The position numbers were made by a program, and so were the translations under genes. A stretch of 64,000 bases of DNA from Thermoanaerobaculia bacterium (GTDB taxonomy: Bacteria > Acidobacteriota > Thermoanaerobaculia > Multivoradales > Multivoraceae), in contig OY762911.1 in the NCBI GenBank assembly GCA_963666565.1, positions 4,224,001 through 4,288,000 on the forward strand, given 5' to 3'. The notes below the pieces were generated by a model. That model did no database searches and was not told the origin of the DNA. It saw nothing but the letters and a program-made list of their open reading frames with translations. Shown here one piece after another: positions 1 to 64,000 of this stretch (its first letter is position 1; each line of letters begins with the position of its first letter).

Positions 1-3000
1 TACAAGGCGTACGCCACAGCCGGCTGCGACGCGATCTACCTGCTCGCCACCGCCACATCCTTCCTGACTCTGCCGGCGAAGACCACCGGCGTATCGGCAA
101 CGGCGGCGAATACGTCGCTCAGCGTGTCATGGACCGCGGTCGCCAGCGCGACCAGCTACAAGGTGCAGTGGAAATCGGGCACCGAGCAGTACAACACCGG
201 CAACCGGCAGGCAACGGTGACCAGCGGCACGCAACACACCATCACCGGCCTTGCCAACGGCACGGAGCACACCGTGCGCGTCACCGCCGTCAACGGCACC
301 GGCGCCGGCGCCCCGTCCGACGAAGCGAAGGGCACCCCCACCGGCCCCACCCTGACCGCCGAAACCGTCCTTCAGAAGCAGGCCCGGCTGGCGATGTCCA
401 ACTGGTCGGGGGATTGGTGGGTCAAGGGCGAACAGAACGGCGCCACCTGCATCAAGGGCACGACCAACACCGGCAAGGTCCAGTTCTCCGGGCTCACGGC
501 CTCCACCACGTACACCTACAACGCCTACAGCGCTTCCGGCTGCGCCGCGAGCAACAAGATCACGCACGTGACCTTCACCACCCTCGCGCCGATTGCGCTC
601 GCCTCCTCCAACATCACCACAACCAGCGCCACCCTGACCCTGTCGAATCTTGCCGGCGCCAGCGGCTGGCGCTACCAAGGCACCCAGAGCGGCGCGACCT
701 GCACGTTGGACACCGACGCGGGCACGCAGAAGACCGCCGACATCACCGGCCTGGACGCGGGAACGTCCTACACGTACAACGCCTACGCCACGACCGACAT
801 CCACTGCAACACGTCGATCGCCAGCCATACGTTCACGACGCTGCCGGCGAAGACCACGGGCGTTGCGGCGAAGACGCTCAGCGAGAAGCTGAAGATCACT
901 TGGACGGCGGTGACCAGCGCGACGAGCTACAAGGTGCAGTGGAAATCGGGCGCCCAGAACTACGACTCGACCCGTCAGGCGACCGTCAGCAGCGGCACCG
1001 AATACACGATCACCGGCCTCACCAACGCCACCACCTACACGATCCAGGTCGCCGCGACCAACGGCAGCGGCGACGGCGCGTGGTCCGACGAGGCGACGGG
1101 CACCCCGGCGGCGGTCACGCTGACGGCGTCCAGCATCGGCTCGACCACCGCCACACTCACGATCGGCAACTACTCGGGCAACTGGTACTACAAGCACACC
1201 TCGCCATCCACCGGACCGGGAGCTTCCTGCTCCACCAGCGCCGTCACTGCGACGACGAAGGATCTGTCGAGCCTTGCGACCGGCACCAGCTACACGTATG
1301 CGGCTTACAGCGACAGTGCCTGCACTACGTTGCTGGCGACAGCGACGGCGTTCACCACCAAGCCGGGCAAGGTCGCGAACGTTGCCGCCACGGCGGCCCA
1401 CAATGCGCTGGATGTCGATTGGGACGCCGAGACGGGGGCAACGTCGTACAAGGTCCAGTGGAAGTCGGGAGTGCAAACCTGGGACGCCACCAACCGCCAG
1501 CAGACCTCCAGCACCGACTCCACGACCATCTCGACGTTGACCAACGGCACGCAGTACACCATCCGCGTCGCGGCGGTGAACGGCACCGGCGACGGCGAAT
1601 GGTCGGACGAGGCAACCGGCACCCCGGCCATCACGCTGACGGTGTCGGCCATCGAGGCCACCACGGCAACGCTGACGATCAGCGACCACAGCAGCGGCTG
1701 GTATTACAAGTACACGACCCCCAACGGCGGCACCTGCTCTTCGCAAGTCTCCACCGCCTCGACCAGCGTCACGTCGCTGGCGACCGGCACGAGCCACACG
1801 TTCAAGGCCTACAGCGACAGTACCTGCACGACGGTGACCGCCACCGCCACGGCATTCACCACCAAGCCCGGCAAGGTGTCGAACGTCTCGACCACGGCAG
1901 CGAGCAAGGCGCTGGATGTCGATTGGGACGCGGAGACGGGGGCCACGTCGTACAAGATTCAGTGGAAGTCGGGAGCTCAGACCTGGGACGCCACCAACCG
2001 GCAGCAAACCTCCACCACCACATCCACGACCCTTTCAACCCTCATCAACGGGACCCAGTACACGATCCGCGTGGCGGCGGTGAACGGCAGCGGCAACGGC
2101 GCCTGGTCCGACGAGGCGACCGGCACTCCGGCCGTCTCACTGACGGTGTCCGCCATCGAAGCCAGCTCGGCGACGCTGACGATCAACGACCACAGCGGCG
2201 GGTGGTACTACAAGTACACGATCCCCAGCGCCGGCACTTGCTCTTCGCAGGTCTCCACCGCCTCGACCAGCGTCACGTCGCTGGCGACCGGCACGAGCCA
2301 CACCTTCAAGGCCTACAGCGACAGCGCCTGCACCACGGAACTCGCGACGGCAACGGCGTTCACCACCAAGCCCGGCAAGGTGTCGAACGTTGCGACCACG
2401 GCAGCGAGCAAGGCGCTGGATGTCGATTGGGACGCGGAGACGGGGGCCACGTCGTACAAGATTCAGTGGAAGTCCGGAGCGCAGACCTGGGATGCCACCA
2501 ACCGGCAGCAAACCTCCACCACCACATCCACGACCCTTTCAACCCTCATCAACGGGACCCAGTACACGATCCGCGTGGCGGCGGTGAACGGCAGCGGCGA
2601 CGGCGCATGGTCCGACGAGGCGACCGGGACCCCGGCCGTCTCACTGACGGTGTCCGCCATCGAAGCCACCTCGGCGACGCTGACGATCAGCGACCACAGC
2701 GGCGGCTGGTACTACAAATACACGTCCCCCGTTGGCGGCACGTGTTCCTCGCTCGTCTCCACCGCCTCGACCAGCGTCTCGTCGCTGGCAACCGGCACGA
2801 GCCACACGTTCAAGGCCTACAGCGACAGCGTTTGCAGCACCGAGGTTGCGGCGGCGACGGCGTTCACCACCAAGCCGGGCAAGGTCTCGAACGTTGCCAC
2901 CACGGCCGCCCACGACGTGCTGGACGTGAGCTGGGATGCGGAAACCGGTGCAACTTCCTACAAGATCCAGTGGAAGTCGGGGGCGCAGACCTGGGACGCC

Positions 3001-6000
3001 GCCAACCGCCAAGAGACCTCCACCACCACTTCCAAGACGATCTCGGGCCTCAGCTATCCGACCAGCTACACCCTGCGCGTGGCGGCCGCGAACGGCAGCG
3101 GCGACGGCGAATGGTCCGACGAGGCGACGGGCACGCCGGCGGCGCCCTCACTGTCTGCCGGGTCGATCACCGAGACCGGCGCCACCCTGACCATCGCCAA
3201 CCACACCGGCAACTGGTACCACAAACAGACGGCCCCGAGCGCCGGCACCTGCTCGTCGGCGGTCAGCGGCGCAAGCGCCGACCTCTCGACGCTCACCGGC
3301 GGCACCGCCTACACCTGGAAGGCGTATAGCGACAGCACCTGCGCGACGGAACTCGCCAGCGAGACCTTCACCACGGTTTCGTTCACGGCGACCTCGGTGA
3401 CAGCGGTTTCGGCGACGCTGAACATCGGCAACTGGAGCAGCCCCTGGTGGTACTCGGCCGTTGGGAACTCAAGCTGCTTGTCCGTGGCTGGCGGCACATC
3501 GACGGCGGATCTTTCGAACCTCGTCGAGTCCACGGACTACAGCTTCGAAGCGTTCAGCGCGTCCGGTTGTGCGTCTGCGAACAAGATTGCCGACGTGAGC
3601 TTCAGGACCCTCTCGACCGTGACCCTGGCGGCCAGCGACATCACGGAAACCTCGGCGACCCTGACCATCTCCGTCAACAGCAACGACGTGACTCTTGAAC
3701 AGATTTTCAAGACGTTTGGCTGGCGTCACAAGCAAGGAACAACCTGCACGCAGGTTTCGCCGGGGTTGACGGCAGCCTTGAGCACCCTGACGGGCGGCAC
3801 CTCCTACAGCTACAGCGGCCATTTGATCACGGACACGAACTGCTCCAGCACCGCGTTCGCCACCGACACGTTCACGACGCTGTCGCTGGCGGCGGGTTCC
3901 ATCACCACGAGCACGGCGAAGCTGACGCTCGGCAACTACAGTGGAAGCTGGTGGTACAAGGGCAGTCAGGCCGGCGCCACCTGCACATCGGCTGGCACCG
4001 GCATCACCGCAGACCTCGCCAGCCTGGACGACGCCACCAACTACACCTACACCGCCTACGACGCTTCCACCTGCGCATCGAGCGCGAAGATCGCGGACGT
4101 CGACTTCACCACCCTCACCGCCCCCGGTTTCACGTTCACACCCACCAGCGTCACGGTGACGGAGGGCTCGACGGCGACCTACACGGTGAAGCTGGCGACC
4201 AAGCCGACCGCCAGCGTCACCGTCACGATCGCCCGCAGCACGACGGGCACCCAGGACGCGGACCTGAGCGTCAAGACCGGCGGCTCGCTCACCTTCACCA
4301 CCGACAACTGGAACACGGCGCAGACGGTCACGCTGGAGGCGAAGGAGGACGACGACGGCGACGCCGGCACGGCCGACATCGCGCACACGGCGAGCGGCGG
4401 GGGCTACGGCAGCGTCACGGGAACCGTCACGGCGACGGAGGACGACAACGACACGAAGGGTTTCACCTTCTCCGCCTCCAACGTCTCCGTGACGGAGGGC
4501 TCCACCGCCACCTACAAGGTCAAGCTGGCGACCAAGCCGTCCGCCAGCGTCACCGTGACGATTGCGCGAAGCACCACCGGCACCCAGGACGCGGACCTGA
4601 GCGTCAAGACCGGCGGCTCGCTCACCTTCACCACCGACAACTGGGACACGGACCAGACCGTGACGCTCGAGGCCAAGGAGGACGACGACGGCGACGCTGG
4701 CACGGCGGACATCGCGCACACCGCCAGCGGCGGGGGCTACGGAAGCGCGACCGGCACGGTGACCGCCACCGAGTCGGACAACGACACCAAGGGCTTCACC
4801 TTCTCGTCGTCCAACGTCTCGGTCACCGAGGGCTCCACGGCCACCTACAAGGTCAAGCTGGCGACCGAGCCCACCGCCAGCGTCACCGTCACCGTCGCGC
4901 GGAGCAGCACCGGCGCGCAGGACTCGGACCTGAGCGTCAAGACCGGCGGGACCCTCACCTTCACCACCGACAACTGGGACACGGACCAGACGGTAACGCT
5001 CGAAGCCAAGGAGGACGACGACGGAGACGACGGCACCGCCGACATCGCCCACAGCGCCACCGGCGGTGGTTACGGCAGCGTCACCGGCAGCGTCACCGCG
5101 ACCGAGGACGACAACGACACCAAGGGCTTCACCTTCTCGTCGTCCAACGTCTCGGTCACCGAGGGCTCGACCGCCACCTACCAGGTCAAGCTCGCCACCG
5201 AGCCCACCGCCAGCGTCACCGTCACCGTGGCGCGAAGCACCACCGGCACCCAGGACGCGGACCTGAGCGTGAAGACCGGCGGCTCGCTCACCTTCACCAC
5301 CGACAACTGGGACACCGACCAGACCGTGACGCTCGAAGCCAAGGAGGACGACGACGGCGACGACGGCACCGCCGACATCTCGCACACCGCCAGCGGCGGG
5401 GGCTACGGAAGCGCGACCGGCACGGTGACCGCCACGGAGTCGGACAACGACACGAAGGGCTTCACCTTCTCCGCGTCCAACGTCTCCGTGACGGAAGGCT
5501 CCACCGCCACCTACAAGGTCAAGCTGGCGACCAAGCCGTCCGCCAGCGTCACCGTGACGATTGCGCGAAGCACCACCGGCACCCAGGACGCGGACCTGAG
5601 CGTCAAGACCGGCGGCTCGCTCACCTTCACCACCGACAACTGGAACACGGACCAGACCGTGACCCTGGAGGCGAAGGAGGACGACGACGGAGACGCCGAC
5701 ACCGCCGACATCGCTCACACCGCCAGCGGCGGAGGCTACGGCAGCGTCACCGGCACGGTGACCGCAACTGAGTCGGACAACGACACGAAGGGCTTCACCT
5801 TCTCCGCGTCCAACGTCTCCGTGACGGAAGGCTCTACCGCCACCTACAAGGTCAAGCTCAAGACGAAGCCCTCCGCCAGCGTCACCGTGACCGTCGCGCG
5901 GAGCACGACCGGCACACAGGACTCGGACCTGAGCGTCAAGACCGGCGGCTCGCTCACCTTCACCACCGACAACTGGGACACCGACCAGACCGTGACGCTC

Positions 6001-9000
6001 GAGGCCAAGGAAGACGACGACGGCGACGCTGGACGGCGGACATCGCGCACACCGCCAGCGGCGGAGGCTACGGAAGCGTCACCGGCACAGTCACCGCTAG
6101 TGAGTCGGACAACGACGCGAAGGGCTTCACCTTCTCCGCATCGAACGTGAGCGTGACCGAGGGCTCCACCGCCACCTACAAGGTGAAGCTGGCGACCAAG
6201 CCGTCCGCCAGCGTCACCGTGACGATTGCGCGAAGCACCACCGGCACCCAGGACGCGGACCTGAGCGTCAAGACCGGCGGCTCGCTCACCTTCACCACCG
6301 ACAACTGGGACACCGACCAGACCGTCACGCTGGAGGCCAAGGAGGACGACGACGGCGACGACGGCACCGCCGACATCTCGCACACCGCCAGCGGCGGGGG
6401 CTACGGAAGCGTCACCGGCACAGTCACCGCCACCGAGTCGGACAACGACACCAAGGGCTTCACCTTCTCCGCATCGAACGTGAGCGTGACTGAGGGCTCG
6501 ACGGCCACCTACAAGGTGAAGCTGGCGACCAAGCCGTCCGCCAGCGTCACCGTGACGATTGCGCGAAGCACCACCGGCACCCAGGACGCGGACCTGAGCG
6601 TGAAGACCGGCGGCTCGCTCACCTTCACGACCGACAACTGGGACACCGACCAGACCGTCACGCTGGAGGCCAAGGAGGACGACGACGGCGACGACGGCAC
6701 CGCCGACATCTCGCACACCGCCAGCGGCGGGGGCTACGGAAGCGCGACCGGCACGGTGACCGCCACCGAGTCGGACAACGACACCAAGGGCTTCACCTTC
6801 TCGTCGTCCAACGTCTCGGTCACCGAGGGCTCCACGGCCACCTACAAGGTCAAGCTGGCGACCGAGCCCACGGCCAGCGTCACCGTCACCGTCGCGCGGA
6901 GCAGCACCGGCGCGCAGGACTCGGACCTGAGCGTCAAGACCGGCGGGACCCTCACCTTCACCACCGACAACTGGGACACGGACCAGACGGTAACGCTCGA
7001 AGCCAAGGAGGACGACGACGGAGACGACGGCACCGCCGACATCGCCCACAGCGCCACCGGCGGTGGTTACGGCAGCGTCACCGGCAGCGTCACCGCGACC
7101 GAGGACGACAACGACACCAAGGGCTTCACCTTCTCGTCGTCCAACGTCTCGGTCACCGAGGGCTCGACCGCCACCTACCAGGTCAAGCTCGCCACCGAGC
7201 CCACCGCCAGCGTCACCGTCACCGTGGCGCGAAGCACCACCGGCACCCAGGACGCGGACCTGAGCGTGAAGACCGGCGGCTCGCTCACCTTCACCACGGA
7301 CAACTGGGACACCGACCAGACCGTGACGCTCGAAGCCAAGGAGGACGACGACGGCGACGACGGCACCGCCGACATCTCGCACACCGCCAGCGGCGGGGGC
7401 TACGGAAGCGCGACCGGCACGGTGACCGCCACGGAGTCGGACAACGACACGAAGGGCTTCACCTTCTCCGCGTCCAACGTCTCCGTGACGGAAGGCTCCA
7501 CCGCCACCTACAAGGTCAAGCTGGCGACCAAGCCGTCCGCCAGCGTCACCGTGACGATTGCGCGAAGCACCACCGGCACCCAGGACGCGGACCTGAGCGT
7601 CAAGACCGGCGGCTCGCTCACCTTCACCACCGACAACTGGAACACGGACCAGACCGTGACCCTGGAGGCGAAGGAGGACGACGACGGAGACGCCGGCACC
7701 GCCGACATCGCTCACACCGCCAGCGGCGGAGGCTACGGCAGCGTCACCGGCACGGTGACCGCAACTGAGTCGGACAACGACACGAAGGGCTTCACCTTCT
7801 CCGCGTCCAACGTCTCCGTGACGGAAGGCTCTACCGCCACCTACAAGGTCAAGCTCAAGACGAAGCCCTCCGCCAGCGTCACCGTGACCGTCGCGCGGAG
7901 CACGACCGGCACACAGGACTCGGACCTGAGCGTCAAGACCGGCGGCTCGCTCACCTTCACCACCGACAACTGGGACACCGACCAGACCGTGACGCTCGAG
8001 GCCAAGGAAGACGACGACGGCGACGCTGGCACGGCGGACATCGCGCACACCGCCAGCGGCGGAGGCTACGGAAGCGTCACCGGCACAGTCACCGCTAGTG
8101 AGTCGGACAACGACGCGAAGGGCTTCACCTTCTCCGCATCGAACGTGAGCGTGACCGAGGGCTCCACCGCCACCTACAAGGTGAAGCTGGCGACCAAGCC
8201 GTCCGCCAGCGTCACCGTGACGATTGCGCGAAGCACCACCGGCACCCAGGACGCGGACCTGAGCGTCAAGACCGGCGGCTCGCTCACCTTCACCACCGAC
8301 AACTGGGACACCGACCAGACCGTCACGCTGGAGGCCAAGGAGGACGACGACGGCGACGACGGCACCGCCGACATCTCGCACACCGCCAGCGGCGGGGGCT
8401 ACGGAAGCGTCACCGGCACAGTCACCGCCACCGAGTCGGACAACGACACCAAGGGCTTCACCTTCTCCGCATCGAACGTGAGCGTGACTGAGGGCTCGAC
8501 GGCCACCTACAAGGTGAAGCTGGCGACCAAGCCGTCCGCCAGCGTCACCGTGACGATTGCGCGAAGCACCACCGGCACCCAGGACGCGGACCTGAGCGTC
8601 AAGACCGGCGGCTCGCTCACCTTCACCACCGACAACTGGGACACCGACCAGACCGTCACGCTGGAGGCCAAGGAGGACGACGACGGCGACGACGGCACCG
8701 CCGACATCTCGCACACCGCCAGCGGCGGGGGCTACGGAAGCGCGACCGGCACGGTGACCGCCACCGAGTCGGACAACGACACCAAGGGCTTCACCTTCTC
8801 CGCGTCGAACGTGTCGGTGACGGAAGGCTCGACGGCGACCTACACGGTCAAGCTGGCGACCAAGCCGACCGCCAGCGTCACGGTCACCGTCGCCCGCAGC
8901 ACCGCCGGCACGCAGGACGCGGACCTGAGCGTCAAGACCGGCGGCTCGCTCACCTTCACCACCGACAACTGGAGCACCGCCCAGACCGTCACGCTGGAGG

Positions 9001-12000
9001 CGAAGGAAGACGACGACGGCGACGACGGCACGGCGGACATCGCGCACACCGCCAGCGGCGGAGGCTACGGCAGCGTCACGGGAAACGTCACGGCGACGGA
9101 GGACGACAACGACACGAAGGGCTTCACCTTCTCCGCGTCGAACGTCTCGGTGACGGAGGGCTCCACCGCCACCTACAAGGTCAAGCTGGCGACCAAGCCG
9201 TCCGCCAGCGTCACCGTGACGGTTGCGCGAAGCACCACCGGCACACAGGACTCGGACCTGAGCGTGAAGACCGGCGGCTCGCTCACCTTCACGACCGACA
9301 ACTGGAACACCGACCAGACCGTCACCCTCGAAGCCAAGGAGGACGACGACGGCGACGACGGCACGGCCGACATCGCCCACACCGCCAGCGGCGGCGGCTA
9401 CGGCAGCGCGACCGGCACGGTGACCGCCACGGAGTCGGACAACGACACCAAGGGCTTCACCTTCTCCGCCTCCAACGTCTCCGTGACGGAAGGCTCTACC
9501 GCCACCTACAAGGTCAAGCTCAAGACGAAGCCCTCCGCCAGCGTCACCGTGACGATTGCGCGAAGCACCACCGGCACCCAGGACGCGGACCTGAGCGTCA
9601 AGACCGGCGGCTCGCTCACCTTCACCACCGACAACTGGGACACCGACCAGACCGTGACGCTCGAGGCCAAGGAAGACGACGACGGCGACGACGACACCGC
9701 CGACATCGCTCACACCGCCAGCGGCGGAGGCTACGGCAGCGTCACCGGCACGGTGACCGCAACGGAGTCGGACAACGACACCAAGGGCTTCACCTTCTCC
9801 GCCTCCAACGTCTCCGTGACGGAGGGCTCCACCGCCACCTACAAGGTCAAGCTGGCGACCAAGCCGTCCGCCAGCGTCACCGTGACGGTTGCGCGAAGCA
9901 CCGCCGGCACACAGGACTCGGACCTGAGCGTGAAGACCGGCGGCTCGCTCACCTTCACGACCGACAACTGGAACACCGACCAGACCGTCACCCTCGAAGC
10001 CAAGGAGGACGACGACGGCGACGACGGCACCGCCGACATCGCGCACACCGCCAGCGGCGGGGGCTACGGAAGCGCGACCGGCACGGTGACCGCCACCGAG
10101 TCGGACAACGACACCAAGGGCTTCACCTTCTCCGCGTCCAACGTCTCCGTGACGGAAGGCTCTACCGCCACCTACAAGGTCAAGCTCAAGACGAAGCCCT
10201 CCGCCAGCGTCACGGTCACCGTCGCGCGGAGCACGACCGGCACGCAGGACTCGGACCTCAGCGTCAAGACCGGCGGCTCGCTCACCTTCACCACCGACAA
10301 CTGGGACACCGACCAGACCGTCACCCTGGAGGCCAAGGAAGACGACGACGGCGACGACGGCACCGCCGACATCGCGCACACCGCCAGCGGCGGGGGCTAC
10401 GGAAGCGCGACCGGCACGGTGACCGCAACGGAGTCGGACAACGACACGAAGGGCTTCACCTTCTCCGCGTCCAACGTCTCCGTGACGGAAGGCTCTACCG
10501 CCACCTACAAGGTCAAGCTCAAGACGAAGCCCTCCGCCAGCGTCACCGTGACGATTGCGCGAAGCACGACCGGCACGCAGGACGCGGACCTCAGCGTCAA
10601 GACCGGCGGCTCGCTTACCTTCACCACCGACAACTGGGACACCGACCAGACGGTCACCCTGGAAGCCAAGGAGGACGACGACGGCAACGACGGCACCGCC
10701 GACATCGCCCACACGGCGACCGGCGGCGGCTACGGCAGCGTGACCGGCAGCATCACCGCCACGGAGTCGGACAACGACGCGAAGGGCTTCACCTTCACCC
10801 CCACCAGCGTTTCGGTGACGGAGGGGTCCAGCGCCACCTACAAGGTCAAGCTCAAGACCAAGCCCACGGCCAGCGTCACCGTGACCGTCGCGCGGAGCAC
10901 GACCGGCACGCAGGACTCGGACCTGAGCGTCAAGACCGGCGGCTCGCTCACCTTCACCACCGACAACTGGGACACCGACCAGACCGTCACCCTGGAGGCG
11001 AAGGAGGACGACGACGGCGACGACGGCACCGCCGACATCGCGCACACCGCCAGCGGCGGCGGCTACGGAAGCGCGACGGGAACCGTCACGGCAACGGAGG
11101 ACGACAACGACACGAAGGGCTTCACCTTCTCCGCCTCCAACGTCTCCGTGACTGAGGGCTCGACGGCCACCTACACGGTGAAGCTGGCGACCGAGCCCTC
11201 GGCGAGCGTCACGGTGACCGTCGCCCGCAGCACTACCGGCACGCAGGACACGGACCTCAGCGTGAAGACCGGCGGCTCGCTGACCTTCACCACCGACAAC
11301 TGGGACACCGACCAGACCGTCACGCTGGAGGCGAAGGAAGACGACGACGGCGACAACGGCACGGCGGACATCGCGCACACGGCGAGCGGCGGCGGCTACG
11401 GCAGCGTCACCGGCACGGTGACCGCCACGGAGTCGGACAACGACACCAAGGGCTTCACCTTCTCCGCGTCGAACGTGACGGTGACGGAGGGCTCAACGGC
11501 GACCTACACGGTGAAGCTGGCGACCAAGCCCACGGCCAGCGTCACCGTGACCGTCGCGCGGAGCACGACCGGCACCCAGGACTCGGACCTGAGCGTGAAG
11601 ACCGGCGGCTCGCTGACCTTCACCACCTCCAACTGGGACACCGCCCAGACCGTCACCCTGGAGGCGAAGGAGGACGACGACGGAGACGACGGCACGGCGG
11701 ACATCGGGCACACGGCCAGCGGCGGGGGCTACGGCAGCGTCACCGGCAGCATCACCGCCACGGAGGACGACAACGACGCGAAGGGCTTCACCTTCTCCGC
11801 ATCGAACGTGAGCGTGACCGAGGGCTCGACGGCCACCTACACGGTGAAGCTGGCGACCGAGCCCTCGGCGAGCGTCACGGTCACCGTCGCCCGCAGCACC
11901 GCCGGCACGCAGGACACGGACCTCAGCGTCAAGACCGGCGGCTCGCTCACCTTCACCACCGACAACTGGAGCACCGCCCAGACCGTCACGCTGGAGACGA

Positions 12001-15000
12001 AGGAAGACGACGACGGCGACGCTGGCACGGCCGACATCGCGCACACGGCCAGCGGCGGAGGCTACGGAAGCGTCACGGGAACCGTCACGGCGACGGAGGA
12101 CGACAACGACACGAAGGGCTTCACCTTCTCCGCCTCCAACGTCTCCGTGACGGAGGGCTCCACCGCCACCTACAAGGTCAAGCTGGCGACCAAGCCGTCC
12201 GCCAGCGTCACCGTGACGGTTGCGCGAAGCACCACCGGCACCCAGGACTCGGACCTGAGCGTGAAGACCGGCGCGTCGCTGACTTTCACCACCGACAACT
12301 GGGACACGGACCAGACCGTGACGCTGGAGGCCAAGGAAGACGACGACGGCGACGACGGCACCGCCGACATCGCCCACACCGCCAGCGGCGGCGGCTACGG
12401 CAGCGTCACGGGAAGCCTGACGGCCACGGAGGACGACAACGACGCGAAGGGCTTCACGTTCTCCGCTTCGAACGTGACGGTGACGGAGGGTTCGACGGCG
12501 ACCTACACGGTCAAGCTCGCGACCAAGCCGACCGCCAGCGTCACCGTGACCGTCGCCCGCAGCACGACCGGCACGCAGGACGCGGACCTCAGCGTCAAGA
12601 CCGGCGGCTCGCTTACCTTCACCACCGACAACTGGGACACCGACCAGACGGTCACCCTGGAAGCCAAGGAGGACGACGACGGCAACGACGGCACCGCCGA
12701 CATCGCCCACACGGCGACCGGCGGCGGCTACGGCAGCGTGACCGGCAGCATCACCGCCACGGAGTCGGACAACGACGCGAAGGGCTTCACCTTCACCCCC
12801 ACCAGCGTTTCGGTGACGGAGGGGTCCAGCGCCACCTACAAGGTCAAGCTCAAGACCAAGCCCACGGCCAGCGTCACCGTGACCGTCGCGCGGAGCACGA
12901 CCGGCACCCAGGACTCGGATCTCAGCGTCAAGACCGGCGGCTCGCTCACCTTCACCACCTCCAACTGGGACACGGACCAGACCGTCACCCTGGAGGCGAA
13001 GGAGGACGACGACGGCGACGCCGGCACGGCCGACATCGCGCACACGGCGAGCGGCGGGGGCTACGGCAGCGTCACCGGCAGCGTCACGGCCACGGAGTCG
13101 GACAACGACACCAAGGGCTTCACCTTCTCCGCGTCGAACGTCTCGGTGACGGAGGGCTCCACCGCCACCTACAAGGTCAAGCTCAAGACGAAGCCCTCCG
13201 CCAGCGTCACCGTGACGATTGCGCGAAGCACCACCGGCACACAGGACGCGGACCTGAGCGTGAAGACCGGCGGCTCGCTCACCTTCACCACCGACAACTG
13301 GAGCACCGCCCAGACCGTCACGCTGGAGGCCAAGGAGGACGACGACGGCAACGACGGCACCGCCGACATCGCCCACACCGCCAGCGGCGGAGGCTACGGA
13401 AGCGTCACCGGCACAGTCACCGCTACTGAGTCGGACAACGACGCGAAGGGCTTCACGTTCTCCGCATCGAACGTGAGCGTGACTGAGGGCTCGACGGCCA
13501 CCTACACGGTGAAGCTGGCGACCAAGCCGTCCGCCAGCGTCACCGTGACGGTTGCGCGAAGCACCACCGGCACCCAGGACGCGGACCTGAGCGTGAAGAC
13601 CGGCGGCTCGCTGACGTTCACGACCGGCAACTGGAGCACGGCGCAGACGGTCACGCTGGAGGCAAAGGAGGACGACGACGGCGACGCTGGCACGGCCGAC
13701 ATCGCGCACACGGCCAGCGGCGGAGGCTACGGAAGCGTCACGGGAACCGTCACGGCGACGGAGGACGACAACGACACGAAGGGCTTCACCTTCTCCGCAT
13801 CGAACGTGAGCGTGACGGAGGGCTCCACCGCCACCTACAAGGTCAAGCTGGCGACCGAGCCCTCGGCGAGCGTCACGGTCACCGTCGCCCGCAGCACCGC
13901 CGGCACGCAGGACACGGACCTCAGCGTCAAGACCGGCGGCTCGCTCACCTTCACCACCGACAACTGGGACACCGACCAGACCGTCACCCTGGAGGCGAAG
14001 GAGGACGACGACGGCGACGACGGCACCGCCGACATCGCCCACACCGCCAGCGGCGGCGGCTACGGCAGCGTCACGGGAAGCCTGACGGCCACGGAGGACG
14101 ACAACGACGCGAAGGGCTTCACGTTCTCCGCTTCGAACGTGACGGTGACGGAGGGTTCGACGGCGACCTACACGGTCAAGCTAGCGACCAAGCCGACCGC
14201 CAGCGTCACCGTGACCGTCGCCCGCAGCACGACCGGCACGCAGGACGCGGACCTCAGCGTCAAGACCGGAGGCTCGCTGACCTTCACCACCGACAACTGG
14301 GACACCGACCAGACGGTCACCCTGGAAGCCAAGGAGGACGACGACGGCAACGACGGCACCGCCGACATCGCCCACACGGCGACCGGCGGCGGCTACGGCA
14401 GCGTGACCGGCACGGTGACCGCCACGGAGTCGGACAACGACGCGAAGGGCTTCACCTTCACCCCCACCAGCGTTTCGGTGACGGAGGGGTCCAGCGCCAC
14501 CTACAAGGTCAAGCTCAAGACCAAGCCCACGGCCAGCGTCACCGTGACCGTCGCGCGGAGCACGACCGGCACGCAGGACTCGGACCTGAGCGTCAAGACC
14601 GGCGGCTCGCTCACCTTCACCACCGACAACTGGGACACCGACCAGACCGTCACGCTGGAGGCGAAGGAGGACGACGACGGAGACGACGGCACGGCCGACA
14701 TCGCCCACACGGCGACCGGCGGCGGCTACGGCAGCGTGACCGGCAGCATCACCGCGACGGAGGACGACAACGACACCAAGGGCTTCACCTTCTCCGCCTC
14801 CAACGTCTCCGTGACGGAGGGCTCCACCGCCACCTACAAGGTCAAGCTCAAGACGAAGCCCTCCGCCAGCGTCACCGTGACGATTGCGCGAAGCACCACC
14901 GGCACCCAGGACGCGGACCTGAGCGTCAAGACCGGCGGCTCGCTCACCTTCACCACCGACAACTGGGACACGGACCAGACCGTGACGCTCGAAGCCAAGG

Positions 15001-18000
15001 AGGACGACGACGGCGACGCCGGCACGGCGGACATCGCGCACACCGCCAGCGGCGGAGGCTACGGCAGCATCACCGGCACGGTGACCGCAACTGAGTCGGA
15101 CAACGACGCGAAGGGCTTCACCTTCTCGGCGTCCAACGTTTCGGTCACCGAGGGCTCGACCGCCACCTACAAGGTCAAGCTGGCGACCAAGCCGTCCGCC
15201 AGCGTCACCGTGACGATTGCGCAAAGCACCACCGGCACGCCGGACACGGACCTCAGCGTCAAGACCGGCGGCTCGCTCACCTTCACCACCGACAACTGGG
15301 ACACCGACCAGACCGTCACGCTGGAGGCCAAGGAGGACGACGACGGAGACGACGGCACGGCCGACATCGCCCACACGGCGACCGGCGGCGGCTACGGCAG
15401 CGTGACCGGCAGCATCACCGCGACGGAGGACGACAACGACACCAAGGGCTTCACGTTCTCCGCCTCCAACGTGAGCGTGACCGAGGGCTCGACGGCCACC
15501 TACACGGTGAAGCTGGCGACCGAGCCCTCGGCGAGCGTCACGGTCACCGTCGCCCGCAGCACCGCCGGCACGCAGGACACGGACCTCAGCGTCAAGACCG
15601 GCGGCTCGCTCACCTTCACCACCGACAACTGGGACACCGACCAGACCGTCACGCTGGAGGCGAAGGAGGACGACGACGGAGACGACGGCACGGCCGACAT
15701 CGCCCACACGGCGACCGGCGGCGGCTACGGCAGCGTGACCGGCAGCATCACCGCGACGGAGGACGACAACGACACCAAGGGCTTCACCTTCTCCGCCTCC
15801 AACGTCTCCGTGACGGAGGGCTCCACCGCCACCTACAAGGTCAAGCTCAAGACGAAGCCCTCCGCCAGCGTCACCGTGACGATTGCGCGAAGCACCACCG
15901 GCACCCAGGACGCGGACCTGAGCGTCAAGACCGGCGGCTCGCTCACCTTCACCACCGACAACTGGGACACGGACCAGACCGTGACGCTCGAAGCCAAGGA
16001 GGACGACGACGGCGACGCCGGCACGGCGGACATCGCGCACACCGCCAGCGGCGGAGGCTACGGCAGCATCACCGGCACGGTGACCGCAACTGAGTCGGAC
16101 AACGACGCGAAGGGCTTCACCTTCTCGGCGTCCAACGTTTCGGTCACCGAGGGCTCGACCGCCACCTACACGGTCAAGCTCAAGACCGAGCCCACCGCCA
16201 GCGTCACCGTGACCGTCGCGCGCAGCACGACCGGCACCCAGGACTCGGACCTGAGCGTGAAGACCGGCGCGTCGCTGACTTTCACCACTGACAACTGGGA
16301 CACCGACCAGACCGTCACCCTGGAAGCCAAGGAAGACGACGACGGAGACGACGGCACCGCCGACATCGCTCACACGGCGAGCGGCGGCGGCTACGGCAGC
16401 GCGACGGGCACCGTCACCGCCACCGAGTCGGACAACGACACGAAGGGCTTCACCTTCTCGGCGTCCAACGTCTCGGTCACCGAGGGCTCGACCGCCACCT
16501 ACAAGGTCAAGCTCAAGACCGAGCCCTCCGCCAGCGTCACGGTCACCGTCGCGCGCAGCACCACCGGCGCCCAGGACTCGGACCTGAGCGTGAAGACCGG
16601 CGGCTCGCTCACCTTCACCACCGACAACTGGGACACGGACCAGACCGTGACGCTGGAGGCCAAGGAAGACGACGACGGCGACGACAGCACCGCCGACATC
16701 GCCCACACCGCCAGCGGCGGCGGCTACGGAAGCGTCACCGGCACCGTCGCGGCGACCGAGGACGACAACGACGCGAAGGGCTTCACCTTCTCGGCGTCCA
16801 ACGTCTCGGTCACCGAGGGCTCGACCGCCACCTACAAGGTCAAGCTGGCGACCGAGCCCTCGGCGAGCGTCACGGTGACCGTCGCGCGGAGCACGACCGG
16901 CACGCAGGACTCCGATCTGAGCGTCAAGACCGGCGGCTCGCTCACCTTCACCACCGACAACTGGGACACGGACCAGACGGTGACGCTCGAAGCCAAGGAA
17001 GACGGCGACGGCCTCGACGGCACGGCGGTCATCGTCCACACCGCCTCCGGCGGCGGGTACGGATCGGTCACCGCCGAGCTGACGGCGACCGAGGACGACA
17101 ACGACCGAGGACTCACGCTGTCGGCCAACACCGCAACGGTGACCGAAGGCGCCACCAAGGACTACACCGTCAAGCTCGCCACCAAACCCACCGCCAGCGT
17201 CACGGTCACCGTCGCCCGCAAGGCCGCCGGCACGCAGGACGCGGACATCAGCGTCAAGACCGGCTCTTCCCTCACCTTCACCACCTCCAACTGGAACACC
17301 GCTCAGACCGTCACCCTGGAGGCCAAGGAAGACCACGACGGGGACGACGGCACGGCGGTGATCGTGCATACGGCAAGCGGCGGCGGCTACGGCTCCGTTA
17401 CGGCGGAGCTCACGGCGACGGAGGACGACAACGACACGAAGGGCTTCACCTTCTCCGCCTCCAACGTCTCCGTGACGGAGGGCTCCACCGCCACCTACAA
17501 GGTCAAGCTGGCGACCAAGCCGTCCGCCAGCGTCACCGTGACGATTGCGCGAAGCACCACCGGCACCCAGGACGCGGACCTGAGCGTCAAGACCGGCGGC
17601 TCGCTCACCTTCACCACCGACAACTGGGACACCGACCAGACCGTGACGTTGGAGGCCAAGGAAGACGACGACGGCGACGACGGCACGGCCGACATCGCCC
17701 ACACGGCGACCGGCGGCGGCTACGGCAGCGTGACGGGCACGGTGACCGCCACGGAGTCGGACAACGACACCAAGGGCTTCACCTTCTCCGCATCGAACGT
17801 GAGCGTGACTGAGGGCTCGACGGCCACCTACAAGGTCAAGCTGGCGACCAAGCCGTCCGCCAGCGTCACCGTGACGATTGCGCGAAGCACGACGGGCACC
17901 CAGGACGCGGACCTGAGCGTCAAGACCGGCGGCTCGCTCACCTTCACCACCGACAACTGGGACACGGCGCAGACCGTCACGCTGGAGGCCAAGGAAGACG

Positions 18001-21000
18001 ACGACGGCGACGCCGGCACGGCCGACATCGCGCACACGGCTGCCGGCGGCGGCTACGGCAGCGCGACGGGCACCGTCACCGCCACCGAGTCGGACAACGA
18101 CACGAAGGGCTTTACCTTCAGCGCGTCGAACGTGTCGGTGACGGAGGGCTCGACGGCGACCTACACGGTCAAGCTGGCGACCGAGCCCTCGGCGAGCGTC
18201 ACGGTCACCGTCGCCCGCAGCACCACCGGCACCCAGGACGCGGACCTGAGCGTCAAGACCGGCGGCTCGCTCACCTTCACCACCGACAACTGGGACACGG
18301 CGCAGACGGTCACGCTGGAGGCGAAGGAGGACGGCGACGGAGACGCCGGCACCGCCGACATCGCCCACACCGCCAGCGGCGGCGGCTACGGAAGCGTCAC
18401 CGGCACCGTCGCGGCGACCGAGGACGACAACGACGCGAAGGGCTTCACCTTCTCGGCGTCCAACGTCTCGGTCACCGAGGGCTCGACCGCCACCTACAAG
18501 GTCAAGCTGGCGACCGAGCCCTCCGCCAGCGTCACCGTGACCGTCGCGCGGAGCACGACCGGCACGCAGGACTCCGATCTGAGCGTCAAGACCGGCGGCT
18601 CGCTCACCTTCACCACCGACAACTGGGACACGGACCAGACGGTGACGCTCGAAGCCAAGGAAGACGGCGACGGCCTCGACGGCACGGCGGTCATCGTCCA
18701 CACCGCCTCCGGCGGCGGGTACGGATCGGTCACCGCCGAGCTGACGGCGACCGAGGACGACAACGACCGAGGACTCACGCTGTCGGCCAACACCGCAACG
18801 GTGACCGAAGGCGCCACCAAGGACTACACCGTCAAGCTCGCCACCAAACCCACCGCCAGCGTCACGGTCACCGTCGCCCGCAAGGCCGCCGGCACGCAGG
18901 ACGCGGACATCAGCGTCAAGACCGGCTCTTCCCTCACCTTCACCACCTCCAACTGGAACACCGCTCAGACCGTCACCCTGGAGGCCAAGGAAGACCACGA
19001 CGGGGACGACGGCACGGCGGTGATCGTGCATACGGCAAGCGGCGGCGGCTACGGCTCCGTTACGGCGGAGCTCACGGCGACGGAGGACGACAACGACACG
19101 AAGGGCTTCACCTTCTCCGCATCGAACGTGAGCGTCACCGAGGGCTCGACCGCCACCTACAAGGTCAAGCTGGCGACCAAGCCGTCCGCCAGCGTCACCG
19201 TGACGGTTGCGCGAAGCACCACCGGCACGCAGGACGCGGACCTGAGCGTCAAGACCGGCGGCTCGCTCACCTTCACCACCGACAACTGGGACACGGACCA
19301 GACCGTGACGTTGGAGGCCAAGGAAGACGACGACGGCGACGACGGCACGGCCGACATCGCCCACACGGCGACCGGCGGCGGCTACGGCAGCGTGACGGGC
19401 ACGGTGACCGCCACGGAGTCGGACAACGACACCAAGGGCTTCACCTTCTCCGCATCGAACGTGAGCGTGACTGAGGGCTCGACGGCCACCTACAAGGTCA
19501 AGCTGGCGACCAAGCCGTCCGCCAGCGTCACCGTGACGATTGCGCGAAGCACCACCGGCACCCAGGACGCGGACCTGAGCGTCAAGACCGGCGGCTCGCT
19601 CACCTTCACCACCGACAACTGGGACACGGCGCAGACCGTCACGCGGAGGCCAAGGAAGACGACGACGGCGACGACGGCACCGCCGACATCGCGCACACCG
19701 CCAGCGGCGGAGGCTACGGAAGCGCGACCGGCACGGTGACCGCCACGGAGTCGGACAACGACACCAAGGGCTTCACCTTCTCCGCATCGAACGTGAGCGT
19801 GACTGAGGGCTCGACGGCCACCTACAAGGTCAAGCTGGCGACCAAGCCGTCCGCCAGCGTCACCGTGACGATTGCGCGAAGCACCACCGGCACCCAGGAC
19901 GCGGACCTGAGTGTGAAGACCGGCGGCTCGCTCACCTTCACCACCGACAACTGGAGCACCGCCCAGACCGTCACGCTGGAGGCGAAGGAGGACGACGACG
20001 GCAACGACGGCACCGCCGACATCTCGCACACCGCCAGCGGCGGAGGCTACGGAAGCGTCACCGGCACGGTGACCGCAACGGAGTCGGACAACGACACCAA
20101 GGGCTTCGCCTTCTCCGCGTCCAACGTCTCCGTGACGGAAGGCTCCACCGCCACCTACAAGGTCAAGCTCAAGACGAAGCCCTCCGCCAGCGTCACCGTG
20201 ACGGTCGCGCGCAGCACGACCGGCACCCAGGACACGGACCTGAGCGTGAAGACCGGCGGCTCGCTGACCTTCACCACCGACAACTGGGACACCGACCAGA
20301 CCGTCACCCTGGAGGCCAAGGAAGACGACGACGGCGACGCTGGCACGGCGGACATCGCGCACACCGCCAGCGGCGGAGGCTACGGCAGCGCGACGGGCAC
20401 CGTCACCGCCACCGAGTCGGACAACGACACCAAGGGCTTCACCTTCTCTGCGTCGAACGTGTCGGTGACGGAAGGCTCGACGGCCACCTACACGGTGAAG
20501 CTGGCGACCAAGCCGAGTGCGAGCGTCACGGTCACCGTCGCCCGCAGCACCACCGGCACGCAGGACGCCGATCTGAGCGTGAAGACCGGCGGCTCGCTGA
20601 CCTTCACCACCGGCAACTGGAGCACCGCCCAGACGGTGACGCTGGAAGCGAAGGAGGACGACGACGGCAACGACGGTACCGCCGACATCTTGCACACCGC
20701 CAGCGGCGGAGGCTACGGAAGCGCGACGGGCAGCGTCACTGCGACGGAGGACGACAACGACACGAAGGGCTTCACCTTCTCCGCGTCGAACGTGACGGTG
20801 ACGGAGGGCTCGACGGCGACCTACACGGTCAAGCTAGCGACCAAGCCCACGGCCAGCGTTACCGTGACGGTCGCGCGGAGCACGACCGGCACCCAGGACA
20901 CGGACCTGAGCGTCAAGACCGGCGGCTCGCTGACCTTCACCACCGACAACTGGAGCACCGCCCAGACCGTCACGCTGGAGGCGAAGGAGGACGACGACGG

Positions 21001-24000
21001 CAACGACGGCACCGCCGACATCTCGCACACCGCCAGCGGCGGAGGCTACGGAAGCGTCACCGGCACAGTCACCGCTACTGAGTCGGACAACGACGCGAAG
21101 GGCTTCACCTTCTCCGCATCGAACGTGAGCGTGACCGAGGGCTCGACGGCGACCTACACGGTCAAGCTCAAGACCGAGCCCACCGCCAGCGTCACCGTGA
21201 CGGTCGCACGCAGCACGACCGGCACCCAGGACTCCGATCTCAGCGTCAAGACCGGCGGCTCGCTCACCTTCACCACCGACAATTGGGACACCGACCAGAC
21301 CGTGACGCTCGAAGCCAAGGAGGACGACGACGGAGACGACGGTACCGCCGACATCTTGCACACCGCCAGCGGCGGAGGCTACGGAAGCGCGACGGGCAGC
21401 GTCACTGCGACGGAGGACGACAACGACACGAAGGGCTTCACCTTCTCCGCGTCGAACGTGACGGTGACGGAGGGCTCAACGGCGACCTACACGGTGAAGC
21501 TGGCAACCAAGCCCACGGCCAGCGTCACCGTGACCGTCGCGCGGAGCACGACCGGCACCCAGGACGCGGACCTGAGCGTCAAGACCGGCGGCTCCCTGAC
21601 GTTCACGACGGGCAACTGGAGCACGGCGCAGACCGTCACGCTGGAGGCCAAGGAAGACGACGACGGCAACGACGGCACCGCCGACATCGCGCACACCGCC
21701 AGCGGCGGAGGCTACGGAAGCGTCACCGGCACGGTGACCGCAACGGAGTCGGACAACGACACCAAGGGCTTCACCTTCTCCGCGTCCAACGTCTCCGTGA
21801 CGGAAGGCTCGACCGCCACCTACAAGGTCAAGCTCAAGACGAAGCCCTCCGCCAGCGTCACCGTGACGGTCGCGCGCAGCACGACCGGCACGCAGGACAC
21901 GGACCTGAGCGTCAAGACCGGCGGCTCGCTCACCTTCACCACCGACAATTGGGACACCGACCAGACCGTCACCCTGGAGGCCAAGGAAGACGACGACGGC
22001 GACGCTGGCACGGCGGACATCGCGCACACCGCCAGCGGCGGAGGCTACGGAAGCGTCACCGGCACAGTCACCGCTACTGAGTCGGACAACGACGCGAAGG
22101 GCTTCACCTTCTCCGCGTCCAACGTTTCGGTCACCGAGGGCTCGACCGCCACCTACAAGGTCAAGCTCAGGACCAAGCCCACGGCCAGCGTCACCGTGAC
22201 GGTCGCACGGAGCACGACCGGCACGCAGGACACGGACCTGAGCGTCAAGACCGGCGGCTCGCTCACCTTCACCACCGACAACTGGGACACCGACCAGACC
22301 GTCACGCTGGAAGCGAAGGAAGACGACGACGGCGACGGCGGCACCGCCGACATCGCCCACACCGCCAGCGGCGGCGGCTACGGCAGCGTGACCGGCAGCA
22401 TCACCGCGACGGAGGACGACAACGACACCAAGGGCTTCACCTTCTCCGCATCGAACGTGAGCGTGACCGAGGGCTCGACGGCCACCTACACGGTGAAGCT
22501 GGCGACCGAGCCCTCGGCGAGCGTCACGGTCACCGTCGCCCGAAGCACGACCGGCACGCAGGACTCGGACCTCAGCGTCAAGACCGGCGGCTCCCTGACG
22601 TTCACGACGGGCAACTGGAGCACGGCCCAGACGGTCACGCTGGAGGCGAAGGAGGACGACGACGGCGACGCCGGCACCGCCGACATCGCCCACACCGCCA
22701 GCGGCGGAGGCTACGGAAGCGTCACCGGCACGGTGACCGCCACGGAGTCGGACAACGACACCAAGGGCTTCACCTTCTCCGCGTCGAACGTGACGGTGAC
22801 TGAGGGCTCGACGGCGACCTACACGGTGAAGCTGGCGACCAAGCCCACGGCCAGCGTCACCGTGACCGTCGCGCGGAGCACGACCGGCACCCAGGACGCG
22901 GACCTGAGCGTCAAGACCGGCGACTCCCTGACGTTCACGACGGGCAACTGGAGCACGGCGCAGACGGTCACGCTGGAGGCGAAGGAGGACGACGACGGCA
23001 ACGACGGCACGGCCGACATCGCGCACACCGCCAGCGGCGGAGGCTACGGCAGCGTCACCGGCACGGTGACCGCAACTGAGTCGGACAACGACACGAAGGG
23101 CTTCACCTTCTCCGCATCGAACGTGAGCGTGACCGAGGGCTCGACGGCCACCTACACGGTGAAGCTGGCGACCGAGCCATCGGCGAGCGTCACCGTGACC
23201 GTCGCCCGAAGCACGACGGGCACCCAGGACGCGGACCTGAGCGTCAAGACCGGCGGCTCGCTCACCTTCACCACCGACAACTGGGACACGGACCAGACCG
23301 TGACGCTCGAGGCCAAGGAAGACGACGACGGCAACGACGGCACCGCCGACATCTCGCACACCGCCAGCGGCGGAGGCTACGGAAGCGTCACCGGCACAGT
23401 CACCGCTACTGAGTCGGACAACGACACGAAGGGCTTCACGTTCTCCGCATCGAACGTGAGCGTGACCGAGGGCTCGACGGCCACCTACACGGTGAAGCTG
23501 GCGACCGAGCCATCGGCGAGCGTCACGGTGACCGTCGCCCGCAGCACCGCCGGCACCCAGGACTCGGATCTCAGCGTCAAGACCGGCGGCTCGCTCACCT
23601 TCACCACCGACAACTGGGACACCGACCAGACCGTGACGCTCGAGGCCAAGGAAGACGACGACGGCGACGACGGCACGGCCGACATCGCGCACACCGCCAG
23701 CGGCGGAGGCTACGGCAGCGCGACGGGCACCGTCACCGCCACCGAGTCGGACAACGACACAAAGGGCTTCACCTTCTCTGCGTCGAACGTGTCGGTGACG
23801 GAAGGCTCGACGGCCACCTACACGGTGAAGCTGGCGACCAAGCCCACGGCCAGCGTCACCGTGACGGTCGCGCGGAGCACGACCGGCACGCCGGACACGG
23901 ACCTGAGCGTCAAGACCGGCGGCTCGCTGACCTTCACCACCGACAACTGGAGCACCGCCCAGACCGTCACGCTGGAGGCGAAGGAGGACGACGACGGCAA

Positions 24001-27000
24001 CGACGGCACCGCCGACATCGCCCACACCGCCAGCGGCGGAGGCTACGGAAGCGTCACCGGCACAGTCACCGCTACTGAGTCGGACAACGACGCCAAGGGC
24101 TTCACCTTCTCCGCATCGAACGTGAGCGTGACCGAGGGCTCGACGGCGACCTACACGGTCAAGCTCAAGACCGAGCCCACCGCCAGCGTCACCGTGACGG
24201 TCGCGCGCAGCACGACCGGCACCCAGGACTCGGATCTCAGCGTCAAGACGGGCGGTACGCTCACATTCACCACCGACAACTGGAACACCGACCAGACCGT
24301 CACCCTGGAGGCGAACGAGGACGACGACGCGGCGGACGGCACGGCGGACATCGCGCACACCGCCAGCGGCGGCGGCTACGGCAGCGTGACCGGCACGGTG
24401 ACCGCCACCGAGTCGGACAACGACACGCCCGGCTTCACCCTCGAATCGACGACCGTGGAGGTCCCCGAAGGCTCCACCGCCAGCTACCAGGTCAAGCTGA
24501 ACGCCGAGCCCAGCGACAGCGTCACTGTCACCGTCGCTCGCAAGTCCGGCAACGAGCACGACTCCGACATCACCGTCAAGACGGGCGGTACGCTCACATT
24601 CACCACCTCCAACTGGAACACCGACCAGACCGTCACCCTCGAAGCCAAGGAAGACGAAGACGCGGTGCCCGGCACCGCCGTCATCCAGCACACGGCCTCC
24701 GGCGGCGGCTACGGCTCCGTCACCGCCGAACTGACGGCCATCGAGTCGGATGACGACGAGCAGAGCTCGCCGCCGGTCACGCTCGCCGCCGCCGACATCA
24801 CGCAGACCACGGCGACGCTCACGCTCACGAACCACTCGGGCAACTGGCGCCACAAGCAGACGAGCCCCTCGGCGGGAGACTGCTCCTCGGCCATCACCGG
24901 CAACACCGCCGATCTGACCGGCCTGAGCCCGGACACCACCTACACATGGAAGGCCTACAGCGACGACAACTGCTCGGCCGAACTCGCCAGCGAGACCTTC
25001 AGGACGGCGGCCCCCGGGCTGAGCGTGACCCTGTCGGCGAGCGCGGTGAGCCCGACGACCGCGATCCTGACGCTCTCCCACCACTCGGACGACTGGCACC
25101 ACAAGTACACGACGCCGGACGGCGGGACCTGCTCCGGCGCGATCGCGCAACCCTCGACGAACGTCGCCGACCTGACGCCGGAGACCGCCTACACGTGGAG
25201 GGCCTACGACGACGCCTCCTGCTCCACGGAGATTGCCGCCGAGACCTTCACCACGCCGCCGCTCGCGCCGCCCCCGTCGCTCCCGCCGCCAGTCCACTTG
25301 CGGGCGTCCGAGATCACGATCACGTCGGTGACCCTGACCTTGGACAACTACGCCGAAGACTGGTGGTACGGCAGCGAACAGGCCGGCATCGCCTGCGACG
25401 CCGCCTCCGGCAACACGGCCTACACGAACGGTCTCATCGCCGACACGTCTTACACCTTTCAGGCCTACGCCGATTCCGGCTGCTCGGCGGAACTGGCCCG
25501 GACGGTCGTCACCACTCTCCCCGCCTCGCCACCGGAGGCGCCGTCGCGCCTGGAAGCGACGCCCGGCCACGCTTCCGTCACGCTGAGATGGGCCTCCGGA
25601 GGCGACGGCGGCGCGCGGATCACCGGATGGCAGTACCGGAAGCAGGTCCAGGGCGCCTCCTCCATGGAAGCCGGCTGGACGCAGATCCCCGGCAGCGGAG
25701 CGAGTACCCGGGAGTTCAAGGCGACCGGGCTCGCCATCGGAACCGCCTACCGGTTCCAGGTATGCGCCACGAATTCCGTCGGCACTGGCGAACCTTCCCC
25801 CGTCTCCGCCGAGGCCGTCCCGATCGACCTGGGGCCAACGGTCGTCGCGCCGCTGTTCGACGTCCGGCTGATCCTGGGCGGCGAGTCTCTGGCGATCGAG
25901 GTGGCGGACTCGTTCGGCGGCGACGGGACGATCTGGGATGCCTCGGTCGAGGATCCGGCGGTCGTCGGAATCCGGCTCGCGGGCTCGACCTTGACGCTGT
26001 CCCCGGCGGGGCTCGGCCGCACCACAGTGACCGTGACGGCCACGAACGACTACGACTCGATCGCCCAGACCTTCGCCGCCGAGGTTCGGGACGCGGCGCC
26101 CTTCGTGAACCGGCAGTTGCCGGACGCTGAGATGCGCATCGACGAACCCACCCTGCGCATCGGCTTGGACGGGGCCTTCGGCGGCACGTCGCTTCGCTAC
26201 GCGGTCTCCTCCTCGGCGCCGGACGTGGCCGACGTCGCCATCGACGGCGAGACGCTCGTCGCGCGGCCCGTCGGCGTCGGCGCCACGGTGATCGGCGTGA
26301 CCGCGTCCAACGACTCGGGCGAAGCGACGCAGACCTTCGAGATCGCCGTGCGCGACGCGCCGCCGCGGGCCATCGACAAGCTGCCGGACGTGCGGTTCTT
26401 CGTCGGCGACGACCCGGTCCAGGTCGCCCTGGCGTCCGCGTTCGGCGGCACGAATCTCGTCTTCTCGGCCTCCTCGTCCGACTCCACGGTCGTCGCGACG
26501 ACCGTGTCCGTGCCGGCGGACGGCGGCGGCACGCTGACAGTAATGCCGCTGGCGCCGGGACGGGCGACGGTGACCGTCCGCGCCTCGAACGCCGAAGGCG
26601 AAGCCGTCCAGCGCTTCGCCGCGACGGTCGAGGACCGGGCGCCCGTCGCGGTCGGCACGCTGCCGGACCTGATCCTCTTCGCCGGCGGCGGACCGCTGGA
26701 GGTCGATCTGGCGCCCGCGTTCACCGGCACGAACCTCGTCTTCGAGGCGGCCTCGCTCGATCCGGGCATCGCCGAGGTCAATCTCGCCGGCGCGACGCTC
26801 ACGGCATCGCCGGTCCGGGAGGGCCGCACGGAGGTGGTCGTCGCGGCGGCGAACAGCGCCGGACGAGTCGAGCAGCCGTTCGCGGTCTCCGTGATGACGG
26901 ATCCCGCCGAGAGGGCGACGCTTGAGAACGCGCTGGCTGCGGTCGGGCGGGCGACGCTGAGCAGCGTGAACCAAGCTCTCGAGTCCCGGTTCGCCGCGAA

Positions 27001-29050
27001 TCGCGACTGCGTGCGGCTGCAGATCCTGGGCCAGGAGATTCCGGTACGGAGCGGCTCGGTCGGCGCTGCCGGCGCGGCGGGCTCGAACGTTGCCGCGGCC
27101 CTGAACGCCGCGACGGACCCGAACGCCGCGGCCGGTCCGAACGGCGCGGCCAGTCCGAACGACACAAGCGCTACTGGCGCGGCCGAAGGCCCGGAAGCTC
27201 ACGTCGCGCAAGCTCCTGGCTCCCCGGACGGTCCGGCCTACGCCGATCCCTGCGGCCAGGGAACGGGCCCGGGTGCGCGGATGCCGCCCGTTGGCCTCGG
27301 ACTCGCCGGCAGAGGCACGGTGCTCGGCCGCTACGGCCCGCAGATCTTCGGTCACTCCTACGGCGGCCAGACCGCCGGGCCGTCCCTCGGCAACGCCTAC
27401 GCCCGCGGCTACCTCGCGACGTCGCTCCAGGCGAGCGGCGCGGGCTACGGCGGCGGTCTCGGCAGCGGCTTCGGGGGAGGTTTCGGCGGCGCCGGCGGAG
27501 GCCTCGGCAGCGGCGTCGGAGGCAGCATGAACGGTGGCTTCGGAGGCGGCCTCGGCGGCATGGGCGCCGGTCTCGGCGCCTACGGCGGCGGCCTCGGGGG
27601 CTATGGAGGCCTCGGGGGTTTCGGCGGCCGGAACCCTGACGATCCGCACTCCGACTCCCGGCGGCACGCTCTGATGACCCTGAACTTCGAGTTACCGCTC
27701 GGTGGCATCGCCTCGCTCGACCCGGCGACGGGCGCCGAGGCGGCCGCGAACGCGAACGTCGGCCCGTCCCGCTCCTGGTCGCTCTGGGGCAGCGGCGACG
27801 TCTTCTCCTTCAGCGGTTCCGAAGAACAGGACGCTTCCTTCAGCGGAGAGTCCCGCAACTTCTACGTCGGCATCGACGGAAACCTGGGCGAGCGCTGGCT
27901 GACCGGGCTCGCCGTCTCCCGCGTCGACGCCCGCGGCGACTATTCCTTCGCTTCCGCGGACGGAGCGAACGGCGGCGCCGGCACCGGCACGCTCCAGGCC
28001 GAACTCACCTCCATCCTCCCCTACGTCCGCTACGACGCCGGCCGGGGCCGCGAGTTCTGGGCGGCGCTCGCCGCCGGCAGCGGCGACGCCCGCCTGCGCC
28101 GCAGGTTCGAGAGCGCCGACTCCCTGCTAGAAGGCAGCGACCTGTCGATGCTGATGGGCGTCGTCGGCGGGCGCTGGGGGCTCGACGCCGGCGGCGCGGT
28201 CGCCCTGGCGCTGATCGGCGACGCCGGCTTCGTCCACTTGGAGACCGGCGACGGCGACCGGGCCGTCGACGGGCTCGCCGTCGACGTATCGACGGTGCGC
28301 CTGGGACTCGAACTCTCGCGCGGCTTCTCCCTGGGCCAGGGCACGGCGACGCCCTTCGGCGAGATCTCGGGTCGTCACGACGGCGGCGACGGCGTGGCCG
28401 GCGCCGGCCTGGAAGTGGCCGGCGGGCTGCGCTACGAGACGAGTTCCGGACGAGTCCAGTTCGAGGCGCAGGCCCGCACACTGGTCCTGCACGACGAGAG
28501 CGGCTACCGGGAGAAGGGCTACTCGCTGACCGCGTCGGTCGAGCCGCGCGCCGGCGGCGGCGGCTTCTCGCTGTCGCTGACGCCGACCTGGGGCCGCGCG
28601 GACACCGGCTCGCTTTTCCAGACCGGGACGTCGGGCTTTTCGTCTCTCGCGGGCGGCGGCCCGCTCGTCGGCGCCGGCATGGAGCAGGAGATGTCCTTCC
28701 AGGCCCGGGCCGGCTACGGCTTCCGGCTGCGCGCGGCCGACGCCCTGCTGACGCCGTTCGGCGAGTTCAGAGCCTACGGGGCGGGGAGCGCGAGTACCCG
28801 AGCGGGGGTGTTCTTCGGGATCGAGCGGCGCCGCTACGTGCTGATGGCGGAGCTCTCGAGCGGCCTCGGCGGCGGCTTCGGCGGAGGTCTCGGCGGCAGC
28901 TACGGGCCGGCGGCGGCCCGAACCGAGGCCGACGTCGCGGGCACCGCCGCCCTCGAACCGACCCGGGACGCGCTGACCCACGCTCTCATCGCGACGATCC
29001 GCTTCATGCCGCCGAGGCCGGCTCTGCCCGAAGCGCAGGCGTCGCCGTAG
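1..29050 (+). CDS. Giant repetitive surface protein/adhesin with C-terminal autotransporter-like beta-barrel (5'-partial; two 1-nt frameshifts at about 6032 and 19644)
   Basis: Frame 1 is open from base 1 (YKAYATAGCD...). ORFs 124-6150, 6147-19739 and 19736-29050 continue the same repeat, and restoring a C after 6032 and a T after 19644 joins them. Content: FN3 motifs (W..ATSYKVQWKSG), 111-aa acidic repeats, Ig-like repeats and amphipathic beta-strands at the C-terminus (WSLWGSGD..., TPFGEISGRHDGGDG..GLEVAGGLRY). Confidence 0.9.
70..4120 (+). repeat. Alternating FN3 domains and ~80-85-aa two-Cys modules (504-bp FN3+module unit repeated from about 1360 to 3375)
   Basis: Six FN3 copies (P.K..V......L.V.W....ATSYK.QWKSG...Y.IRVAAVN..G.G.WSDEATGTP) are interleaved with TLTI...G.WYYK...C...Y..KAYSD..C modules. 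Confidence 0.85.
4123..24760 (+). repeat. About 62 tandem 333-bp (111-aa) Calx-beta/cadherin-like acidic repeats
   Basis: Unit GFTFSASNVSVTEGSTATYKVKLATKPSASVTVT...LTFTTDNWDTDQTVTLEAKEDDDGDDGTADIAHTASGGGYGSVTGTVTATESDNDTK. The 333-bp period is visible in the antisense ORF spacing, and 20.6 kb / 333 is about 62. Confidence 0.95.
25830..26900 (+). repeat. Four Ig/cadherin-like domains within the giant protein
   Basis: Four copies of P.....LPD......L...F.GT.L.F.ASS....VA......TLT..P...G...V.V.A.N..G...Q.F...V. Confidence 0.7.
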
Positions 29051-29074
29051 CGCAACGCGCGGCGGCGGCCTTCC

Positions 29075-29181
29075 CCTGGGTGCGAGGTTCTTCGGCGCCG
29101 CCCGCGGGCGGCGCCGCGGAGCGGCGCAACCCGGACGACAGGGCCGGCGGCAGCGGGTCGGAAGACCCGCGCACCCAGCGG
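29075..29181. repeat. Inverted pair of REP-like elements (degenerate + copy at about 29078; full - copy at 29153-29176)
   Basis: CTGGGTGCGAGGTTCTTCG faces GCGGGTCGGAAGACCCGCGCACCCAG, between convergent genes. Confidence 0.7.
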
Positions 29182-29184
29182 ACC

Positions 29185-29931
29185 CTACGGCGTCAGCGGG
29201 TCGGAGGAGCGGCCCACCGGCAAGGCGGGTAGTTGGACCCCGAGGCGTCGCAGGTCCCGCTCCGCCCGCTCCTCCCAGCCGCGGTTCGCCGCGGGACTGG
29301 CCGGGCTCGGGTGCAGCATCCGGCCGACCGGCAAGTCGAGATCCGCCAGCGCGCGCCGCGCCCGGCCTTCCGCGAACGCGCCGACGCCGACGACGAGCCG
29401 CGGTTCCAGCGCCTCCACGCCCTGGCGCAGCGCCCGGTCGCAGGCCGCGAACAGCGGCGCCTTCTCCCCCGCCGGCAGCCGGTCCGGCGTCAGGTTCGCG
29501 CCGCCCTCAAGAAGGAAGGCGAGCGGACAGTAATTCCAGACCAGGAACCGCTCGAAGAACGCGGCCGGCGTCCCGAAGCGCCGCGCCGCCCAACCCCAGA
29601 CGCGACGGCCGCTGACCTCGCTGCGCGGACAGTCGAAGCCCTGGATCGGCCGCTTCGGGTGCTGGCTGGCGGGCGGCTCCACGCCGTCCGCGATCCCCAG
29701 CCAGTCGCGGACGTGGGCCACCTCGCCGAACGGCACGCCGGTCTGGCTCATGCCCCAGGGGCCCGGGTTCATTCCCAGCAGCAGCACGCGGCCGGGCGCC
29801 GGGCCGGCGAGACGGAGGTAGGCATGGTGAGCCGCCCGCGCGTAGACCAGCGGGTTGTATACGTGCGCGACCGGCGGCCCGAACTCGAGTCCGCCGGCCT
29901 CGCGGGCCAAGTCGTCCGCCACCGCGGTCAG
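29185..29931 (-). CDS. smug1: Single-strand-selective monofunctional uracil-DNA glycosylase (SMUG1, UDG family 3)
   Basis: Motifs VYNPL.YA, GMNPGPWGMSQTGVPFG, SEVSGRR.W, NYCPL and HPSPASP.AN. The start is uncertain (CTG 29931, GTG 29922, or GTG 30084 inside a REP). Confidence 0.9.
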   Translation of the reverse strand: MTAVADDLAREAGGLEFGPPVAHVYNPLVYARAAHHAYLRLAGPAPGRVLLLGMNPGPWGMSQTGVPFGEVAHVRDWLGIADGVEPPASQHPKRPIQGFDCPRSEVSGRRVWGWAARRFGTPAAFFERFLVWNYCPLAFLLEGGANLTPDRLPAGEKAPLFAACDRALRQGVEALEPRLVVGVGAFAEGRARRALADLDLPVGRMLHPSPASPAANRGWEERAERDLRRLGVQLPALPVGRSSDPLTP

Positions 29932-29943
29932 TCGCGAACGCCC

Positions 29944-30090
29944 GCCGGGTGCGCGGGTCTTCCGACCCGCTGCCGCCGAAGGCTGCGGCCGGCATCGGCG
30001 ACGGTCTTTGGCCGCCGGCCCCGTGTCTTCCGGGCTGCGCCGCTCCGCGGCTTCGCCCGCGGGCGGGTCGGAAGACCCGCGCACCCGGCG
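29944..30090. repeat. REPIN-like inverted pair of REP elements (29947-29970 +, 30063-30086 -)
   Basis: GGGTGCGCGGGTCTTCCGACCCGC and its exact reverse complement, 92 bp apart. Confidence 0.85.
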
Positions 30091-30126
30091 CGACCCGCGG
30101 CCGATTCCGTGCAGGCTTCCGAACTC

Positions 30127-31698
30127 CTACACGATCCGCGACGCGCGGCCGGTCCAGTAGCGGTCGCGCAGCAGCCGCTTGTAGAGCTTGCCCGTCGGCA
30201 GGCGCGGAAGCTGCTCCTCGAAGTCGATCGACTTCGGCGCCTTGTAGTGCGCGACGCGCTCCCGCGCGTAGGCCATCAGTTCCTCGGCGACCTCCGGGCC
30301 TTCCTCGATTCCGGGCATCAACTGGACGACCGCCTTGACCTCCTCGCCCAGGTCCTCGTTCGGCACGCCGACGACCGCCGCGTCGGCCACCTTGGGGTGG
30401 ACGACGAGGGCGTCCTCGATCTCCTGCGGATAGATGTTGACGCCGCCCGAGATGATCATGAACGCCTTGCGGTCGGTGAGGAACACGTAGCCGTCCTCGT
30501 CCAGGTAGCCGACGTCGCCGAGCGTGCTCCAGCGCGGATGAACCGGGTGCCGGGAGCCCAGCGTCTTCTCCTCGTCGCCGTGGTACTCGAACAGGTCCGC
30601 GTCCTCGGGCGGTTCGAAGAAGATCGTTCCCGGCTCGCCGGCCGGCAGTTCCCCGCCCTCGTCGTCGCAGATGTGGACCGTCGCCGTCAGGCACTTGCCG
30701 ACCGTGCCCGGCTTCCTGAGCCACTCGTCCGTCTCCACGGCGCACATGCCGTTGCCTTCGGAGCCGGCGTAGTACTCCAGGATGATCGGCCCCCACCACT
30801 CGATCATGCGGCGCTTGACGTCGACCGGACAGGGAGCGGCGGCGTGAATCGCCCGCCCGTGGGTCGAGAGGTCGTAGCGGGTGCGCGCCTCCTCGGGGAG
30901 CTTCAGCATGCGGTTGAACATCGTCGGCACCCACTGGCTGACGGTGATCCCGTAGTCCTCGATCGCCTTGAGCGAAAGCTCCGGGTCGAAGCGCTCCATG
31001 ACGACGACCGTGCCGCCGAGCGTCTGCGTCCCGGCGGTGAAGCCGAGCGGCGCCGCGTGGTAGAGCGGCGCCGGCGACAGGTAGATCGAATCGGCGTCGA
31101 TGCCGTAGATGCTCGTCAGCACCTCGAACCGCTGGTCCGGCATCTCCTCCACCGACAGGCCCGTCAGCGGCCGCAGGATGCCCTTGGGCCGCCCGGTCGT
31201 GCCGGAGCTGTACAGCATCGTGCTGCCGCGCGGCTCCTCGACGAGCGGCTCGGCCGGGAAGGCGGCCGTCGCCTCGGCGCAGTCGTCCCAGCCCGCCGGA
31301 ATGCCCAGGCCGTCGTCGTCGACCATCAGCCGGCCCGGACAGCTCGGGATCAGGCCGGTCAGTTCGGCGCACGCTTCGGCCAGCTTCGCCGAGGAGACGA
31401 CGCTCTCCGCGCCGCAGTCCTTGACGATGTAGGCCGCCTCCTCGGCGGTCAGGTAGCGGTTGACCGTCGTCAGGTAGAGGCCCGACCGGATCGCCGCCCA
31501 GTAGACGTCGAAGTACCGCGGGTGGTTCTCCATGAAGATGGCGACGTGGTCGCCGGGGCGCAGGCCCTGGGCGTACCAGAGCTGCGCCAGCCGGCTCGAC
31601 CGCCGTTCGAGCTCCAGGTAGGTGACCGTCTCGCCGGCGCCGGCCATGACCACCGCCGGCTTGTCCGGGGTTTCGCGCGCGTACCTGCCGGGATACAT
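30127..31698 (-). CDS. Acyl-CoA synthetase / AMP-binding ligase
   Basis: Motifs YSSGTTGRPKG, APLYH, EYYAGSEG, GDVGYLDEDG, IISGGVNIYPQEIE and LPRLPTGKLYK. Confidence 0.93.
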   Translation of the reverse strand: MYPGRYARETPDKPAVVMAGAGETVTYLELERRSSRLAQLWYAQGLRPGDHVAIFMENHPRYFDVYWAAIRSGLYLTTVNRYLTAEEAAYIVKDCGAESVVSSAKLAEACAELTGLIPSCPGRLMVDDDGLGIPAGWDDCAEATAAFPAEPLVEEPRGSTMLYSSGTTGRPKGILRPLTGLSVEEMPDQRFEVLTSIYGIDADSIYLSPAPLYHAAPLGFTAGTQTLGGTVVVMERFDPELSLKAIEDYGITVSQWVPTMFNRMLKLPEEARTRYDLSTHGRAIHAAAPCPVDVKRRMIEWWGPIILEYYAGSEGNGMCAVETDEWLRKPGTVGKCLTATVHICDDEGGELPAGEPGTIFFEPPEDADLFEYHGDEEKTLGSRHPVHPRWSTLGDVGYLDEDGYVFLTDRKAFMIISGGVNIYPQEIEDALVVHPKVADAAVVGVPNEDLGEEVKAVVQLMPGIEEGPEVAEELMAYARERVAHYKAPKSIDFEEQLPRLPTGKLYKRLLRDRYWTGRASRIV

Positions 31699-31735
31699 CC
31701 TCTGCCTCTGGCCCGCGGTTCTTCTCGACCCCGGC

Positions 31736-32284
31736 TCAGGAACCGACCGGCGCCACCTGCCAGCTCGCCGTCGTCTCGATGCGGCAGGCCAGGAAGCGCG
31801 TGGCGTCTATCTCGATCTCGGCGTCCACCGTCGCGCTGTCCTTGGCATCGAACGTGCCGGTGATCACCGCCCGGATCAGGCCGTCCTGGTCGACCCGGAC
31901 GTCGTTCGGCGTGCGGAACCGGAACCCGGCGTCGCGGATCCGGACGTTCGCGTTGGAGTTCCCGAACCTGGTGAAGGCGTTGACCAGTTGGGCGCATGCC
32001 TCGGGCTGGCCCACGGCCGCGTCCGCGAGCTGCGGCAGGTTGACGAGGAAGGCGGCGAGAGTCACGTCGTCGTCGTCCCGTTCGAGGATGAAACGGAACT
32101 CCTCTCCCTGCGGCCCCGTGCCCGCCCACTCGCCGAGAGTGAAGACGACAAGCTCGACGCCCAGGAGGTCGCCGCGGTTGTCGCAGCCGCCCAGCGACAG
32201 AAGCAGAAGCGACGCGGCCAGGAGAACCGCCGGCCGGCGGAGGCGGCGTGCGGGCCGGGTCGGCGGAGAATCGGAAGCGGTCAT
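31736..32284 (-). CDS. Hypothetical lipoprotein
   Basis: Basic N-region, hydrophobic stretch, lipobox-like LGGC; co-oriented with the operon. Confidence 0.65.
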   Translation of the reverse strand: MTASDSPPTRPARRLRRPAVLLAASLLLLSLGGCDNRGDLLGVELVVFTLGEWAGTGPQGEEFRFILERDDDDVTLAAFLVNLPQLADAAVGQPEACAQLVNAFTRFGNSNANVRIRDAGFRFRTPNDVRVDQDGLIRAVITGTFDAKDSATVDAEIEIDATRFLACRIETTASWQVAPVGS

Positions 32285-32310
32285 CGGGCGAAGGCGGGAT
32301 CGGGGTTCAC
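32281..32310 (-). other. 9-codon relay mini-ORF (MNPDPAFAR)
   Basis: GTG at 32310 overlaps the symporter stop (GTGA). Its TGA at 32283-32281 overlaps the lipoprotein ATG at 32284 (ATGA). Confidence 0.4.
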
Positions 32311-33791
32311 CCTATCGCAGCGCCCCGCGTCCCCCGCCGCCGCGCCGCCAGCAGGCCGACCGCGAAGATCGTGAGCGTACCGATGACGGTGATCATGTAG
32401 CTGTGCAGCGGAATGCGCAGCATCGCGAGGCCGCCGTCGAGCCGCGGCGACAGGGTCATCCAGACGATGACCAGCACGCCCACGGCCACCCCCGCCTGGG
32501 CCGCGCCGCGGCCGGCGCGGGGCGCCAGCCGGTCGAGCGCGAACAGGCCGAGCAAGCCGCCGGCGAAGATGCCGGACACCGTCCACCAGACGTCGAGCAG
32601 GCTGCCCGCGCCGATCATCAGCAGCGCCGCGCCCGTGCCGAGCACGCCGATGACGACCGTGGACCGCCGCAGCACGCGCAGATCCTCGGCCTCGCCGCCG
32701 TCGGCGCCCCGATCGGGCTGGACGTAGGTGCGGTAGATGTCCGACAGGAAGACGGTGGCCGAGCTGTTGAGCGAGGTGTCGATGCTGCTCATGGCGGCCG
32801 CGAACAGCGCCGCGATCAGCAACCCCGCGGCGCCGGCCGGCAGCCGGGTCGAGATGTAGTGCGGAAAGGCCTGGTCGGCGGCAAGGCCGGCCGCCTCCGG
32901 CTGGCCCTGGAGAACGACGAACAGCCCGGTGCCGACGAAGAAGAACACGGCCGACACCGGCAGGTAGAGGCCGGCCGCCAGCCACACGGAGCGCGACGCG
33001 GCGCGGTCGCCGTTGGCCGCGTGGTAGCGCTGAACGTAGCTCTGGTCGATGCCGAAGTTGTTGAAGTTGATGAACAGGCCGTAGACCAGGACGACCCAGA
33101 AGGTCGAGGTCGTGAAGTCGAGGGAGAAGCTGCCGAGGGAGAACTTCTCCGCCGCCCCGGCCGTCTCGACCAGCCCGCCGAAGCCGCCCGGCGCGTCGAC
33201 GATCAGGAGCCCGACGACGAACAGCGCGCCGACCGTCAGCACGACGCTCTGGATCACGTCGGTCCAGATGACCGCCTCGATGCCGCCGACGAGCGTGTAG
33301 ACGGTGACGACGACGCCCGTGACCAGGACGATCCAGGCCACCGGCCAGCCGGTCAGCGCGTTCATCGCCAGCGCGACGCCGAAGAGGATGGAGCCGACCC
33401 GCGCGAACTGGGTCAGCAGGTAGCAGGCGACGGCGTAGGTCCGCGCCCAGCGGCCGAACCGGGCTTCGAGGTGGTGGTAGGCCGAGACGGCGCCGCCCCG
33501 CCGGTAGAACGGAACCCACCAGCGGGCCGCCAGGAACGCCGCCACAGGCAGGGACAGCGAGAAGACGAAGGCGTTCCAGTTGCCGCCGTACGCCTGTCCG
33601 GGCACGCCGATGAACGTGTTGCTGGAGAGGAACGTGCCGAACATCGACATGCCGACCGCCCAGCCGGGCAGCGCGCCGCCGGCGACCATGAAGCCGCGCG
33701 CCGTCCCGCTCCGTTTGGCCAGCGAGAGGCCGAGGGCGACGACCGCCAGGAGGTAGGCGGCGAAGACGACGAGATCGAGGCCGGCGGTCAC
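32307..33791 (-). CDS. Sodium:solute symporter (SSS family, possibly sialic-acid/sugar transporter)
   Basis: Multi-TM protein with LPGWAVGMSMFGTFLSSNTF.G.PG, GG.EAVIWTDVIQ, DQSYVQRY and AAAMSS.DTSLNS. GTG start overlaps the sialidase stop. Confidence 0.9.
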   Translation of the reverse strand: MTAGLDLVVFAAYLLAVVALGLSLAKRSGTARGFMVAGGALPGWAVGMSMFGTFLSSNTFIGVPGQAYGGNWNAFVFSLSLPVAAFLAARWWVPFYRRGGAVSAYHHLEARFGRWARTYAVACYLLTQFARVGSILFGVALAMNALTGWPVAWIVLVTGVVVTVYTLVGGIEAVIWTDVIQSVVLTVGALFVVGLLIVDAPGGFGGLVETAGAAEKFSLGSFSLDFTTSTFWVVLVYGLFINFNNFGIDQSYVQRYHAANGDRAASRSVWLAAGLYLPVSAVFFFVGTGLFVVLQGQPEAAGLAADQAFPHYISTRLPAGAAGLLIAALFAAAMSSIDTSLNSSATVFLSDIYRTYVQPDRGADGGEAEDLRVLRRSTVVIGVLGTGAALLMIGAGSLLDVWWTVSGIFAGGLLGLFALDRLAPRAGRGAAQAGVAVGVLVIVWMTLSPRLDGGLAMLRIPLHSYMITVIGTLTIFAVGLLAARRRGTRGAAIG

Positions 33792-34981
33792 TCGGTAGGC
33801 AGGACCGGCGCTTCCGCCGGCCATTCTCCGCCGGGCATCGGATATCGCGGCAGTTTCGCCGGATCGAGGACGACGTGCCGGATGCGGGTGCGCCGGTGCG
33901 TGTACGTCACGTGGACCAGTCCGTCGCCGGTCTGGACGACCGCCGGATAGGAGTACTCGCCGTCCTGGTCCTCCAGCATCAGCGAGGCGTCCCAGGCGTC
34001 GCCGTCGTCCGAGAGCGCGACGTTCAGGCGCGACCGGGAGCCGGCCCAGGCGCCGTCGATCCGCACCTTGTGGTTGTAGACGAGGAGGTGCCGGCCGTCG
34101 GCCAGGGTGACGCCGTCGACGCCGGCGTCCGGGTTCGGCAGTCCGGTGGCATGGATCGGCCCCCAGGTGAGGCCGGAGTCGGTGGAGCGGGAAGCGGCCA
34201 CGCGGCTCTGCTTGGACCGGAACAGCGCCAGGAGTTCGCCGTCGCCGAGCGTCAGGATCGTCGGCTGGATGATCCAGAAGTCCTCGCCGTCCGCGGTCGC
34301 GCCGGCCAGCGAGTCGGTGCGGGCCCACGTCCGGCCGAGGTCGGCCGAGCGCTCGAAGTGCGCCCGCCAGGCCGGAGGCTCGGGAGCGTCCTCGATGCTC
34401 GATCCGGCGAGCATCGAACCGTCGGCGAGGGCGATCGGCTTGTTCTTGATCGGTCCCAGGATGCCGTCGGGCAGGCGGCGCGGCTCGCTCCAGGTGCGGC
34501 CGTCGTCGGCCGATTCCATGACCATCCCCCACCACTCCGGCGGACTCGGGCCGACCTTGAAGAAGAGCAACAGCGGCGCGCCGTCCCGCGGCGGCTGGTA
34601 GAGAACCGGGTTCCACGTCGGGTAGCGGGTACCGTCGGCCTGCACGCCGTTGGCGACTTCGACGGGCGAACTCCAGCGGCCGCCTGACGAAGAAACGGCG
34701 CCGGCCGCGGCCGCCCGTTCGCCTTCAAGCCGGCTGAACCAGATGCCGACGTCGGCGTTGCGCTCCGCCGTGCCGCCGAACCAGGCGGCCACCAGCGCGC
34801 CGGAGGCCGTCTCGGCGATCGTCGAGGCGTGGCATTCCGGGTGCGGCGCGGTGTCGAAGACGAACTCGGCGAGCGCCACGCCATCCTGAGCCGTCGCCGG
34901 CAGTCCAGGCAGCACGAACGCGACGGTCGTCGCCGCCGCCATCGATGCGGCGACGACCGAGGTGCGGCTACGACGAGTCAG
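33788..34981 (-). CDS. Secreted sialidase-like BNR/Asp-box protein
   Basis: CHASTI.E, Asp-boxes SADDGRTW, SADLGRTW, STDSGLTW and SDDGDAW, LPNP, EYSYP. Start is CTG 34981 (CTGA overlap, gives a complete signal peptide) or ATG 34942. Confidence 0.85.
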   Translation of the reverse strand: MTRRSRTSVVAASMAAATTVAFVLPGLPATAQDGVALAEFVFDTAPHPECHASTIAETASGALVAAWFGGTAERNADVGIWFSRLEGERAAAAGAVSSSGGRWSSPVEVANGVQADGTRYPTWNPVLYQPPRDGAPLLLFFKVGPSPPEWWGMVMESADDGRTWSEPRRLPDGILGPIKNKPIALADGSMLAGSSIEDAPEPPAWRAHFERSADLGRTWARTDSLAGATADGEDFWIIQPTILTLGDGELLALFRSKQSRVAASRSTDSGLTWGPIHATGLPNPDAGVDGVTLADGRHLLVYNHKVRIDGAWAGSRSRLNVALSDDGDAWDASLMLEDQDGEYSYPAVVQTGDGLVHVTYTHRRTRIRHVVLDPAKLPRYPMPGGEWPAEAPVLPTE

Positions 34982-35517
34982 GAGCCTGCCTCCCCGGCTG
35001 CCCCGGCAAGCACGAGTTCCTCCGCCTGCCGCACGATCTGGCCCGCGCGTTCCCGGAGCTCCGCGTCGGTCGCGCTGCTGATCGGATGCTCGATCACCGC
35101 GAACGAATAGCCAGGCGCTCCGCACGCGCGCGCCATCAACTCGGCGCCGTCGACGAACGCCGACGTCATCACGCCCACCGCCGGCACGCCCGCCCGTTCG
35201 AACGCGACCGCGTCGTGCAGACTGCACGACGAGCAGCTCCCTCAGTCGCCGACGCCGGTAACGACCAGCCGGCGCCTCGCCAGCCGCCGCACGAGCTCCT
35301 GCTCGGCCGGCGCGCTGTAGTTCCCCTTCGTCGCGCGCTCCACCGAAGCCGCGCCCCAGCGTTCCCGCAGCAAGGCCTCGACATGGTCGAAGAGCGGCGC
35401 GACGCCCGCCTTCCCGTTCGAGAGCAGGGCGACGTCGATGCCTGCCAGCTCCGCCAGCCGGGGCGCCGGCGAGAGTGGCGCCGGAGAGCCCTCCCAGGAG
35501 GGGTCGAGGACTTGCAC
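34978..35517 (-). CDS. UGSC-family selenoprotein (Sec at TGA 35244-35242)
   Basis: ORFs 35242-35517 and 34978-35187 are in one frame and read GVGD-(TGA)-GSCSSCSLHDAVAFERAGVPAV...HPI. The hairpin immediately downstream of the TGA is SECIS-like. Confidence 0.85.
35212..35230 (-). promoter_or_regulatory. Candidate bacterial SECIS element
   Basis: GTCGTGC-AGTCT-GCACGAC stem-loop starting 12 nt after the UGA, with G at loop position 2. Confidence 0.7.
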
Positions 35518-35524
35518 GGCTCGG

Positions 35525-35530
35525 AGTGTA
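35525..35530 (-). promoter_or_regulatory. -10 box TACACT, leaderless promoter of the UGSC gene
   Basis: 7 nt upstream of GTG 35517; no Shine-Dalgarno. Confidence 0.55.
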
Positions 35531-35550
35531 GCCGCGGAATGCCGCCCGGT

Positions 35551-36579
35551 TCAGAACCGGTCCGCTTCCCAGAACGCGAACCGTTCGGGCGGCAGGCGGC
35601 GGGCCAGGAGGTCGCCCTCGTTGGCGACGCCGAGCCGGGAGGCCAGCGCGCCGTCGTCCAGGCTACGGACCATCCACGTCGCGGGAGGCCTCGCGTCCGG
35701 CGGCACCTCGTCCCATGCCGGCTGCGTGTCGATCCTCGTGCCGGTGGCCGCCAGCAGAGCTTCCAGAGGCTCGTCGCGGACCAGGGGCATGCGAATCGAC
35801 TCGACGTTCCGCCCGGTCATGGCGGCGGCCAGCAGGTCGCGCAGGGCAGGAGCGCCGTCGGCCGCCCGGCCCCACTCCAGGACGCGCAGACGTCCGTTGA
35901 AGTCGGCGACGCGCAAGTAGGCGGTTGCGCCGGTCGCGTCCTCCGCAATCCAGACGTCCTCCTCCGGGGTGCCCGCAAGCCGGAGGCTGCCTTGCCAGTC
36001 CGCCGTCGAGCGGCGGTCGACCACGCCGTCCAGCGGCGCGCCGGCGGCGCCGGCGGCGTAGACGCCCCAGAGGCGTCCCAGTTCGCCCTCATCGGCCGCC
36101 GGATCGTAGGGCCGGGCGCCGCCAGCCGGCGACCCCTCAACCCCCGGCCAGTGCAGCGTGCGCCAACCGCGCGACCAGGGCCGATAGCCGTACCGCCCGT
36201 ACCACCGCAGCCGCTCGGCCAGCAAGTAGGAGAGCACCATCCCCCTGTCGCGCATCGCGTCGATCGCCCGCTCGAGCAGCGCGCCCGCCACGCCGCGGCG
36301 CCGGCACTCCGGCCGGGTGAACACGCTGCCGATGCCGCCCATGGGCAGTGCCCGGCCGCCAATCCGCACCCGGCGCGGGAAGATCTGGACGCACGAGACG
36401 AGTTCGCCGCCCCGGTCCGCGACCCAGACGTTCCGCGGCTCGAACGCGGGGTCGAGTTCGACGTACCGCCGGAAGAAGTCCCGACCCCGCTGGCCGTCGG
36501 GAAAGGGCCAGCCGTCCAGGAGGTCGAGCAATGCCTCGATCTCGCTCGCGCGGAGGGTCCGGAGCCGCGTATCCGCCAT
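35551..36579 (-). CDS. GNAT family N-acetyltransferase (Eis-like)
   Basis: MGGIGSVFTRPECRRRGVA acetyl-CoA motif; WYGRYGY. Confidence 0.85.
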   Translation of the reverse strand: MADTRLRTLRASEIEALLDLLDGWPFPDGQRGRDFFRRYVELDPAFEPRNVWVADRGGELVSCVQIFPRRVRIGGRALPMGGIGSVFTRPECRRRGVAGALLERAIDAMRDRGMVLSYLLAERLRWYGRYGYRPWSRGWRTLHWPGVEGSPAGGARPYDPAADEGELGRLWGVYAAGAAGAPLDGVVDRRSTADWQGSLRLAGTPEEDVWIAEDATGATAYLRVADFNGRLRVLEWGRAADGAPALRDLLAAAMTGRNVESIRMPLVRDEPLEALLAATGTRIDTQPAWDEVPPDARPPATWMVRSLDDGALASRLGVANEGDLLARRLPPERFAFWEADRF

Positions 36580-36614
36580 GGCAGCGACTCTGCCACGCGA
36601 AGCGGCACGCCCCC

Positions 36615-36650
36615 TTGACGCCGAGGCCGGACTTAGCCAGACTTAGCCCG
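36615..36650 (+). promoter_or_regulatory. sigma70-like promoter with GACTTAGCC direct-repeat operator of the TA module
   Basis: TTGACG-N17-CAGACT; GACTTAGCC occurs twice over the -10; SD GGAG precedes ATG 36680. Confidence 0.55.
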
Positions 36651-36679
36651 GTCGAACTTCTGGAGGGGAGAAACGGAGA

Positions 36680-36934
36680 ATGCAGGTGAACATGCACGAA
36701 GCCAAGTCACAACTATCGCGCCTGGGCCGGCTGGCCTGGGAGGGCGAGGAGGTCGTCATCGCCAAGGCGGGAGAGCCGTACCTGCGGCTCGAGCCCTACC
36801 GCGAGGAGAAACTGGAGCCCCGCAAGCTGGGAGGCCTGGAAGGGAAGATCTGGATGGCGCCGGACTTCGACGAGCCCGCGGAAGACCTGTGGGAGTTGAT
36901 GGTGAACTCGAAGATCTTCCCTGACGAGACCTGA
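36680..36934 (+). CDS. Phd/YefM family antitoxin
   Basis: VNMHEAKSQLSRL...GEEVVIAKAGEP...R.LG.LEGKIW.APDFDEP. Confidence 0.9.
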   Translation: MQVNMHEAKSQLSRLGRLAWEGEEVVIAKAGEPYLRLEPYREEKLEPRKLGGLEGKIWMAPDFDEPAEDLWELMVNSKIFPDET

Positions 36935-36936
36935 CG

Positions 36937-37317
36937 TTGGAGCGCCTTCTGCTCGACACCCACACGTTCCTGTGGTGCTTGTCCAGTCCAGGGAGACTGC
37001 GCGTAGCGGCCCGCAGCGTCATTGAAGATCCGCGCAACCAGATCTTCGTCAGCCCGATCACGGCCTGGGAGATCACGTTCAAGCGCCTCCGGGGGCAGAT
37101 GGACGCTCCCGACAACCTCGCCGCGTTGGTCGACGAGAAGGGCTTCACGCATCTGCCGCTGACGTTCCACCACGCGGAGTTGGCGGCGCGCCTGCCGCAG
37201 CACCACAAGGACCCGTTCGACCGCTTCCTGCTCGCCCAGGCGCAAGCCGAGGGACTCACCGTCGTCACCCGCGACGCGCACTTCCCACTGTACGGGGTGC
37301 GGACCATCCGCGCCTGA
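36937..37317 (+). CDS. vapC: VapC family PIN toxin
   Basis: LLLDTHTFLW, WEI..K, HHKDPFDR.L.AQA..EGL..VTRD. Confidence 0.92.
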   Translation: MERLLLDTHTFLWCLSSPGRLRVAARSVIEDPRNQIFVSPITAWEITFKRLRGQMDAPDNLAALVDEKGFTHLPLTFHHAELAARLPQHHKDPFDRFLLAQAQAEGLTVVTRDAHFPLYGVRTIRA

Positions 37318-37441
37318 AGCCGACCCGGCGGCGCGGTCGACATCGCCTCGACCGTGGTCCGCACCGTGCATGCCCGAAGCTGAGCCGGCAGCGCCGTCGA
37401 CGTGCATCGATTCCAAGGCCGGCGCAGCGACGCGGCGGCGC

Positions 37442-37447
37442 TAGGCT
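37442..37447 (+). promoter_or_regulatory. -10 box TAGGCT, leaderless promoter
   Basis: 7 nt before ATG 37455; no SD. Confidence 0.55.
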
Positions 37448-37454
37448 TCACCCA

Positions 37455-39572
37455 ATGAACCCGCGCGCAGCATCGCTCCTCACCTTCCTTCTCTCGCCGC
37501 TCGCCCTCGCGGCCCAGACCGAACTGCCAATCCGCGTCGAGCCGTTCCTGCAACAGGTCGCGGAGTACGAGCCGCCCGCCGGCGACGCGGCCGCCCCGAC
37601 TCCCGCCGCCCCGGCGCCCCTGCGCAACGTCGACGCTCCCGGCGAAGTTCGCGACGTCGTCACGGATGCCGCCATCCGGATCGCGGTCGCCTCCTCCGCG
37701 GGCCTCTACCTGCGGGACGGTTCCGAGACGACCTGGCGCCGCCTGTTGCCCAGCGACGGCGACCGGAGCTGGGCGCCGGTCGATGTGCGGGCGGTGGAGT
37801 TCGACTACGACGGCAGGCTGTGGTTCGCCTCGCCCCAGGGCCTGGGCGCCCTCGACGAGATCACGGGCGTCTGGCGGCTCTACGACCGTCACGACGGTCT
37901 GCCCTGGAACGACTTCACGGACCTCGCCGCGGCGCCGGACGGCTCGATCTGGGCGGGAACGACGCGCGGGCTCGTCCACCTGATCCCCGGCGCCGCTCCG
38001 GACGATCCGCCCCGCTGGCAGTACCGGCAGGGACGGCGCTGGCTCCCCCACGACCACGTGCTGTCGGTCGAAGTCGCGCGCGACGGAACGGTGCGCGTCG
38101 AGACCCCCGCCGGTTCCGGCGCCATCCGCCTGCAGCCGATGACCCTGCGCGGAAAGGCCGAGCGCTTCCACGAGGCGATCGAGCGCTTCCACCGGCGCAC
38201 GCCCTACGGCTACGTCCTGGGCGTCGCGCTCGAGCGCCCCGGCGACACCTCGGCGTTCCGCCAGCCCGACAGCGACAACGACGGCCTCTGGACCTCCATG
38301 TACGGCGCCGCCGAGTGTCTCCGCTGGGCCGTCACCGGCGAGCCGGAGGCGCGCGAGAACGCCCGCAAGGCGTTCGAGGCGCTGCGTTTCCTGCAGCTCG
38401 TGACCCAGGGCGGCACGCCGCCCGCCGAGCCCGGCTTCGTCGCCCGCACCATCCTGCCGATCGACGGCCCGGACCCGAACGCGGGCCGCCTGGAGAGCGA
38501 CCGCCGGATGCGCGAGGAGCGGGACGGCCTGTGGAAGACGATCGACCCCCGCTGGCCCACAAGCGCCGACGGCAAGTGGTACTGGAAGAGCGACACGAGC
38601 TCGGACGAGCTGGACGGCCACTTCTTCTTCTACGGCCTGTACCACGACCTGGTCGCGGACACCGAGACGGAGCGCGCCGAGGTCCGCGAGACGGTGCTCG
38701 CGATCGTCGACCACCTGATCGACCACGGCGGGGCTCTCGTCGACCATGACGGGCAGCGCACCCGCTGGGCCGTCTTCGGCCCGGAGCAACTGAACCACGA
38801 CCAGGACTGGTGGGAGGAACGGGGCCTCAACTCGCTTTCCTACCTGGCCTACCTGCGGATCGCCCAGCACATGAGCGACCAGCACATGAGCGCCGCCGGG
38901 CCCGAGGCCGGGGCGCGGCGCGGGCAGCGCTACGCCGACGCCGCGCGGCGCCTGCTCGACGACCACGCCTACCTGGCCAACCTGCGCAACCCCAAGGTCC
39001 AGAGCGGCCCCGGCACCGGCAACCAGTCGGACGACGAGATGGCGTTCATGAACTACTACCACCTCCTGAAGTACGAGCGGGACGAGACGGTACGCAGCGT
39101 TGTCGCCCACTCGCTCCGCCAGTACTGGAAGGTCATGCGGCCCGAGCGGAACCCGCTGTTCGATTTCATCCACGCCGCGGCCATCGACGGCGCCGGCTAC
39201 CGCGACGCCTTCGACGACGAGACCTACAGCCGCGCCGACTACCCGCTCCGCGACGCTGTCGAGAGCCTGGTCCTCTATCCCCTCGAACGCTTCGACTGGG
39301 CGCTGTCGAACAGCCACCGCCTCGACATCGTGCTGCTCCGCCACCAGGAAGAACGCCGCGGAATCCGCGGCCACCTGCTGGACGGCCGCGTGCTGCCGAT
39401 CGACGAGCGCTTCGTCAACCACTGGAACCACGATCCCTGGCGGCTCGACCACGGCGGCCAGGGCCGCTACCTCGCCGACGGCGCCAGCTTCCTGCTGCCC
39501 TACTGGTTCGGCCTCCACCACGGGCTGATCGAGGAAGCGGGCGAAGACGATCCGGCGGAGCCGCCGCGTTGA
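37455..39572 (+). CDS. Secreted protein: N-terminal beta-propeller repeats plus putative alpha/alpha-barrel glycoside-hydrolase-like domain
   Basis: Signal peptide; DGRLWFAS..GL and DGSIWAGT.RGL propeller repeats; acidic motifs DNDGLWTSMY, SSDELDGH and NQSDDEM. Function is inferred. Confidence 0.65.
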   Translation: MNPRAASLLTFLLSPLALAAQTELPIRVEPFLQQVAEYEPPAGDAAAPTPAAPAPLRNVDAPGEVRDVVTDAAIRIAVASSAGLYLRDGSETTWRRLLPSDGDRSWAPVDVRAVEFDYDGRLWFASPQGLGALDEITGVWRLYDRHDGLPWNDFTDLAAAPDGSIWAGTTRGLVHLIPGAAPDDPPRWQYRQGRRWLPHDHVLSVEVARDGTVRVETPAGSGAIRLQPMTLRGKAERFHEAIERFHRRTPYGYVLGVALERPGDTSAFRQPDSDNDGLWTSMYGAAECLRWAVTGEPEARENARKAFEALRFLQLVTQGGTPPAEPGFVARTILPIDGPDPNAGRLESDRRMREERDGLWKTIDPRWPTSADGKWYWKSDTSSDELDGHFFFYGLYHDLVADTETERAEVRETVLAIVDHLIDHGGALVDHDGQRTRWAVFGPEQLNHDQDWWEERGLNSLSYLAYLRIAQHMSDQHMSAAGPEAGARRGQRYADAARRLLDDHAYLANLRNPKVQSGPGTGNQSDDEMAFMNYYHLLKYERDETVRSVVAHSLRQYWKVMRPERNPLFDFIHAAAIDGAGYRDAFDDETYSRADYPLRDAVESLVLYPLERFDWALSNSHRLDIVLLRHQEERRGIRGHLLDGRVLPIDERFVNHWNHDPWRLDHGGQGRYLADGASFLLPYWFGLHHGLIEEAGEDDPAEPPR

Positions 39573-40528
39573 CGAAAGACGCGGCCGGCGCCCCGCGCGT
39601 GGCGCTCCAGCTCTACACGCTCCGCCGGCAGGCCGAGCAGGACCTGGAAGCCGCCCTCGACCGGGCGGCGGAGGCCGGCTATCGCGAAGTCGAGTGGTTC
39701 GGGGGTCTGTGGGGACGCACGGCCGAGGACCTCCGCGGGCTTCTGTCGGAACGCGGCCTCGGGATCCTCGCGGCCCACGTGCCGCTCGCCGACCTGGAGG
39801 CGGATCCCGCCGGAGCGATGGAGACCTGGCGCGCGCTCCACTGCCAGGTGCTCGTCTGCCCGTGGCTCGACGAAGCCCAGCGCGGCGACGGCAGCCGCGC
39901 GCACTACCTGGAACTCGGCCGTCGGCTCGACCTGCTGAGCTACCGGTTCCGGGCCGGCGGCTTCCGCTTCGCCTACCACAACCACGACTTCGAGTTGCTG
40001 CCGTTCCACGACGTTCAACCCGCAAGCGGACCGTCTTCGACCGGGGAGCGACGACGCCGGGCGGAATGCACGGCCGCTCGAACGCAGCGCGACTTCCGCC
40101 ACGGGCCGCCAGGCCGCGACGGCCTGCGAGCGCTCGTCTCCCGCCGCTCTCACGACGGCTGGGGACTGGAACTGGACATCTACTGGGCGGCCTTCGCCGG
40201 CGCCGACCCGGAGGCGCTGATCCGGGAACTCGGGGACCGGGTCCATCTCCTGCACCTGAAGGACGGCCTGCTGCCCGGTCCGCCGGAGGAACGCGCGGCG
40301 GAGCGGGCCACGTCCGAGCGCTGGTTCCGGCCACTGGGCAACGGCGACGTCGACGTGGCCGCCTGCGTCGACGCGGCGCTCGAGACCGGCGTGCGCCTGT
40401 TCGTCGTCGAGCAGGACGAGACGGCGGAAGCCGGCGGAGCGGCCGAGCGGGACTCGGCCGCGAGCCTCGGATACCTCAAGACGCGGACGGCTCTTGGCGC
40501 CGCCGCGGGCAAGGCTTCCGCGCCATGA
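39569..40528 (+). CDS. Sugar phosphate isomerase/epimerase (xylose-isomerase-like TIM barrel)
   Basis: ALQLYTLR, GYREVE, YHNHDFE, ELDIYW, LHLKD, VVEQD. TTG start overlaps the upstream stop. Confidence 0.85.
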   Translation: MTKDAAGAPRVALQLYTLRRQAEQDLEAALDRAAEAGYREVEWFGGLWGRTAEDLRGLLSERGLGILAAHVPLADLEADPAGAMETWRALHCQVLVCPWLDEAQRGDGSRAHYLELGRRLDLLSYRFRAGGFRFAYHNHDFELLPFHDVQPASGPSSTGERRRRAECTAARTQRDFRHGPPGRDGLRALVSRRSHDGWGLELDIYWAAFAGADPEALIRELGDRVHLLHLKDGLLPGPPEERAAERATSERWFRPLGNGDVDVAACVDAALETGVRLFVVEQDETAEAGGAAERDSAASLGYLKTRTALGAAAGKASAP

Positions 40529-40599
40529 GCCGGGGCCTGTCCAGGCTCGACGCGGCGACCGCGATCGGTACGGCAGCGGCGGGGAACCACGCGCCATGA
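40525..40599 (+). other. 24-codon relay mini-ORF duplicating the start of the downstream gene
   Basis: ATGA overlaps at both ends; MSRGLSRLDAATAIG versus downstream MTWGLSGLDTAIV. Confidence 0.45.
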
Positions 40600-42179
40600 C
40601 CTGGGGCCTCTCCGGGCTCGATACCGCGATCGTCCTCGTCTACCTGGCGGGGATACTGGTCATCGGCACCACTTTCAGCCGCTACGTCAAGACCAGTGGC
40701 GACTTCCTGCTCGCCGGCCGCGCCCTGCCCTTCTGGGCGATCGGCATGTCGATCGTGGTCAGCGACATCGGCGCCACGGACTTCATCGCCGTCGCCGGCG
40801 GTACCTACCGCTACGGCCTCGCCCAGGCCAACTTCGACTGGCTCGGCTCGATGCCGGCGCTGCTGATCGCTGCGTTCCTGATCGTCCCGTTCTACTGGCG
40901 CAGCGGCGTCTACACGGTTCCCGAGTTCCTGGGCCGGCGCTACGGCAGCGGCGTGCGCAGCTTCCTCGCTCTGGCCTGGGGCGTCATCCTGGTGCTCAAC
41001 CTCGGGATCATGATCCACGCCACCGCGCTGCTCATGCGCACCGTGCTCGGCTGGGATCCGCAGTTCTCCATCTGGATCACGACCGCGATCGTCGGCATCT
41101 ACACGATCAGCGGCGGGCTGGCCGCGGTCGTGATGACCGACGTGCTGCAACTCATCGTCATGTTCGTGGGCGGCGCGGCCCTGGTCGCGCGGGCCCTCTA
41201 CGAGGTCGGCGGACTGACGGCGCTGCGCGACGGCGTCCTCAACCAGGGCGCCCAGTACGCGGACCACTTCTCGCTCTACCTGCCGCACGACACGGCGACT
41301 CCCTTCCCCTGGACCGGGATCGTTCTGGGGCTCGGGATCGTGCTCTCGGTCGCCTACTACACCGGCAACCAGACGATCGTCCAGCGCGCGCTCGGCGCGC
41401 GCAGCGAGTGGGACGCGAAGGCCGGCGTGCTGCTCGCCGGCTTCCTGAAGCTGTTCATCCCGCTGCTCGTCGCGCTGCCGGGGCTGGCCGCGATCCTGAT
41501 CGTCCCGGACCTGCAGAACGCCGACGAGGCGGTGCCGAGCCTCATCGCCCGGTTGCTGCCGCCGGGATTGCGGGGACTGATGTTCGCTGCCTTCCTGGCG
41601 GCCCTGATGTCGAGCGTCGACTCCAACCTGAACTCGGCGACGACTCTCTGGAGCCGCGACCTGCTCGGCCGCCTGCGACGGCGCCTGGGCCGCGCGGAAC
41701 TCGGGACCGCCGCGGAACTCCGCTTCGGCCGCATCCTGTCCGCCGTGCTGCTGCTGGCGGCCGCGTTCATCGCGCCCGAGATCGAGCAGCGCTTCAGCAA
41801 CATCTACAACGCGATCCAGACCGTCTTCTCCCTGATCCAGGGGCCGACCCTGGCCGTGCTCCTGCTCGGCATCCTCTGGCGCGGAGCGAACCGCTACGGC
41901 GGCGCCGCCGGGCTGGTGTCGGGCGTCGGGTTCTGCCTGCTGCTCAACAGCCCGGCGATGGATGGGCTGTTCTCGTCCGAGGAGCCGTTCCTGTTCGTCG
42001 CCTGGTGGTCGTTCGTCTTCACCCTGGGCGTGACCTGGATCGTCAGCCGGTTGACGCCGCCGGAGCCGCCGGAGCGCCTGCGCGGCCTGGTCTGGGGCGA
42101 GGTGCGGAACGACGGAGCGGTGCAGGCGGCGCTGCGAAGCCGGGTCGCCCAACTGCGGGAGAACGGCAATGAACCGTGA
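40596..42179 (+). CDS. Sodium:solute symporter (SSS family)
   Basis: DFLLAGRALP, TVPEFLGRRYG, GGL.AVV.TD.LQ, NQ.IVQR.L, AALMSS.DS.LNS. Confidence 0.92.
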   Translation: MTWGLSGLDTAIVLVYLAGILVIGTTFSRYVKTSGDFLLAGRALPFWAIGMSIVVSDIGATDFIAVAGGTYRYGLAQANFDWLGSMPALLIAAFLIVPFYWRSGVYTVPEFLGRRYGSGVRSFLALAWGVILVLNLGIMIHATALLMRTVLGWDPQFSIWITTAIVGIYTISGGLAAVVMTDVLQLIVMFVGGAALVARALYEVGGLTALRDGVLNQGAQYADHFSLYLPHDTATPFPWTGIVLGLGIVLSVAYYTGNQTIVQRALGARSEWDAKAGVLLAGFLKLFIPLLVALPGLAAILIVPDLQNADEAVPSLIARLLPPGLRGLMFAAFLAALMSSVDSNLNSATTLWSRDLLGRLRRRLGRAELGTAAELRFGRILSAVLLLAAAFIAPEIEQRFSNIYNAIQTVFSLIQGPTLAVLLLGILWRGANRYGGAAGLVSGVGFCLLLNSPAMDGLFSSEEPFLFVAWWSFVFTLGVTWIVSRLTPPEPPERLRGLVWGEVRNDGAVQAALRSRVAQLRENGNEP

Positions 42180-42263
42180 GGCAGACCGCACCGAACGCTC
42201 GCGTCACCATGCGCGGCTTCGGGCCCGCGTACCGCGTGCCCTCGTCTTCCGGCGCCGAACGCC

Positions 42264-42503
42264 ATGAGAACGATCCTCGAGTTCGTCCTCGGCCCGGTCC
42301 ACGCCGCAATGGGCGCCTTGCCACTGTGGAGCGCTCGCGTCGCCGTCGCCCTGCTGCTCGTTCTGCCGGCGGCGGCAGTCTGGCGGCTCGGCCGCGACTG
42401 GGTGTTCCGCGGCGCACCCGACCGGGCGAGGTGGCGCGACCTGCGGATCTGGGCCGCACTGTTCATCGTGCCCTACCTCCTGATCTACCTGTTGCTTGCC
42501 TGA
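42264..42503 (+). CDS. Small membrane protein
   Basis: 79 aa with two hydrophobic helices; W.DLR.WA...PYL.IY. Confidence 0.65.
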   Translation: MRTILEFVLGPVHAAMGALPLWSARVAVALLLVLPAAAVWRLGRDWVFRGAPDRARWRDLRIWAALFIVPYLLIYLLLA

Positions 42504-42522
42504 CCTGCCGTTCATCGACGCC

Positions 42523-42741
42523 ATGACCTCCGACCACACCGACCGCGACCGTTCCACCGCCCGCATCCTGGGCGTCTTCCTGGCGGTGCTCGCGATCCCG
42601 GTCCTCGTCGGCGCCTTCTCCGCCGCGCAGACGATCGACCTCGCGCTCGGCACCGCCGCCGGTGCCGCTCTCCTGCTGGCCGCCGCCGTCCTGACGATCT
42701 ACGGCAGCCGCGGCCGCCGGAAGCCGCCGGAAGAGCGCTGA
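42523..42741 (+). CDS. Small membrane protein
   Basis: 72 aa with two TM segments and a basic C-tail. Confidence 0.55.
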   Translation: MTSDHTDRDRSTARILGVFLAVLAIPVLVGAFSAAQTIDLALGTAAGAALLLAAAVLTIYGSRGRRKPPEER

Positions 42742-43367
42742 GCGAACCGCCGCAGCCGGCGCCGCCTACGTCCCGCGCAAACGGGGAGGCGGCCCAGACG
42801 ATCGCGCCGACCGTCCCGGAAGACGAAGCGCGCCGCCGCCTGGCAGGCGGACGGCTGCGCCGCCTCCGCGGCGGGCGGCCCGTCGCCTTCGAACTCCTGT
42901 ACCTGCCCCACTGGCTCGTCGTCTACGAGACGGTCGGCTCCGCCGAGCGACTGGCGGTCCTCGTCTGCCGGCTCAGCGGGCAAGCCGCGCACATCCGCCT
43001 GCAAGACGTCGAAGTCGCACCGGGACCGGCAACCCTGCCGCCCGCGCTCGACCCTGCCCAAGCGGAAGAGCGGGCCGCCGACTTCGCCCGCCGCGTCCTG
43101 CTGATGGCCGCCCGCGGCAAACGCCGCCGCGAACTCGGCAAGCCGATCCGCTCCGAACCCTGCGGCTACCCGTACTGGGTCGAGTACCTGGAACGCGGCA
43201 GCAACGTCGACTTTCGCGCCGTCGACGCCGTCTCCGGCAAGCGCGCCGGCGCCGCCGTACGCGGCGCCATCGCCCGCGGGATCGCGGCGGACAACCCGTT
43301 GACCGAAACACGCCACCGACGTCCAGCCCAGTCGGGTCAGGAGGGGTCGGCGCCCAGGCGCCTCTGA
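42738..43367 (+). CDS. Hypothetical protein with probable CTG start
   Basis: The frame is open and protein-like from CTG 42738 (overlaps the upstream TGA), with no ATG/GTG/TTG until 43104. Internal two-fold motif LYLPHW..../GYPYW... and VCRLSG/VDAVSG. Confidence 0.6.
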   Translation: MSEPPQPAPPTSRANGEAAQTIAPTVPEDEARRRLAGGRLRRLRGGRPVAFELLYLPHWLVVYETVGSAERLAVLVCRLSGQAAHIRLQDVEVAPGPATLPPALDPAQAEERAADFARRVLLMAARGKRRRELGKPIRSEPCGYPYWVEYLERGSNVDFRAVDAVSGKRAGAAVRGAIARGIAADNPLTETRHRRPAQSGQEGSAPRRL

Positions 43368-43492
43368 ACGAGCGACGGCCGACGCCTTTCCGGAAGCCGA
43401 CGCTGAACCGGAGCGAGTGAAGCGGAGCGAGCGCAGTCCTTCCATCTCCTCTTGAGCGCGAGCGTCACCTGGGCGCCGACCCCTCCTGACCC
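43334..43492. mobile_element. MITE/REPIN-like element with perfect 25-bp inverted repeats
   Basis: GGGTCAGGAGGGGTCGGCGCCCAGG (43334-43358) and CCTGGGCGCCGACCCCTCCTGACCC (43468-43492). Confidence 0.6.
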
Positions 43493-43563
43493 AAGACGGG
43501 CGGGTGCGTCCGACGCCGCCACGAACGGGGCTAGACTCGGTCTTCCCGACCGAGGAGAACCGA

Positions 43564-44532
43564 ATGGCCGAGGCTTTCGACACGCAGACCTGGATCAGCG
43601 GACCGCTCCGCTCCCCCAGACAGATGCTCGCCGAACAGGAGTACGGCGGACACATGTCCATCCATGACGACTCCACCGCCGAGAAGATGGGCTTCCAGGC
43701 CGGAGGCCCGATCGAAGGCCCGACCCACTTCAGCCAGTTCGTGCCCCTGCTTCACGACCTGTGGGGTCAGGAGTGGTTCGAGACCGGCTGCCTGAGCGCC
43801 CACTACCGGAACATGGTCGTCGAGGGCGAGCAGGTGCGAGCCCTGGTCGAGAGCGCGGCGAACGGCCGGACCCAGGTCCGCATCCGGGCCGAGAAGGCGG
43901 ACGGCACGGAAGTGCTCGTCGGCACGGCCTCGATCCGCGGCGACATCGAGTCGTCCGAGATCGGGACGCGAATGGCCCGCCTGCGGCCGCCGGGACCGCT
44001 CGTCGTCCTGCGGGACCTCGAAGTCGGCATGAAGGGGAAGGGACTCGAAGAGGTGCGGATGGACTTCGACCGGCACATGGGCAAGCTCTATCCCTTCAGC
44101 CTGAACCAGAAGCTCGCCAGGATCACCGAGCCCTCGCCCTGGTACACCGAGGACGAGGGCGGCTCGTCGCCCTGGGGCCGCGCGATCGTCCCGCTGGAGA
44201 TGGTCAGCGTGCTCGCCGGCTACTCGAACCGCAAGGCCGGCTTCCCGACGCGCGGACCGGCGGTGGGCCTGTTCGCCGGCCAGCAGATCCGGATGATCGA
44301 CGGGCCGCTCTTCGTCGGCCGGGACTACCTCCTGGAGCGCGAGATCGTGGCGCTCAGCGAGAGCCGGCGCACGGAATCGAACTGGGTCAGGACGACCTTC
44401 CTCGACGCGGAGACGAAGACGCCGAAGGCCGAGATGATCCTGAACAACGCGACGCTCAAGCACTCATTCGAGGGCTACGAGGAAGAGCGTGCGGCGTTGG
44501 AGGCCGCGGCAGCGAAGGCGGCGACGGCATGA
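43564..44532 (+). CDS. Hypothetical protein, probable double hot-dog fold (acyl dehydratase/thioesterase-like)
   Basis: SIHDD..A...GF..G.IEGP.H and SPWGRAIVP...GLFA...IR...GPL resemble MaoC-like halves. SD GAGGAG; coupled to the CoA ligase. Confidence 0.6.
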   Translation: MAEAFDTQTWISGPLRSPRQMLAEQEYGGHMSIHDDSTAEKMGFQAGGPIEGPTHFSQFVPLLHDLWGQEWFETGCLSAHYRNMVVEGEQVRALVESAANGRTQVRIRAEKADGTEVLVGTASIRGDIESSEIGTRMARLRPPGPLVVLRDLEVGMKGKGLEEVRMDFDRHMGKLYPFSLNQKLARITEPSPWYTEDEGGSSPWGRAIVPLEMVSVLAGYSNRKAGFPTRGPAVGLFAGQQIRMIDGPLFVGRDYLLEREIVALSESRRTESNWVRTTFLDAETKTPKAEMILNNATLKHSFEGYEEERAALEAAAAKAATA

Positions 44533-46283
44533 ACGACATGCGCGAAGCGAAGTCCGAGCCGATCGTCGGCCAGATGACCTACGACGAGTCGGTCGCCTTC
44601 CTGACCGCTCCCGGCGCCGATTGGGAGCTCGTCACCGAGACCGTCCGCGGCGTCGAGTACAAGGTCTTCAGGAACCTGCCCCCGACCCTGCGCGACGTCT
44701 ACGACCAGGCGCGCCAGGACCACGGCGACAAGGACTTCCTCGTCTTCCAGGACACGCGGCTCACCTACGCCGAGGCCTGGGAACGCGCGGCCGCGCTCGC
44801 CCACCAGTTGGTCCACCGCTACGGCGTCAAGAAGGGCGACCGGGTCGCCATCGGCATGAGGAACTACCCCGAGTGGGTCATCGCCTTCATGGCGATCACG
44901 TCCTCCGGCGCCATCTCGGTGTCGCTCAACGGCTGGTGGTCGGGCGAAGAGCTGGAGTACGGCTTCAAGGACTCCGGCGCCAAACTCGCCTTCTTCGACT
45001 GGCAACGCTACGAGCGGGTCGCCGGCAAGCTGCCGGGCCTCGGTGTCAAGAGCATCGGCGCACGTTGGGAAGAGGAGTTGCCCGAGGGCGTGGACGACTT
45101 CGAGGAGGTGTGGCGCGAGGCGGCCGGCCAACCGATGCCCGATGTCGACCTGGGTCCCCACGACGACGTGACGATCCTCTTCACCTCGGGTACCACCGGC
45201 TTCCCCAAGGGCGCCGTCTCCAGCCACCGCGCCGTGCTCAGCGGCATCGGCAGTTGGGGCTACTACGCCGCCCAGCGGATCGCGATGGGCCTGATGGACG
45301 AGCCGGAGGAGGACCCCGAGTTCCAGCCCTCGATCCTGATGCCGCTGCCGCTGTTCCACGTCAGCGGCAGCCACGCCGGCCTGCTCGCCTCCTTCGGCGC
45401 CGGCCGCAAGATCGTGATGATGTACAAGTGGAACCCGGAGCTCGGCCTGGAGCTGATCGAGCGCGAGCGCGTGACCTCCTTCAACGGCGTCCCCACGATG
45501 ACCTGGGAGATGCTCCAGTCGCCGGCGCTCGGCGAACGCGATCTGCGGAGTCTCATCGCCGTGTCCGGCGGCGGCGCGCCGATCCCCGGCGGCATGGTCG
45601 ACCGCCTGCAGGCCCTGATGCCGGACAAGCACTGGTCATTCGGCTGGGGAATGACGGAGACGAACGCCGGCGGCGCCGGCAACACGGACGAGGGCCTGGT
45701 CGAGAAGCCCGACAGTTGCGGTCAGCCCTGCCCGATCGTCGAACTGAAGATCATCGACGACGACGGCGCCGAACTGCCGTCCGGCGAGCAGGGCGAACTG
45801 ATCATGAAGTCGTCGATGAACATCCGCGGCTACTGGAACCGCCCGGAGGCGACCGCCGAGACGATCCAGGACGGCTGGCTGCGCACCGGCGACATCGCCG
45901 AGATCGACGAGGACGGCTTTCTCTACATCCGGGACCGCAAGAAGGACATGGTGCTCCGCGGCGGCGAGAACATCTACTGCGCCGAGATCGAGCGCGTGGT
46001 CTACCAGCATCCCGCCGTCTACGAAGCGGCCGCCTTCGGCGTCCCCGACGAACGGCTGGGCGAGGAGCTGGCGGTCGTCGTGGTGCCGAAGGAAGGCGCC
46101 GAGCTGGACGCGGCGGGCGTTCGCGCCCACGTCGCCGAGCACATGGCCCGATTCAAGGTGCCGCGCTACGTGTGGCTGCAGGACGAGCAGTTGCCCCGCG
46201 GCGCCACCGAGAAGATCCACAAGCGCACCCTGCGCGACCGGATGCTGACGGAAGCGCCGGAGTTTCAGCCGTGCGCCGGATGA
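44529..46283 (+). CDS. Long-chain fatty-acid/acyl-CoA ligase
   Basis: FTSGTTGFPKG, PLFHVSG, GWGMTET, WLRTGD, DMVLRGGENIY. ATGA overlap at the start. Confidence 0.92.
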   Translation: MNDMREAKSEPIVGQMTYDESVAFLTAPGADWELVTETVRGVEYKVFRNLPPTLRDVYDQARQDHGDKDFLVFQDTRLTYAEAWERAAALAHQLVHRYGVKKGDRVAIGMRNYPEWVIAFMAITSSGAISVSLNGWWSGEELEYGFKDSGAKLAFFDWQRYERVAGKLPGLGVKSIGARWEEELPEGVDDFEEVWREAAGQPMPDVDLGPHDDVTILFTSGTTGFPKGAVSSHRAVLSGIGSWGYYAAQRIAMGLMDEPEEDPEFQPSILMPLPLFHVSGSHAGLLASFGAGRKIVMMYKWNPELGLELIERERVTSFNGVPTMTWEMLQSPALGERDLRSLIAVSGGGAPIPGGMVDRLQALMPDKHWSFGWGMTETNAGGAGNTDEGLVEKPDSCGQPCPIVELKIIDDDGAELPSGEQGELIMKSSMNIRGYWNRPEATAETIQDGWLRTGDIAEIDEDGFLYIRDRKKDMVLRGGENIYCAEIERVVYQHPAVYEAAAFGVPDERLGEELAVVVVPKEGAELDAAGVRAHVAEHMARFKVPRYVWLQDEQLPRGATEKIHKRTLRDRMLTEAPEFQPCAG

Positions 46284-46408
46284 CCGACGCACGGCCTGAG
46301 ACGCGGTGGCGCGGAACGCGCCAGCCGGGTAACGCAGCCGTGCGCCGGATGACCGACGCACGGCCTGAGACGCGGTGGCGCGGAACACGCCAGCCGGGTA
46401 GCCAGTGA
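46266..46408 (+). repeat. 69-bp tandem duplication encoding a 42-codon relay mini-ORF (46280-46408)
   Basis: CAGCCGTGCGCCGGATGACCGACGCACGG... at 46266 and 46335; encodes MTDARPETRWRGTRQPG twice; ATGA and GTGA overlaps at the ends. Confidence 0.75.
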
Positions 46409-46881
46409 CCGACGAAGTCCGGATCGAACCCGGCGACCCCGCCGACCCCGCCTTCGTGCGCCTGCACGAGGCGCTCGACCGGGAACTCGGCGAGCTCTAC
46501 CCCGCCGACAGCATCTACAGCGTCGAGCCCGACAAGCTCGACGCCCCCGGCTGCTGCCTCCTCCTCGGCCGGAACGCGGACGGCGAAGCGGTCGCCTGCG
46601 GCGCACTCCGCCAACTCGGCCCCGATCAGGCCGAGATCAAGCGGATGTACGTGGCGCCGGAGTACCGTCGGCAGGCCCTCGGACGCCGCATCCTGGAGGA
46701 ACTCGAAGCCCGAGCGGCGGCCTTCGGCTACAAGTCGCTGCGGCTCGAAACCGGCGAACTCCAGCCCGCCGCGATCGGCCTTTACCGTTCCTTCGGTTAC
46801 GTCCGGATCCCCTGCTACAACGAGTACGCCTACGACCCGCACAGCCTCTGCTTCGAGAAGAAGCTGGAAGCCGGCGGCTAG
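46405..46881 (+). CDS. GNAT family N-acetyltransferase
   Basis: AVACGAL, EIKRMYV.PEYRR..LG, LRLETG..QP.AI.LY.S.GY. Confidence 0.9.
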   Translation: MTDEVRIEPGDPADPAFVRLHEALDRELGELYPADSIYSVEPDKLDAPGCCLLLGRNADGEAVACGALRQLGPDQAEIKRMYVAPEYRRQALGRRILEELEARAAAFGYKSLRLETGELQPAAIGLYRSFGYVRIPCYNEYAYDPHSLCFEKKLEAGG

Positions 46882-46882
46882 G

Positions 46883-46958
46883 CTGGGTGCGCGGGTCTTC
46901 GCCAGGACTGGGTGCGCGGGTCTTCGCCAAGACTGGGTGCGCGGGTCTTCTGACCCGC
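46883..46958 (+). repeat. Tandem REP copies, 25-bp period (two truncated, one full)
   Basis: CTGGGTGCGCGGGTCTTC at 46883, 46908 and 46933. Confidence 0.85.
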
Positions 46959-46991
46959 CCGCGTGCCCGGCCGACGCTAGTATTCGACGCC

Positions 46992-47612
46992 ATGGCCAGC
47001 ATCGATCCGATCGGCCGCCGCCGTGCCCTCCAGGTGATCGGGGGCGCGGCCGCACTGCCTCTCCTGCCCGAGGAACTGTTCGGGAACGCCCATCTGGCGC
47101 ATGTCCACCTGCACCGGCAGGAAACCGCCGGCGAGCCGGCGCCGCTGGCCGTGCTCTCGGAGGGCCAGGCCCGCACACTCGACGCGATCGCCGAGCGGAT
47201 TCTCCCGGCCACGGACACGCCCGGCGCAGGCGACGCCGAGATTCCCGCCCTCGTCGACCGGCTGCTCGCGGGCTGGCTGCCGGATGCGGCGCGCGATCAC
47301 CTGCTCGCCGAACTCGACCGCTTCGATGCCCGCGCCCGCGAGCGCCAGCCCGAGGCGGCCGGCTTCGTCGACCTCGCCGAGTCGGCGCAGGACCGACTCC
47401 TGGCCGAAGCCCAGGACGAGGCTCTCGCCGAGCGCGGCGGCCGCGGCTTCTCGCGCAACCCGAACCGGCTCCACGAGCAGCCGTTCTTCGACCTGGTCAA
47501 GTGGCTCACCCTGTTCGGCTACTACACCTCCGAGGCGGGCATGAAGTCGGAGCTCGGCTACCGGATCGTGCCCGGACGCTGGGATCCCTGCGTCGACCTG
47601 GAAGAAGCCTGA
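46992..47612 (+). CDS. Gluconate 2-dehydrogenase subunit 3 family protein (Tat-exported GMC partner)
   Basis: GRRRAL Tat-like signal; ERILP.TDTPGA; FF..VK.LTL.GYYTSE.G. TAGTAT lies 8 nt upstream of the ATG. Confidence 0.88.
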   Translation: MASIDPIGRRRALQVIGGAAALPLLPEELFGNAHLAHVHLHRQETAGEPAPLAVLSEGQARTLDAIAERILPATDTPGAGDAEIPALVDRLLAGWLPDAARDHLLAELDRFDARARERQPEAAGFVDLAESAQDRLLAEAQDEALAERGGRGFSRNPNRLHEQPFFDLVKWLTLFGYYTSEAGMKSELGYRIVPGRWDPCVDLEEA

Positions 47613-47687
47613 ACGTCTCCGGATCGCCGAGCCACCGGGAAGGCCGAGCGCAGTCGAAACCACGAGCACCACGGGAATCCAGCAGCA

Positions 47688-49409
47688 ATGGTCCAGATCA
47701 TCGAACGCAAGACCTGGGACGCCATCGTCGTCGGTTCCGGCATCACCGGCGGCTGGGCTGCAAAGGAACTGACCGAGAAGGGCCTGGAGACGCTGGTGCT
47801 CGAGGCCGGCCCGCCGGTGGTCCCCGAGCGGGACTACAGCGAGCACACGCCGCCCTGGCAGATGCCATACCGGGGGCTACGGGATCGCAAGCACCAGGCC
47901 GAGCGGCAGCCGGTTCAGAGCCGCGCCGCCGCCTGCGACGAGTGGTCGGGAAAGTTCTTCGTCGACGACATCGACAACCCGTACTCGATCGGCGACGGCG
48001 GCCAGGAGTTCCTGTGGATCCGCGCCCGCATCGTCGGCGGACGGTCCCTGCTGTGGGGACGCCAGAGCTACCGCTGGAGCGACCTGGACTTCGGCGCCAA
48101 CGCCCGCGACGGTTACGGTACGGACTGGCCGATCCGTTACCGCGACCTCGCGCCGTGGTACGACCGGGTGGAGTCCTTCGTCGGCATCGCAGGCCAGCCG
48201 GAGAACATGCCGCAGCTACCCGACGGGAAGTTCCTGCCGCCGATCGCCCAGAGCTGCATGGAGGAGAAGGTCCGCGAGGGCCTCGACCGCGCCTTCGGCG
48301 GCACGCGCCGGTTCACGCCGGCCCGGGTCGCCGTGCTCACCAAGCACCATCTCGGCCGCCGCGCCTGCCACTACTGCGGCATCTGCCGCCGCGGCTGCAT
48401 CAGCCGGTCCTACTTCTCCAGCCTGAACGCCACGCTGCCGGCGGCCGAGGCGACCGGCCGGCTGACCGTGCGCCCCAACAGCGTCGTCCGCAACCTGGTC
48501 TACGACGAGCGGACGGACCGGGTCAGCGGCGTCCATCTGATCGACGGCGAATCGATGGAGTCGATCGAGGTACGCGGCCGCATCGTCTTCCTGTGCGCGT
48601 CGACGATCGAGTCGGCGCGCATCCTGCTGAACTCGAAGACGCCCCGCTTCGCGGAGGGACTGGCGAACTCCAGCGGCCAGGTCGGCCGCAACCTGATGGA
48701 CCACATCTTCCAGGTCGGCGCGAACGGGAACCTGGACGGCCTGGAGGACAAGACGACCTTCGGCAGGCGCCCCAACTCCTGCTACCTGCCGCGGTTCGTC
48801 AACCTCGACGGTGACCGCGCCGAGGCCACTCGCGAGAAGAGCTTCCTGCGCGGCTTCGGCTACCAGTGCGGCGCCCGCCGCGGGACCCTGTGGCAAGGCG
48901 GCATCGGCCAGCCGGGCTTCGGCGCCGACTACAAGGCGAGCCTGCGCGGGCTCGCGCCCTGGCGTCTCAACTTCAGCGGCTTCGGCGAGAACCTGCCGAA
49001 CCCCGACAACCGGGTGACGATCGACCCGGATCTCGAGGACCGCTGGGGCATTCCCGCGGCCCGGATCACGATGAGCTACGGCGAGAACGAAGAGGCGATG
49101 CGGGAGAGCATCCAGACCCGCGCCGCCGAGATGCTGGAAGCGCTCGGCGCGAAGAACATCCGCACCTTCAACCGGAACTCCCTGCCCGGCTTCGCCATCC
49201 ACGAGATGGGCACGGCGCGAATGGGCCGCAACCCCGCGACCTCCGTCCTCAACGGCTGGTGCCAGTCCTGGGACGTGCCGAACCTGTTCGTCACCGACGG
49301 CGCCGCGATGGCCTCGTCCGCCTGCCAGAACCCGAGCCTGACCTACATGGCGCTCACCGCGCGCGCCTGCGACTACGCGGTGCGCCGGATGCGCCGGCTG
49401 GAACTCTGA
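47688..49409 (+). CDS. GMC family FAD oxidoreductase (glycoside 3-dehydrogenase-like)
   Basis: DAIVVGSGITGGWAAKELTEKGL, GGRSLLWGRQSYRW, C..CG.C.RGC, HEMGTARMG, CQNPSLTYMALTARA. Confidence 0.93.
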   Translation: MVQIIERKTWDAIVVGSGITGGWAAKELTEKGLETLVLEAGPPVVPERDYSEHTPPWQMPYRGLRDRKHQAERQPVQSRAAACDEWSGKFFVDDIDNPYSIGDGGQEFLWIRARIVGGRSLLWGRQSYRWSDLDFGANARDGYGTDWPIRYRDLAPWYDRVESFVGIAGQPENMPQLPDGKFLPPIAQSCMEEKVREGLDRAFGGTRRFTPARVAVLTKHHLGRRACHYCGICRRGCISRSYFSSLNATLPAAEATGRLTVRPNSVVRNLVYDERTDRVSGVHLIDGESMESIEVRGRIVFLCASTIESARILLNSKTPRFAEGLANSSGQVGRNLMDHIFQVGANGNLDGLEDKTTFGRRPNSCYLPRFVNLDGDRAEATREKSFLRGFGYQCGARRGTLWQGGIGQPGFGADYKASLRGLAPWRLNFSGFGENLPNPDNRVTIDPDLEDRWGIPAARITMSYGENEEAMRESIQTRAAEMLEALGAKNIRTFNRNSLPGFAIHEMGTARMGRNPATSVLNGWCQSWDVPNLFVTDGAAMASSACQNPSLTYMALTARACDYAVRRMRRLEL

Positions 49410-49552
49410 TTCGACACGGCACCGCCCGTTCGCCCGCCCAGGCCTCGTCCGCACGCCGATGACGGACACGCGGACGGGTTGACGCACGACGCGCTCAGTA
49501 TCGCCGGGGGATCTATGATTCCGGTGCAATGAACGCGAGAGGAGCAACGCCC

Positions 49553-50647
49553 ATGCGCCCGACCCACCGACTCGCCACCTGCCTCGCCGTCGCCGCCCTG
49601 GCCTTCGGCCTTGCCGCCTGCGGAGGCGGCAACGGCGACGTCGACGCGCCGACCGGCGCCGTCGTCGAGACCGACACCCACACGCTCGAGGAGGTCGCGC
49701 CCGGCGTCTACTTCATCGTCGGCCGGGACGACGCGATCTTCGTCCAGAGCAACGCGATGCTCGTCGTGACGGACGAGGACGCCCTGGTCGTCGACTCGCA
49801 CGTCACGCCGGCCGCGGCGCGGGCCCTGCTCGCCTCGATCGCCGAGGTGACCGACAAGCCGGTCACGCACCTCGTCAACACCCACTACCACTTCGACCAC
49901 GCCCACGGGAACCAGGTCTTCCCAGACGGCGTCGCGATCCTCGGCCACGAGTTCACCCGCGCGATGCTGATGACGGACGTGATGAGCCAGCCGACCGCCG
50001 CCATCTTCACCGGGGGCATTCCGAACCAGATCGCCGGGATGAAGGAGGCGGCGGACGCGATGGAGGACGGCCAGGAGAAGGACCGGGCACTCAACGCGAT
50101 CCGGGTCCAGGAGGCCCACTACGTGGCGGTCGGCGAAACGGAACCGACGCCGCCCAACGTCACCCTGACCAGCCGCATGACGATCCACCGCACCTACGAG
50201 GGCCAGGACCGGCCGATCGAGCTGCTCCACCTCGGCCGCGGCCACACCGGCGGCGACGTCGTCGTCCTGCTGCCGAACGAGCGGGTCGTCTTCACCGGCG
50301 ACCTCGTCCTCGCCGGCGCCGCCTACATTGGCGACGCCTACGTCGACGAGTGGCTCGACACCCTCGACCGCTTCGAGGAGCTCGAGTTCGACCTCATCCT
50401 TCCCGGCCACGGCCCGACGTTCAGCGACATGGCCCAGGTCGATGCCCTCAGGCAGTTCCTGGCCGACTTCTGGAACCAGGCGTCCGCCGCCCACGAGCAG
50501 GGTCTGACTCCCGAGGAGGCGATCGCCGAGATCGAGTGGCAGGGGTTCCTGGCCGCCGCGCCGGACGCCCTGAAGATCCACTGCGTCGAAACGGCGTACA
50601 GCAGGATGGACGAAGCCGGAGAGGCGGAAGACGCCGATCCGGCCTAG
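49553..50647 (+). CDS. MBL-fold metallo-hydrolase lipoprotein
   Basis: Lipobox LAAC; THYHFDHAHGN, GHT.GD, FTGD, PGHG. SD AGGAG; alternative ATG at 49529. Confidence 0.88.
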   Translation: MRPTHRLATCLAVAALAFGLAACGGGNGDVDAPTGAVVETDTHTLEEVAPGVYFIVGRDDAIFVQSNAMLVVTDEDALVVDSHVTPAAARALLASIAEVTDKPVTHLVNTHYHFDHAHGNQVFPDGVAILGHEFTRAMLMTDVMSQPTAAIFTGGIPNQIAGMKEAADAMEDGQEKDRALNAIRVQEAHYVAVGETEPTPPNVTLTSRMTIHRTYEGQDRPIELLHLGRGHTGGDVVVLLPNERVVFTGDLVLAGAAYIGDAYVDEWLDTLDRFEELEFDLILPGHGPTFSDMAQVDALRQFLADFWNQASAAHEQGLTPEEAIAEIEWQGFLAAAPDALKIHCVETAYSRMDEAGEAEDADPA

Positions 50648-50733
50648 CCGCCCCACCCGCCGGGACAACGTGCCGATTTCGCTAAGTTCCGCGTTTTGTG
50701 GTATTTACAACGAAACACCGTTAGCATCCCGGC

Positions 50734-51525
50734 ATGGAACAGCAGCACGTTGCTCCCCTCTCCGTAGGCGCCTCCGCGCTCGATCGCGCGGTGGAGCGCG
50801 CGAGCGTCTGGCTGCTCGACCGCTACGGCGAAGAGGTCGAGTGGGCGATCGAGGACCAGTTCCTGATCGGCCTCGACGACCAGGAACGGATCGACCTGGA
50901 GGAGCAACTCCAGGCCCGGAGCAACCGCGACCAGTCGACCTTCTTCGCCAACGCGATGAGCTGCATTCTCGCCCAGGGGCGCTTCGAGCCCGACGCGGAG
51001 GAGGGCGACTGCCGCTCCTTCAGCTTCGCCGACAAGCTGCTCGGCGCCGGCGGCCTGCTGCTGGAGGCCACCGAGCGCCAGTGGCTCGAGGCTCTGGTCG
51101 GCAGCACCCTGCAGCTGTACCGGATGGGTCCGCTGGACGAAGACCTGATTCCCCTCGACGAAGTGACCAGCCGCGAACGGGTCTGGGTGGAGCCCCACCC
51201 GGCGATGGACCCGCTGGAGGAGGGAGACCTGGTCGGCGCCCGCGTCGTCACCCGGACGGACGAGGACGCGGACCGCGTGTGCGGAGTCTTCGGCTTTCCC
51301 GCCGGCGACGCCGAGCGCGACCTGGTCGATCTGGTCGAGACGGCGGCCGCGCACGCCCGCAGCAACAAGGGCGAGATCCTCGGCATCGCCGAGGTCGTCG
51401 CCACCGCCTGGCTGCGCGCCTTCCTGCCCGACGCCTCGACCCGGGGGCCGCAGGCGGTCCCCGACGGCGGCGCCGGACCGGCCAGCGCGCGCCGGATCCT
51501 GGAGTGGCCGGCCTCCAGGGACTGA
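50734..51525 (+). CDS. Hypothetical protein
   Basis: 263-aa acidic ORF with GC3-rich codons; TAGCAT lies 6 nt upstream of the ATG. Confidence 0.6.
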   Translation: MEQQHVAPLSVGASALDRAVERASVWLLDRYGEEVEWAIEDQFLIGLDDQERIDLEEQLQARSNRDQSTFFANAMSCILAQGRFEPDAEEGDCRSFSFADKLLGAGGLLLEATERQWLEALVGSTLQLYRMGPLDEDLIPLDEVTSRERVWVEPHPAMDPLEEGDLVGARVVTRTDEDADRVCGVFGFPAGDAERDLVDLVETAAAHARSNKGEILGIAEVVATAWLRAFLPDASTRGPQAVPDGGAGPASARRILEWPASRD

Positions 51526-53051
51526 GCGGGCGGGTCACCCGGAACGAACCTCCGATTCGCCGCCAGGCGAGATCGCGCCGGCAGCGGTCGAGCCAGGCCG
51601 TCAGCGGGTCCCGCCGCGCTCGTCGCCGGCAGCGGTCGAACCGAGCCGGCAGCCGGACCCGCGGCACGCACCAGCGACCGGGAGCCGCGCGCTTCCTGGC
51701 GGCTGCCGCCTTCGGGCTTGTGGCCGCCGCTGGCGGGGCCGCCGGGCAACCTGCCCGGACGGCTGCGACGGCTGCGACCGAGACCGCGACCGGACCGGTG
51801 GCCATCCGCAGCTACCAGCTCCTCGTACCCCGCGAGCTGGCCGGCAGCGGCATCGACCCGGAGGTCGAGGTCCGAATCGAGATCGACGCCGCCGGGTCGG
51901 TTTCGAGAGTCGAAGTCCTCGCCATCGAGCCGTCCTCCGAGTTCGACGATCTCCTCCGGTTCCAGGTCGAGCGCAGCGTCGGCGGCTGGCGCTACGGTCC
52001 GGCACGCGACAAGGACGGCGCCGCCGTCCCCTCCAGCCTGTCGTGGCGGATGAAGTTCCAGAGCCCGGAGGAAGAGCGGAACGCTCCCGCCCGCAGGCGC
52101 TTCGATCCGCAGCTCGACGTCCTCGTCTCGGCCGGCGCCCTGCCGGATCCGATGCCGCAGCCGACCCTCTCCGAGCAGGCAAGGGTGCTGAACCGGACGA
52201 TCGAGGTCGCCGAGAAGTACATCGACCGCGAGCGCCGACGACGGCGCGAGACGGATCGCTTCATCCTGATCAGCGACGCCGCGGACGAGTCCACGGTCGA
52301 CATCCTGGCCGGGAACATGGAGGCGGCGTTCCGCATGTTCCACGGGCTGTTCGACCGGCACGTGGAGCCCCTGCCCGCCCGCTTCCGGATCGTCGTCTAC
52401 CTGTTCGACGACCGCGCCAGCCTCCGGCGGCTGCAGGAGGAACTCGGCGGACGGATGCCCGGCGGCGGCTTCTACCACTCCCCGGGCCTGCTCGCGTTCC
52501 ACCGGGAAGTCCGGTACTTCGACGAACTGCTGCACACGATGCTCCACGAGGCGTTCCACGCCTTCAGCGACACCTACCTGACCGGGCCCGGTTCGGACCT
52601 GCCGCGATGGGCCGAGGAGGGAATGGCGGAGTACTTCGGCAACTCGAAGATCGACCGGGGCGAGATCGTCCCGGGCGCGGTCGACCGCGGCCGCTACGCG
52701 ATCCCGCATGGCGGCGGGAGGCCGGTGCGGCTGCAGAGCCTGACCGCCTGGAACCTGGACGAGGCGCGGTCGGTCCTGCGGAACGGGGAGGCGCCGGCGA
52801 TCGCCGAGCTGATGGAGGCCACGCGCGACACGTTCTACGGCGAACGGGCGCGCCACTACTACGGCTTCTCGTGGCTCCTGACCCACTTCCTCCAGCACGG
52901 CCGGGAGGACTGGGAGAGCGGGCAGTCCTTCGCCCGGATGCTGCTCTACCTCGCCGAGGGCTACCCCGGCCGGGACGCGCTCGAAGCGGTCTTCAAGACC
53001 ACGCCGGCGGAAATCCAGGCCGAGTTCGAGCAATACGTCCGCGGCCTGTAG
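51522..53051 (+). CDS. TonB C-terminal-like domain fused to gluzincin/DUF1570-like metallopeptidase domain
   Basis: V.V.I.ID..G.V..VEV...WRY.PA..DG..VP TonB-C pattern, then HEAFH...WAEEG.AEYF. The start is uncertain (CTG 51522 overlapping the upstream stop). Confidence 0.65.
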   Translation: MSGRVTRNEPPIRRQARSRRQRSSQAVSGSRRARRRQRSNRAGSRTRGTHQRPGAARFLAAAAFGLVAAAGGAAGQPARTAATAATETATGPVAIRSYQLLVPRELAGSGIDPEVEVRIEIDAAGSVSRVEVLAIEPSSEFDDLLRFQVERSVGGWRYGPARDKDGAAVPSSLSWRMKFQSPEEERNAPARRRFDPQLDVLVSAGALPDPMPQPTLSEQARVLNRTIEVAEKYIDRERRRRRETDRFILISDAADESTVDILAGNMEAAFRMFHGLFDRHVEPLPARFRIVVYLFDDRASLRRLQEELGGRMPGGGFYHSPGLLAFHREVRYFDELLHTMLHEAFHAFSDTYLTGPGSDLPRWAEEGMAEYFGNSKIDRGEIVPGAVDRGRYAIPHGGGRPVRLQSLTAWNLDEARSVLRNGEAPAIAELMEATRDTFYGERARHYYGFSWLLTHFLQHGREDWESGQSFARMLLYLAEGYPGRDALEAVFKTTPAEIQAEFEQYVRGL

Positions 53052-53057
53052 CGCCGG

Positions 53058-53190
53058 CCGCTGGGTGCGCGGGTCTTCCGACCCGCCGCTGGGTGCGCGG
53101 GTCTTCTGACCCGCCGCTGGGTGCGCGGGTCTTCTGACCCGCTGCCGCCGGAGGCGGCCAGAAGTACGCGCCGGCCGCAAGGCCGGCCCC
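53058..53190 (+). repeat. Three tandem REP copies (28-bp period) plus two accessory hairpins
   Basis: CCGCTGGGTGCGCGGGTCTTCYGACCCG three times, then GCCGCC-GGA-GGCGGC and GCCGGCC-GCAA-GGCCGGC; lies between convergent genes. Confidence 0.9.
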
Positions 53191-53191
53191 C

Positions 53192-54646
53192 CTACCGCTC
53201 GCCCAGCGCGTCGTACGCGGCCTGGTGCCGCGCCGCCTCTTCCTGGCGGCCCAACACCCGGTAACAGACCCACAGTCGGTAGTGGGCCAGCCGCCGCTGC
53301 GGATCGAGTTCGACGGTCCGCAGGAGCCGCGGAATCGCCTCTTCCCAGCGCTCGAGCTCCGTCAGCGCCAGGCCGCTGAAGAAGAAGTTGTCCGCCCGCC
53401 GGTCGTTCAGTTCGGCCGCCCGGTCGAGCGCCTCGACCGCCTCCTCCCAGCGCTCGGCCCGGTAGGCCGCGAAGCCGAGGTTGTGCCAAACCGCCTCGAA
53501 GTGCCCGAGCTCGACCGACGCCCGCCTCAGGAGTTCGATCGCCCGGTCGAAGTTCCCGGCGCTCAACTGGTTGGCGCCCTCGTTCAGGAGCGACTGGGGG
53601 TCGGTGACGTACCGCCACCGGTTCGCCGCCGCCCGTTCGTGCGCGGCCCGCTCCTCCGCCGTGCCGTACAGATGGACCAACGCTCCCTGCGCCTCGACCC
53701 TGGCCCAGCTCGTCGCCGGGGCGTGCTTCTCCGCCAGCCGGAACAGGGACTCCGCGTCCGCGAATCGGCCCGAATCCCGGAGGTTCCAGGCCGCCGCCAG
53801 CACGTCGGCCGCGTAGTCGCTGAGCGCCAGGCCGTCGTTCGGGTCGATCTCCCCGGCGAGGAGTTCGAGTTGCCGGTTCGCTTCATCCACCCGACCGGCA
53901 CGCGCCAGGGCCCGCGCGTAGAGCGAGCGGATCTCGGCGCCGCCGCCCTCCGCCATCTCGCCCAGCAGGTCGGCGACCGCGTCCCAGCGTTGCTGGAGAA
54001 TGAACAGGCGCAGCAGCGCCCAGGCGATCTCCTCGCTCGCCGGCTCCAGGTCTCGCAGTTCGACCAGCGCCTCGGTCGCGTCGGCCGGCCGCCCCAGCCG
54101 CTGGTCGAGCAGCGCCTTCAGGCGCAGCAACCGCGCCCGGTCCTTGCCGCCGGCCGCCGGTCGTCGCGATCGATCCTCGCCACTATCCGCCAGCCGCCGC
54201 GCCCGCTCCTCGCCGCCGTCCGCGAGCCGCCGTTCGACGAGGCCGAAGGCGGCGCGCAGCACCTCTTCGTCCGCCTCCTCGCTGCGAGCGATGAACTCCA
54301 GCACCCCCGCCGGCGGCGCGGACGCCGGATCGTCGATGGCGGCGAGCAGCTCCCGGCGGACCTGCTGCGTCTCCTCCTCGGGCAGCGCGTTCCGCCGGTC
54401 CGCCCGGAGCAGTCCGACGAGCGCCGCCGTGGGCTCGTTGCACTCTTTCCGGGCCTGCCTGAGCCACCCGACCTCGGAGTCGGCGCGCGACTCAAGTTCC
54501 GCTATGCGCGCCCGTCGCATCAGGCGCAGGCACTCCAGGTCCGGGAGTTTGCCGCCAGTCGCCGCCGTTTGCCCGAAGGCCGGCAAGGGCGCGACCGGCG
54601 CCAGAAGCGCCGCGAGCAGGCAGCCCAGGAGAGTTCGCAAGCGCAA
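53192..54646 (-). CDS. Secreted tetratricopeptide repeat protein
   Basis: Signal peptide LRTLLGCLLAALLAPVAPLPAFG; TPR motifs (VWHNLGFAAYRAERWEEAVEAL, LDPQRRLAHYRL). Start is uncertain (TTG 54646, ATG 54769 or CTG 54838). Confidence 0.8.
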   Translation of the reverse strand: MRLRTLLGCLLAALLAPVAPLPAFGQTAATGGKLPDLECLRLMRRARIAELESRADSEVGWLRQARKECNEPTAALVGLLRADRRNALPEEETQQVRRELLAAIDDPASAPPAGVLEFIARSEEADEEVLRAAFGLVERRLADGGEERARRLADSGEDRSRRPAAGGKDRARLLRLKALLDQRLGRPADATEALVELRDLEPASEEIAWALLRLFILQQRWDAVADLLGEMAEGGGAEIRSLYARALARAGRVDEANRQLELLAGEIDPNDGLALSDYAADVLAAAWNLRDSGRFADAESLFRLAEKHAPATSWARVEAQGALVHLYGTAEERAAHERAAANRWRYVTDPQSLLNEGANQLSAGNFDRAIELLRRASVELGHFEAVWHNLGFAAYRAERWEEAVEALDRAAELNDRRADNFFFSGLALTELERWEEAIPRLLRTVELDPQRRLAHYRLWVCYRVLGRQEEAARHQAAYDALGER

Positions 54647-54650
54647 GGCC

Positions 54651-54752
54651 GCGCTGTGGCGCAGGGAACGAGTCCGCCTGCCGGGTGCGCGGGTCTTCTG
54701 ACCCGCTGCCGCCGGAGGCGGCGCGGAAACGCGCCGGCCGGAAGCCGGTTCA
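54651..54752 (+). repeat. Extended REP element (left arm of the pair flanking malY)
   Basis: GCGCTGTGGCGCAGGGAAC...GCCTGCCGGGTGCGCGGGTCTTCTGACCCGC plus two hairpins. Confidence 0.8.
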
Positions 54753-54834
54753 GCCCTGGGCAGCCACATCAACGCATGCCAAGCCGGCGGACCGGCTTGA
54801 CGACGCTCCGGCTTCACCTGCGCCGCCCGCGTGC

Positions 54835-56046
54835 TCAGGCGCTCTCCACCGCGGCCGCCATCCGCTCCAGGATCTCCTCGAGAATGGCCCGCGAGGTGGC
54901 GAAGTTGAGCCGCGTGCAGCGCTCGAATCCGAGCGGCGAGCCCGGCGGGCCGAACTCCGCGCCGTCGTTGAGCGCCACCCTCGCGTGCTTCAGGAAGAAG
55001 CGGGACGCCGGCATCGGCAGATCGAGCCCGCGGCAGTCGAGCCAGTAGAGGTAGGTCGCCTCTTGCGGACCGTGGACGATCCCCGGCAGGCGCCGATCGA
55101 GGAAGTCCGTCAGGAAGGCGCGGTTCGCGTCCAGGTAGGCGACGGTCTCTTCCAGCCAGGGTCCGCCGTCGCGCCAGGCCGCCCGCGCCGCCTCCACGCC
55201 CAGGATGCCGGCGTGGGCGAGGACGAAGTGCGGCAGTTCGTCGAATCGCTTCCTGAGCTTCTCGCTGCCGAACACGAGCAGGGCGAGTTCGAGCCCGGCA
55301 AGGTTGAACGACTTGGTTGCCGACGTGATCGTGACCGTCCGCTCCCTCACTTCGGGGCCGAGGGTCTCGAACACCGTGTGTTCGTGCCCGGGGAACACGA
55401 GTTCGTTGTGGATCTCGTCGGCGAGGACGATCAGGTCGTGCTCGATCGCCAGTTCGGCCACCGCTTCCAACTCGCTCCGCGTCCAGACGCGGCCGCTGGG
55501 GTTGTGCGGGTTGCAGAGCATGAAGACGCGGGTGTCCTCGTCGATCGTCGCCCGCAACCGGTCGAGGTCCATCTCGAAGCGCCCGTGCCTGGAACCGGAT
55601 TGAGGCCCCCGCCGGAGCGGCGATTTCACGAGTCGCCGGCCCGTGCCCGAAACCGCCTCGAGAAACGGCGGATAGATCGGCGTCTGGATGACGACCCCCT
55701 CGCCCTTCCCTGCGCCCAGCATGACGGCGAGATCGAGTCCCTGGAGCGCATTGACCAGGAAGCGGATCCGCTCCGGTTCCACCGTCCAGCCGAGCTGTTC
55801 CTCCATCCGCCGGCCGAAGATCTCCGGCAGGTCGCCGATCTCCGGCGGCTCGCAGTAGCCGAGGTCCGAGCGGTCGACGAGGTCGCGCACCACGCGCCGG
55901 ATCGGCTCGGCTATCGGAAAGTCCATGTCCGCCACCCACGCCGGGATGACGCCGCCGCCCTTCGCCGTGTAGCGACTCCACTTGAACCCCGTGCGGGCCT
56001 CGAGGTCGGCGAGCCGGAGGCTGTCGAACTCCTCTCTCAGGGACAC
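54835..56046 (-). CDS. patB: MalY/PatB family PLP-dependent C-S lyase/aminotransferase
   Basis: KW, WVADMDF, LCNPHNP.GR, DEIH, SATKSFNLAGL, EATYL.WLD, RLNFAT. Confidence 0.92.
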   Translation of the reverse strand: MSLREEFDSLRLADLEARTGFKWSRYTAKGGGVIPAWVADMDFPIAEPIRRVVRDLVDRSDLGYCEPPEIGDLPEIFGRRMEEQLGWTVEPERIRFLVNALQGLDLAVMLGAGKGEGVVIQTPIYPPFLEAVSGTGRRLVKSPLRRGPQSGSRHGRFEMDLDRLRATIDEDTRVFMLCNPHNPSGRVWTRSELEAVAELAIEHDLIVLADEIHNELVFPGHEHTVFETLGPEVRERTVTITSATKSFNLAGLELALLVFGSEKLRKRFDELPHFVLAHAGILGVEAARAAWRDGGPWLEETVAYLDANRAFLTDFLDRRLPGIVHGPQEATYLYWLDCRGLDLPMPASRFFLKHARVALNDGAEFGPPGSPLGFERCTRLNFATSRAILEEILERMAAAVESA

Positions 56047-56064
56047 GGCGGCAAGCTATCAAGC

Positions 56065-56242
56065 GGAGCCGGCCTCCGGCCGGCGCGTCTCCTCGGTGGC
56101 GCGCTCGATGTCGTTGCCGGCCGCCGCAGTCGCAGCCGATGGACCGCCCGCTGAGCCGGCGGCGTTCTCTCCGGCCGCCTTCGGCGGCGGCGGGTCAGAA
56201 GACCCGCGCACCCGGCAGGCCCGGTTCCCTGCGCGACAGCGC
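56065..56242 (-). repeat. Extended REP element (right arm, inverted)
   Basis: Reverse complement reads GCGCTGTCGCGCAGGGAAC...GCCTGCCGGGTGCGCGGGTCTTCTGACCCGC...GACGCGCCGGCCGGAGGCCGGC. Confidence 0.8.
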
Positions 56243-56279
56243 AATCTTGCGGCGGCAAACGTTGCTAGGGTGCGGCCCC

Positions 56280-57296
56280 ATGGCACTCAAACTCGGACTG
56301 CAACTCGGTTACTGGGGCGCGGGACCGCGTCCCGGCTTCCTCGACACGGCCATCGAGGCGGAAGCGCTCGGCTACGACTGCGTCTTCACCGCCGAGGCAT
56401 GGGGCTCGGACGTTTTCACGCCGCTGGCCTGGATCGGCGCGCACACGTCGAAGATCCGGCTCGGCACCGGCATCGCCCAGATCTCGGCTCGCACGCCGGC
56501 CGCAACGGCGATGCACGCGATGACCCTCGACCACCTGTCGAAGGGCCGCGTCATCCTCGGTCTCGGCGTCTCCGGTCCCCAGGTCGTCGAGGGCTGGTAC
56601 GGCCAGCCCTTCGCCAAGCCGCTGTCACGCACCCGCTCCTACGTCGAGATCATCCAGAAGATTCTCGCGCGCGAAGAACCCGTGACCCAGCACGGCGAGC
56701 ACTACCCGCTCCCCTTCACCGGGGAAGGCTCGTGGGGACTGGGCAAGCCGCTCCGCTCGATCGTCCACCCGTTGCGTTCCGACCTGCCCATCTTCCTCGG
56801 CGCCGAAGGGCCGAAGAACGTGGCCCTGGCCGCCGAGCTGTGCAGCGGCTGGCTGCCGCTCTACTACTCGCCCTACCGGCCCGAGGTCTACGCCGACTCG
56901 CTCGCGGGCCGCGGCGACGGCTTCGAGATCGCCTACGGCGCCCGCCTCCGCGTCCACGGCGACGTGTCCGAGGCCCTTCTGCCGATCAAGCAGTCCCTGG
57001 CTCTCTACGTCGGCGGCATGGGCGCGAAGAACCGGAACTTCCACCGCGAACTGATGGCCCGCATGGGCTGGGAGGAAGAGTCGCTCCGCATCCAGGAGCT
57101 CTTCATGACCGGCAAGCGGGAGGAAGCCGTCGCCGCCGTCCCGGACGACTTCGCCGACGAGATCTCCCTCGTTGGGCCGCCGGAGCGGATCAGGGATCGC
57201 CTCCAGGCCTTCGAGGACAGCGACGTGACGACGCTGCTCGTGGGCGCTGCCAGCAAGGACGAGTTGCGGCAGGCCGCGGAGATCGTGCTCGGCTAG
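56280..57296 (+). CDS. LLM class F420-dependent oxidoreductase
   Basis: AEAWGSD, ARTP...AM.A.TLDHLS.GR.ILGLG.SGPQVVEGWYG, GAEGPKNV, LYVGGMGA...NFH. Confidence 0.9.
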   Translation: MALKLGLQLGYWGAGPRPGFLDTAIEAEALGYDCVFTAEAWGSDVFTPLAWIGAHTSKIRLGTGIAQISARTPAATAMHAMTLDHLSKGRVILGLGVSGPQVVEGWYGQPFAKPLSRTRSYVEIIQKILAREEPVTQHGEHYPLPFTGEGSWGLGKPLRSIVHPLRSDLPIFLGAEGPKNVALAAELCSGWLPLYYSPYRPEVYADSLAGRGDGFEIAYGARLRVHGDVSEALLPIKQSLALYVGGMGAKNRNFHRELMARMGWEEESLRIQELFMTGKREEAVAAVPDDFADEISLVGPPERIRDRLQAFEDSDVTTLLVGAASKDELRQAAEIVLG

Positions 57297-57325
57297 TCCA
57301 GCCGCGGCCGAGCGGCAGCAGCCTT

Positions 57326-57354
57326 CCGCTGGGTGCGCGGGTCTTCTGACCCGC
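57326..57354 (+). repeat. REP element
   Basis: CCGCTGGGTGCGCGGGTCTTCTGACCCGC. Confidence 0.85.
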
Positions 57355-57439
57355 CCTCGGGTCGTGCCGCGAAGCGGTTCTGCCCGGGGCTCGGCACCAT
57401 TGGCAGCATCAATTCGCCAAGACTAGGTAACTTGTTGCC

Positions 57440-58075
57440 ATGAGATTCGAGGAACTCGTCGCCGCGGTCGCCGACGAGCCCGTCTTCGAAACCGGGCTTC
57501 TGCTGGCCGGACCCGCCGACCCCGGCAACGTCAGGCGGCAACTGTCGCGCTGGGTCCGCGGCGGCAGAGTGTTGCAGATGCGGCGCGGACTGTACGCACT
57601 GGCGCCGCCCTGGCGGCGCCGCGTTCCGCATCCGTTCCTCCTCGCCAACCGGCTCGCGCAGGGCGCCTACGTCAGCGGGCCGGCGGCGTTGGCCTTCTTC
57701 CACGCGATTCCCGAGTACGTCCCGGAAGTGACCAGCGTGACGCCAAGCCGACCGCATGTCCGGCAGACGCCCTCGGGCCGCTTCTCTTTCCGCCGCCTCA
57801 AGGCGGACCGCCTGTTCGGCTACCGGCTGATCGATCTCGGCGACGATCAGCAGGCGTTCGTGGCGACTCCGGAGAAGGCGCTGCTCGATTCCGTCTACCT
57901 GCAACCCGGCGGCGACGACCGGGACTACCTGCGGGAGCTCCGACTCGACTTCGACACCCTGAACCTGGACGCACTCGATGAGACGGCGGCGCGCTTCGCG
58001 GCACCGAAGACGACTCGAGCGGCCCGCCGGGTCCGTGAACTCGCGGCCGAAGCGCCAACATACGAGCTTCCGTGA
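57440..58075 (+). CDS. Type IV TA antitoxin, AbiEi family
   Basis: QLSRW...G......RGLY, YVS...AL.F...IPE, ATPEKALLD..YL. Confidence 0.85.
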   Translation: MRFEELVAAVADEPVFETGLLLAGPADPGNVRRQLSRWVRGGRVLQMRRGLYALAPPWRRRVPHPFLLANRLAQGAYVSGPAALAFFHAIPEYVPEVTSVTPSRPHVRQTPSGRFSFRRLKADRLFGYRLIDLGDDQQAFVATPEKALLDSVYLQPGGDDRDYLRELRLDFDTLNLDALDETAARFAAPKTTRAARRVRELAAEAPTYELP

Positions 58076-58429
58076 AAGACCACCTCAAGAGCCTGATCCA
58101 GGGGCGCGACCCCCTCCAGGCACGCAACGTGGTCAGGGAGTACTTGCAAGCGCGCGTTCTCCGGTCCATGCAGGGCGCCGGCGCCATGACCGCGTTGGCG
58201 TTCCAGGGCGGCACCTGCCTGCGATTCCTCTACTCGCTTCCCCGACGGACGGCCTCAAGGTACTTCGTCGGATCGTACGCCTCGCGGTTGCCCTCAAGCG
58301 CGAGCGCTGGAAGACGTCCGGCCCTTCCTGGAAGAACAGGACGACGTCGACCTCGTTACACGCAAGAACGCGCTCCGTCTTCTCGACGAACGGAGCCGGG
58401 CGGACCGAGACCGGCCGAGCAGGGCGTGA
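58072..58429 (+). pseudogene. AbiEii nucleotidyltransferase toxin, internally deleted and frameshifted
   Basis: N-terminus REYLQARVL...LAFQGGTCLRFLYSLPR breaks off before the expected S-E-D-L-D motif. A C-terminus-like ALEDVRPFLEEQDDVDLVTRKNALRLL lies in another frame ending at TGA 58429. Confidence 0.75.
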
Positions 58430-58505
58430 ACGAATCCCTGTCCCAGCGGGGCCCGCGCCAAGCGACGGCGCACCAGCTCGAAGCCGGCGCCGCACGAGGC
58501 CGCGG

Positions 58506-58910
58506 CTATGCCCGTGCCAGGCGGCGGCCGTTGCCGCTGCGCGGGCGGCCGCGGCGGCCGACGCCGGAGGTGCGGCTGAGCGGTACCCGGCGGCGGCGGA
58601 GGTGGGCCTGCCGCTTGACGCGGCGGCGGGCGGTCGCGAAGGACTGGTTGATGGCGACCGGAATGGAGGCGGCGGTCGAGCGGTGGACCACCACGTCCGG
58701 GCCGGGCAGCGCGACCTTGACGACGACGTCGAAAGCCAAGCCGCCCCGGTGATGCCGGCCGGGACCGGCCACGGTCACTTCGCAGTCCACGATCCGCGAG
58801 TTGAAGCGCTTCAGGGCCGCCGCCTCGAACTCGATCGACCGCTTCAGGTCGTCGTTCAGTTGGACGTTCCGGGTGCGGATCCTGATCGGGAAGCTCGGAC
58901 TGGTTCTCAA
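58506..58910 (-). CDS. HPF/RaiA family ribosome-associated protein
   Basis: I.I.TRNV......I.....L.RF..RI.DC.V.V....HH..G..F.V...V.LPG....V...AINQSF....R. TTG start with GGAGG SD. Confidence 0.75.
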   Translation of the reverse strand: MRTSPSFPIRIRTRNVQLNDDLKRSIEFEAAALKRFNSRIVDCEVTVAGPGRHHRGGLAFDVVVKVALPGPDVVVHRSTAASIPVAINQSFATARRRVKRQAHLRRRRVPLSRTSGVGRRGRPRSGNGRRLARA

Positions 58911-58984
58911 CGCTGGTGCCCCTCCGCGGTTGACGCCGACATCGTACAACGCGGGTCGCGGAACGGGCCTAACGGCCGGTTTCT

Positions 58985-59027
58985 GGCCGCCTCCGGCGGC
59001 AGCGGGTCAGAGGACCCGCGCACCCAG
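58985..59027 (-). repeat. REP element with second hairpin
   Basis: Reverse complement CTGGGTGCGCGGGTCCTCTGACCCGCTGCCGCCGGAGGCGGCC. Confidence 0.85.
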
Positions 59028-59112
59028 CCGGAACTGCAGGGCGGTTCACACCGGGTGCGCCGGCGTCCCCGCCGGCGTCCGAACAGAACGCGTCGCGGAG
59101 CGGCGACCCGCC

Positions 59113-60135
59113 CTACCCGTCCATCGCCGTGCCGACGGTGCCTCGCAGATAGACGTCGATCAGCCGCGGCAGGGCGTTCAGGTCGTAGCCGCCTTCCAGC
59201 ACCGACACGAGCCGTCCCTCGCAGATCTCTTCCGCCAGTTCGGCGAGCCCGACGCCGAAGCGGTGGAAGGCCCGCTCGGTCAGCTTCATGTCGGCGAGCG
59301 GGTCGTTCCGCCAGGCGTCGAATCCGGCCGACACGAGCAGCACGTCCGGGTCGAACGACCGCACTGCCGGCAGCAGCAGCTCGTCCATCGCCTCGCGGTA
59401 GGCCTCGTCGCCGCTGCCCGCCGGCAGCGGGGCGTTGAACGTCGTTCCCTCGCCCTCGCCAACGCCCCGCTCGTCGGCGGCGCCCGTGCCGGGCCAGAAC
59501 GGGAACTGGTGAACGCTGAGGAAGGCGACGTCGGCCCGGTCGTCGAACAGGTGCTGGGTGCCGTTGCCGTGGTGGACGTCGAAGTCGAGGACCGCCACCC
59601 GCTCGACGCCGTGCACGTCGATCAGGCCCTGCGCCAGGATCGCGACCTGGTTCAGGTAGCAGAAGCCCATCGCACGGTCGCGCTCGCAGTGGTGCCCGGG
59701 CGGCCGGGCGACGCTCATCGCCCGGTGGCCGGCGCCCAGCATCGCGTGGTCGCCGGCCGCCAACGCGGCCTCGACCGCGGCCCAGGCGGCGTCCGCCGTC
59801 CCCGGCGACAGCGGGTTGTCGTCCGTGTCGAGCATCGGCGTCGGGGAGCTCGGGAAGCTCCCCTCAGCCGCCGACGCCGCCACCGAGGCAACGGCGGCCT
59901 CCATCCGCTCGATGTACTCCTGGTCGTGTACCAGCGCGGCGAGCCGGCGCGCCTGCCCGGCCATGCCCCGAACGGTCTCGTCGGCCGCGGCCGCCCCGGC
60001 TTCCACGAGGTCCCAACCCCGCTCTTCGAGGTAGGGCAGAGCGAGCCGCAAGCGCTCCGGCCGTTCGGGAAAGCCCCTCGGCACCGCATGCTCGTCGCAG
60101 CGCGAGTCCCAGAAAACGCTCATTGGTGAGTTCAT
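59113..60135 (-). CDS. Histone deacetylase family protein
   Basis: PERPERL, RPPGHH...AMGFC..N, DFDVHHGNGTQ, HQFPFWPGTG, SAGFDA...DPL, LEGGY. Confidence 0.93.
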   Translation of the reverse strand: MNSPMSVFWDSRCDEHAVPRGFPERPERLRLALPYLEERGWDLVEAGAAAADETVRGMAGQARRLAALVHDQEYIERMEAAVASVAASAAEGSFPSSPTPMLDTDDNPLSPGTADAAWAAVEAALAAGDHAMLGAGHRAMSVARPPGHHCERDRAMGFCYLNQVAILAQGLIDVHGVERVAVLDFDVHHGNGTQHLFDDRADVAFLSVHQFPFWPGTGAADERGVGEGEGTTFNAPLPAGSGDEAYREAMDELLLPAVRSFDPDVLLVSAGFDAWRNDPLADMKLTERAFHRFGVGLAELAEEICEGRLVSVLEGGYDLNALPRLIDVYLRGTVGTAMDG

Positions 60136-60216
60136 CGGCCTCCCCACCGACCTTGCGGACCGAAGTCCGCCTCTGCCCACGATCCTGGTGGCGATCCGCG
60201 GTCAGGATCGAATAGT

Positions 60217-60238
60217 GTACATGTTCATGAACATGAAC
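60217..60238. promoter_or_regulatory. Palindromic operator of the TA module
   Basis: Perfect 16-bp palindrome CATGTTCATGAACATG (60220-60235) over the antitoxin start, next to a TAGTGT -10 box. Confidence 0.65.
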
Positions 60239-60529
60239 CGTCCACTCGTCACGGAACAGTACTCCATCGCCGACGCCCGCCGGAACCTCCCCGGCCTGAT
60301 CCGAAGCGCACAGCACGGAACTGCCGTCGAACTCACGCGCCGCGGCAAACCCGTCGCGGTCCTGATCGGACGGCGGGAGTTCGATCGACTGACCTCGGGC
60401 CGGCGCTCCTTCAGCGAGGCATGGAGCGCCTTCGCGGAGAGCGTGGACCTTGCCGACCTGGCCCTCGACCCCGACGAGTTGCTGGAGGGCGTCCGCGACA
60501 ACAGTCCCGGACGCGACGTCCGCCTGTGA
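60227..60529 (+). CDS. Phd/YefM family antitoxin
   Basis: YSIADARRNLP.LI..A..G..VELTRRGKPVAVL. Start is one of three close ATGs (60221, 60227, 60233). Confidence 0.88.
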   Translation: MNMNRPLVTEQYSIADARRNLPGLIRSAQHGTAVELTRRGKPVAVLIGRREFDRLTSGRRSFSEAWSAFAESVDLADLALDPDELLEGVRDNSPGRDVRL

Positions 60530-60951
60530 GCGCCGCCAGATTCCTGCTCGATACGAACACGGTGTCGGAACCGCTTCGCCCGAGGCCCAACCCGAACGCC
60601 GTCGAGCGGCTGCGCCAGCACGAGGCGGAGGTCGCCATCCCGGCGCCCGTCTGGCACGAGCTCCGGTTCGGTTGCTCCCGGCTCCCGCCGTCGCGGCGCC
60701 GGGACGCCTTCGAGCGCTACCTGGAGGAGATCGTGCTCCTCAGCTTCCCGGTGTTGAACTACGGCAGGAGAGCGGCGGACTGGCACGCTCGCGAACGAGC
60801 CCGGCTGGCCGCCTCTGGCCGAACGCCGCCCTTCGTGGATGGCCAGATCGCGGCCATCGCGCACGTCCGGGGCCTGGTGCTGGTGACCTCGAACATCAGG
60901 GACTTCCGGGCGTTCGAGGGTCTTGAGATGGAAGACTGGCTGGCAGAATGA
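60526..60951 (+). CDS. vapC: VapC family PIN toxin
   Basis: FLLDTN.VSE..RP.PN, EL.FG, DGQIAAIA....L.LVT.N..DF..F.GL..EDW. GTGA overlap. Confidence 0.92.
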   Translation: MSAARFLLDTNTVSEPLRPRPNPNAVERLRQHEAEVAIPAPVWHELRFGCSRLPPSRRRDAFERYLEEIVLLSFPVLNYGRRAADWHARERARLAASGRTPPFVDGQIAAIAHVRGLVLVTSNIRDFRAFEGLEMEDWLAE

Positions 60952-61001
60952 ACCGGCCGCCGGATTCCCCGCAGGCGGCCATTGGAGCGAGCCAATCATG
61001 A
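60948..61001 (+). other. 17-codon relay mini-ORF (MNRPPDSPQAAIGASQS)
   Basis: ATGA overlap with the vapC stop and with ATG 60998. Confidence 0.4.
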
Positions 61002-62359
61002 CGATACGAAGCGCAGCCTCCTCGATTCGCTCCCGTCTTCCCGCGGCCGCGCTCGCCGCGGCGCTGGCGGCCCCCGTCGCCGCCTCCGACAACTGGCCGT
61101 CGTTCCGCGGCAACGGCGCGGACGGCGCCGGCGCCGGAACGCCGCCGGCCACATGGAACGTGGAGACCGGCGAGAACGTCCTGTTCCGCGTGGCCGTACC
61201 CGGCCTGGGCCACTCGAGCCCGGTGATCTGGGGAGACCGCCTGTTCCTGACCTCGTCCGTGCCCGAAGGCGAGGAGGCCTCGCTCAAGGTCGGCCTCTAC
61301 GGCGACATCGCGCCGGTCGTGGGCGAACCGCCGCAGCGCTACGAGGTGCTCGCCTACGACAAGCGGACCGGCCAGCCGCTCTGGCGGCGCACTGCGTTCG
61401 AGGGCACGCCGGCAGTCAGGCGGCACACGAAGGCCTCCCACACGAACTCCACGCCGGCGACGGACGGCGAAGTCCTCGTCGCCTTCTTCGGTTCCGAAGG
61501 GCTCCACGCCTACGACCTGGAGGGCAACCCGCTCTGGAACCGTCAGTTTGGGGTGCTCGACTCCGGCTTCTTCATGGTGAAGACAGCGCAATGGGGGTTC
61601 GCGAGTTCGCCCCTGGTCCACGACGGCCGCGTGATCGTCCAGGTCGACGTCCAGGGCGACTCGTTCCTCGCGGCGCTCGACGCGAAGACCGGCGAGGACG
61701 TCTGGCGGACCGGGCGCGACGAGATCCCGACCTGGAGTACGCCCGCCGTGTTCGCGCGCGGCGACGGCGGCCGACAGATCGTCGTCAACGGCTACCGGCA
61801 CATCGGCGGCTACGACTTCGACACCGGCGAGGAAATCTGGCGGCTCGAAGGCGGCGGCGACATCCCGGTGCCGACGCCGATCCGCGCCGGCGACGACGGA
61901 CCGATTCTCATCACCAGCGCTCACGGGCCGATGCGTCCGGTCTACGCGATCGACCCGGAGGCCGCGGGCGGGATCGATCCCGAGCACGAAGCGATGCTCT
62001 GGTTCCACGAGCGGCTGGGGAACTACATGCAGACGCCGATCGTCGTCGGCGGCCTCGCCTACTTCGGCTTCGACAACGGCGTCGTCACCGTGTTCGACTG
62101 GAAGACCGGCGAGCGGGTCGCGCAGCGGCGCCTGGGCCGCGGCGCCTCCGGCTTCACCGCTTCGCCGGTCGCCGCCGGCGGGCACGTCTACTTCAGCAGC
62201 GAGGACGGCGACGTGTACGTCATCGAGGCCGGCCAGGAGTTGAAGGAGGTCGCGGTCAACGAACTCGGCGAGACGTTCATGTCGACGCCGGCGATCTCGG
62301 ACGGCGTCATCTACTTCCGGGCGCGACGGCACCTGATCGCGGTGGGCGCCGCATCCTGA
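60998..62359 (+). CDS. PQQ-binding-like beta-propeller protein (BamB-like), secreted
   Basis: Signal peptide; NWPSFRG, PGLGHSSPVIWGDR, STPATDG, ASSP, STPAISDG. Confidence 0.9.
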   Translation: MTIRSAASSIRSRLPAAALAAALAAPVAASDNWPSFRGNGADGAGAGTPPATWNVETGENVLFRVAVPGLGHSSPVIWGDRLFLTSSVPEGEEASLKVGLYGDIAPVVGEPPQRYEVLAYDKRTGQPLWRRTAFEGTPAVRRHTKASHTNSTPATDGEVLVAFFGSEGLHAYDLEGNPLWNRQFGVLDSGFFMVKTAQWGFASSPLVHDGRVIVQVDVQGDSFLAALDAKTGEDVWRTGRDEIPTWSTPAVFARGDGGRQIVVNGYRHIGGYDFDTGEEIWRLEGGGDIPVPTPIRAGDDGPILITSAHGPMRPVYAIDPEAAGGIDPEHEAMLWFHERLGNYMQTPIVVGGLAYFGFDNGVVTVFDWKTGERVAQRRLGRGASGFTASPVAAGGHVYFSSEDGDVYVIEAGQELKEVAVNELGETFMSTPAISDGVIYFRARRHLIAVGAAS

Positions 62360-62412
62360 CTTGCGCCGCAGCGGAAGCACCGACGCGGCGGGACGCACAA
62401 AGGACACCGACC

Positions 62413-63792
62413 ATGACTCACGCGCATCCCACCAGAACCGCCGGCCTTTCCCAGGCCCTTCAGTGCCTGATCCTGGCGGCTGCGCTGGTCGCCGCGACAC
62501 CGTCGGACACCGCGGCCTCCGACAACTGGCCGTCCTTCCGCGGCAACGGCGCGGACGGCGCCGGCGGCGGCTCGCCGCCGGCGACCTGGAACGTGGAGAC
62601 CGGCGAGAACATCCTCTTCCGGGTCGCCGTGCCGGGCCTCGGCCATTCGAGTCCCGTGATCTGGGGCGACCGCCTCTTCCTGACCACGGCGGTGCCCGAG
62701 GGCGGCGAGGCGTCGCTCAAGGTCGGGCTCTACGGCGACGGCACGCCGGTCGAGGGCGAGCCGCCGCAACGGTTCCAGGTGCTGGCCTTCGACAAGCGGA
62801 CCGGCGAGCCGCTCTGGCAGCGCACCGCCTTCCGGGGCACGCCCGCGATCAAGCGGCACATGAAGGCATCGCACACGAACTCGACGCCGGCGACCGACGG
62901 CAGCGTGCTCGTCGCCTTCTTCGGCTCCGAGGGCCTGCACGCCTACGACCTGGACGGGAACCCGCTGTGGAACCGGCAGTTCGGCGTGCTCGACTCGGGG
63001 CCGTACGACTTCCCCACCTACGAGTGGGGGTTCGCCAGCTCCCCCGTCGTCCACGACGGCCGGGTGATCGTCCAGGCCGACATCCTGAGCGACTCGTTCG
63101 TCGCGGTGCTGGACGCCGCAACCGGCGAGGACGTCTGGCGCAAGTCCCGCGAAGAGGTCGCCACCTGGAGCACCCCCGCCGTCTTCCCGCGCGCCGGCGG
63201 CGGCAAGCAGGTCGTGCTCAACGGCTACCGGCACATCGGCGGCTACGACTTCGACACCGGCCGGGAACTCTGGCGGCTCGAAGGCGGCGGCGACATCCCG
63301 GTGCCGACGCCGATTCGCGCCGGCGACGACGGGCCGATCCTCATCACGAACGCCCACGGCCGGCTGAAGCCGATCTACGCGATCGATCCGGACGCCGAGG
63401 GCAAGCTCGATCCCGGGCACGACGCGATGGTCTGGTTCCACGAGCGCCTCGGGAACTACATGCAGACGCCCATCGTCGTCGGCGAGCTCGCCTACTTCTG
63501 CTACGACAATGGCGTGGTGACGGTGGTCGACTGGCGTTCAGGCGAACGCCTGGCCCAGAAGCGACTCGGCCGCGGCGCCTCCGGCTTCAGCGCCTCGGCA
63601 GTCGCGGCCGACGGCCGCATCTACTTCAACAGCGAAGTCGGCGACGTGTACGTCATCGAGCCGGGGCCCGAACTGAACGAGATCGCGATCAACGAACTCG
63701 GCGAGACGCTGATGGCGACCCCGGCGATCTCGGACGGCGTCATCTACTTCCGGACGCGCCGCCACCTGGTCGCGGTCGGCGCGGGTTCGTAG
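62413..63792 (+). CDS. PQQ-binding-like beta-propeller protein (tandem paralog)
   Basis: Collinear with the previous gene along its whole mature length; SD AAGGA. Confidence 0.9.
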   Translation: MTHAHPTRTAGLSQALQCLILAAALVAATPSDTAASDNWPSFRGNGADGAGGGSPPATWNVETGENILFRVAVPGLGHSSPVIWGDRLFLTTAVPEGGEASLKVGLYGDGTPVEGEPPQRFQVLAFDKRTGEPLWQRTAFRGTPAIKRHMKASHTNSTPATDGSVLVAFFGSEGLHAYDLDGNPLWNRQFGVLDSGPYDFPTYEWGFASSPVVHDGRVIVQADILSDSFVAVLDAATGEDVWRKSREEVATWSTPAVFPRAGGGKQVVLNGYRHIGGYDFDTGRELWRLEGGGDIPVPTPIRAGDDGPILITNAHGRLKPIYAIDPDAEGKLDPGHDAMVWFHERLGNYMQTPIVVGELAYFCYDNGVVTVVDWRSGERLAQKRLGRGASGFSASAVAADGRIYFNSEVGDVYVIEPGPELNEIAINELGETLMATPAISDGVIYFRTRRHLVAVGAGS

Positions 63793-63811
63793 GGAACAGG
63801 GCCTCTCGAGC

Positions 63812-63885
63812 GGCGACGGCCTTGCAGCCGGCGCGTACCCTTGGCCGCCTTTGGCGGCAGCGGGTCAGACGACCCGCGTACCCGG
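63812..63885 (-). repeat. REP element with accessory hairpins
   Basis: Reverse complement GGGTACGCGGGTCGTCTGACCCGCTGCCGCCAAAGGCGGCC...TACGCGCCGGCTGCAAGGCCG. Confidence 0.8.
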
Positions 63886-63909
63886 TTGGCGGCCCCTTCC
63901 GTAGCTCGG

Positions 63910-64000
63910 TCAGGCCTTGCGCTGCAGCACGCCGCTGAAGCTCTCCCGGTACTGGTGGGCGACGTAGAGCCCGAGCACCAGGGCCACTACGCCAATGGCC
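63910..64000 (-). CDS. 3' end of a membrane protein (possibly DoxX-like), partial
   Basis: AIGVVALVLGLYVAHQYRESFSGVLQRKA-stop, running off the window edge. Confidence 0.45.
   Translation of the reverse strand, partial: AIGVVALVLGLYVAHQYRESFSGVLQRKA

Follow-up and report, generated by a model that had tools for sequence, protein, structure and literature searches.

Short open reading frames that begin in an NTGA overlap with the stop codon of one gene (A) and end in an NTGA overlap with the start codon of the next (B) raise the question of how such relay mini-ORFs arise between co-directional genes and why they persist. The earlier note on the window (the whole stretch analysed, 64,000 nt) listed several of them and proposed that intergenic insertions are tolerated only if they keep handing the ribosome on, whatever their sequence. 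All nine listed stretches lack internal stops and have the claimed ends when the letters are re-read. Four of them carry an NTGA overlap at both ends and are strict relays exactly as claimed (table below); genome-wide, 69 gene pairs have this arrangement. The stops of A and the starts of B at the four junctions match independent gene calls, and homologues where checkable. The start-to-start distances are indeed 3n+2, but this is a tautology, because an ORF from an NTG start to a TGA stop forces 3n+2. Across Candidatus Multivorans, a genus of sponge-symbiont Acidobacteriota, no relay of the window is conserved. From comparison of the sequences, we read relay mini-ORFs as a mixture of chance coincidences and young junction duplications or repeat insertions, with a probability of about 60%.

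Table. Strict relay mini-ORFs and junction units. Positions are those of the window unless a genome position is given. The boundaries of the 71-nt copies are derived from the sequence and the alignment of the relatives.
Feature	Position	Strand	Description
Strict relay mini-ORF, 9 codons	32281..32310	-	GTGA (SSF-transporter stop)...ATGA (182-aa gene start)
Strict relay mini-ORF, 24 codons	40525..40599	+	ATGA...ATGA
Junction-unit copy 1 (71 nt)	40466..40536	+	A tail, ATGA, 8 nt like B's first codons
Junction-unit copy 2 (71 nt)	40537..40607	+	Second tail copy, ATGA at 40596, B's first four codons
Strict relay mini-ORF, 42 codons	46280..46408	+	ATGA...GTGA; AMP-binding enzyme to GNAT
Strict relay mini-ORF, 17 codons	60948..61001	+	ATGA...ATGA; VapC-like PIN gene to PQQ-propeller gene
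Three 35-nt units, each a 12-codon ATGA-to-ATGA ORF	1783605 of the source genome (G000)

At the 40525 junction, the TGA of gene A (TIM-barrel) overlaps the ATG or GTG of gene B in 11 of 11 relatives, and there is no insertion. The mini-ORF of the window is, by alignment, a diverged second copy of the C-terminal tail of A, read from the duplicated start of B. Its peptide aligns in frame with the A tails of the 11 relatives, and its anchored BLOSUM score against the A tail, 2.0, lies beyond the 99th percentile of null scores. The two NTGA ends of a relay are copies of one ancestral NTGA, without independent selection.

The 46280 mini-ORF spans a dispersed REP-like repeat that forms a hairpin and is inserted in a GTGA junction as two 69-nt copies in tandem (TRF: period 69, 2.0 copies, 95% match). 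The element has 45 BLAST matches in the source genome, about 43 of them outside the two copies of the window, in both orientations and mostly 3' of gene ends; there are many matches in the genus. The predicted fold has an energy of -43.1 kcal/mol (z -4.7), and 0 of 200 shuffled sequences are equally stable. With many copies and a stable hairpin, the element qualifies as a REP/MITE-like dispersed repeat. A target-site duplication is seen by eye only. Among the listed copies, just two are noted in relay configuration, this one and that at 3977189 of the source genome. The closed relay is kept in five of the six genomes with the insertion at this junction, with one, two or three copies. The tandem repeat interrupts the Logan contigs, none of which bridges it. 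A scan of 40400-46500 for sigma-70-like promoters and intrinsic terminators gives no match, which is weak evidence for cotranscription.

The other two strict relays show no such origin. The 32310-32281 relay, flanked by gene calls at 32307-33791 and 31736-32284, is present in 0 of 12 usable relatives, and the second codon of B begins with A in the source genome only. In 9 of the 12 relatives, the start overlapping the stop of A reads 65-83 codons into B. This relay is best read as a chance coincidence. The 60948 junction is shared by a single genome (G042) among 30 relatives, where A ends in TAG without an overlapping start. The mini-ORF peptide has no similarity to the tail of A (anchored BLOSUM score -1.67), and chance is the best reading of this relay, at a junction that an inserted vapBC module would have created. 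The N-terminus of B at 60998 is divergent in relatives, and the junction comparison is informative in G042 only. A GGAG lies 5' of the ATG of B at this junction.

Relays are modestly enriched across the genome. Our census covers co-directional pairs with gaps of 15-150 nt (n = 1054, 414 in relay phase) and uses our own ad hoc gene caller, whose share of TTG starts (435/3556) seems too high. Among phase-matched pairs, a closed relay is found in 69/116 after [AGT]TGA, vs 63/157 after CTGA and 51/141 after TAG or TAA, that is, in 69/116 vs 114/298 controls (Fisher p = 1.1e-4; p = 5e-4 without the pairs of the window itself). Within the relay phase, the counts grade by the end of A from ATGA (24/28) through GTGA (38/59) and TTGA (16/29) to CTGA (74/157), TAG (57/127) and TAA (5/14). 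The chance baseline is about 38%, because at 70% GC the -1 frame after a gene is mostly open and NTGA is the start of some 40% of genes, and the excess comes to about 25 pairs in 4.79 Mb. About half of this excess consists of NTGA/TGATG junctions with a tandem duplication or a REP-like insertion. Evidence of duplication is found in 18 of the 69 relay pairs, vs 1/47, 0/63 and 1/51 in the comparison classes. When pairs with such evidence are removed, an enrichment remains (51/97 vs 113/290, p = 0.024) beyond the detectable duplications. A spacing of -4 is the commonest in the genome (401 of 2493 co-directional pairs). A frameshifted gene A was considered as a general cause and rejected, as the last 60 nt of A are coding in their own frame in relay pairs; a frameshifted gene B would, we reason, reduce the coincidence with the NTGA of B rather than increase it. 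In a second species (G021; 2.4 of 3.73 Mb), the proportions after [AG]TGA and in controls are 20/35 and 54/136, in the same direction but by our estimate not significant alone. No convincing junction duplication is found among 1747 genes of that species, so the phenomenon is lineage-specific and the phase rule is based on one genome.

Several comparisons point to duplication at the junctions. A local alignment score of at least 16 between the junction flanks is reached by 13/78 relay pairs and 16/976 others, and the similarity of the mini-ORF peptide to the A tail is beyond the 95th percentile of null values in 14/53, vs 0/38 and 1/38. We also scan for duplications independently of the start call of B, with matches scored out of 36. 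In 19 scan matches, the second copy of the stop abuts the start of B. In 17 of these 19, the unit length n and the start-stop offset d agree modulo 3, with junction offsets of -5, -1, +2, +3, +4, +5, +7 and +8. The remaining two, a 2x68-nt and a 3x35-nt array, follow the rule in each unit, so that it holds for 19/19 at the level of units. Over all scan matches, 19 are in relay phase, vs about 3 in frame and 0-2 weak ones in the third phase; weak matches (24-25/36) may be chance, the interior null giving 26/~2030 at that level. Among matches with at least 26/36, relay phase is found in 14/16 (about 0.002 by our own binomial estimate at 0.5). Tandem arrays called by TRF behave likewise. The period is 3n+2 in 8/12 junction arrays vs 12/93 elsewhere, the counts by period modulo 3 being [2,2,8] at junctions, [32,1,1] within genes and [19,12,9] between genes. 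All 12 junction arrays lie between co-directional genes.

In this mixture, the excess over chance would come mainly from young, lineage-specific events at places where the stop of A and the start of B overlapped or abutted (NTGA, TGATG and others). A tandem duplication, as of the 71 nt at the 40525 junction, copies the start of B beside the stop of A and the stop of A beside the start of B; insertion of a hairpin repeat, as at the 46280 junction, likewise splits the junction to both flanks of the insert. When unit length and start-stop offset agree modulo 3 (for NTGA and TGATG, a unit of 3n+2), the frame of the orphan start closes at the orphan stop and gives the relay, and nearly all units seen are of this kind. 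A ribosome ending A could then reinitiate at the orphan start, read the mini-ORF, melting the hairpin where there is one, stop on the start of B and reinitiate there. Units in relay phase would persist, and a unit that leads ribosomes into B in another frame, or that extends B, would be lost. The relay would then be a passive tolerance filter and not a conserved device, and may work like the ORFs of mycobacterial MIRUs.

The strongest competitor explains the phase rule without translation. Junction duplications would form by slippage at microhomologies, which, under strong codon periodicity, would be more frequent where the A tail and the B head share their codon phase; this would give n = d (mod 3) as a neutral by-product, and translation of the mini-ORF would be absent or irrelevant. 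At the 401 junctions with -4 spacing, microhomologies of 3-10 nt do favour n = 2 (mod 3), in 39% to 64%. A neutral origin also fits the lack of conservation of the window relays, the persistence of wrong-phase cases (the 88-nt insertion described below and the relatives at the 32310 junction), and the Shine-Dalgarno sequence of B, which is not seen to be weaker in relay pairs (35/69 vs 408/985, p = 0.13). Hexamer coding scores of mini-ORF frames (-0.33) hardly exceed those of controls (-0.5 to -0.85) and are still negative. However, the microhomology-opportunity model predicts relay phase in 39-51%, below the 14/16 observed. Most duplicated units take in only 4-12 nt of B, which leaves little scope for an effect of codon phase, and five of the six relatives bearing the element at the 46280 junction retain the closed relay. 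On balance, a purely neutral origin is possible but unlikely. Because the phase rule exceeds the microhomology model, a translational filter on junction units is plausible. We tentatively suggest, at rather less than even odds, that tandem duplication at junctions is the birth mechanism of MIRU-like relay units, and that the near-absolute modulo-3 rule may be a natural experiment in which serial termination-reinitiation filters insertions in vivo in Acidobacteriota.

The strong form of the earlier proposal, in which relays are a general, selected and sequence-independent bridge and insertions are tolerated only with hand-on of the ribosome, is very unlikely. It draws support from the enrichment with its start-codon gradient, from the phase rule, and from the distance dependence of coupling given in the available text of PMC10666635. 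On the other hand, 985 of the 1054 pairs with gaps of 15-150 nt have no relay, and the words "tolerated only if" are refuted at the 32310, 42177, 42501 and 46281 junctions described below. The ends of relays are copied, not independently evolved, and relays are not conserved. The coupling path is absent at the 46281 junction in 5 of 24 loci, and the overlapping start at the 32310 junction leads into B in most relatives. An 88-nt (3n+1) insertion at the 42177 junction contains the listed ORF 42169..42267 (+), where 19 of 19 relatives have a plain ATGA or GTGA overlap. This ORF starts at an ATG inside A and is not a relay from the stop of A. The start of the ancestral junction, GTG 42176, overlaps the stop of A and reads into B for 116 codons in another frame; the wrong phase is tolerated here. 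The 8-codon case 42500-42526 (+) has the correct B start (42523) but needs a CTG start, and a relay there is unsupported. Among 23 loci including that of the source genome, a GTGA relay is found in one (L090), gene A ends in TAG in 12/23, and the gap at 42501 varies from 18 to 29 nt over six lengths, its phase classes being 15/6/2. The proposed three-step chain 49406>49459>49479>49529 (49406..49532, +) begins with CTG and takes the wrong start for B: the true start is ATG 49553, which has a GGAGAGGAG Shine-Dalgarno sequence, is kept in 20/20 aligned loci and reads ATGC, not NTGA. The start at 49529 is not conserved, and our gene caller also picks 49553. Overall, the ribosome-bridge idea is partly supported, and its strong, sequence-independent form is contradicted.

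An artefact of metagenome assembly or polishing, which would write two strain alleles of a divergent tail in tandem, is more improbable still. The two tail copies at 40466-40607 do look like alleles from two separate clades within the genus, and the source genome has many duplications vs none in G021. However, Logan k-mer contigs of four runs (three samples of one study, one of which may be the source sample of the assembly) cross the duplication, spanning 40000-43343 or 40393-40652, with 0 differences, and none of the Logan joints listed skips the second copy. In addition, an artefact would not follow a reading-frame rule. That the mini-ORFs encode functional small proteins is hardly credible: 21 of the 24 codons of 40525-40599 have G or C as their last base (an eye count), but this usage is inherited from the A tail, and the peptides have neither conservation in relatives nor coding-like composition (mean hexamer score negative).

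The closest known systems are the MIRUs (interspersed repetitive units of mycobacteria), reportedly described by Supply et al. in 1997. The likeness to MIRUs drawn here is one of described architecture, and it crosses phyla, the present units being from Acidobacteriota. In the available text of PMC12548453, the ORFs of MIRUs have -4 coupling and "likely facilitate insertion with minimal impact"; the accessible parts of PMC12548453 and PMC3184786 describe units of 40-100 bp between co-directional genes, often in tandem, and that of PMC4213456 gives unit sizes of 77 bp and 53 bp. The relay units, too, occupy the space between co-directional genes and are often tandem, and their ORF overlaps the stop of A and the start of B with -4 spacing. 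Both 77 and 53 are 3n+2, as are the units here (35, 50, 53, 56, 59, 68, 71, 74, 77, 80 and 95 nt). Filled MIRU sites are flanked by tetranucleotide direct repeats, and the 46280 element has a target-site duplication seen by eye; the published reading is the same, minimal impact as the ORF stays coupled. Unlike MIRUs, the majority of the present units are locus-specific, copying the local gene tail, and do not form a dispersed family at about 40-50 loci; the sole dispersed element, that of the 46280 junction, lies mostly outside junctions. The relay architecture and its interpretation are thus already known from MIRUs, and the origin by junction duplication is possibly new. Our literature search, from whose coverage most subscription journals fall outside, finds no description of locus-specific junction duplications with a frame rule.

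REP elements are reportedly also inserted in or beside genes (Di Nocera et al., 2013). The hairpin repeat at 46280-46408 is similar in being tolerated, putatively, in a translated context with an open frame; it differs in lying between two genes, not inside one, and belongs to another family than the GGGTGCGCGGGTCTTC REP. Ribosome-delivering uORFs of Mycobacterium tuberculosis have reportedly been described by Kipkorir et al. Such uORFs, and the synthetic bicistronic design cited in the available text of PMC12548453, resemble relays in that a short ORF would serve only to place a ribosome on an overlapping start. In contrast, uORFs start de novo in a 5' leader, whereas the relay ORF would be fed by reinitiation at an upstream stop. 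The accessible part of the preprint of D'Halluin et al. (10.1101/2022.06.01.494293) describes M. tuberculosis uORFs that "deliver" ribosomes through NUGA overlaps; the overlaps it gives are purine-initiated, with no CUG starts, which counts against initiation from CTG at 42500.

Termination-reinitiation coupling at NTGA/TGATG overlaps is described in the available texts of Huber et al. 2019 (PMC6728339), Huber et al. 2023 (PMC10666635) and a review (PMC12548453). The same motifs stand at both ends of the mini-ORFs, and -4 spacing is the commonest here too; the difference is that a relay would putatively pass at least two coupling steps in series through a spacer ORF. In the reporter assays given in the accessible part of PMC10666635, a spacer of about 20 nt almost abolished coupling in six gene pairs of E. 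coli and Haloferax volcanii. With coupling lost at such a distance, the survival of operon insertions at overlapping junctions is puzzling, and MIRUs are one anecdotal answer. The source genome adds about 20 independent, locus-specific junction duplications, nearly all under one frame rule, from a phylum without studied translation. If selection causes the rule, it would be a countable, sequence-only signature of reinitiation coupling, applicable to thousands of genomes, and would offer a plausible origin for MIRU-type elements; annotation pipelines should then expect split-looking junctions. If microhomology alone causes it, the case is a caution that frame-respecting patterns can form without translation. 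As a minor observation, Pfam searches with the two giant genes give summed repeat-type matches only, and the single stretch that passes is one fn3.

The source genome (4.786 Mb, one contig, 70.2% GC) yields 3556 genes with a purpose-written caller based on iteratively trained in-frame hexamer log-odds and greedy overlap resolution, with starts refined by start-codon type and Shine-Dalgarno (SD) class. TTG starts (435/3556) are apparently too many, so single start calls may err; stops and frames are robust. The earlier note listed nine stretches of the window as relays or similar cases, relays being mini-ORFs that start in an NTGA overlap with the stop of an upstream gene (A) and end in an NTGA overlap with the start of a co-directional downstream gene (B). 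All nine are stop-free and have beginnings and ends as described. Four are strict relays, with flanking boundaries that agree with the independent gene calls, and the remaining cases fail. The noted 3n+2 regularity is an arithmetic consequence of the definition of such an ORF, and hence no observation.

Relay ORFs, relay chains and palindromic repeats (window positions unless marked G000, the source genome)
Feature	Position	Strand	Description	Basis
Strict relay	32310-32281	-	SSF transporter to 182-aa protein	Pfam, gene calls
Strict relay	40525-40599		xylose-isomerase-like TIM barrel to SSF transporter	Pfam, gene calls
Strict relay	46280-46408		AMP-binding enzyme to GNAT acetyltransferase	Pfam, gene calls
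Strict relay	60948-61001		VapC-like PIN to PQQ-type propeller	Pfam, gene calls
Relay chain	G000 1783605		three successive ATGA to ATGA, 12 codons apiece	ORF tracing
Relay chain	G000 1315883		9 codons, then 25	ORF tracing
Chain	G000 2271702		88-nt units, 11-nt overlap junction	ORF tracing
Palindromic REP family	46882-46960; 29050-29200; G000 391514, 3129141, 703491, 637324

At 40525-40599, the orthologous junction is gapless in 11/11 loci of the genus (Candidatus Multivorans), with gene A open for at least 386 codons in the 11 relatives, into a TGA overlapping the ATG or GTG of B. The mini-ORF peptide aligns in frame with the relatives' A tails. The tail of A in the source genome is itself a second copy that has diverged, and the stretch of 8 nt past the first ATGA is similar to the first codons of B. 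Therefore, the relay is the product of a 71-nt junction duplication. As read from these alignments, the start codon of the ORF is copied from that of B and its stop from that of A. The site is spanned with 0 differences by k-mer contigs of four runs (three samples, one study), indicating that the duplication is no polishing artefact.

The 2493 co-directional neighbours of the genome include 401 with a 4-nt overlap, 59 with a 1-nt overlap and 1054 separated by 15-150 nt, the last with gap mod 3 of 270/414/370 (classes 0/1/2). Relay phase is defined as gap mod 3 = 1. Pairs in which A ends [AGT]TGA and B starts NTGA fall into phases 23/78/33, with an open frame in 69 of the 78. The cleanest control is the base preceding A's TGA, which is invisible to the start caller. 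Among relay-phase pairs, B starts NTGA in 24/28 (ATGA), 38/59 (GTGA) and 16/29 (TTGA), and in 74/157 (CTGA), 57/127 (TAG) and 5/14 (TAA) of the controls. In this genome-wide test, which the earlier note had proposed, closed relays number 69/116 when A ends [AGT]TGA versus 114/298 in controls (odds ratio 2.4, p=1.1e-4), or 65/112 versus 114/297 (p=5e-4) minus the window's own pairs. The control frequency means that the chance baseline is high (38%) and the excess only ~25 pairs. A second species (G021, 2.4 Mb) agrees in direction, weakly ([AG]TGA 20/35, controls 54/136).

Two other phase biases are seen. Positive gaps avoid multiples of 3 in the source genome and also in G021 (130/184/178), possibly because in-frame neighbours cannot ever come from overlapping ancestors. 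Where a gene A ending [AGT]TGA precedes a B that lacks an NTGA start, phase 2 is overrepresented (80/141 in the source genome). This phase places B in the frame of the start codon that overlaps the stop of A, and the surplus probably consists of -4-overlap genes with starts called too far downstream.

Duplication contributes to the relay excess. Junction flanks align at a score of at least 16 in 13/78 relay-class pairs versus 16/976 elsewhere, and A-tail/mini-ORF peptide similarity exceeds the 95th percentile of a permutation null in 14/53 versus 0/38 and 1/38. Without pairs bearing duplication evidence, the enrichment drops to 51/97 versus 113/290 (p=0.024). The ATG>GTG>TTG>CTG gradient is explained, because the codon ending A copies a real start.

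A stop scan, independent of B's start call, compares the 36-nt window round each gene's stop with offsets of 12-260 downstream. It gives 45 matches at 24 or more of 36 identical positions, versus 26 of ~2030 for an interior-of-gene null. In 19 of the 45, the called start of B directly adjoins the second copy of the stop; of these, the second stop is mutated in two, the start is gone from the first copy in one, and two are supported by just 24 matches. The offset between copies (n) equals the start-stop offset at the junction (d) modulo 3 in 17/19, with d values of -5, -1, +2, +3, +4, +5, +7 and +8. The two exceptions are arrays that keep the rule unit by unit, one made of two 68-nt units (n=136) and one of three 35-nt units (n=105). 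About three other matches (n=108, 54, 255) are in-frame duplications within B, and the weak matches at n=184 and n=161 may be due to chance. In an independent TRF run, the 12 arrays across co-directional junctions have period mod 3 of 2/2/8, versus 32/1/1 for intragenic and 19/12/9 for intergenic arrays. In addition, ORF tracing finds true relay chains. No convincing junction duplication is found among 1747 genes of G021 (2.4 Mb), so their abundance is peculiar to the source genome's lineage. Junction duplications number ~20 in the source genome, which also has 105 tandem arrays (non-redundant, period 30-200 nt); this suggests a lineage prone to small tandem duplications compared with G021.

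Selection for the frame rule would have a rationale in published work: in E. coli and Haloferax, coupling by reinitiation was nearly abolished by a spacer of ~20 nt (PMC10666635, abstract). An orphan start left by duplication, with its SD, would otherwise direct ribosomes out of frame over B's start. Mutation bias could favour the same class, since codon periodicity makes A-tail/B-head microhomologies commoner with matching codon phases: in a count of every microhomology of 3-10 nt at the 401 junctions with a -4 overlap, 39% to 64% have n = 2 (mod 3), and 46% of those of 6 nt. However, 14/16 is observed among stop-scan matches with at least 26 identical positions (binomial estimate at p=0.5, ~0.002). 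The observed share tops the microhomology model, but that model is crude; selection is on balance the likelier basis of the frame rule.

The other junctions of the window differ in origin. ORF 46280-46408 spans two tandem 69-nt copies (TRF) of a dispersed repeat with 45 BLAST matches in the genome, in both orientations and mostly downstream of gene ends; its predicted fold is a strong hairpin (-43.1 kcal/mol, z -4.7). Of 24 genus loci, 9 have a plain -4 overlap at this junction, 3 an in-frame start at the stop of A, 7 a relay and 5 no coupling path. Five of the six element-bearing loci (1, 2 or 3 copies) are relays, the best local hint of maintenance, weakened by the probable descent of the six from one shared insertion and by a repeat length that is a multiple of 3.

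The relay at 32310-32281 is found in the source genome alone among 13 usable loci, and a start overlapping A's stop reads 65-83 codons into B in 9/12 relatives. The relay at 60948-61001 sits at a junction made by a vapBC module (60215-60951), whose Phd/YefM and VapC (PIN) toxin-antitoxin genes overlap by 4 nt. The PIN-propeller junction occurs in 1/30 relatives searched (G042), indicating that the module is an insertion; in G042, A ends TAG without an overlapping start. The downstream B gene has its own GGAG.

Stretch 42169-42267 lies in an 88-nt insertion (3n+1) at a junction where 19/19 informative relatives have a plain overlap, and the ancestral start, now GTG 42176, reads 116 codons into B. 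This is a counter-example to the claim that insertions are tolerated only if they hand the ribosome on. Overall, the observation in the earlier note is partly confirmed, and its interpretation is refuted in the strong form and partly supported in a weak form, as a filter. At the orthologue of 42177-42264, two relatives' loci (G042, G023) carry three hairpin-like inverted repeats in an insertion of ~150 nt, making this a recurrent insertion spot.

Two further listed cases are unsupported. The relay at 42500-42526 requires a CTG start, and over 23 loci the gap phase classes are 15/6/2 and A ends TAG in 12. For the chain that leads to 49529, the start assigned to B is wrong: 20/20 loci keep ATG 49553, which has a strong SD. 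A motif containing TATGAT (~49500-49510), ~50 nt 5' of this MBL-fold gene start, is conserved in 20/20 aligned genus loci; it is possibly a -10 element, which would give the gene its own promoter.

The idea of a ribosome-relaying insert is a rediscovery, having been published for mycobacterial interspersed repetitive units (MIRUs). An excerpt of PMC12548453, citing Supply et al. 1997, states that a coupled repeat-unit ORF 'likely facilitates insertion ... with minimal impact'. MIRUs are described as 40-100 bp, with ~40-50 copies, 4-nt direct repeats and ORFs overlapping neighbouring genes at both ends (PMC3184786, excerpt), with 77- and 53-bp units, each 3n+2 (PMC4213456, excerpt). The excerpted preprint 10.1101/2022.06.01.494293 reports M. 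tuberculosis uORFs with NUGA overlaps, CUG starts being absent. In the limited literature searched, we found neither locus-specific junction duplication as a source of such units, nor n = d (mod 3) as a general rule for different types of junction, nor relay units or the rule for Acidobacteriota.

Other features were also observed. A palindromic REP family (core GGGTGCGCGGGTCTTC, then a partial complement of the core; often in tandem) gives hundreds of BLAST matches in the genome (374 and 779 for two query stretches), and the TGA stop codon of several genes lies in its loop. A MITE-like repeat of ~205 nt with terminal inverted repeats (43314-43520) has 53 BLAST matches, identity up to 94%, and contig depth 5- to 25-fold above its flanks (four runs). 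Positions 1-29050 hold three successive giant genes (3170+, 4530 and 3104 aa as called; GC 0.66-0.69), with AT skew mostly ~+0.3 to +0.42 as far as ~24 kb; Pfam gives one fn3 and otherwise summed repeat-type matches only, and the products are probably proteins of repetitive sequence, either secreted or at the cell surface.
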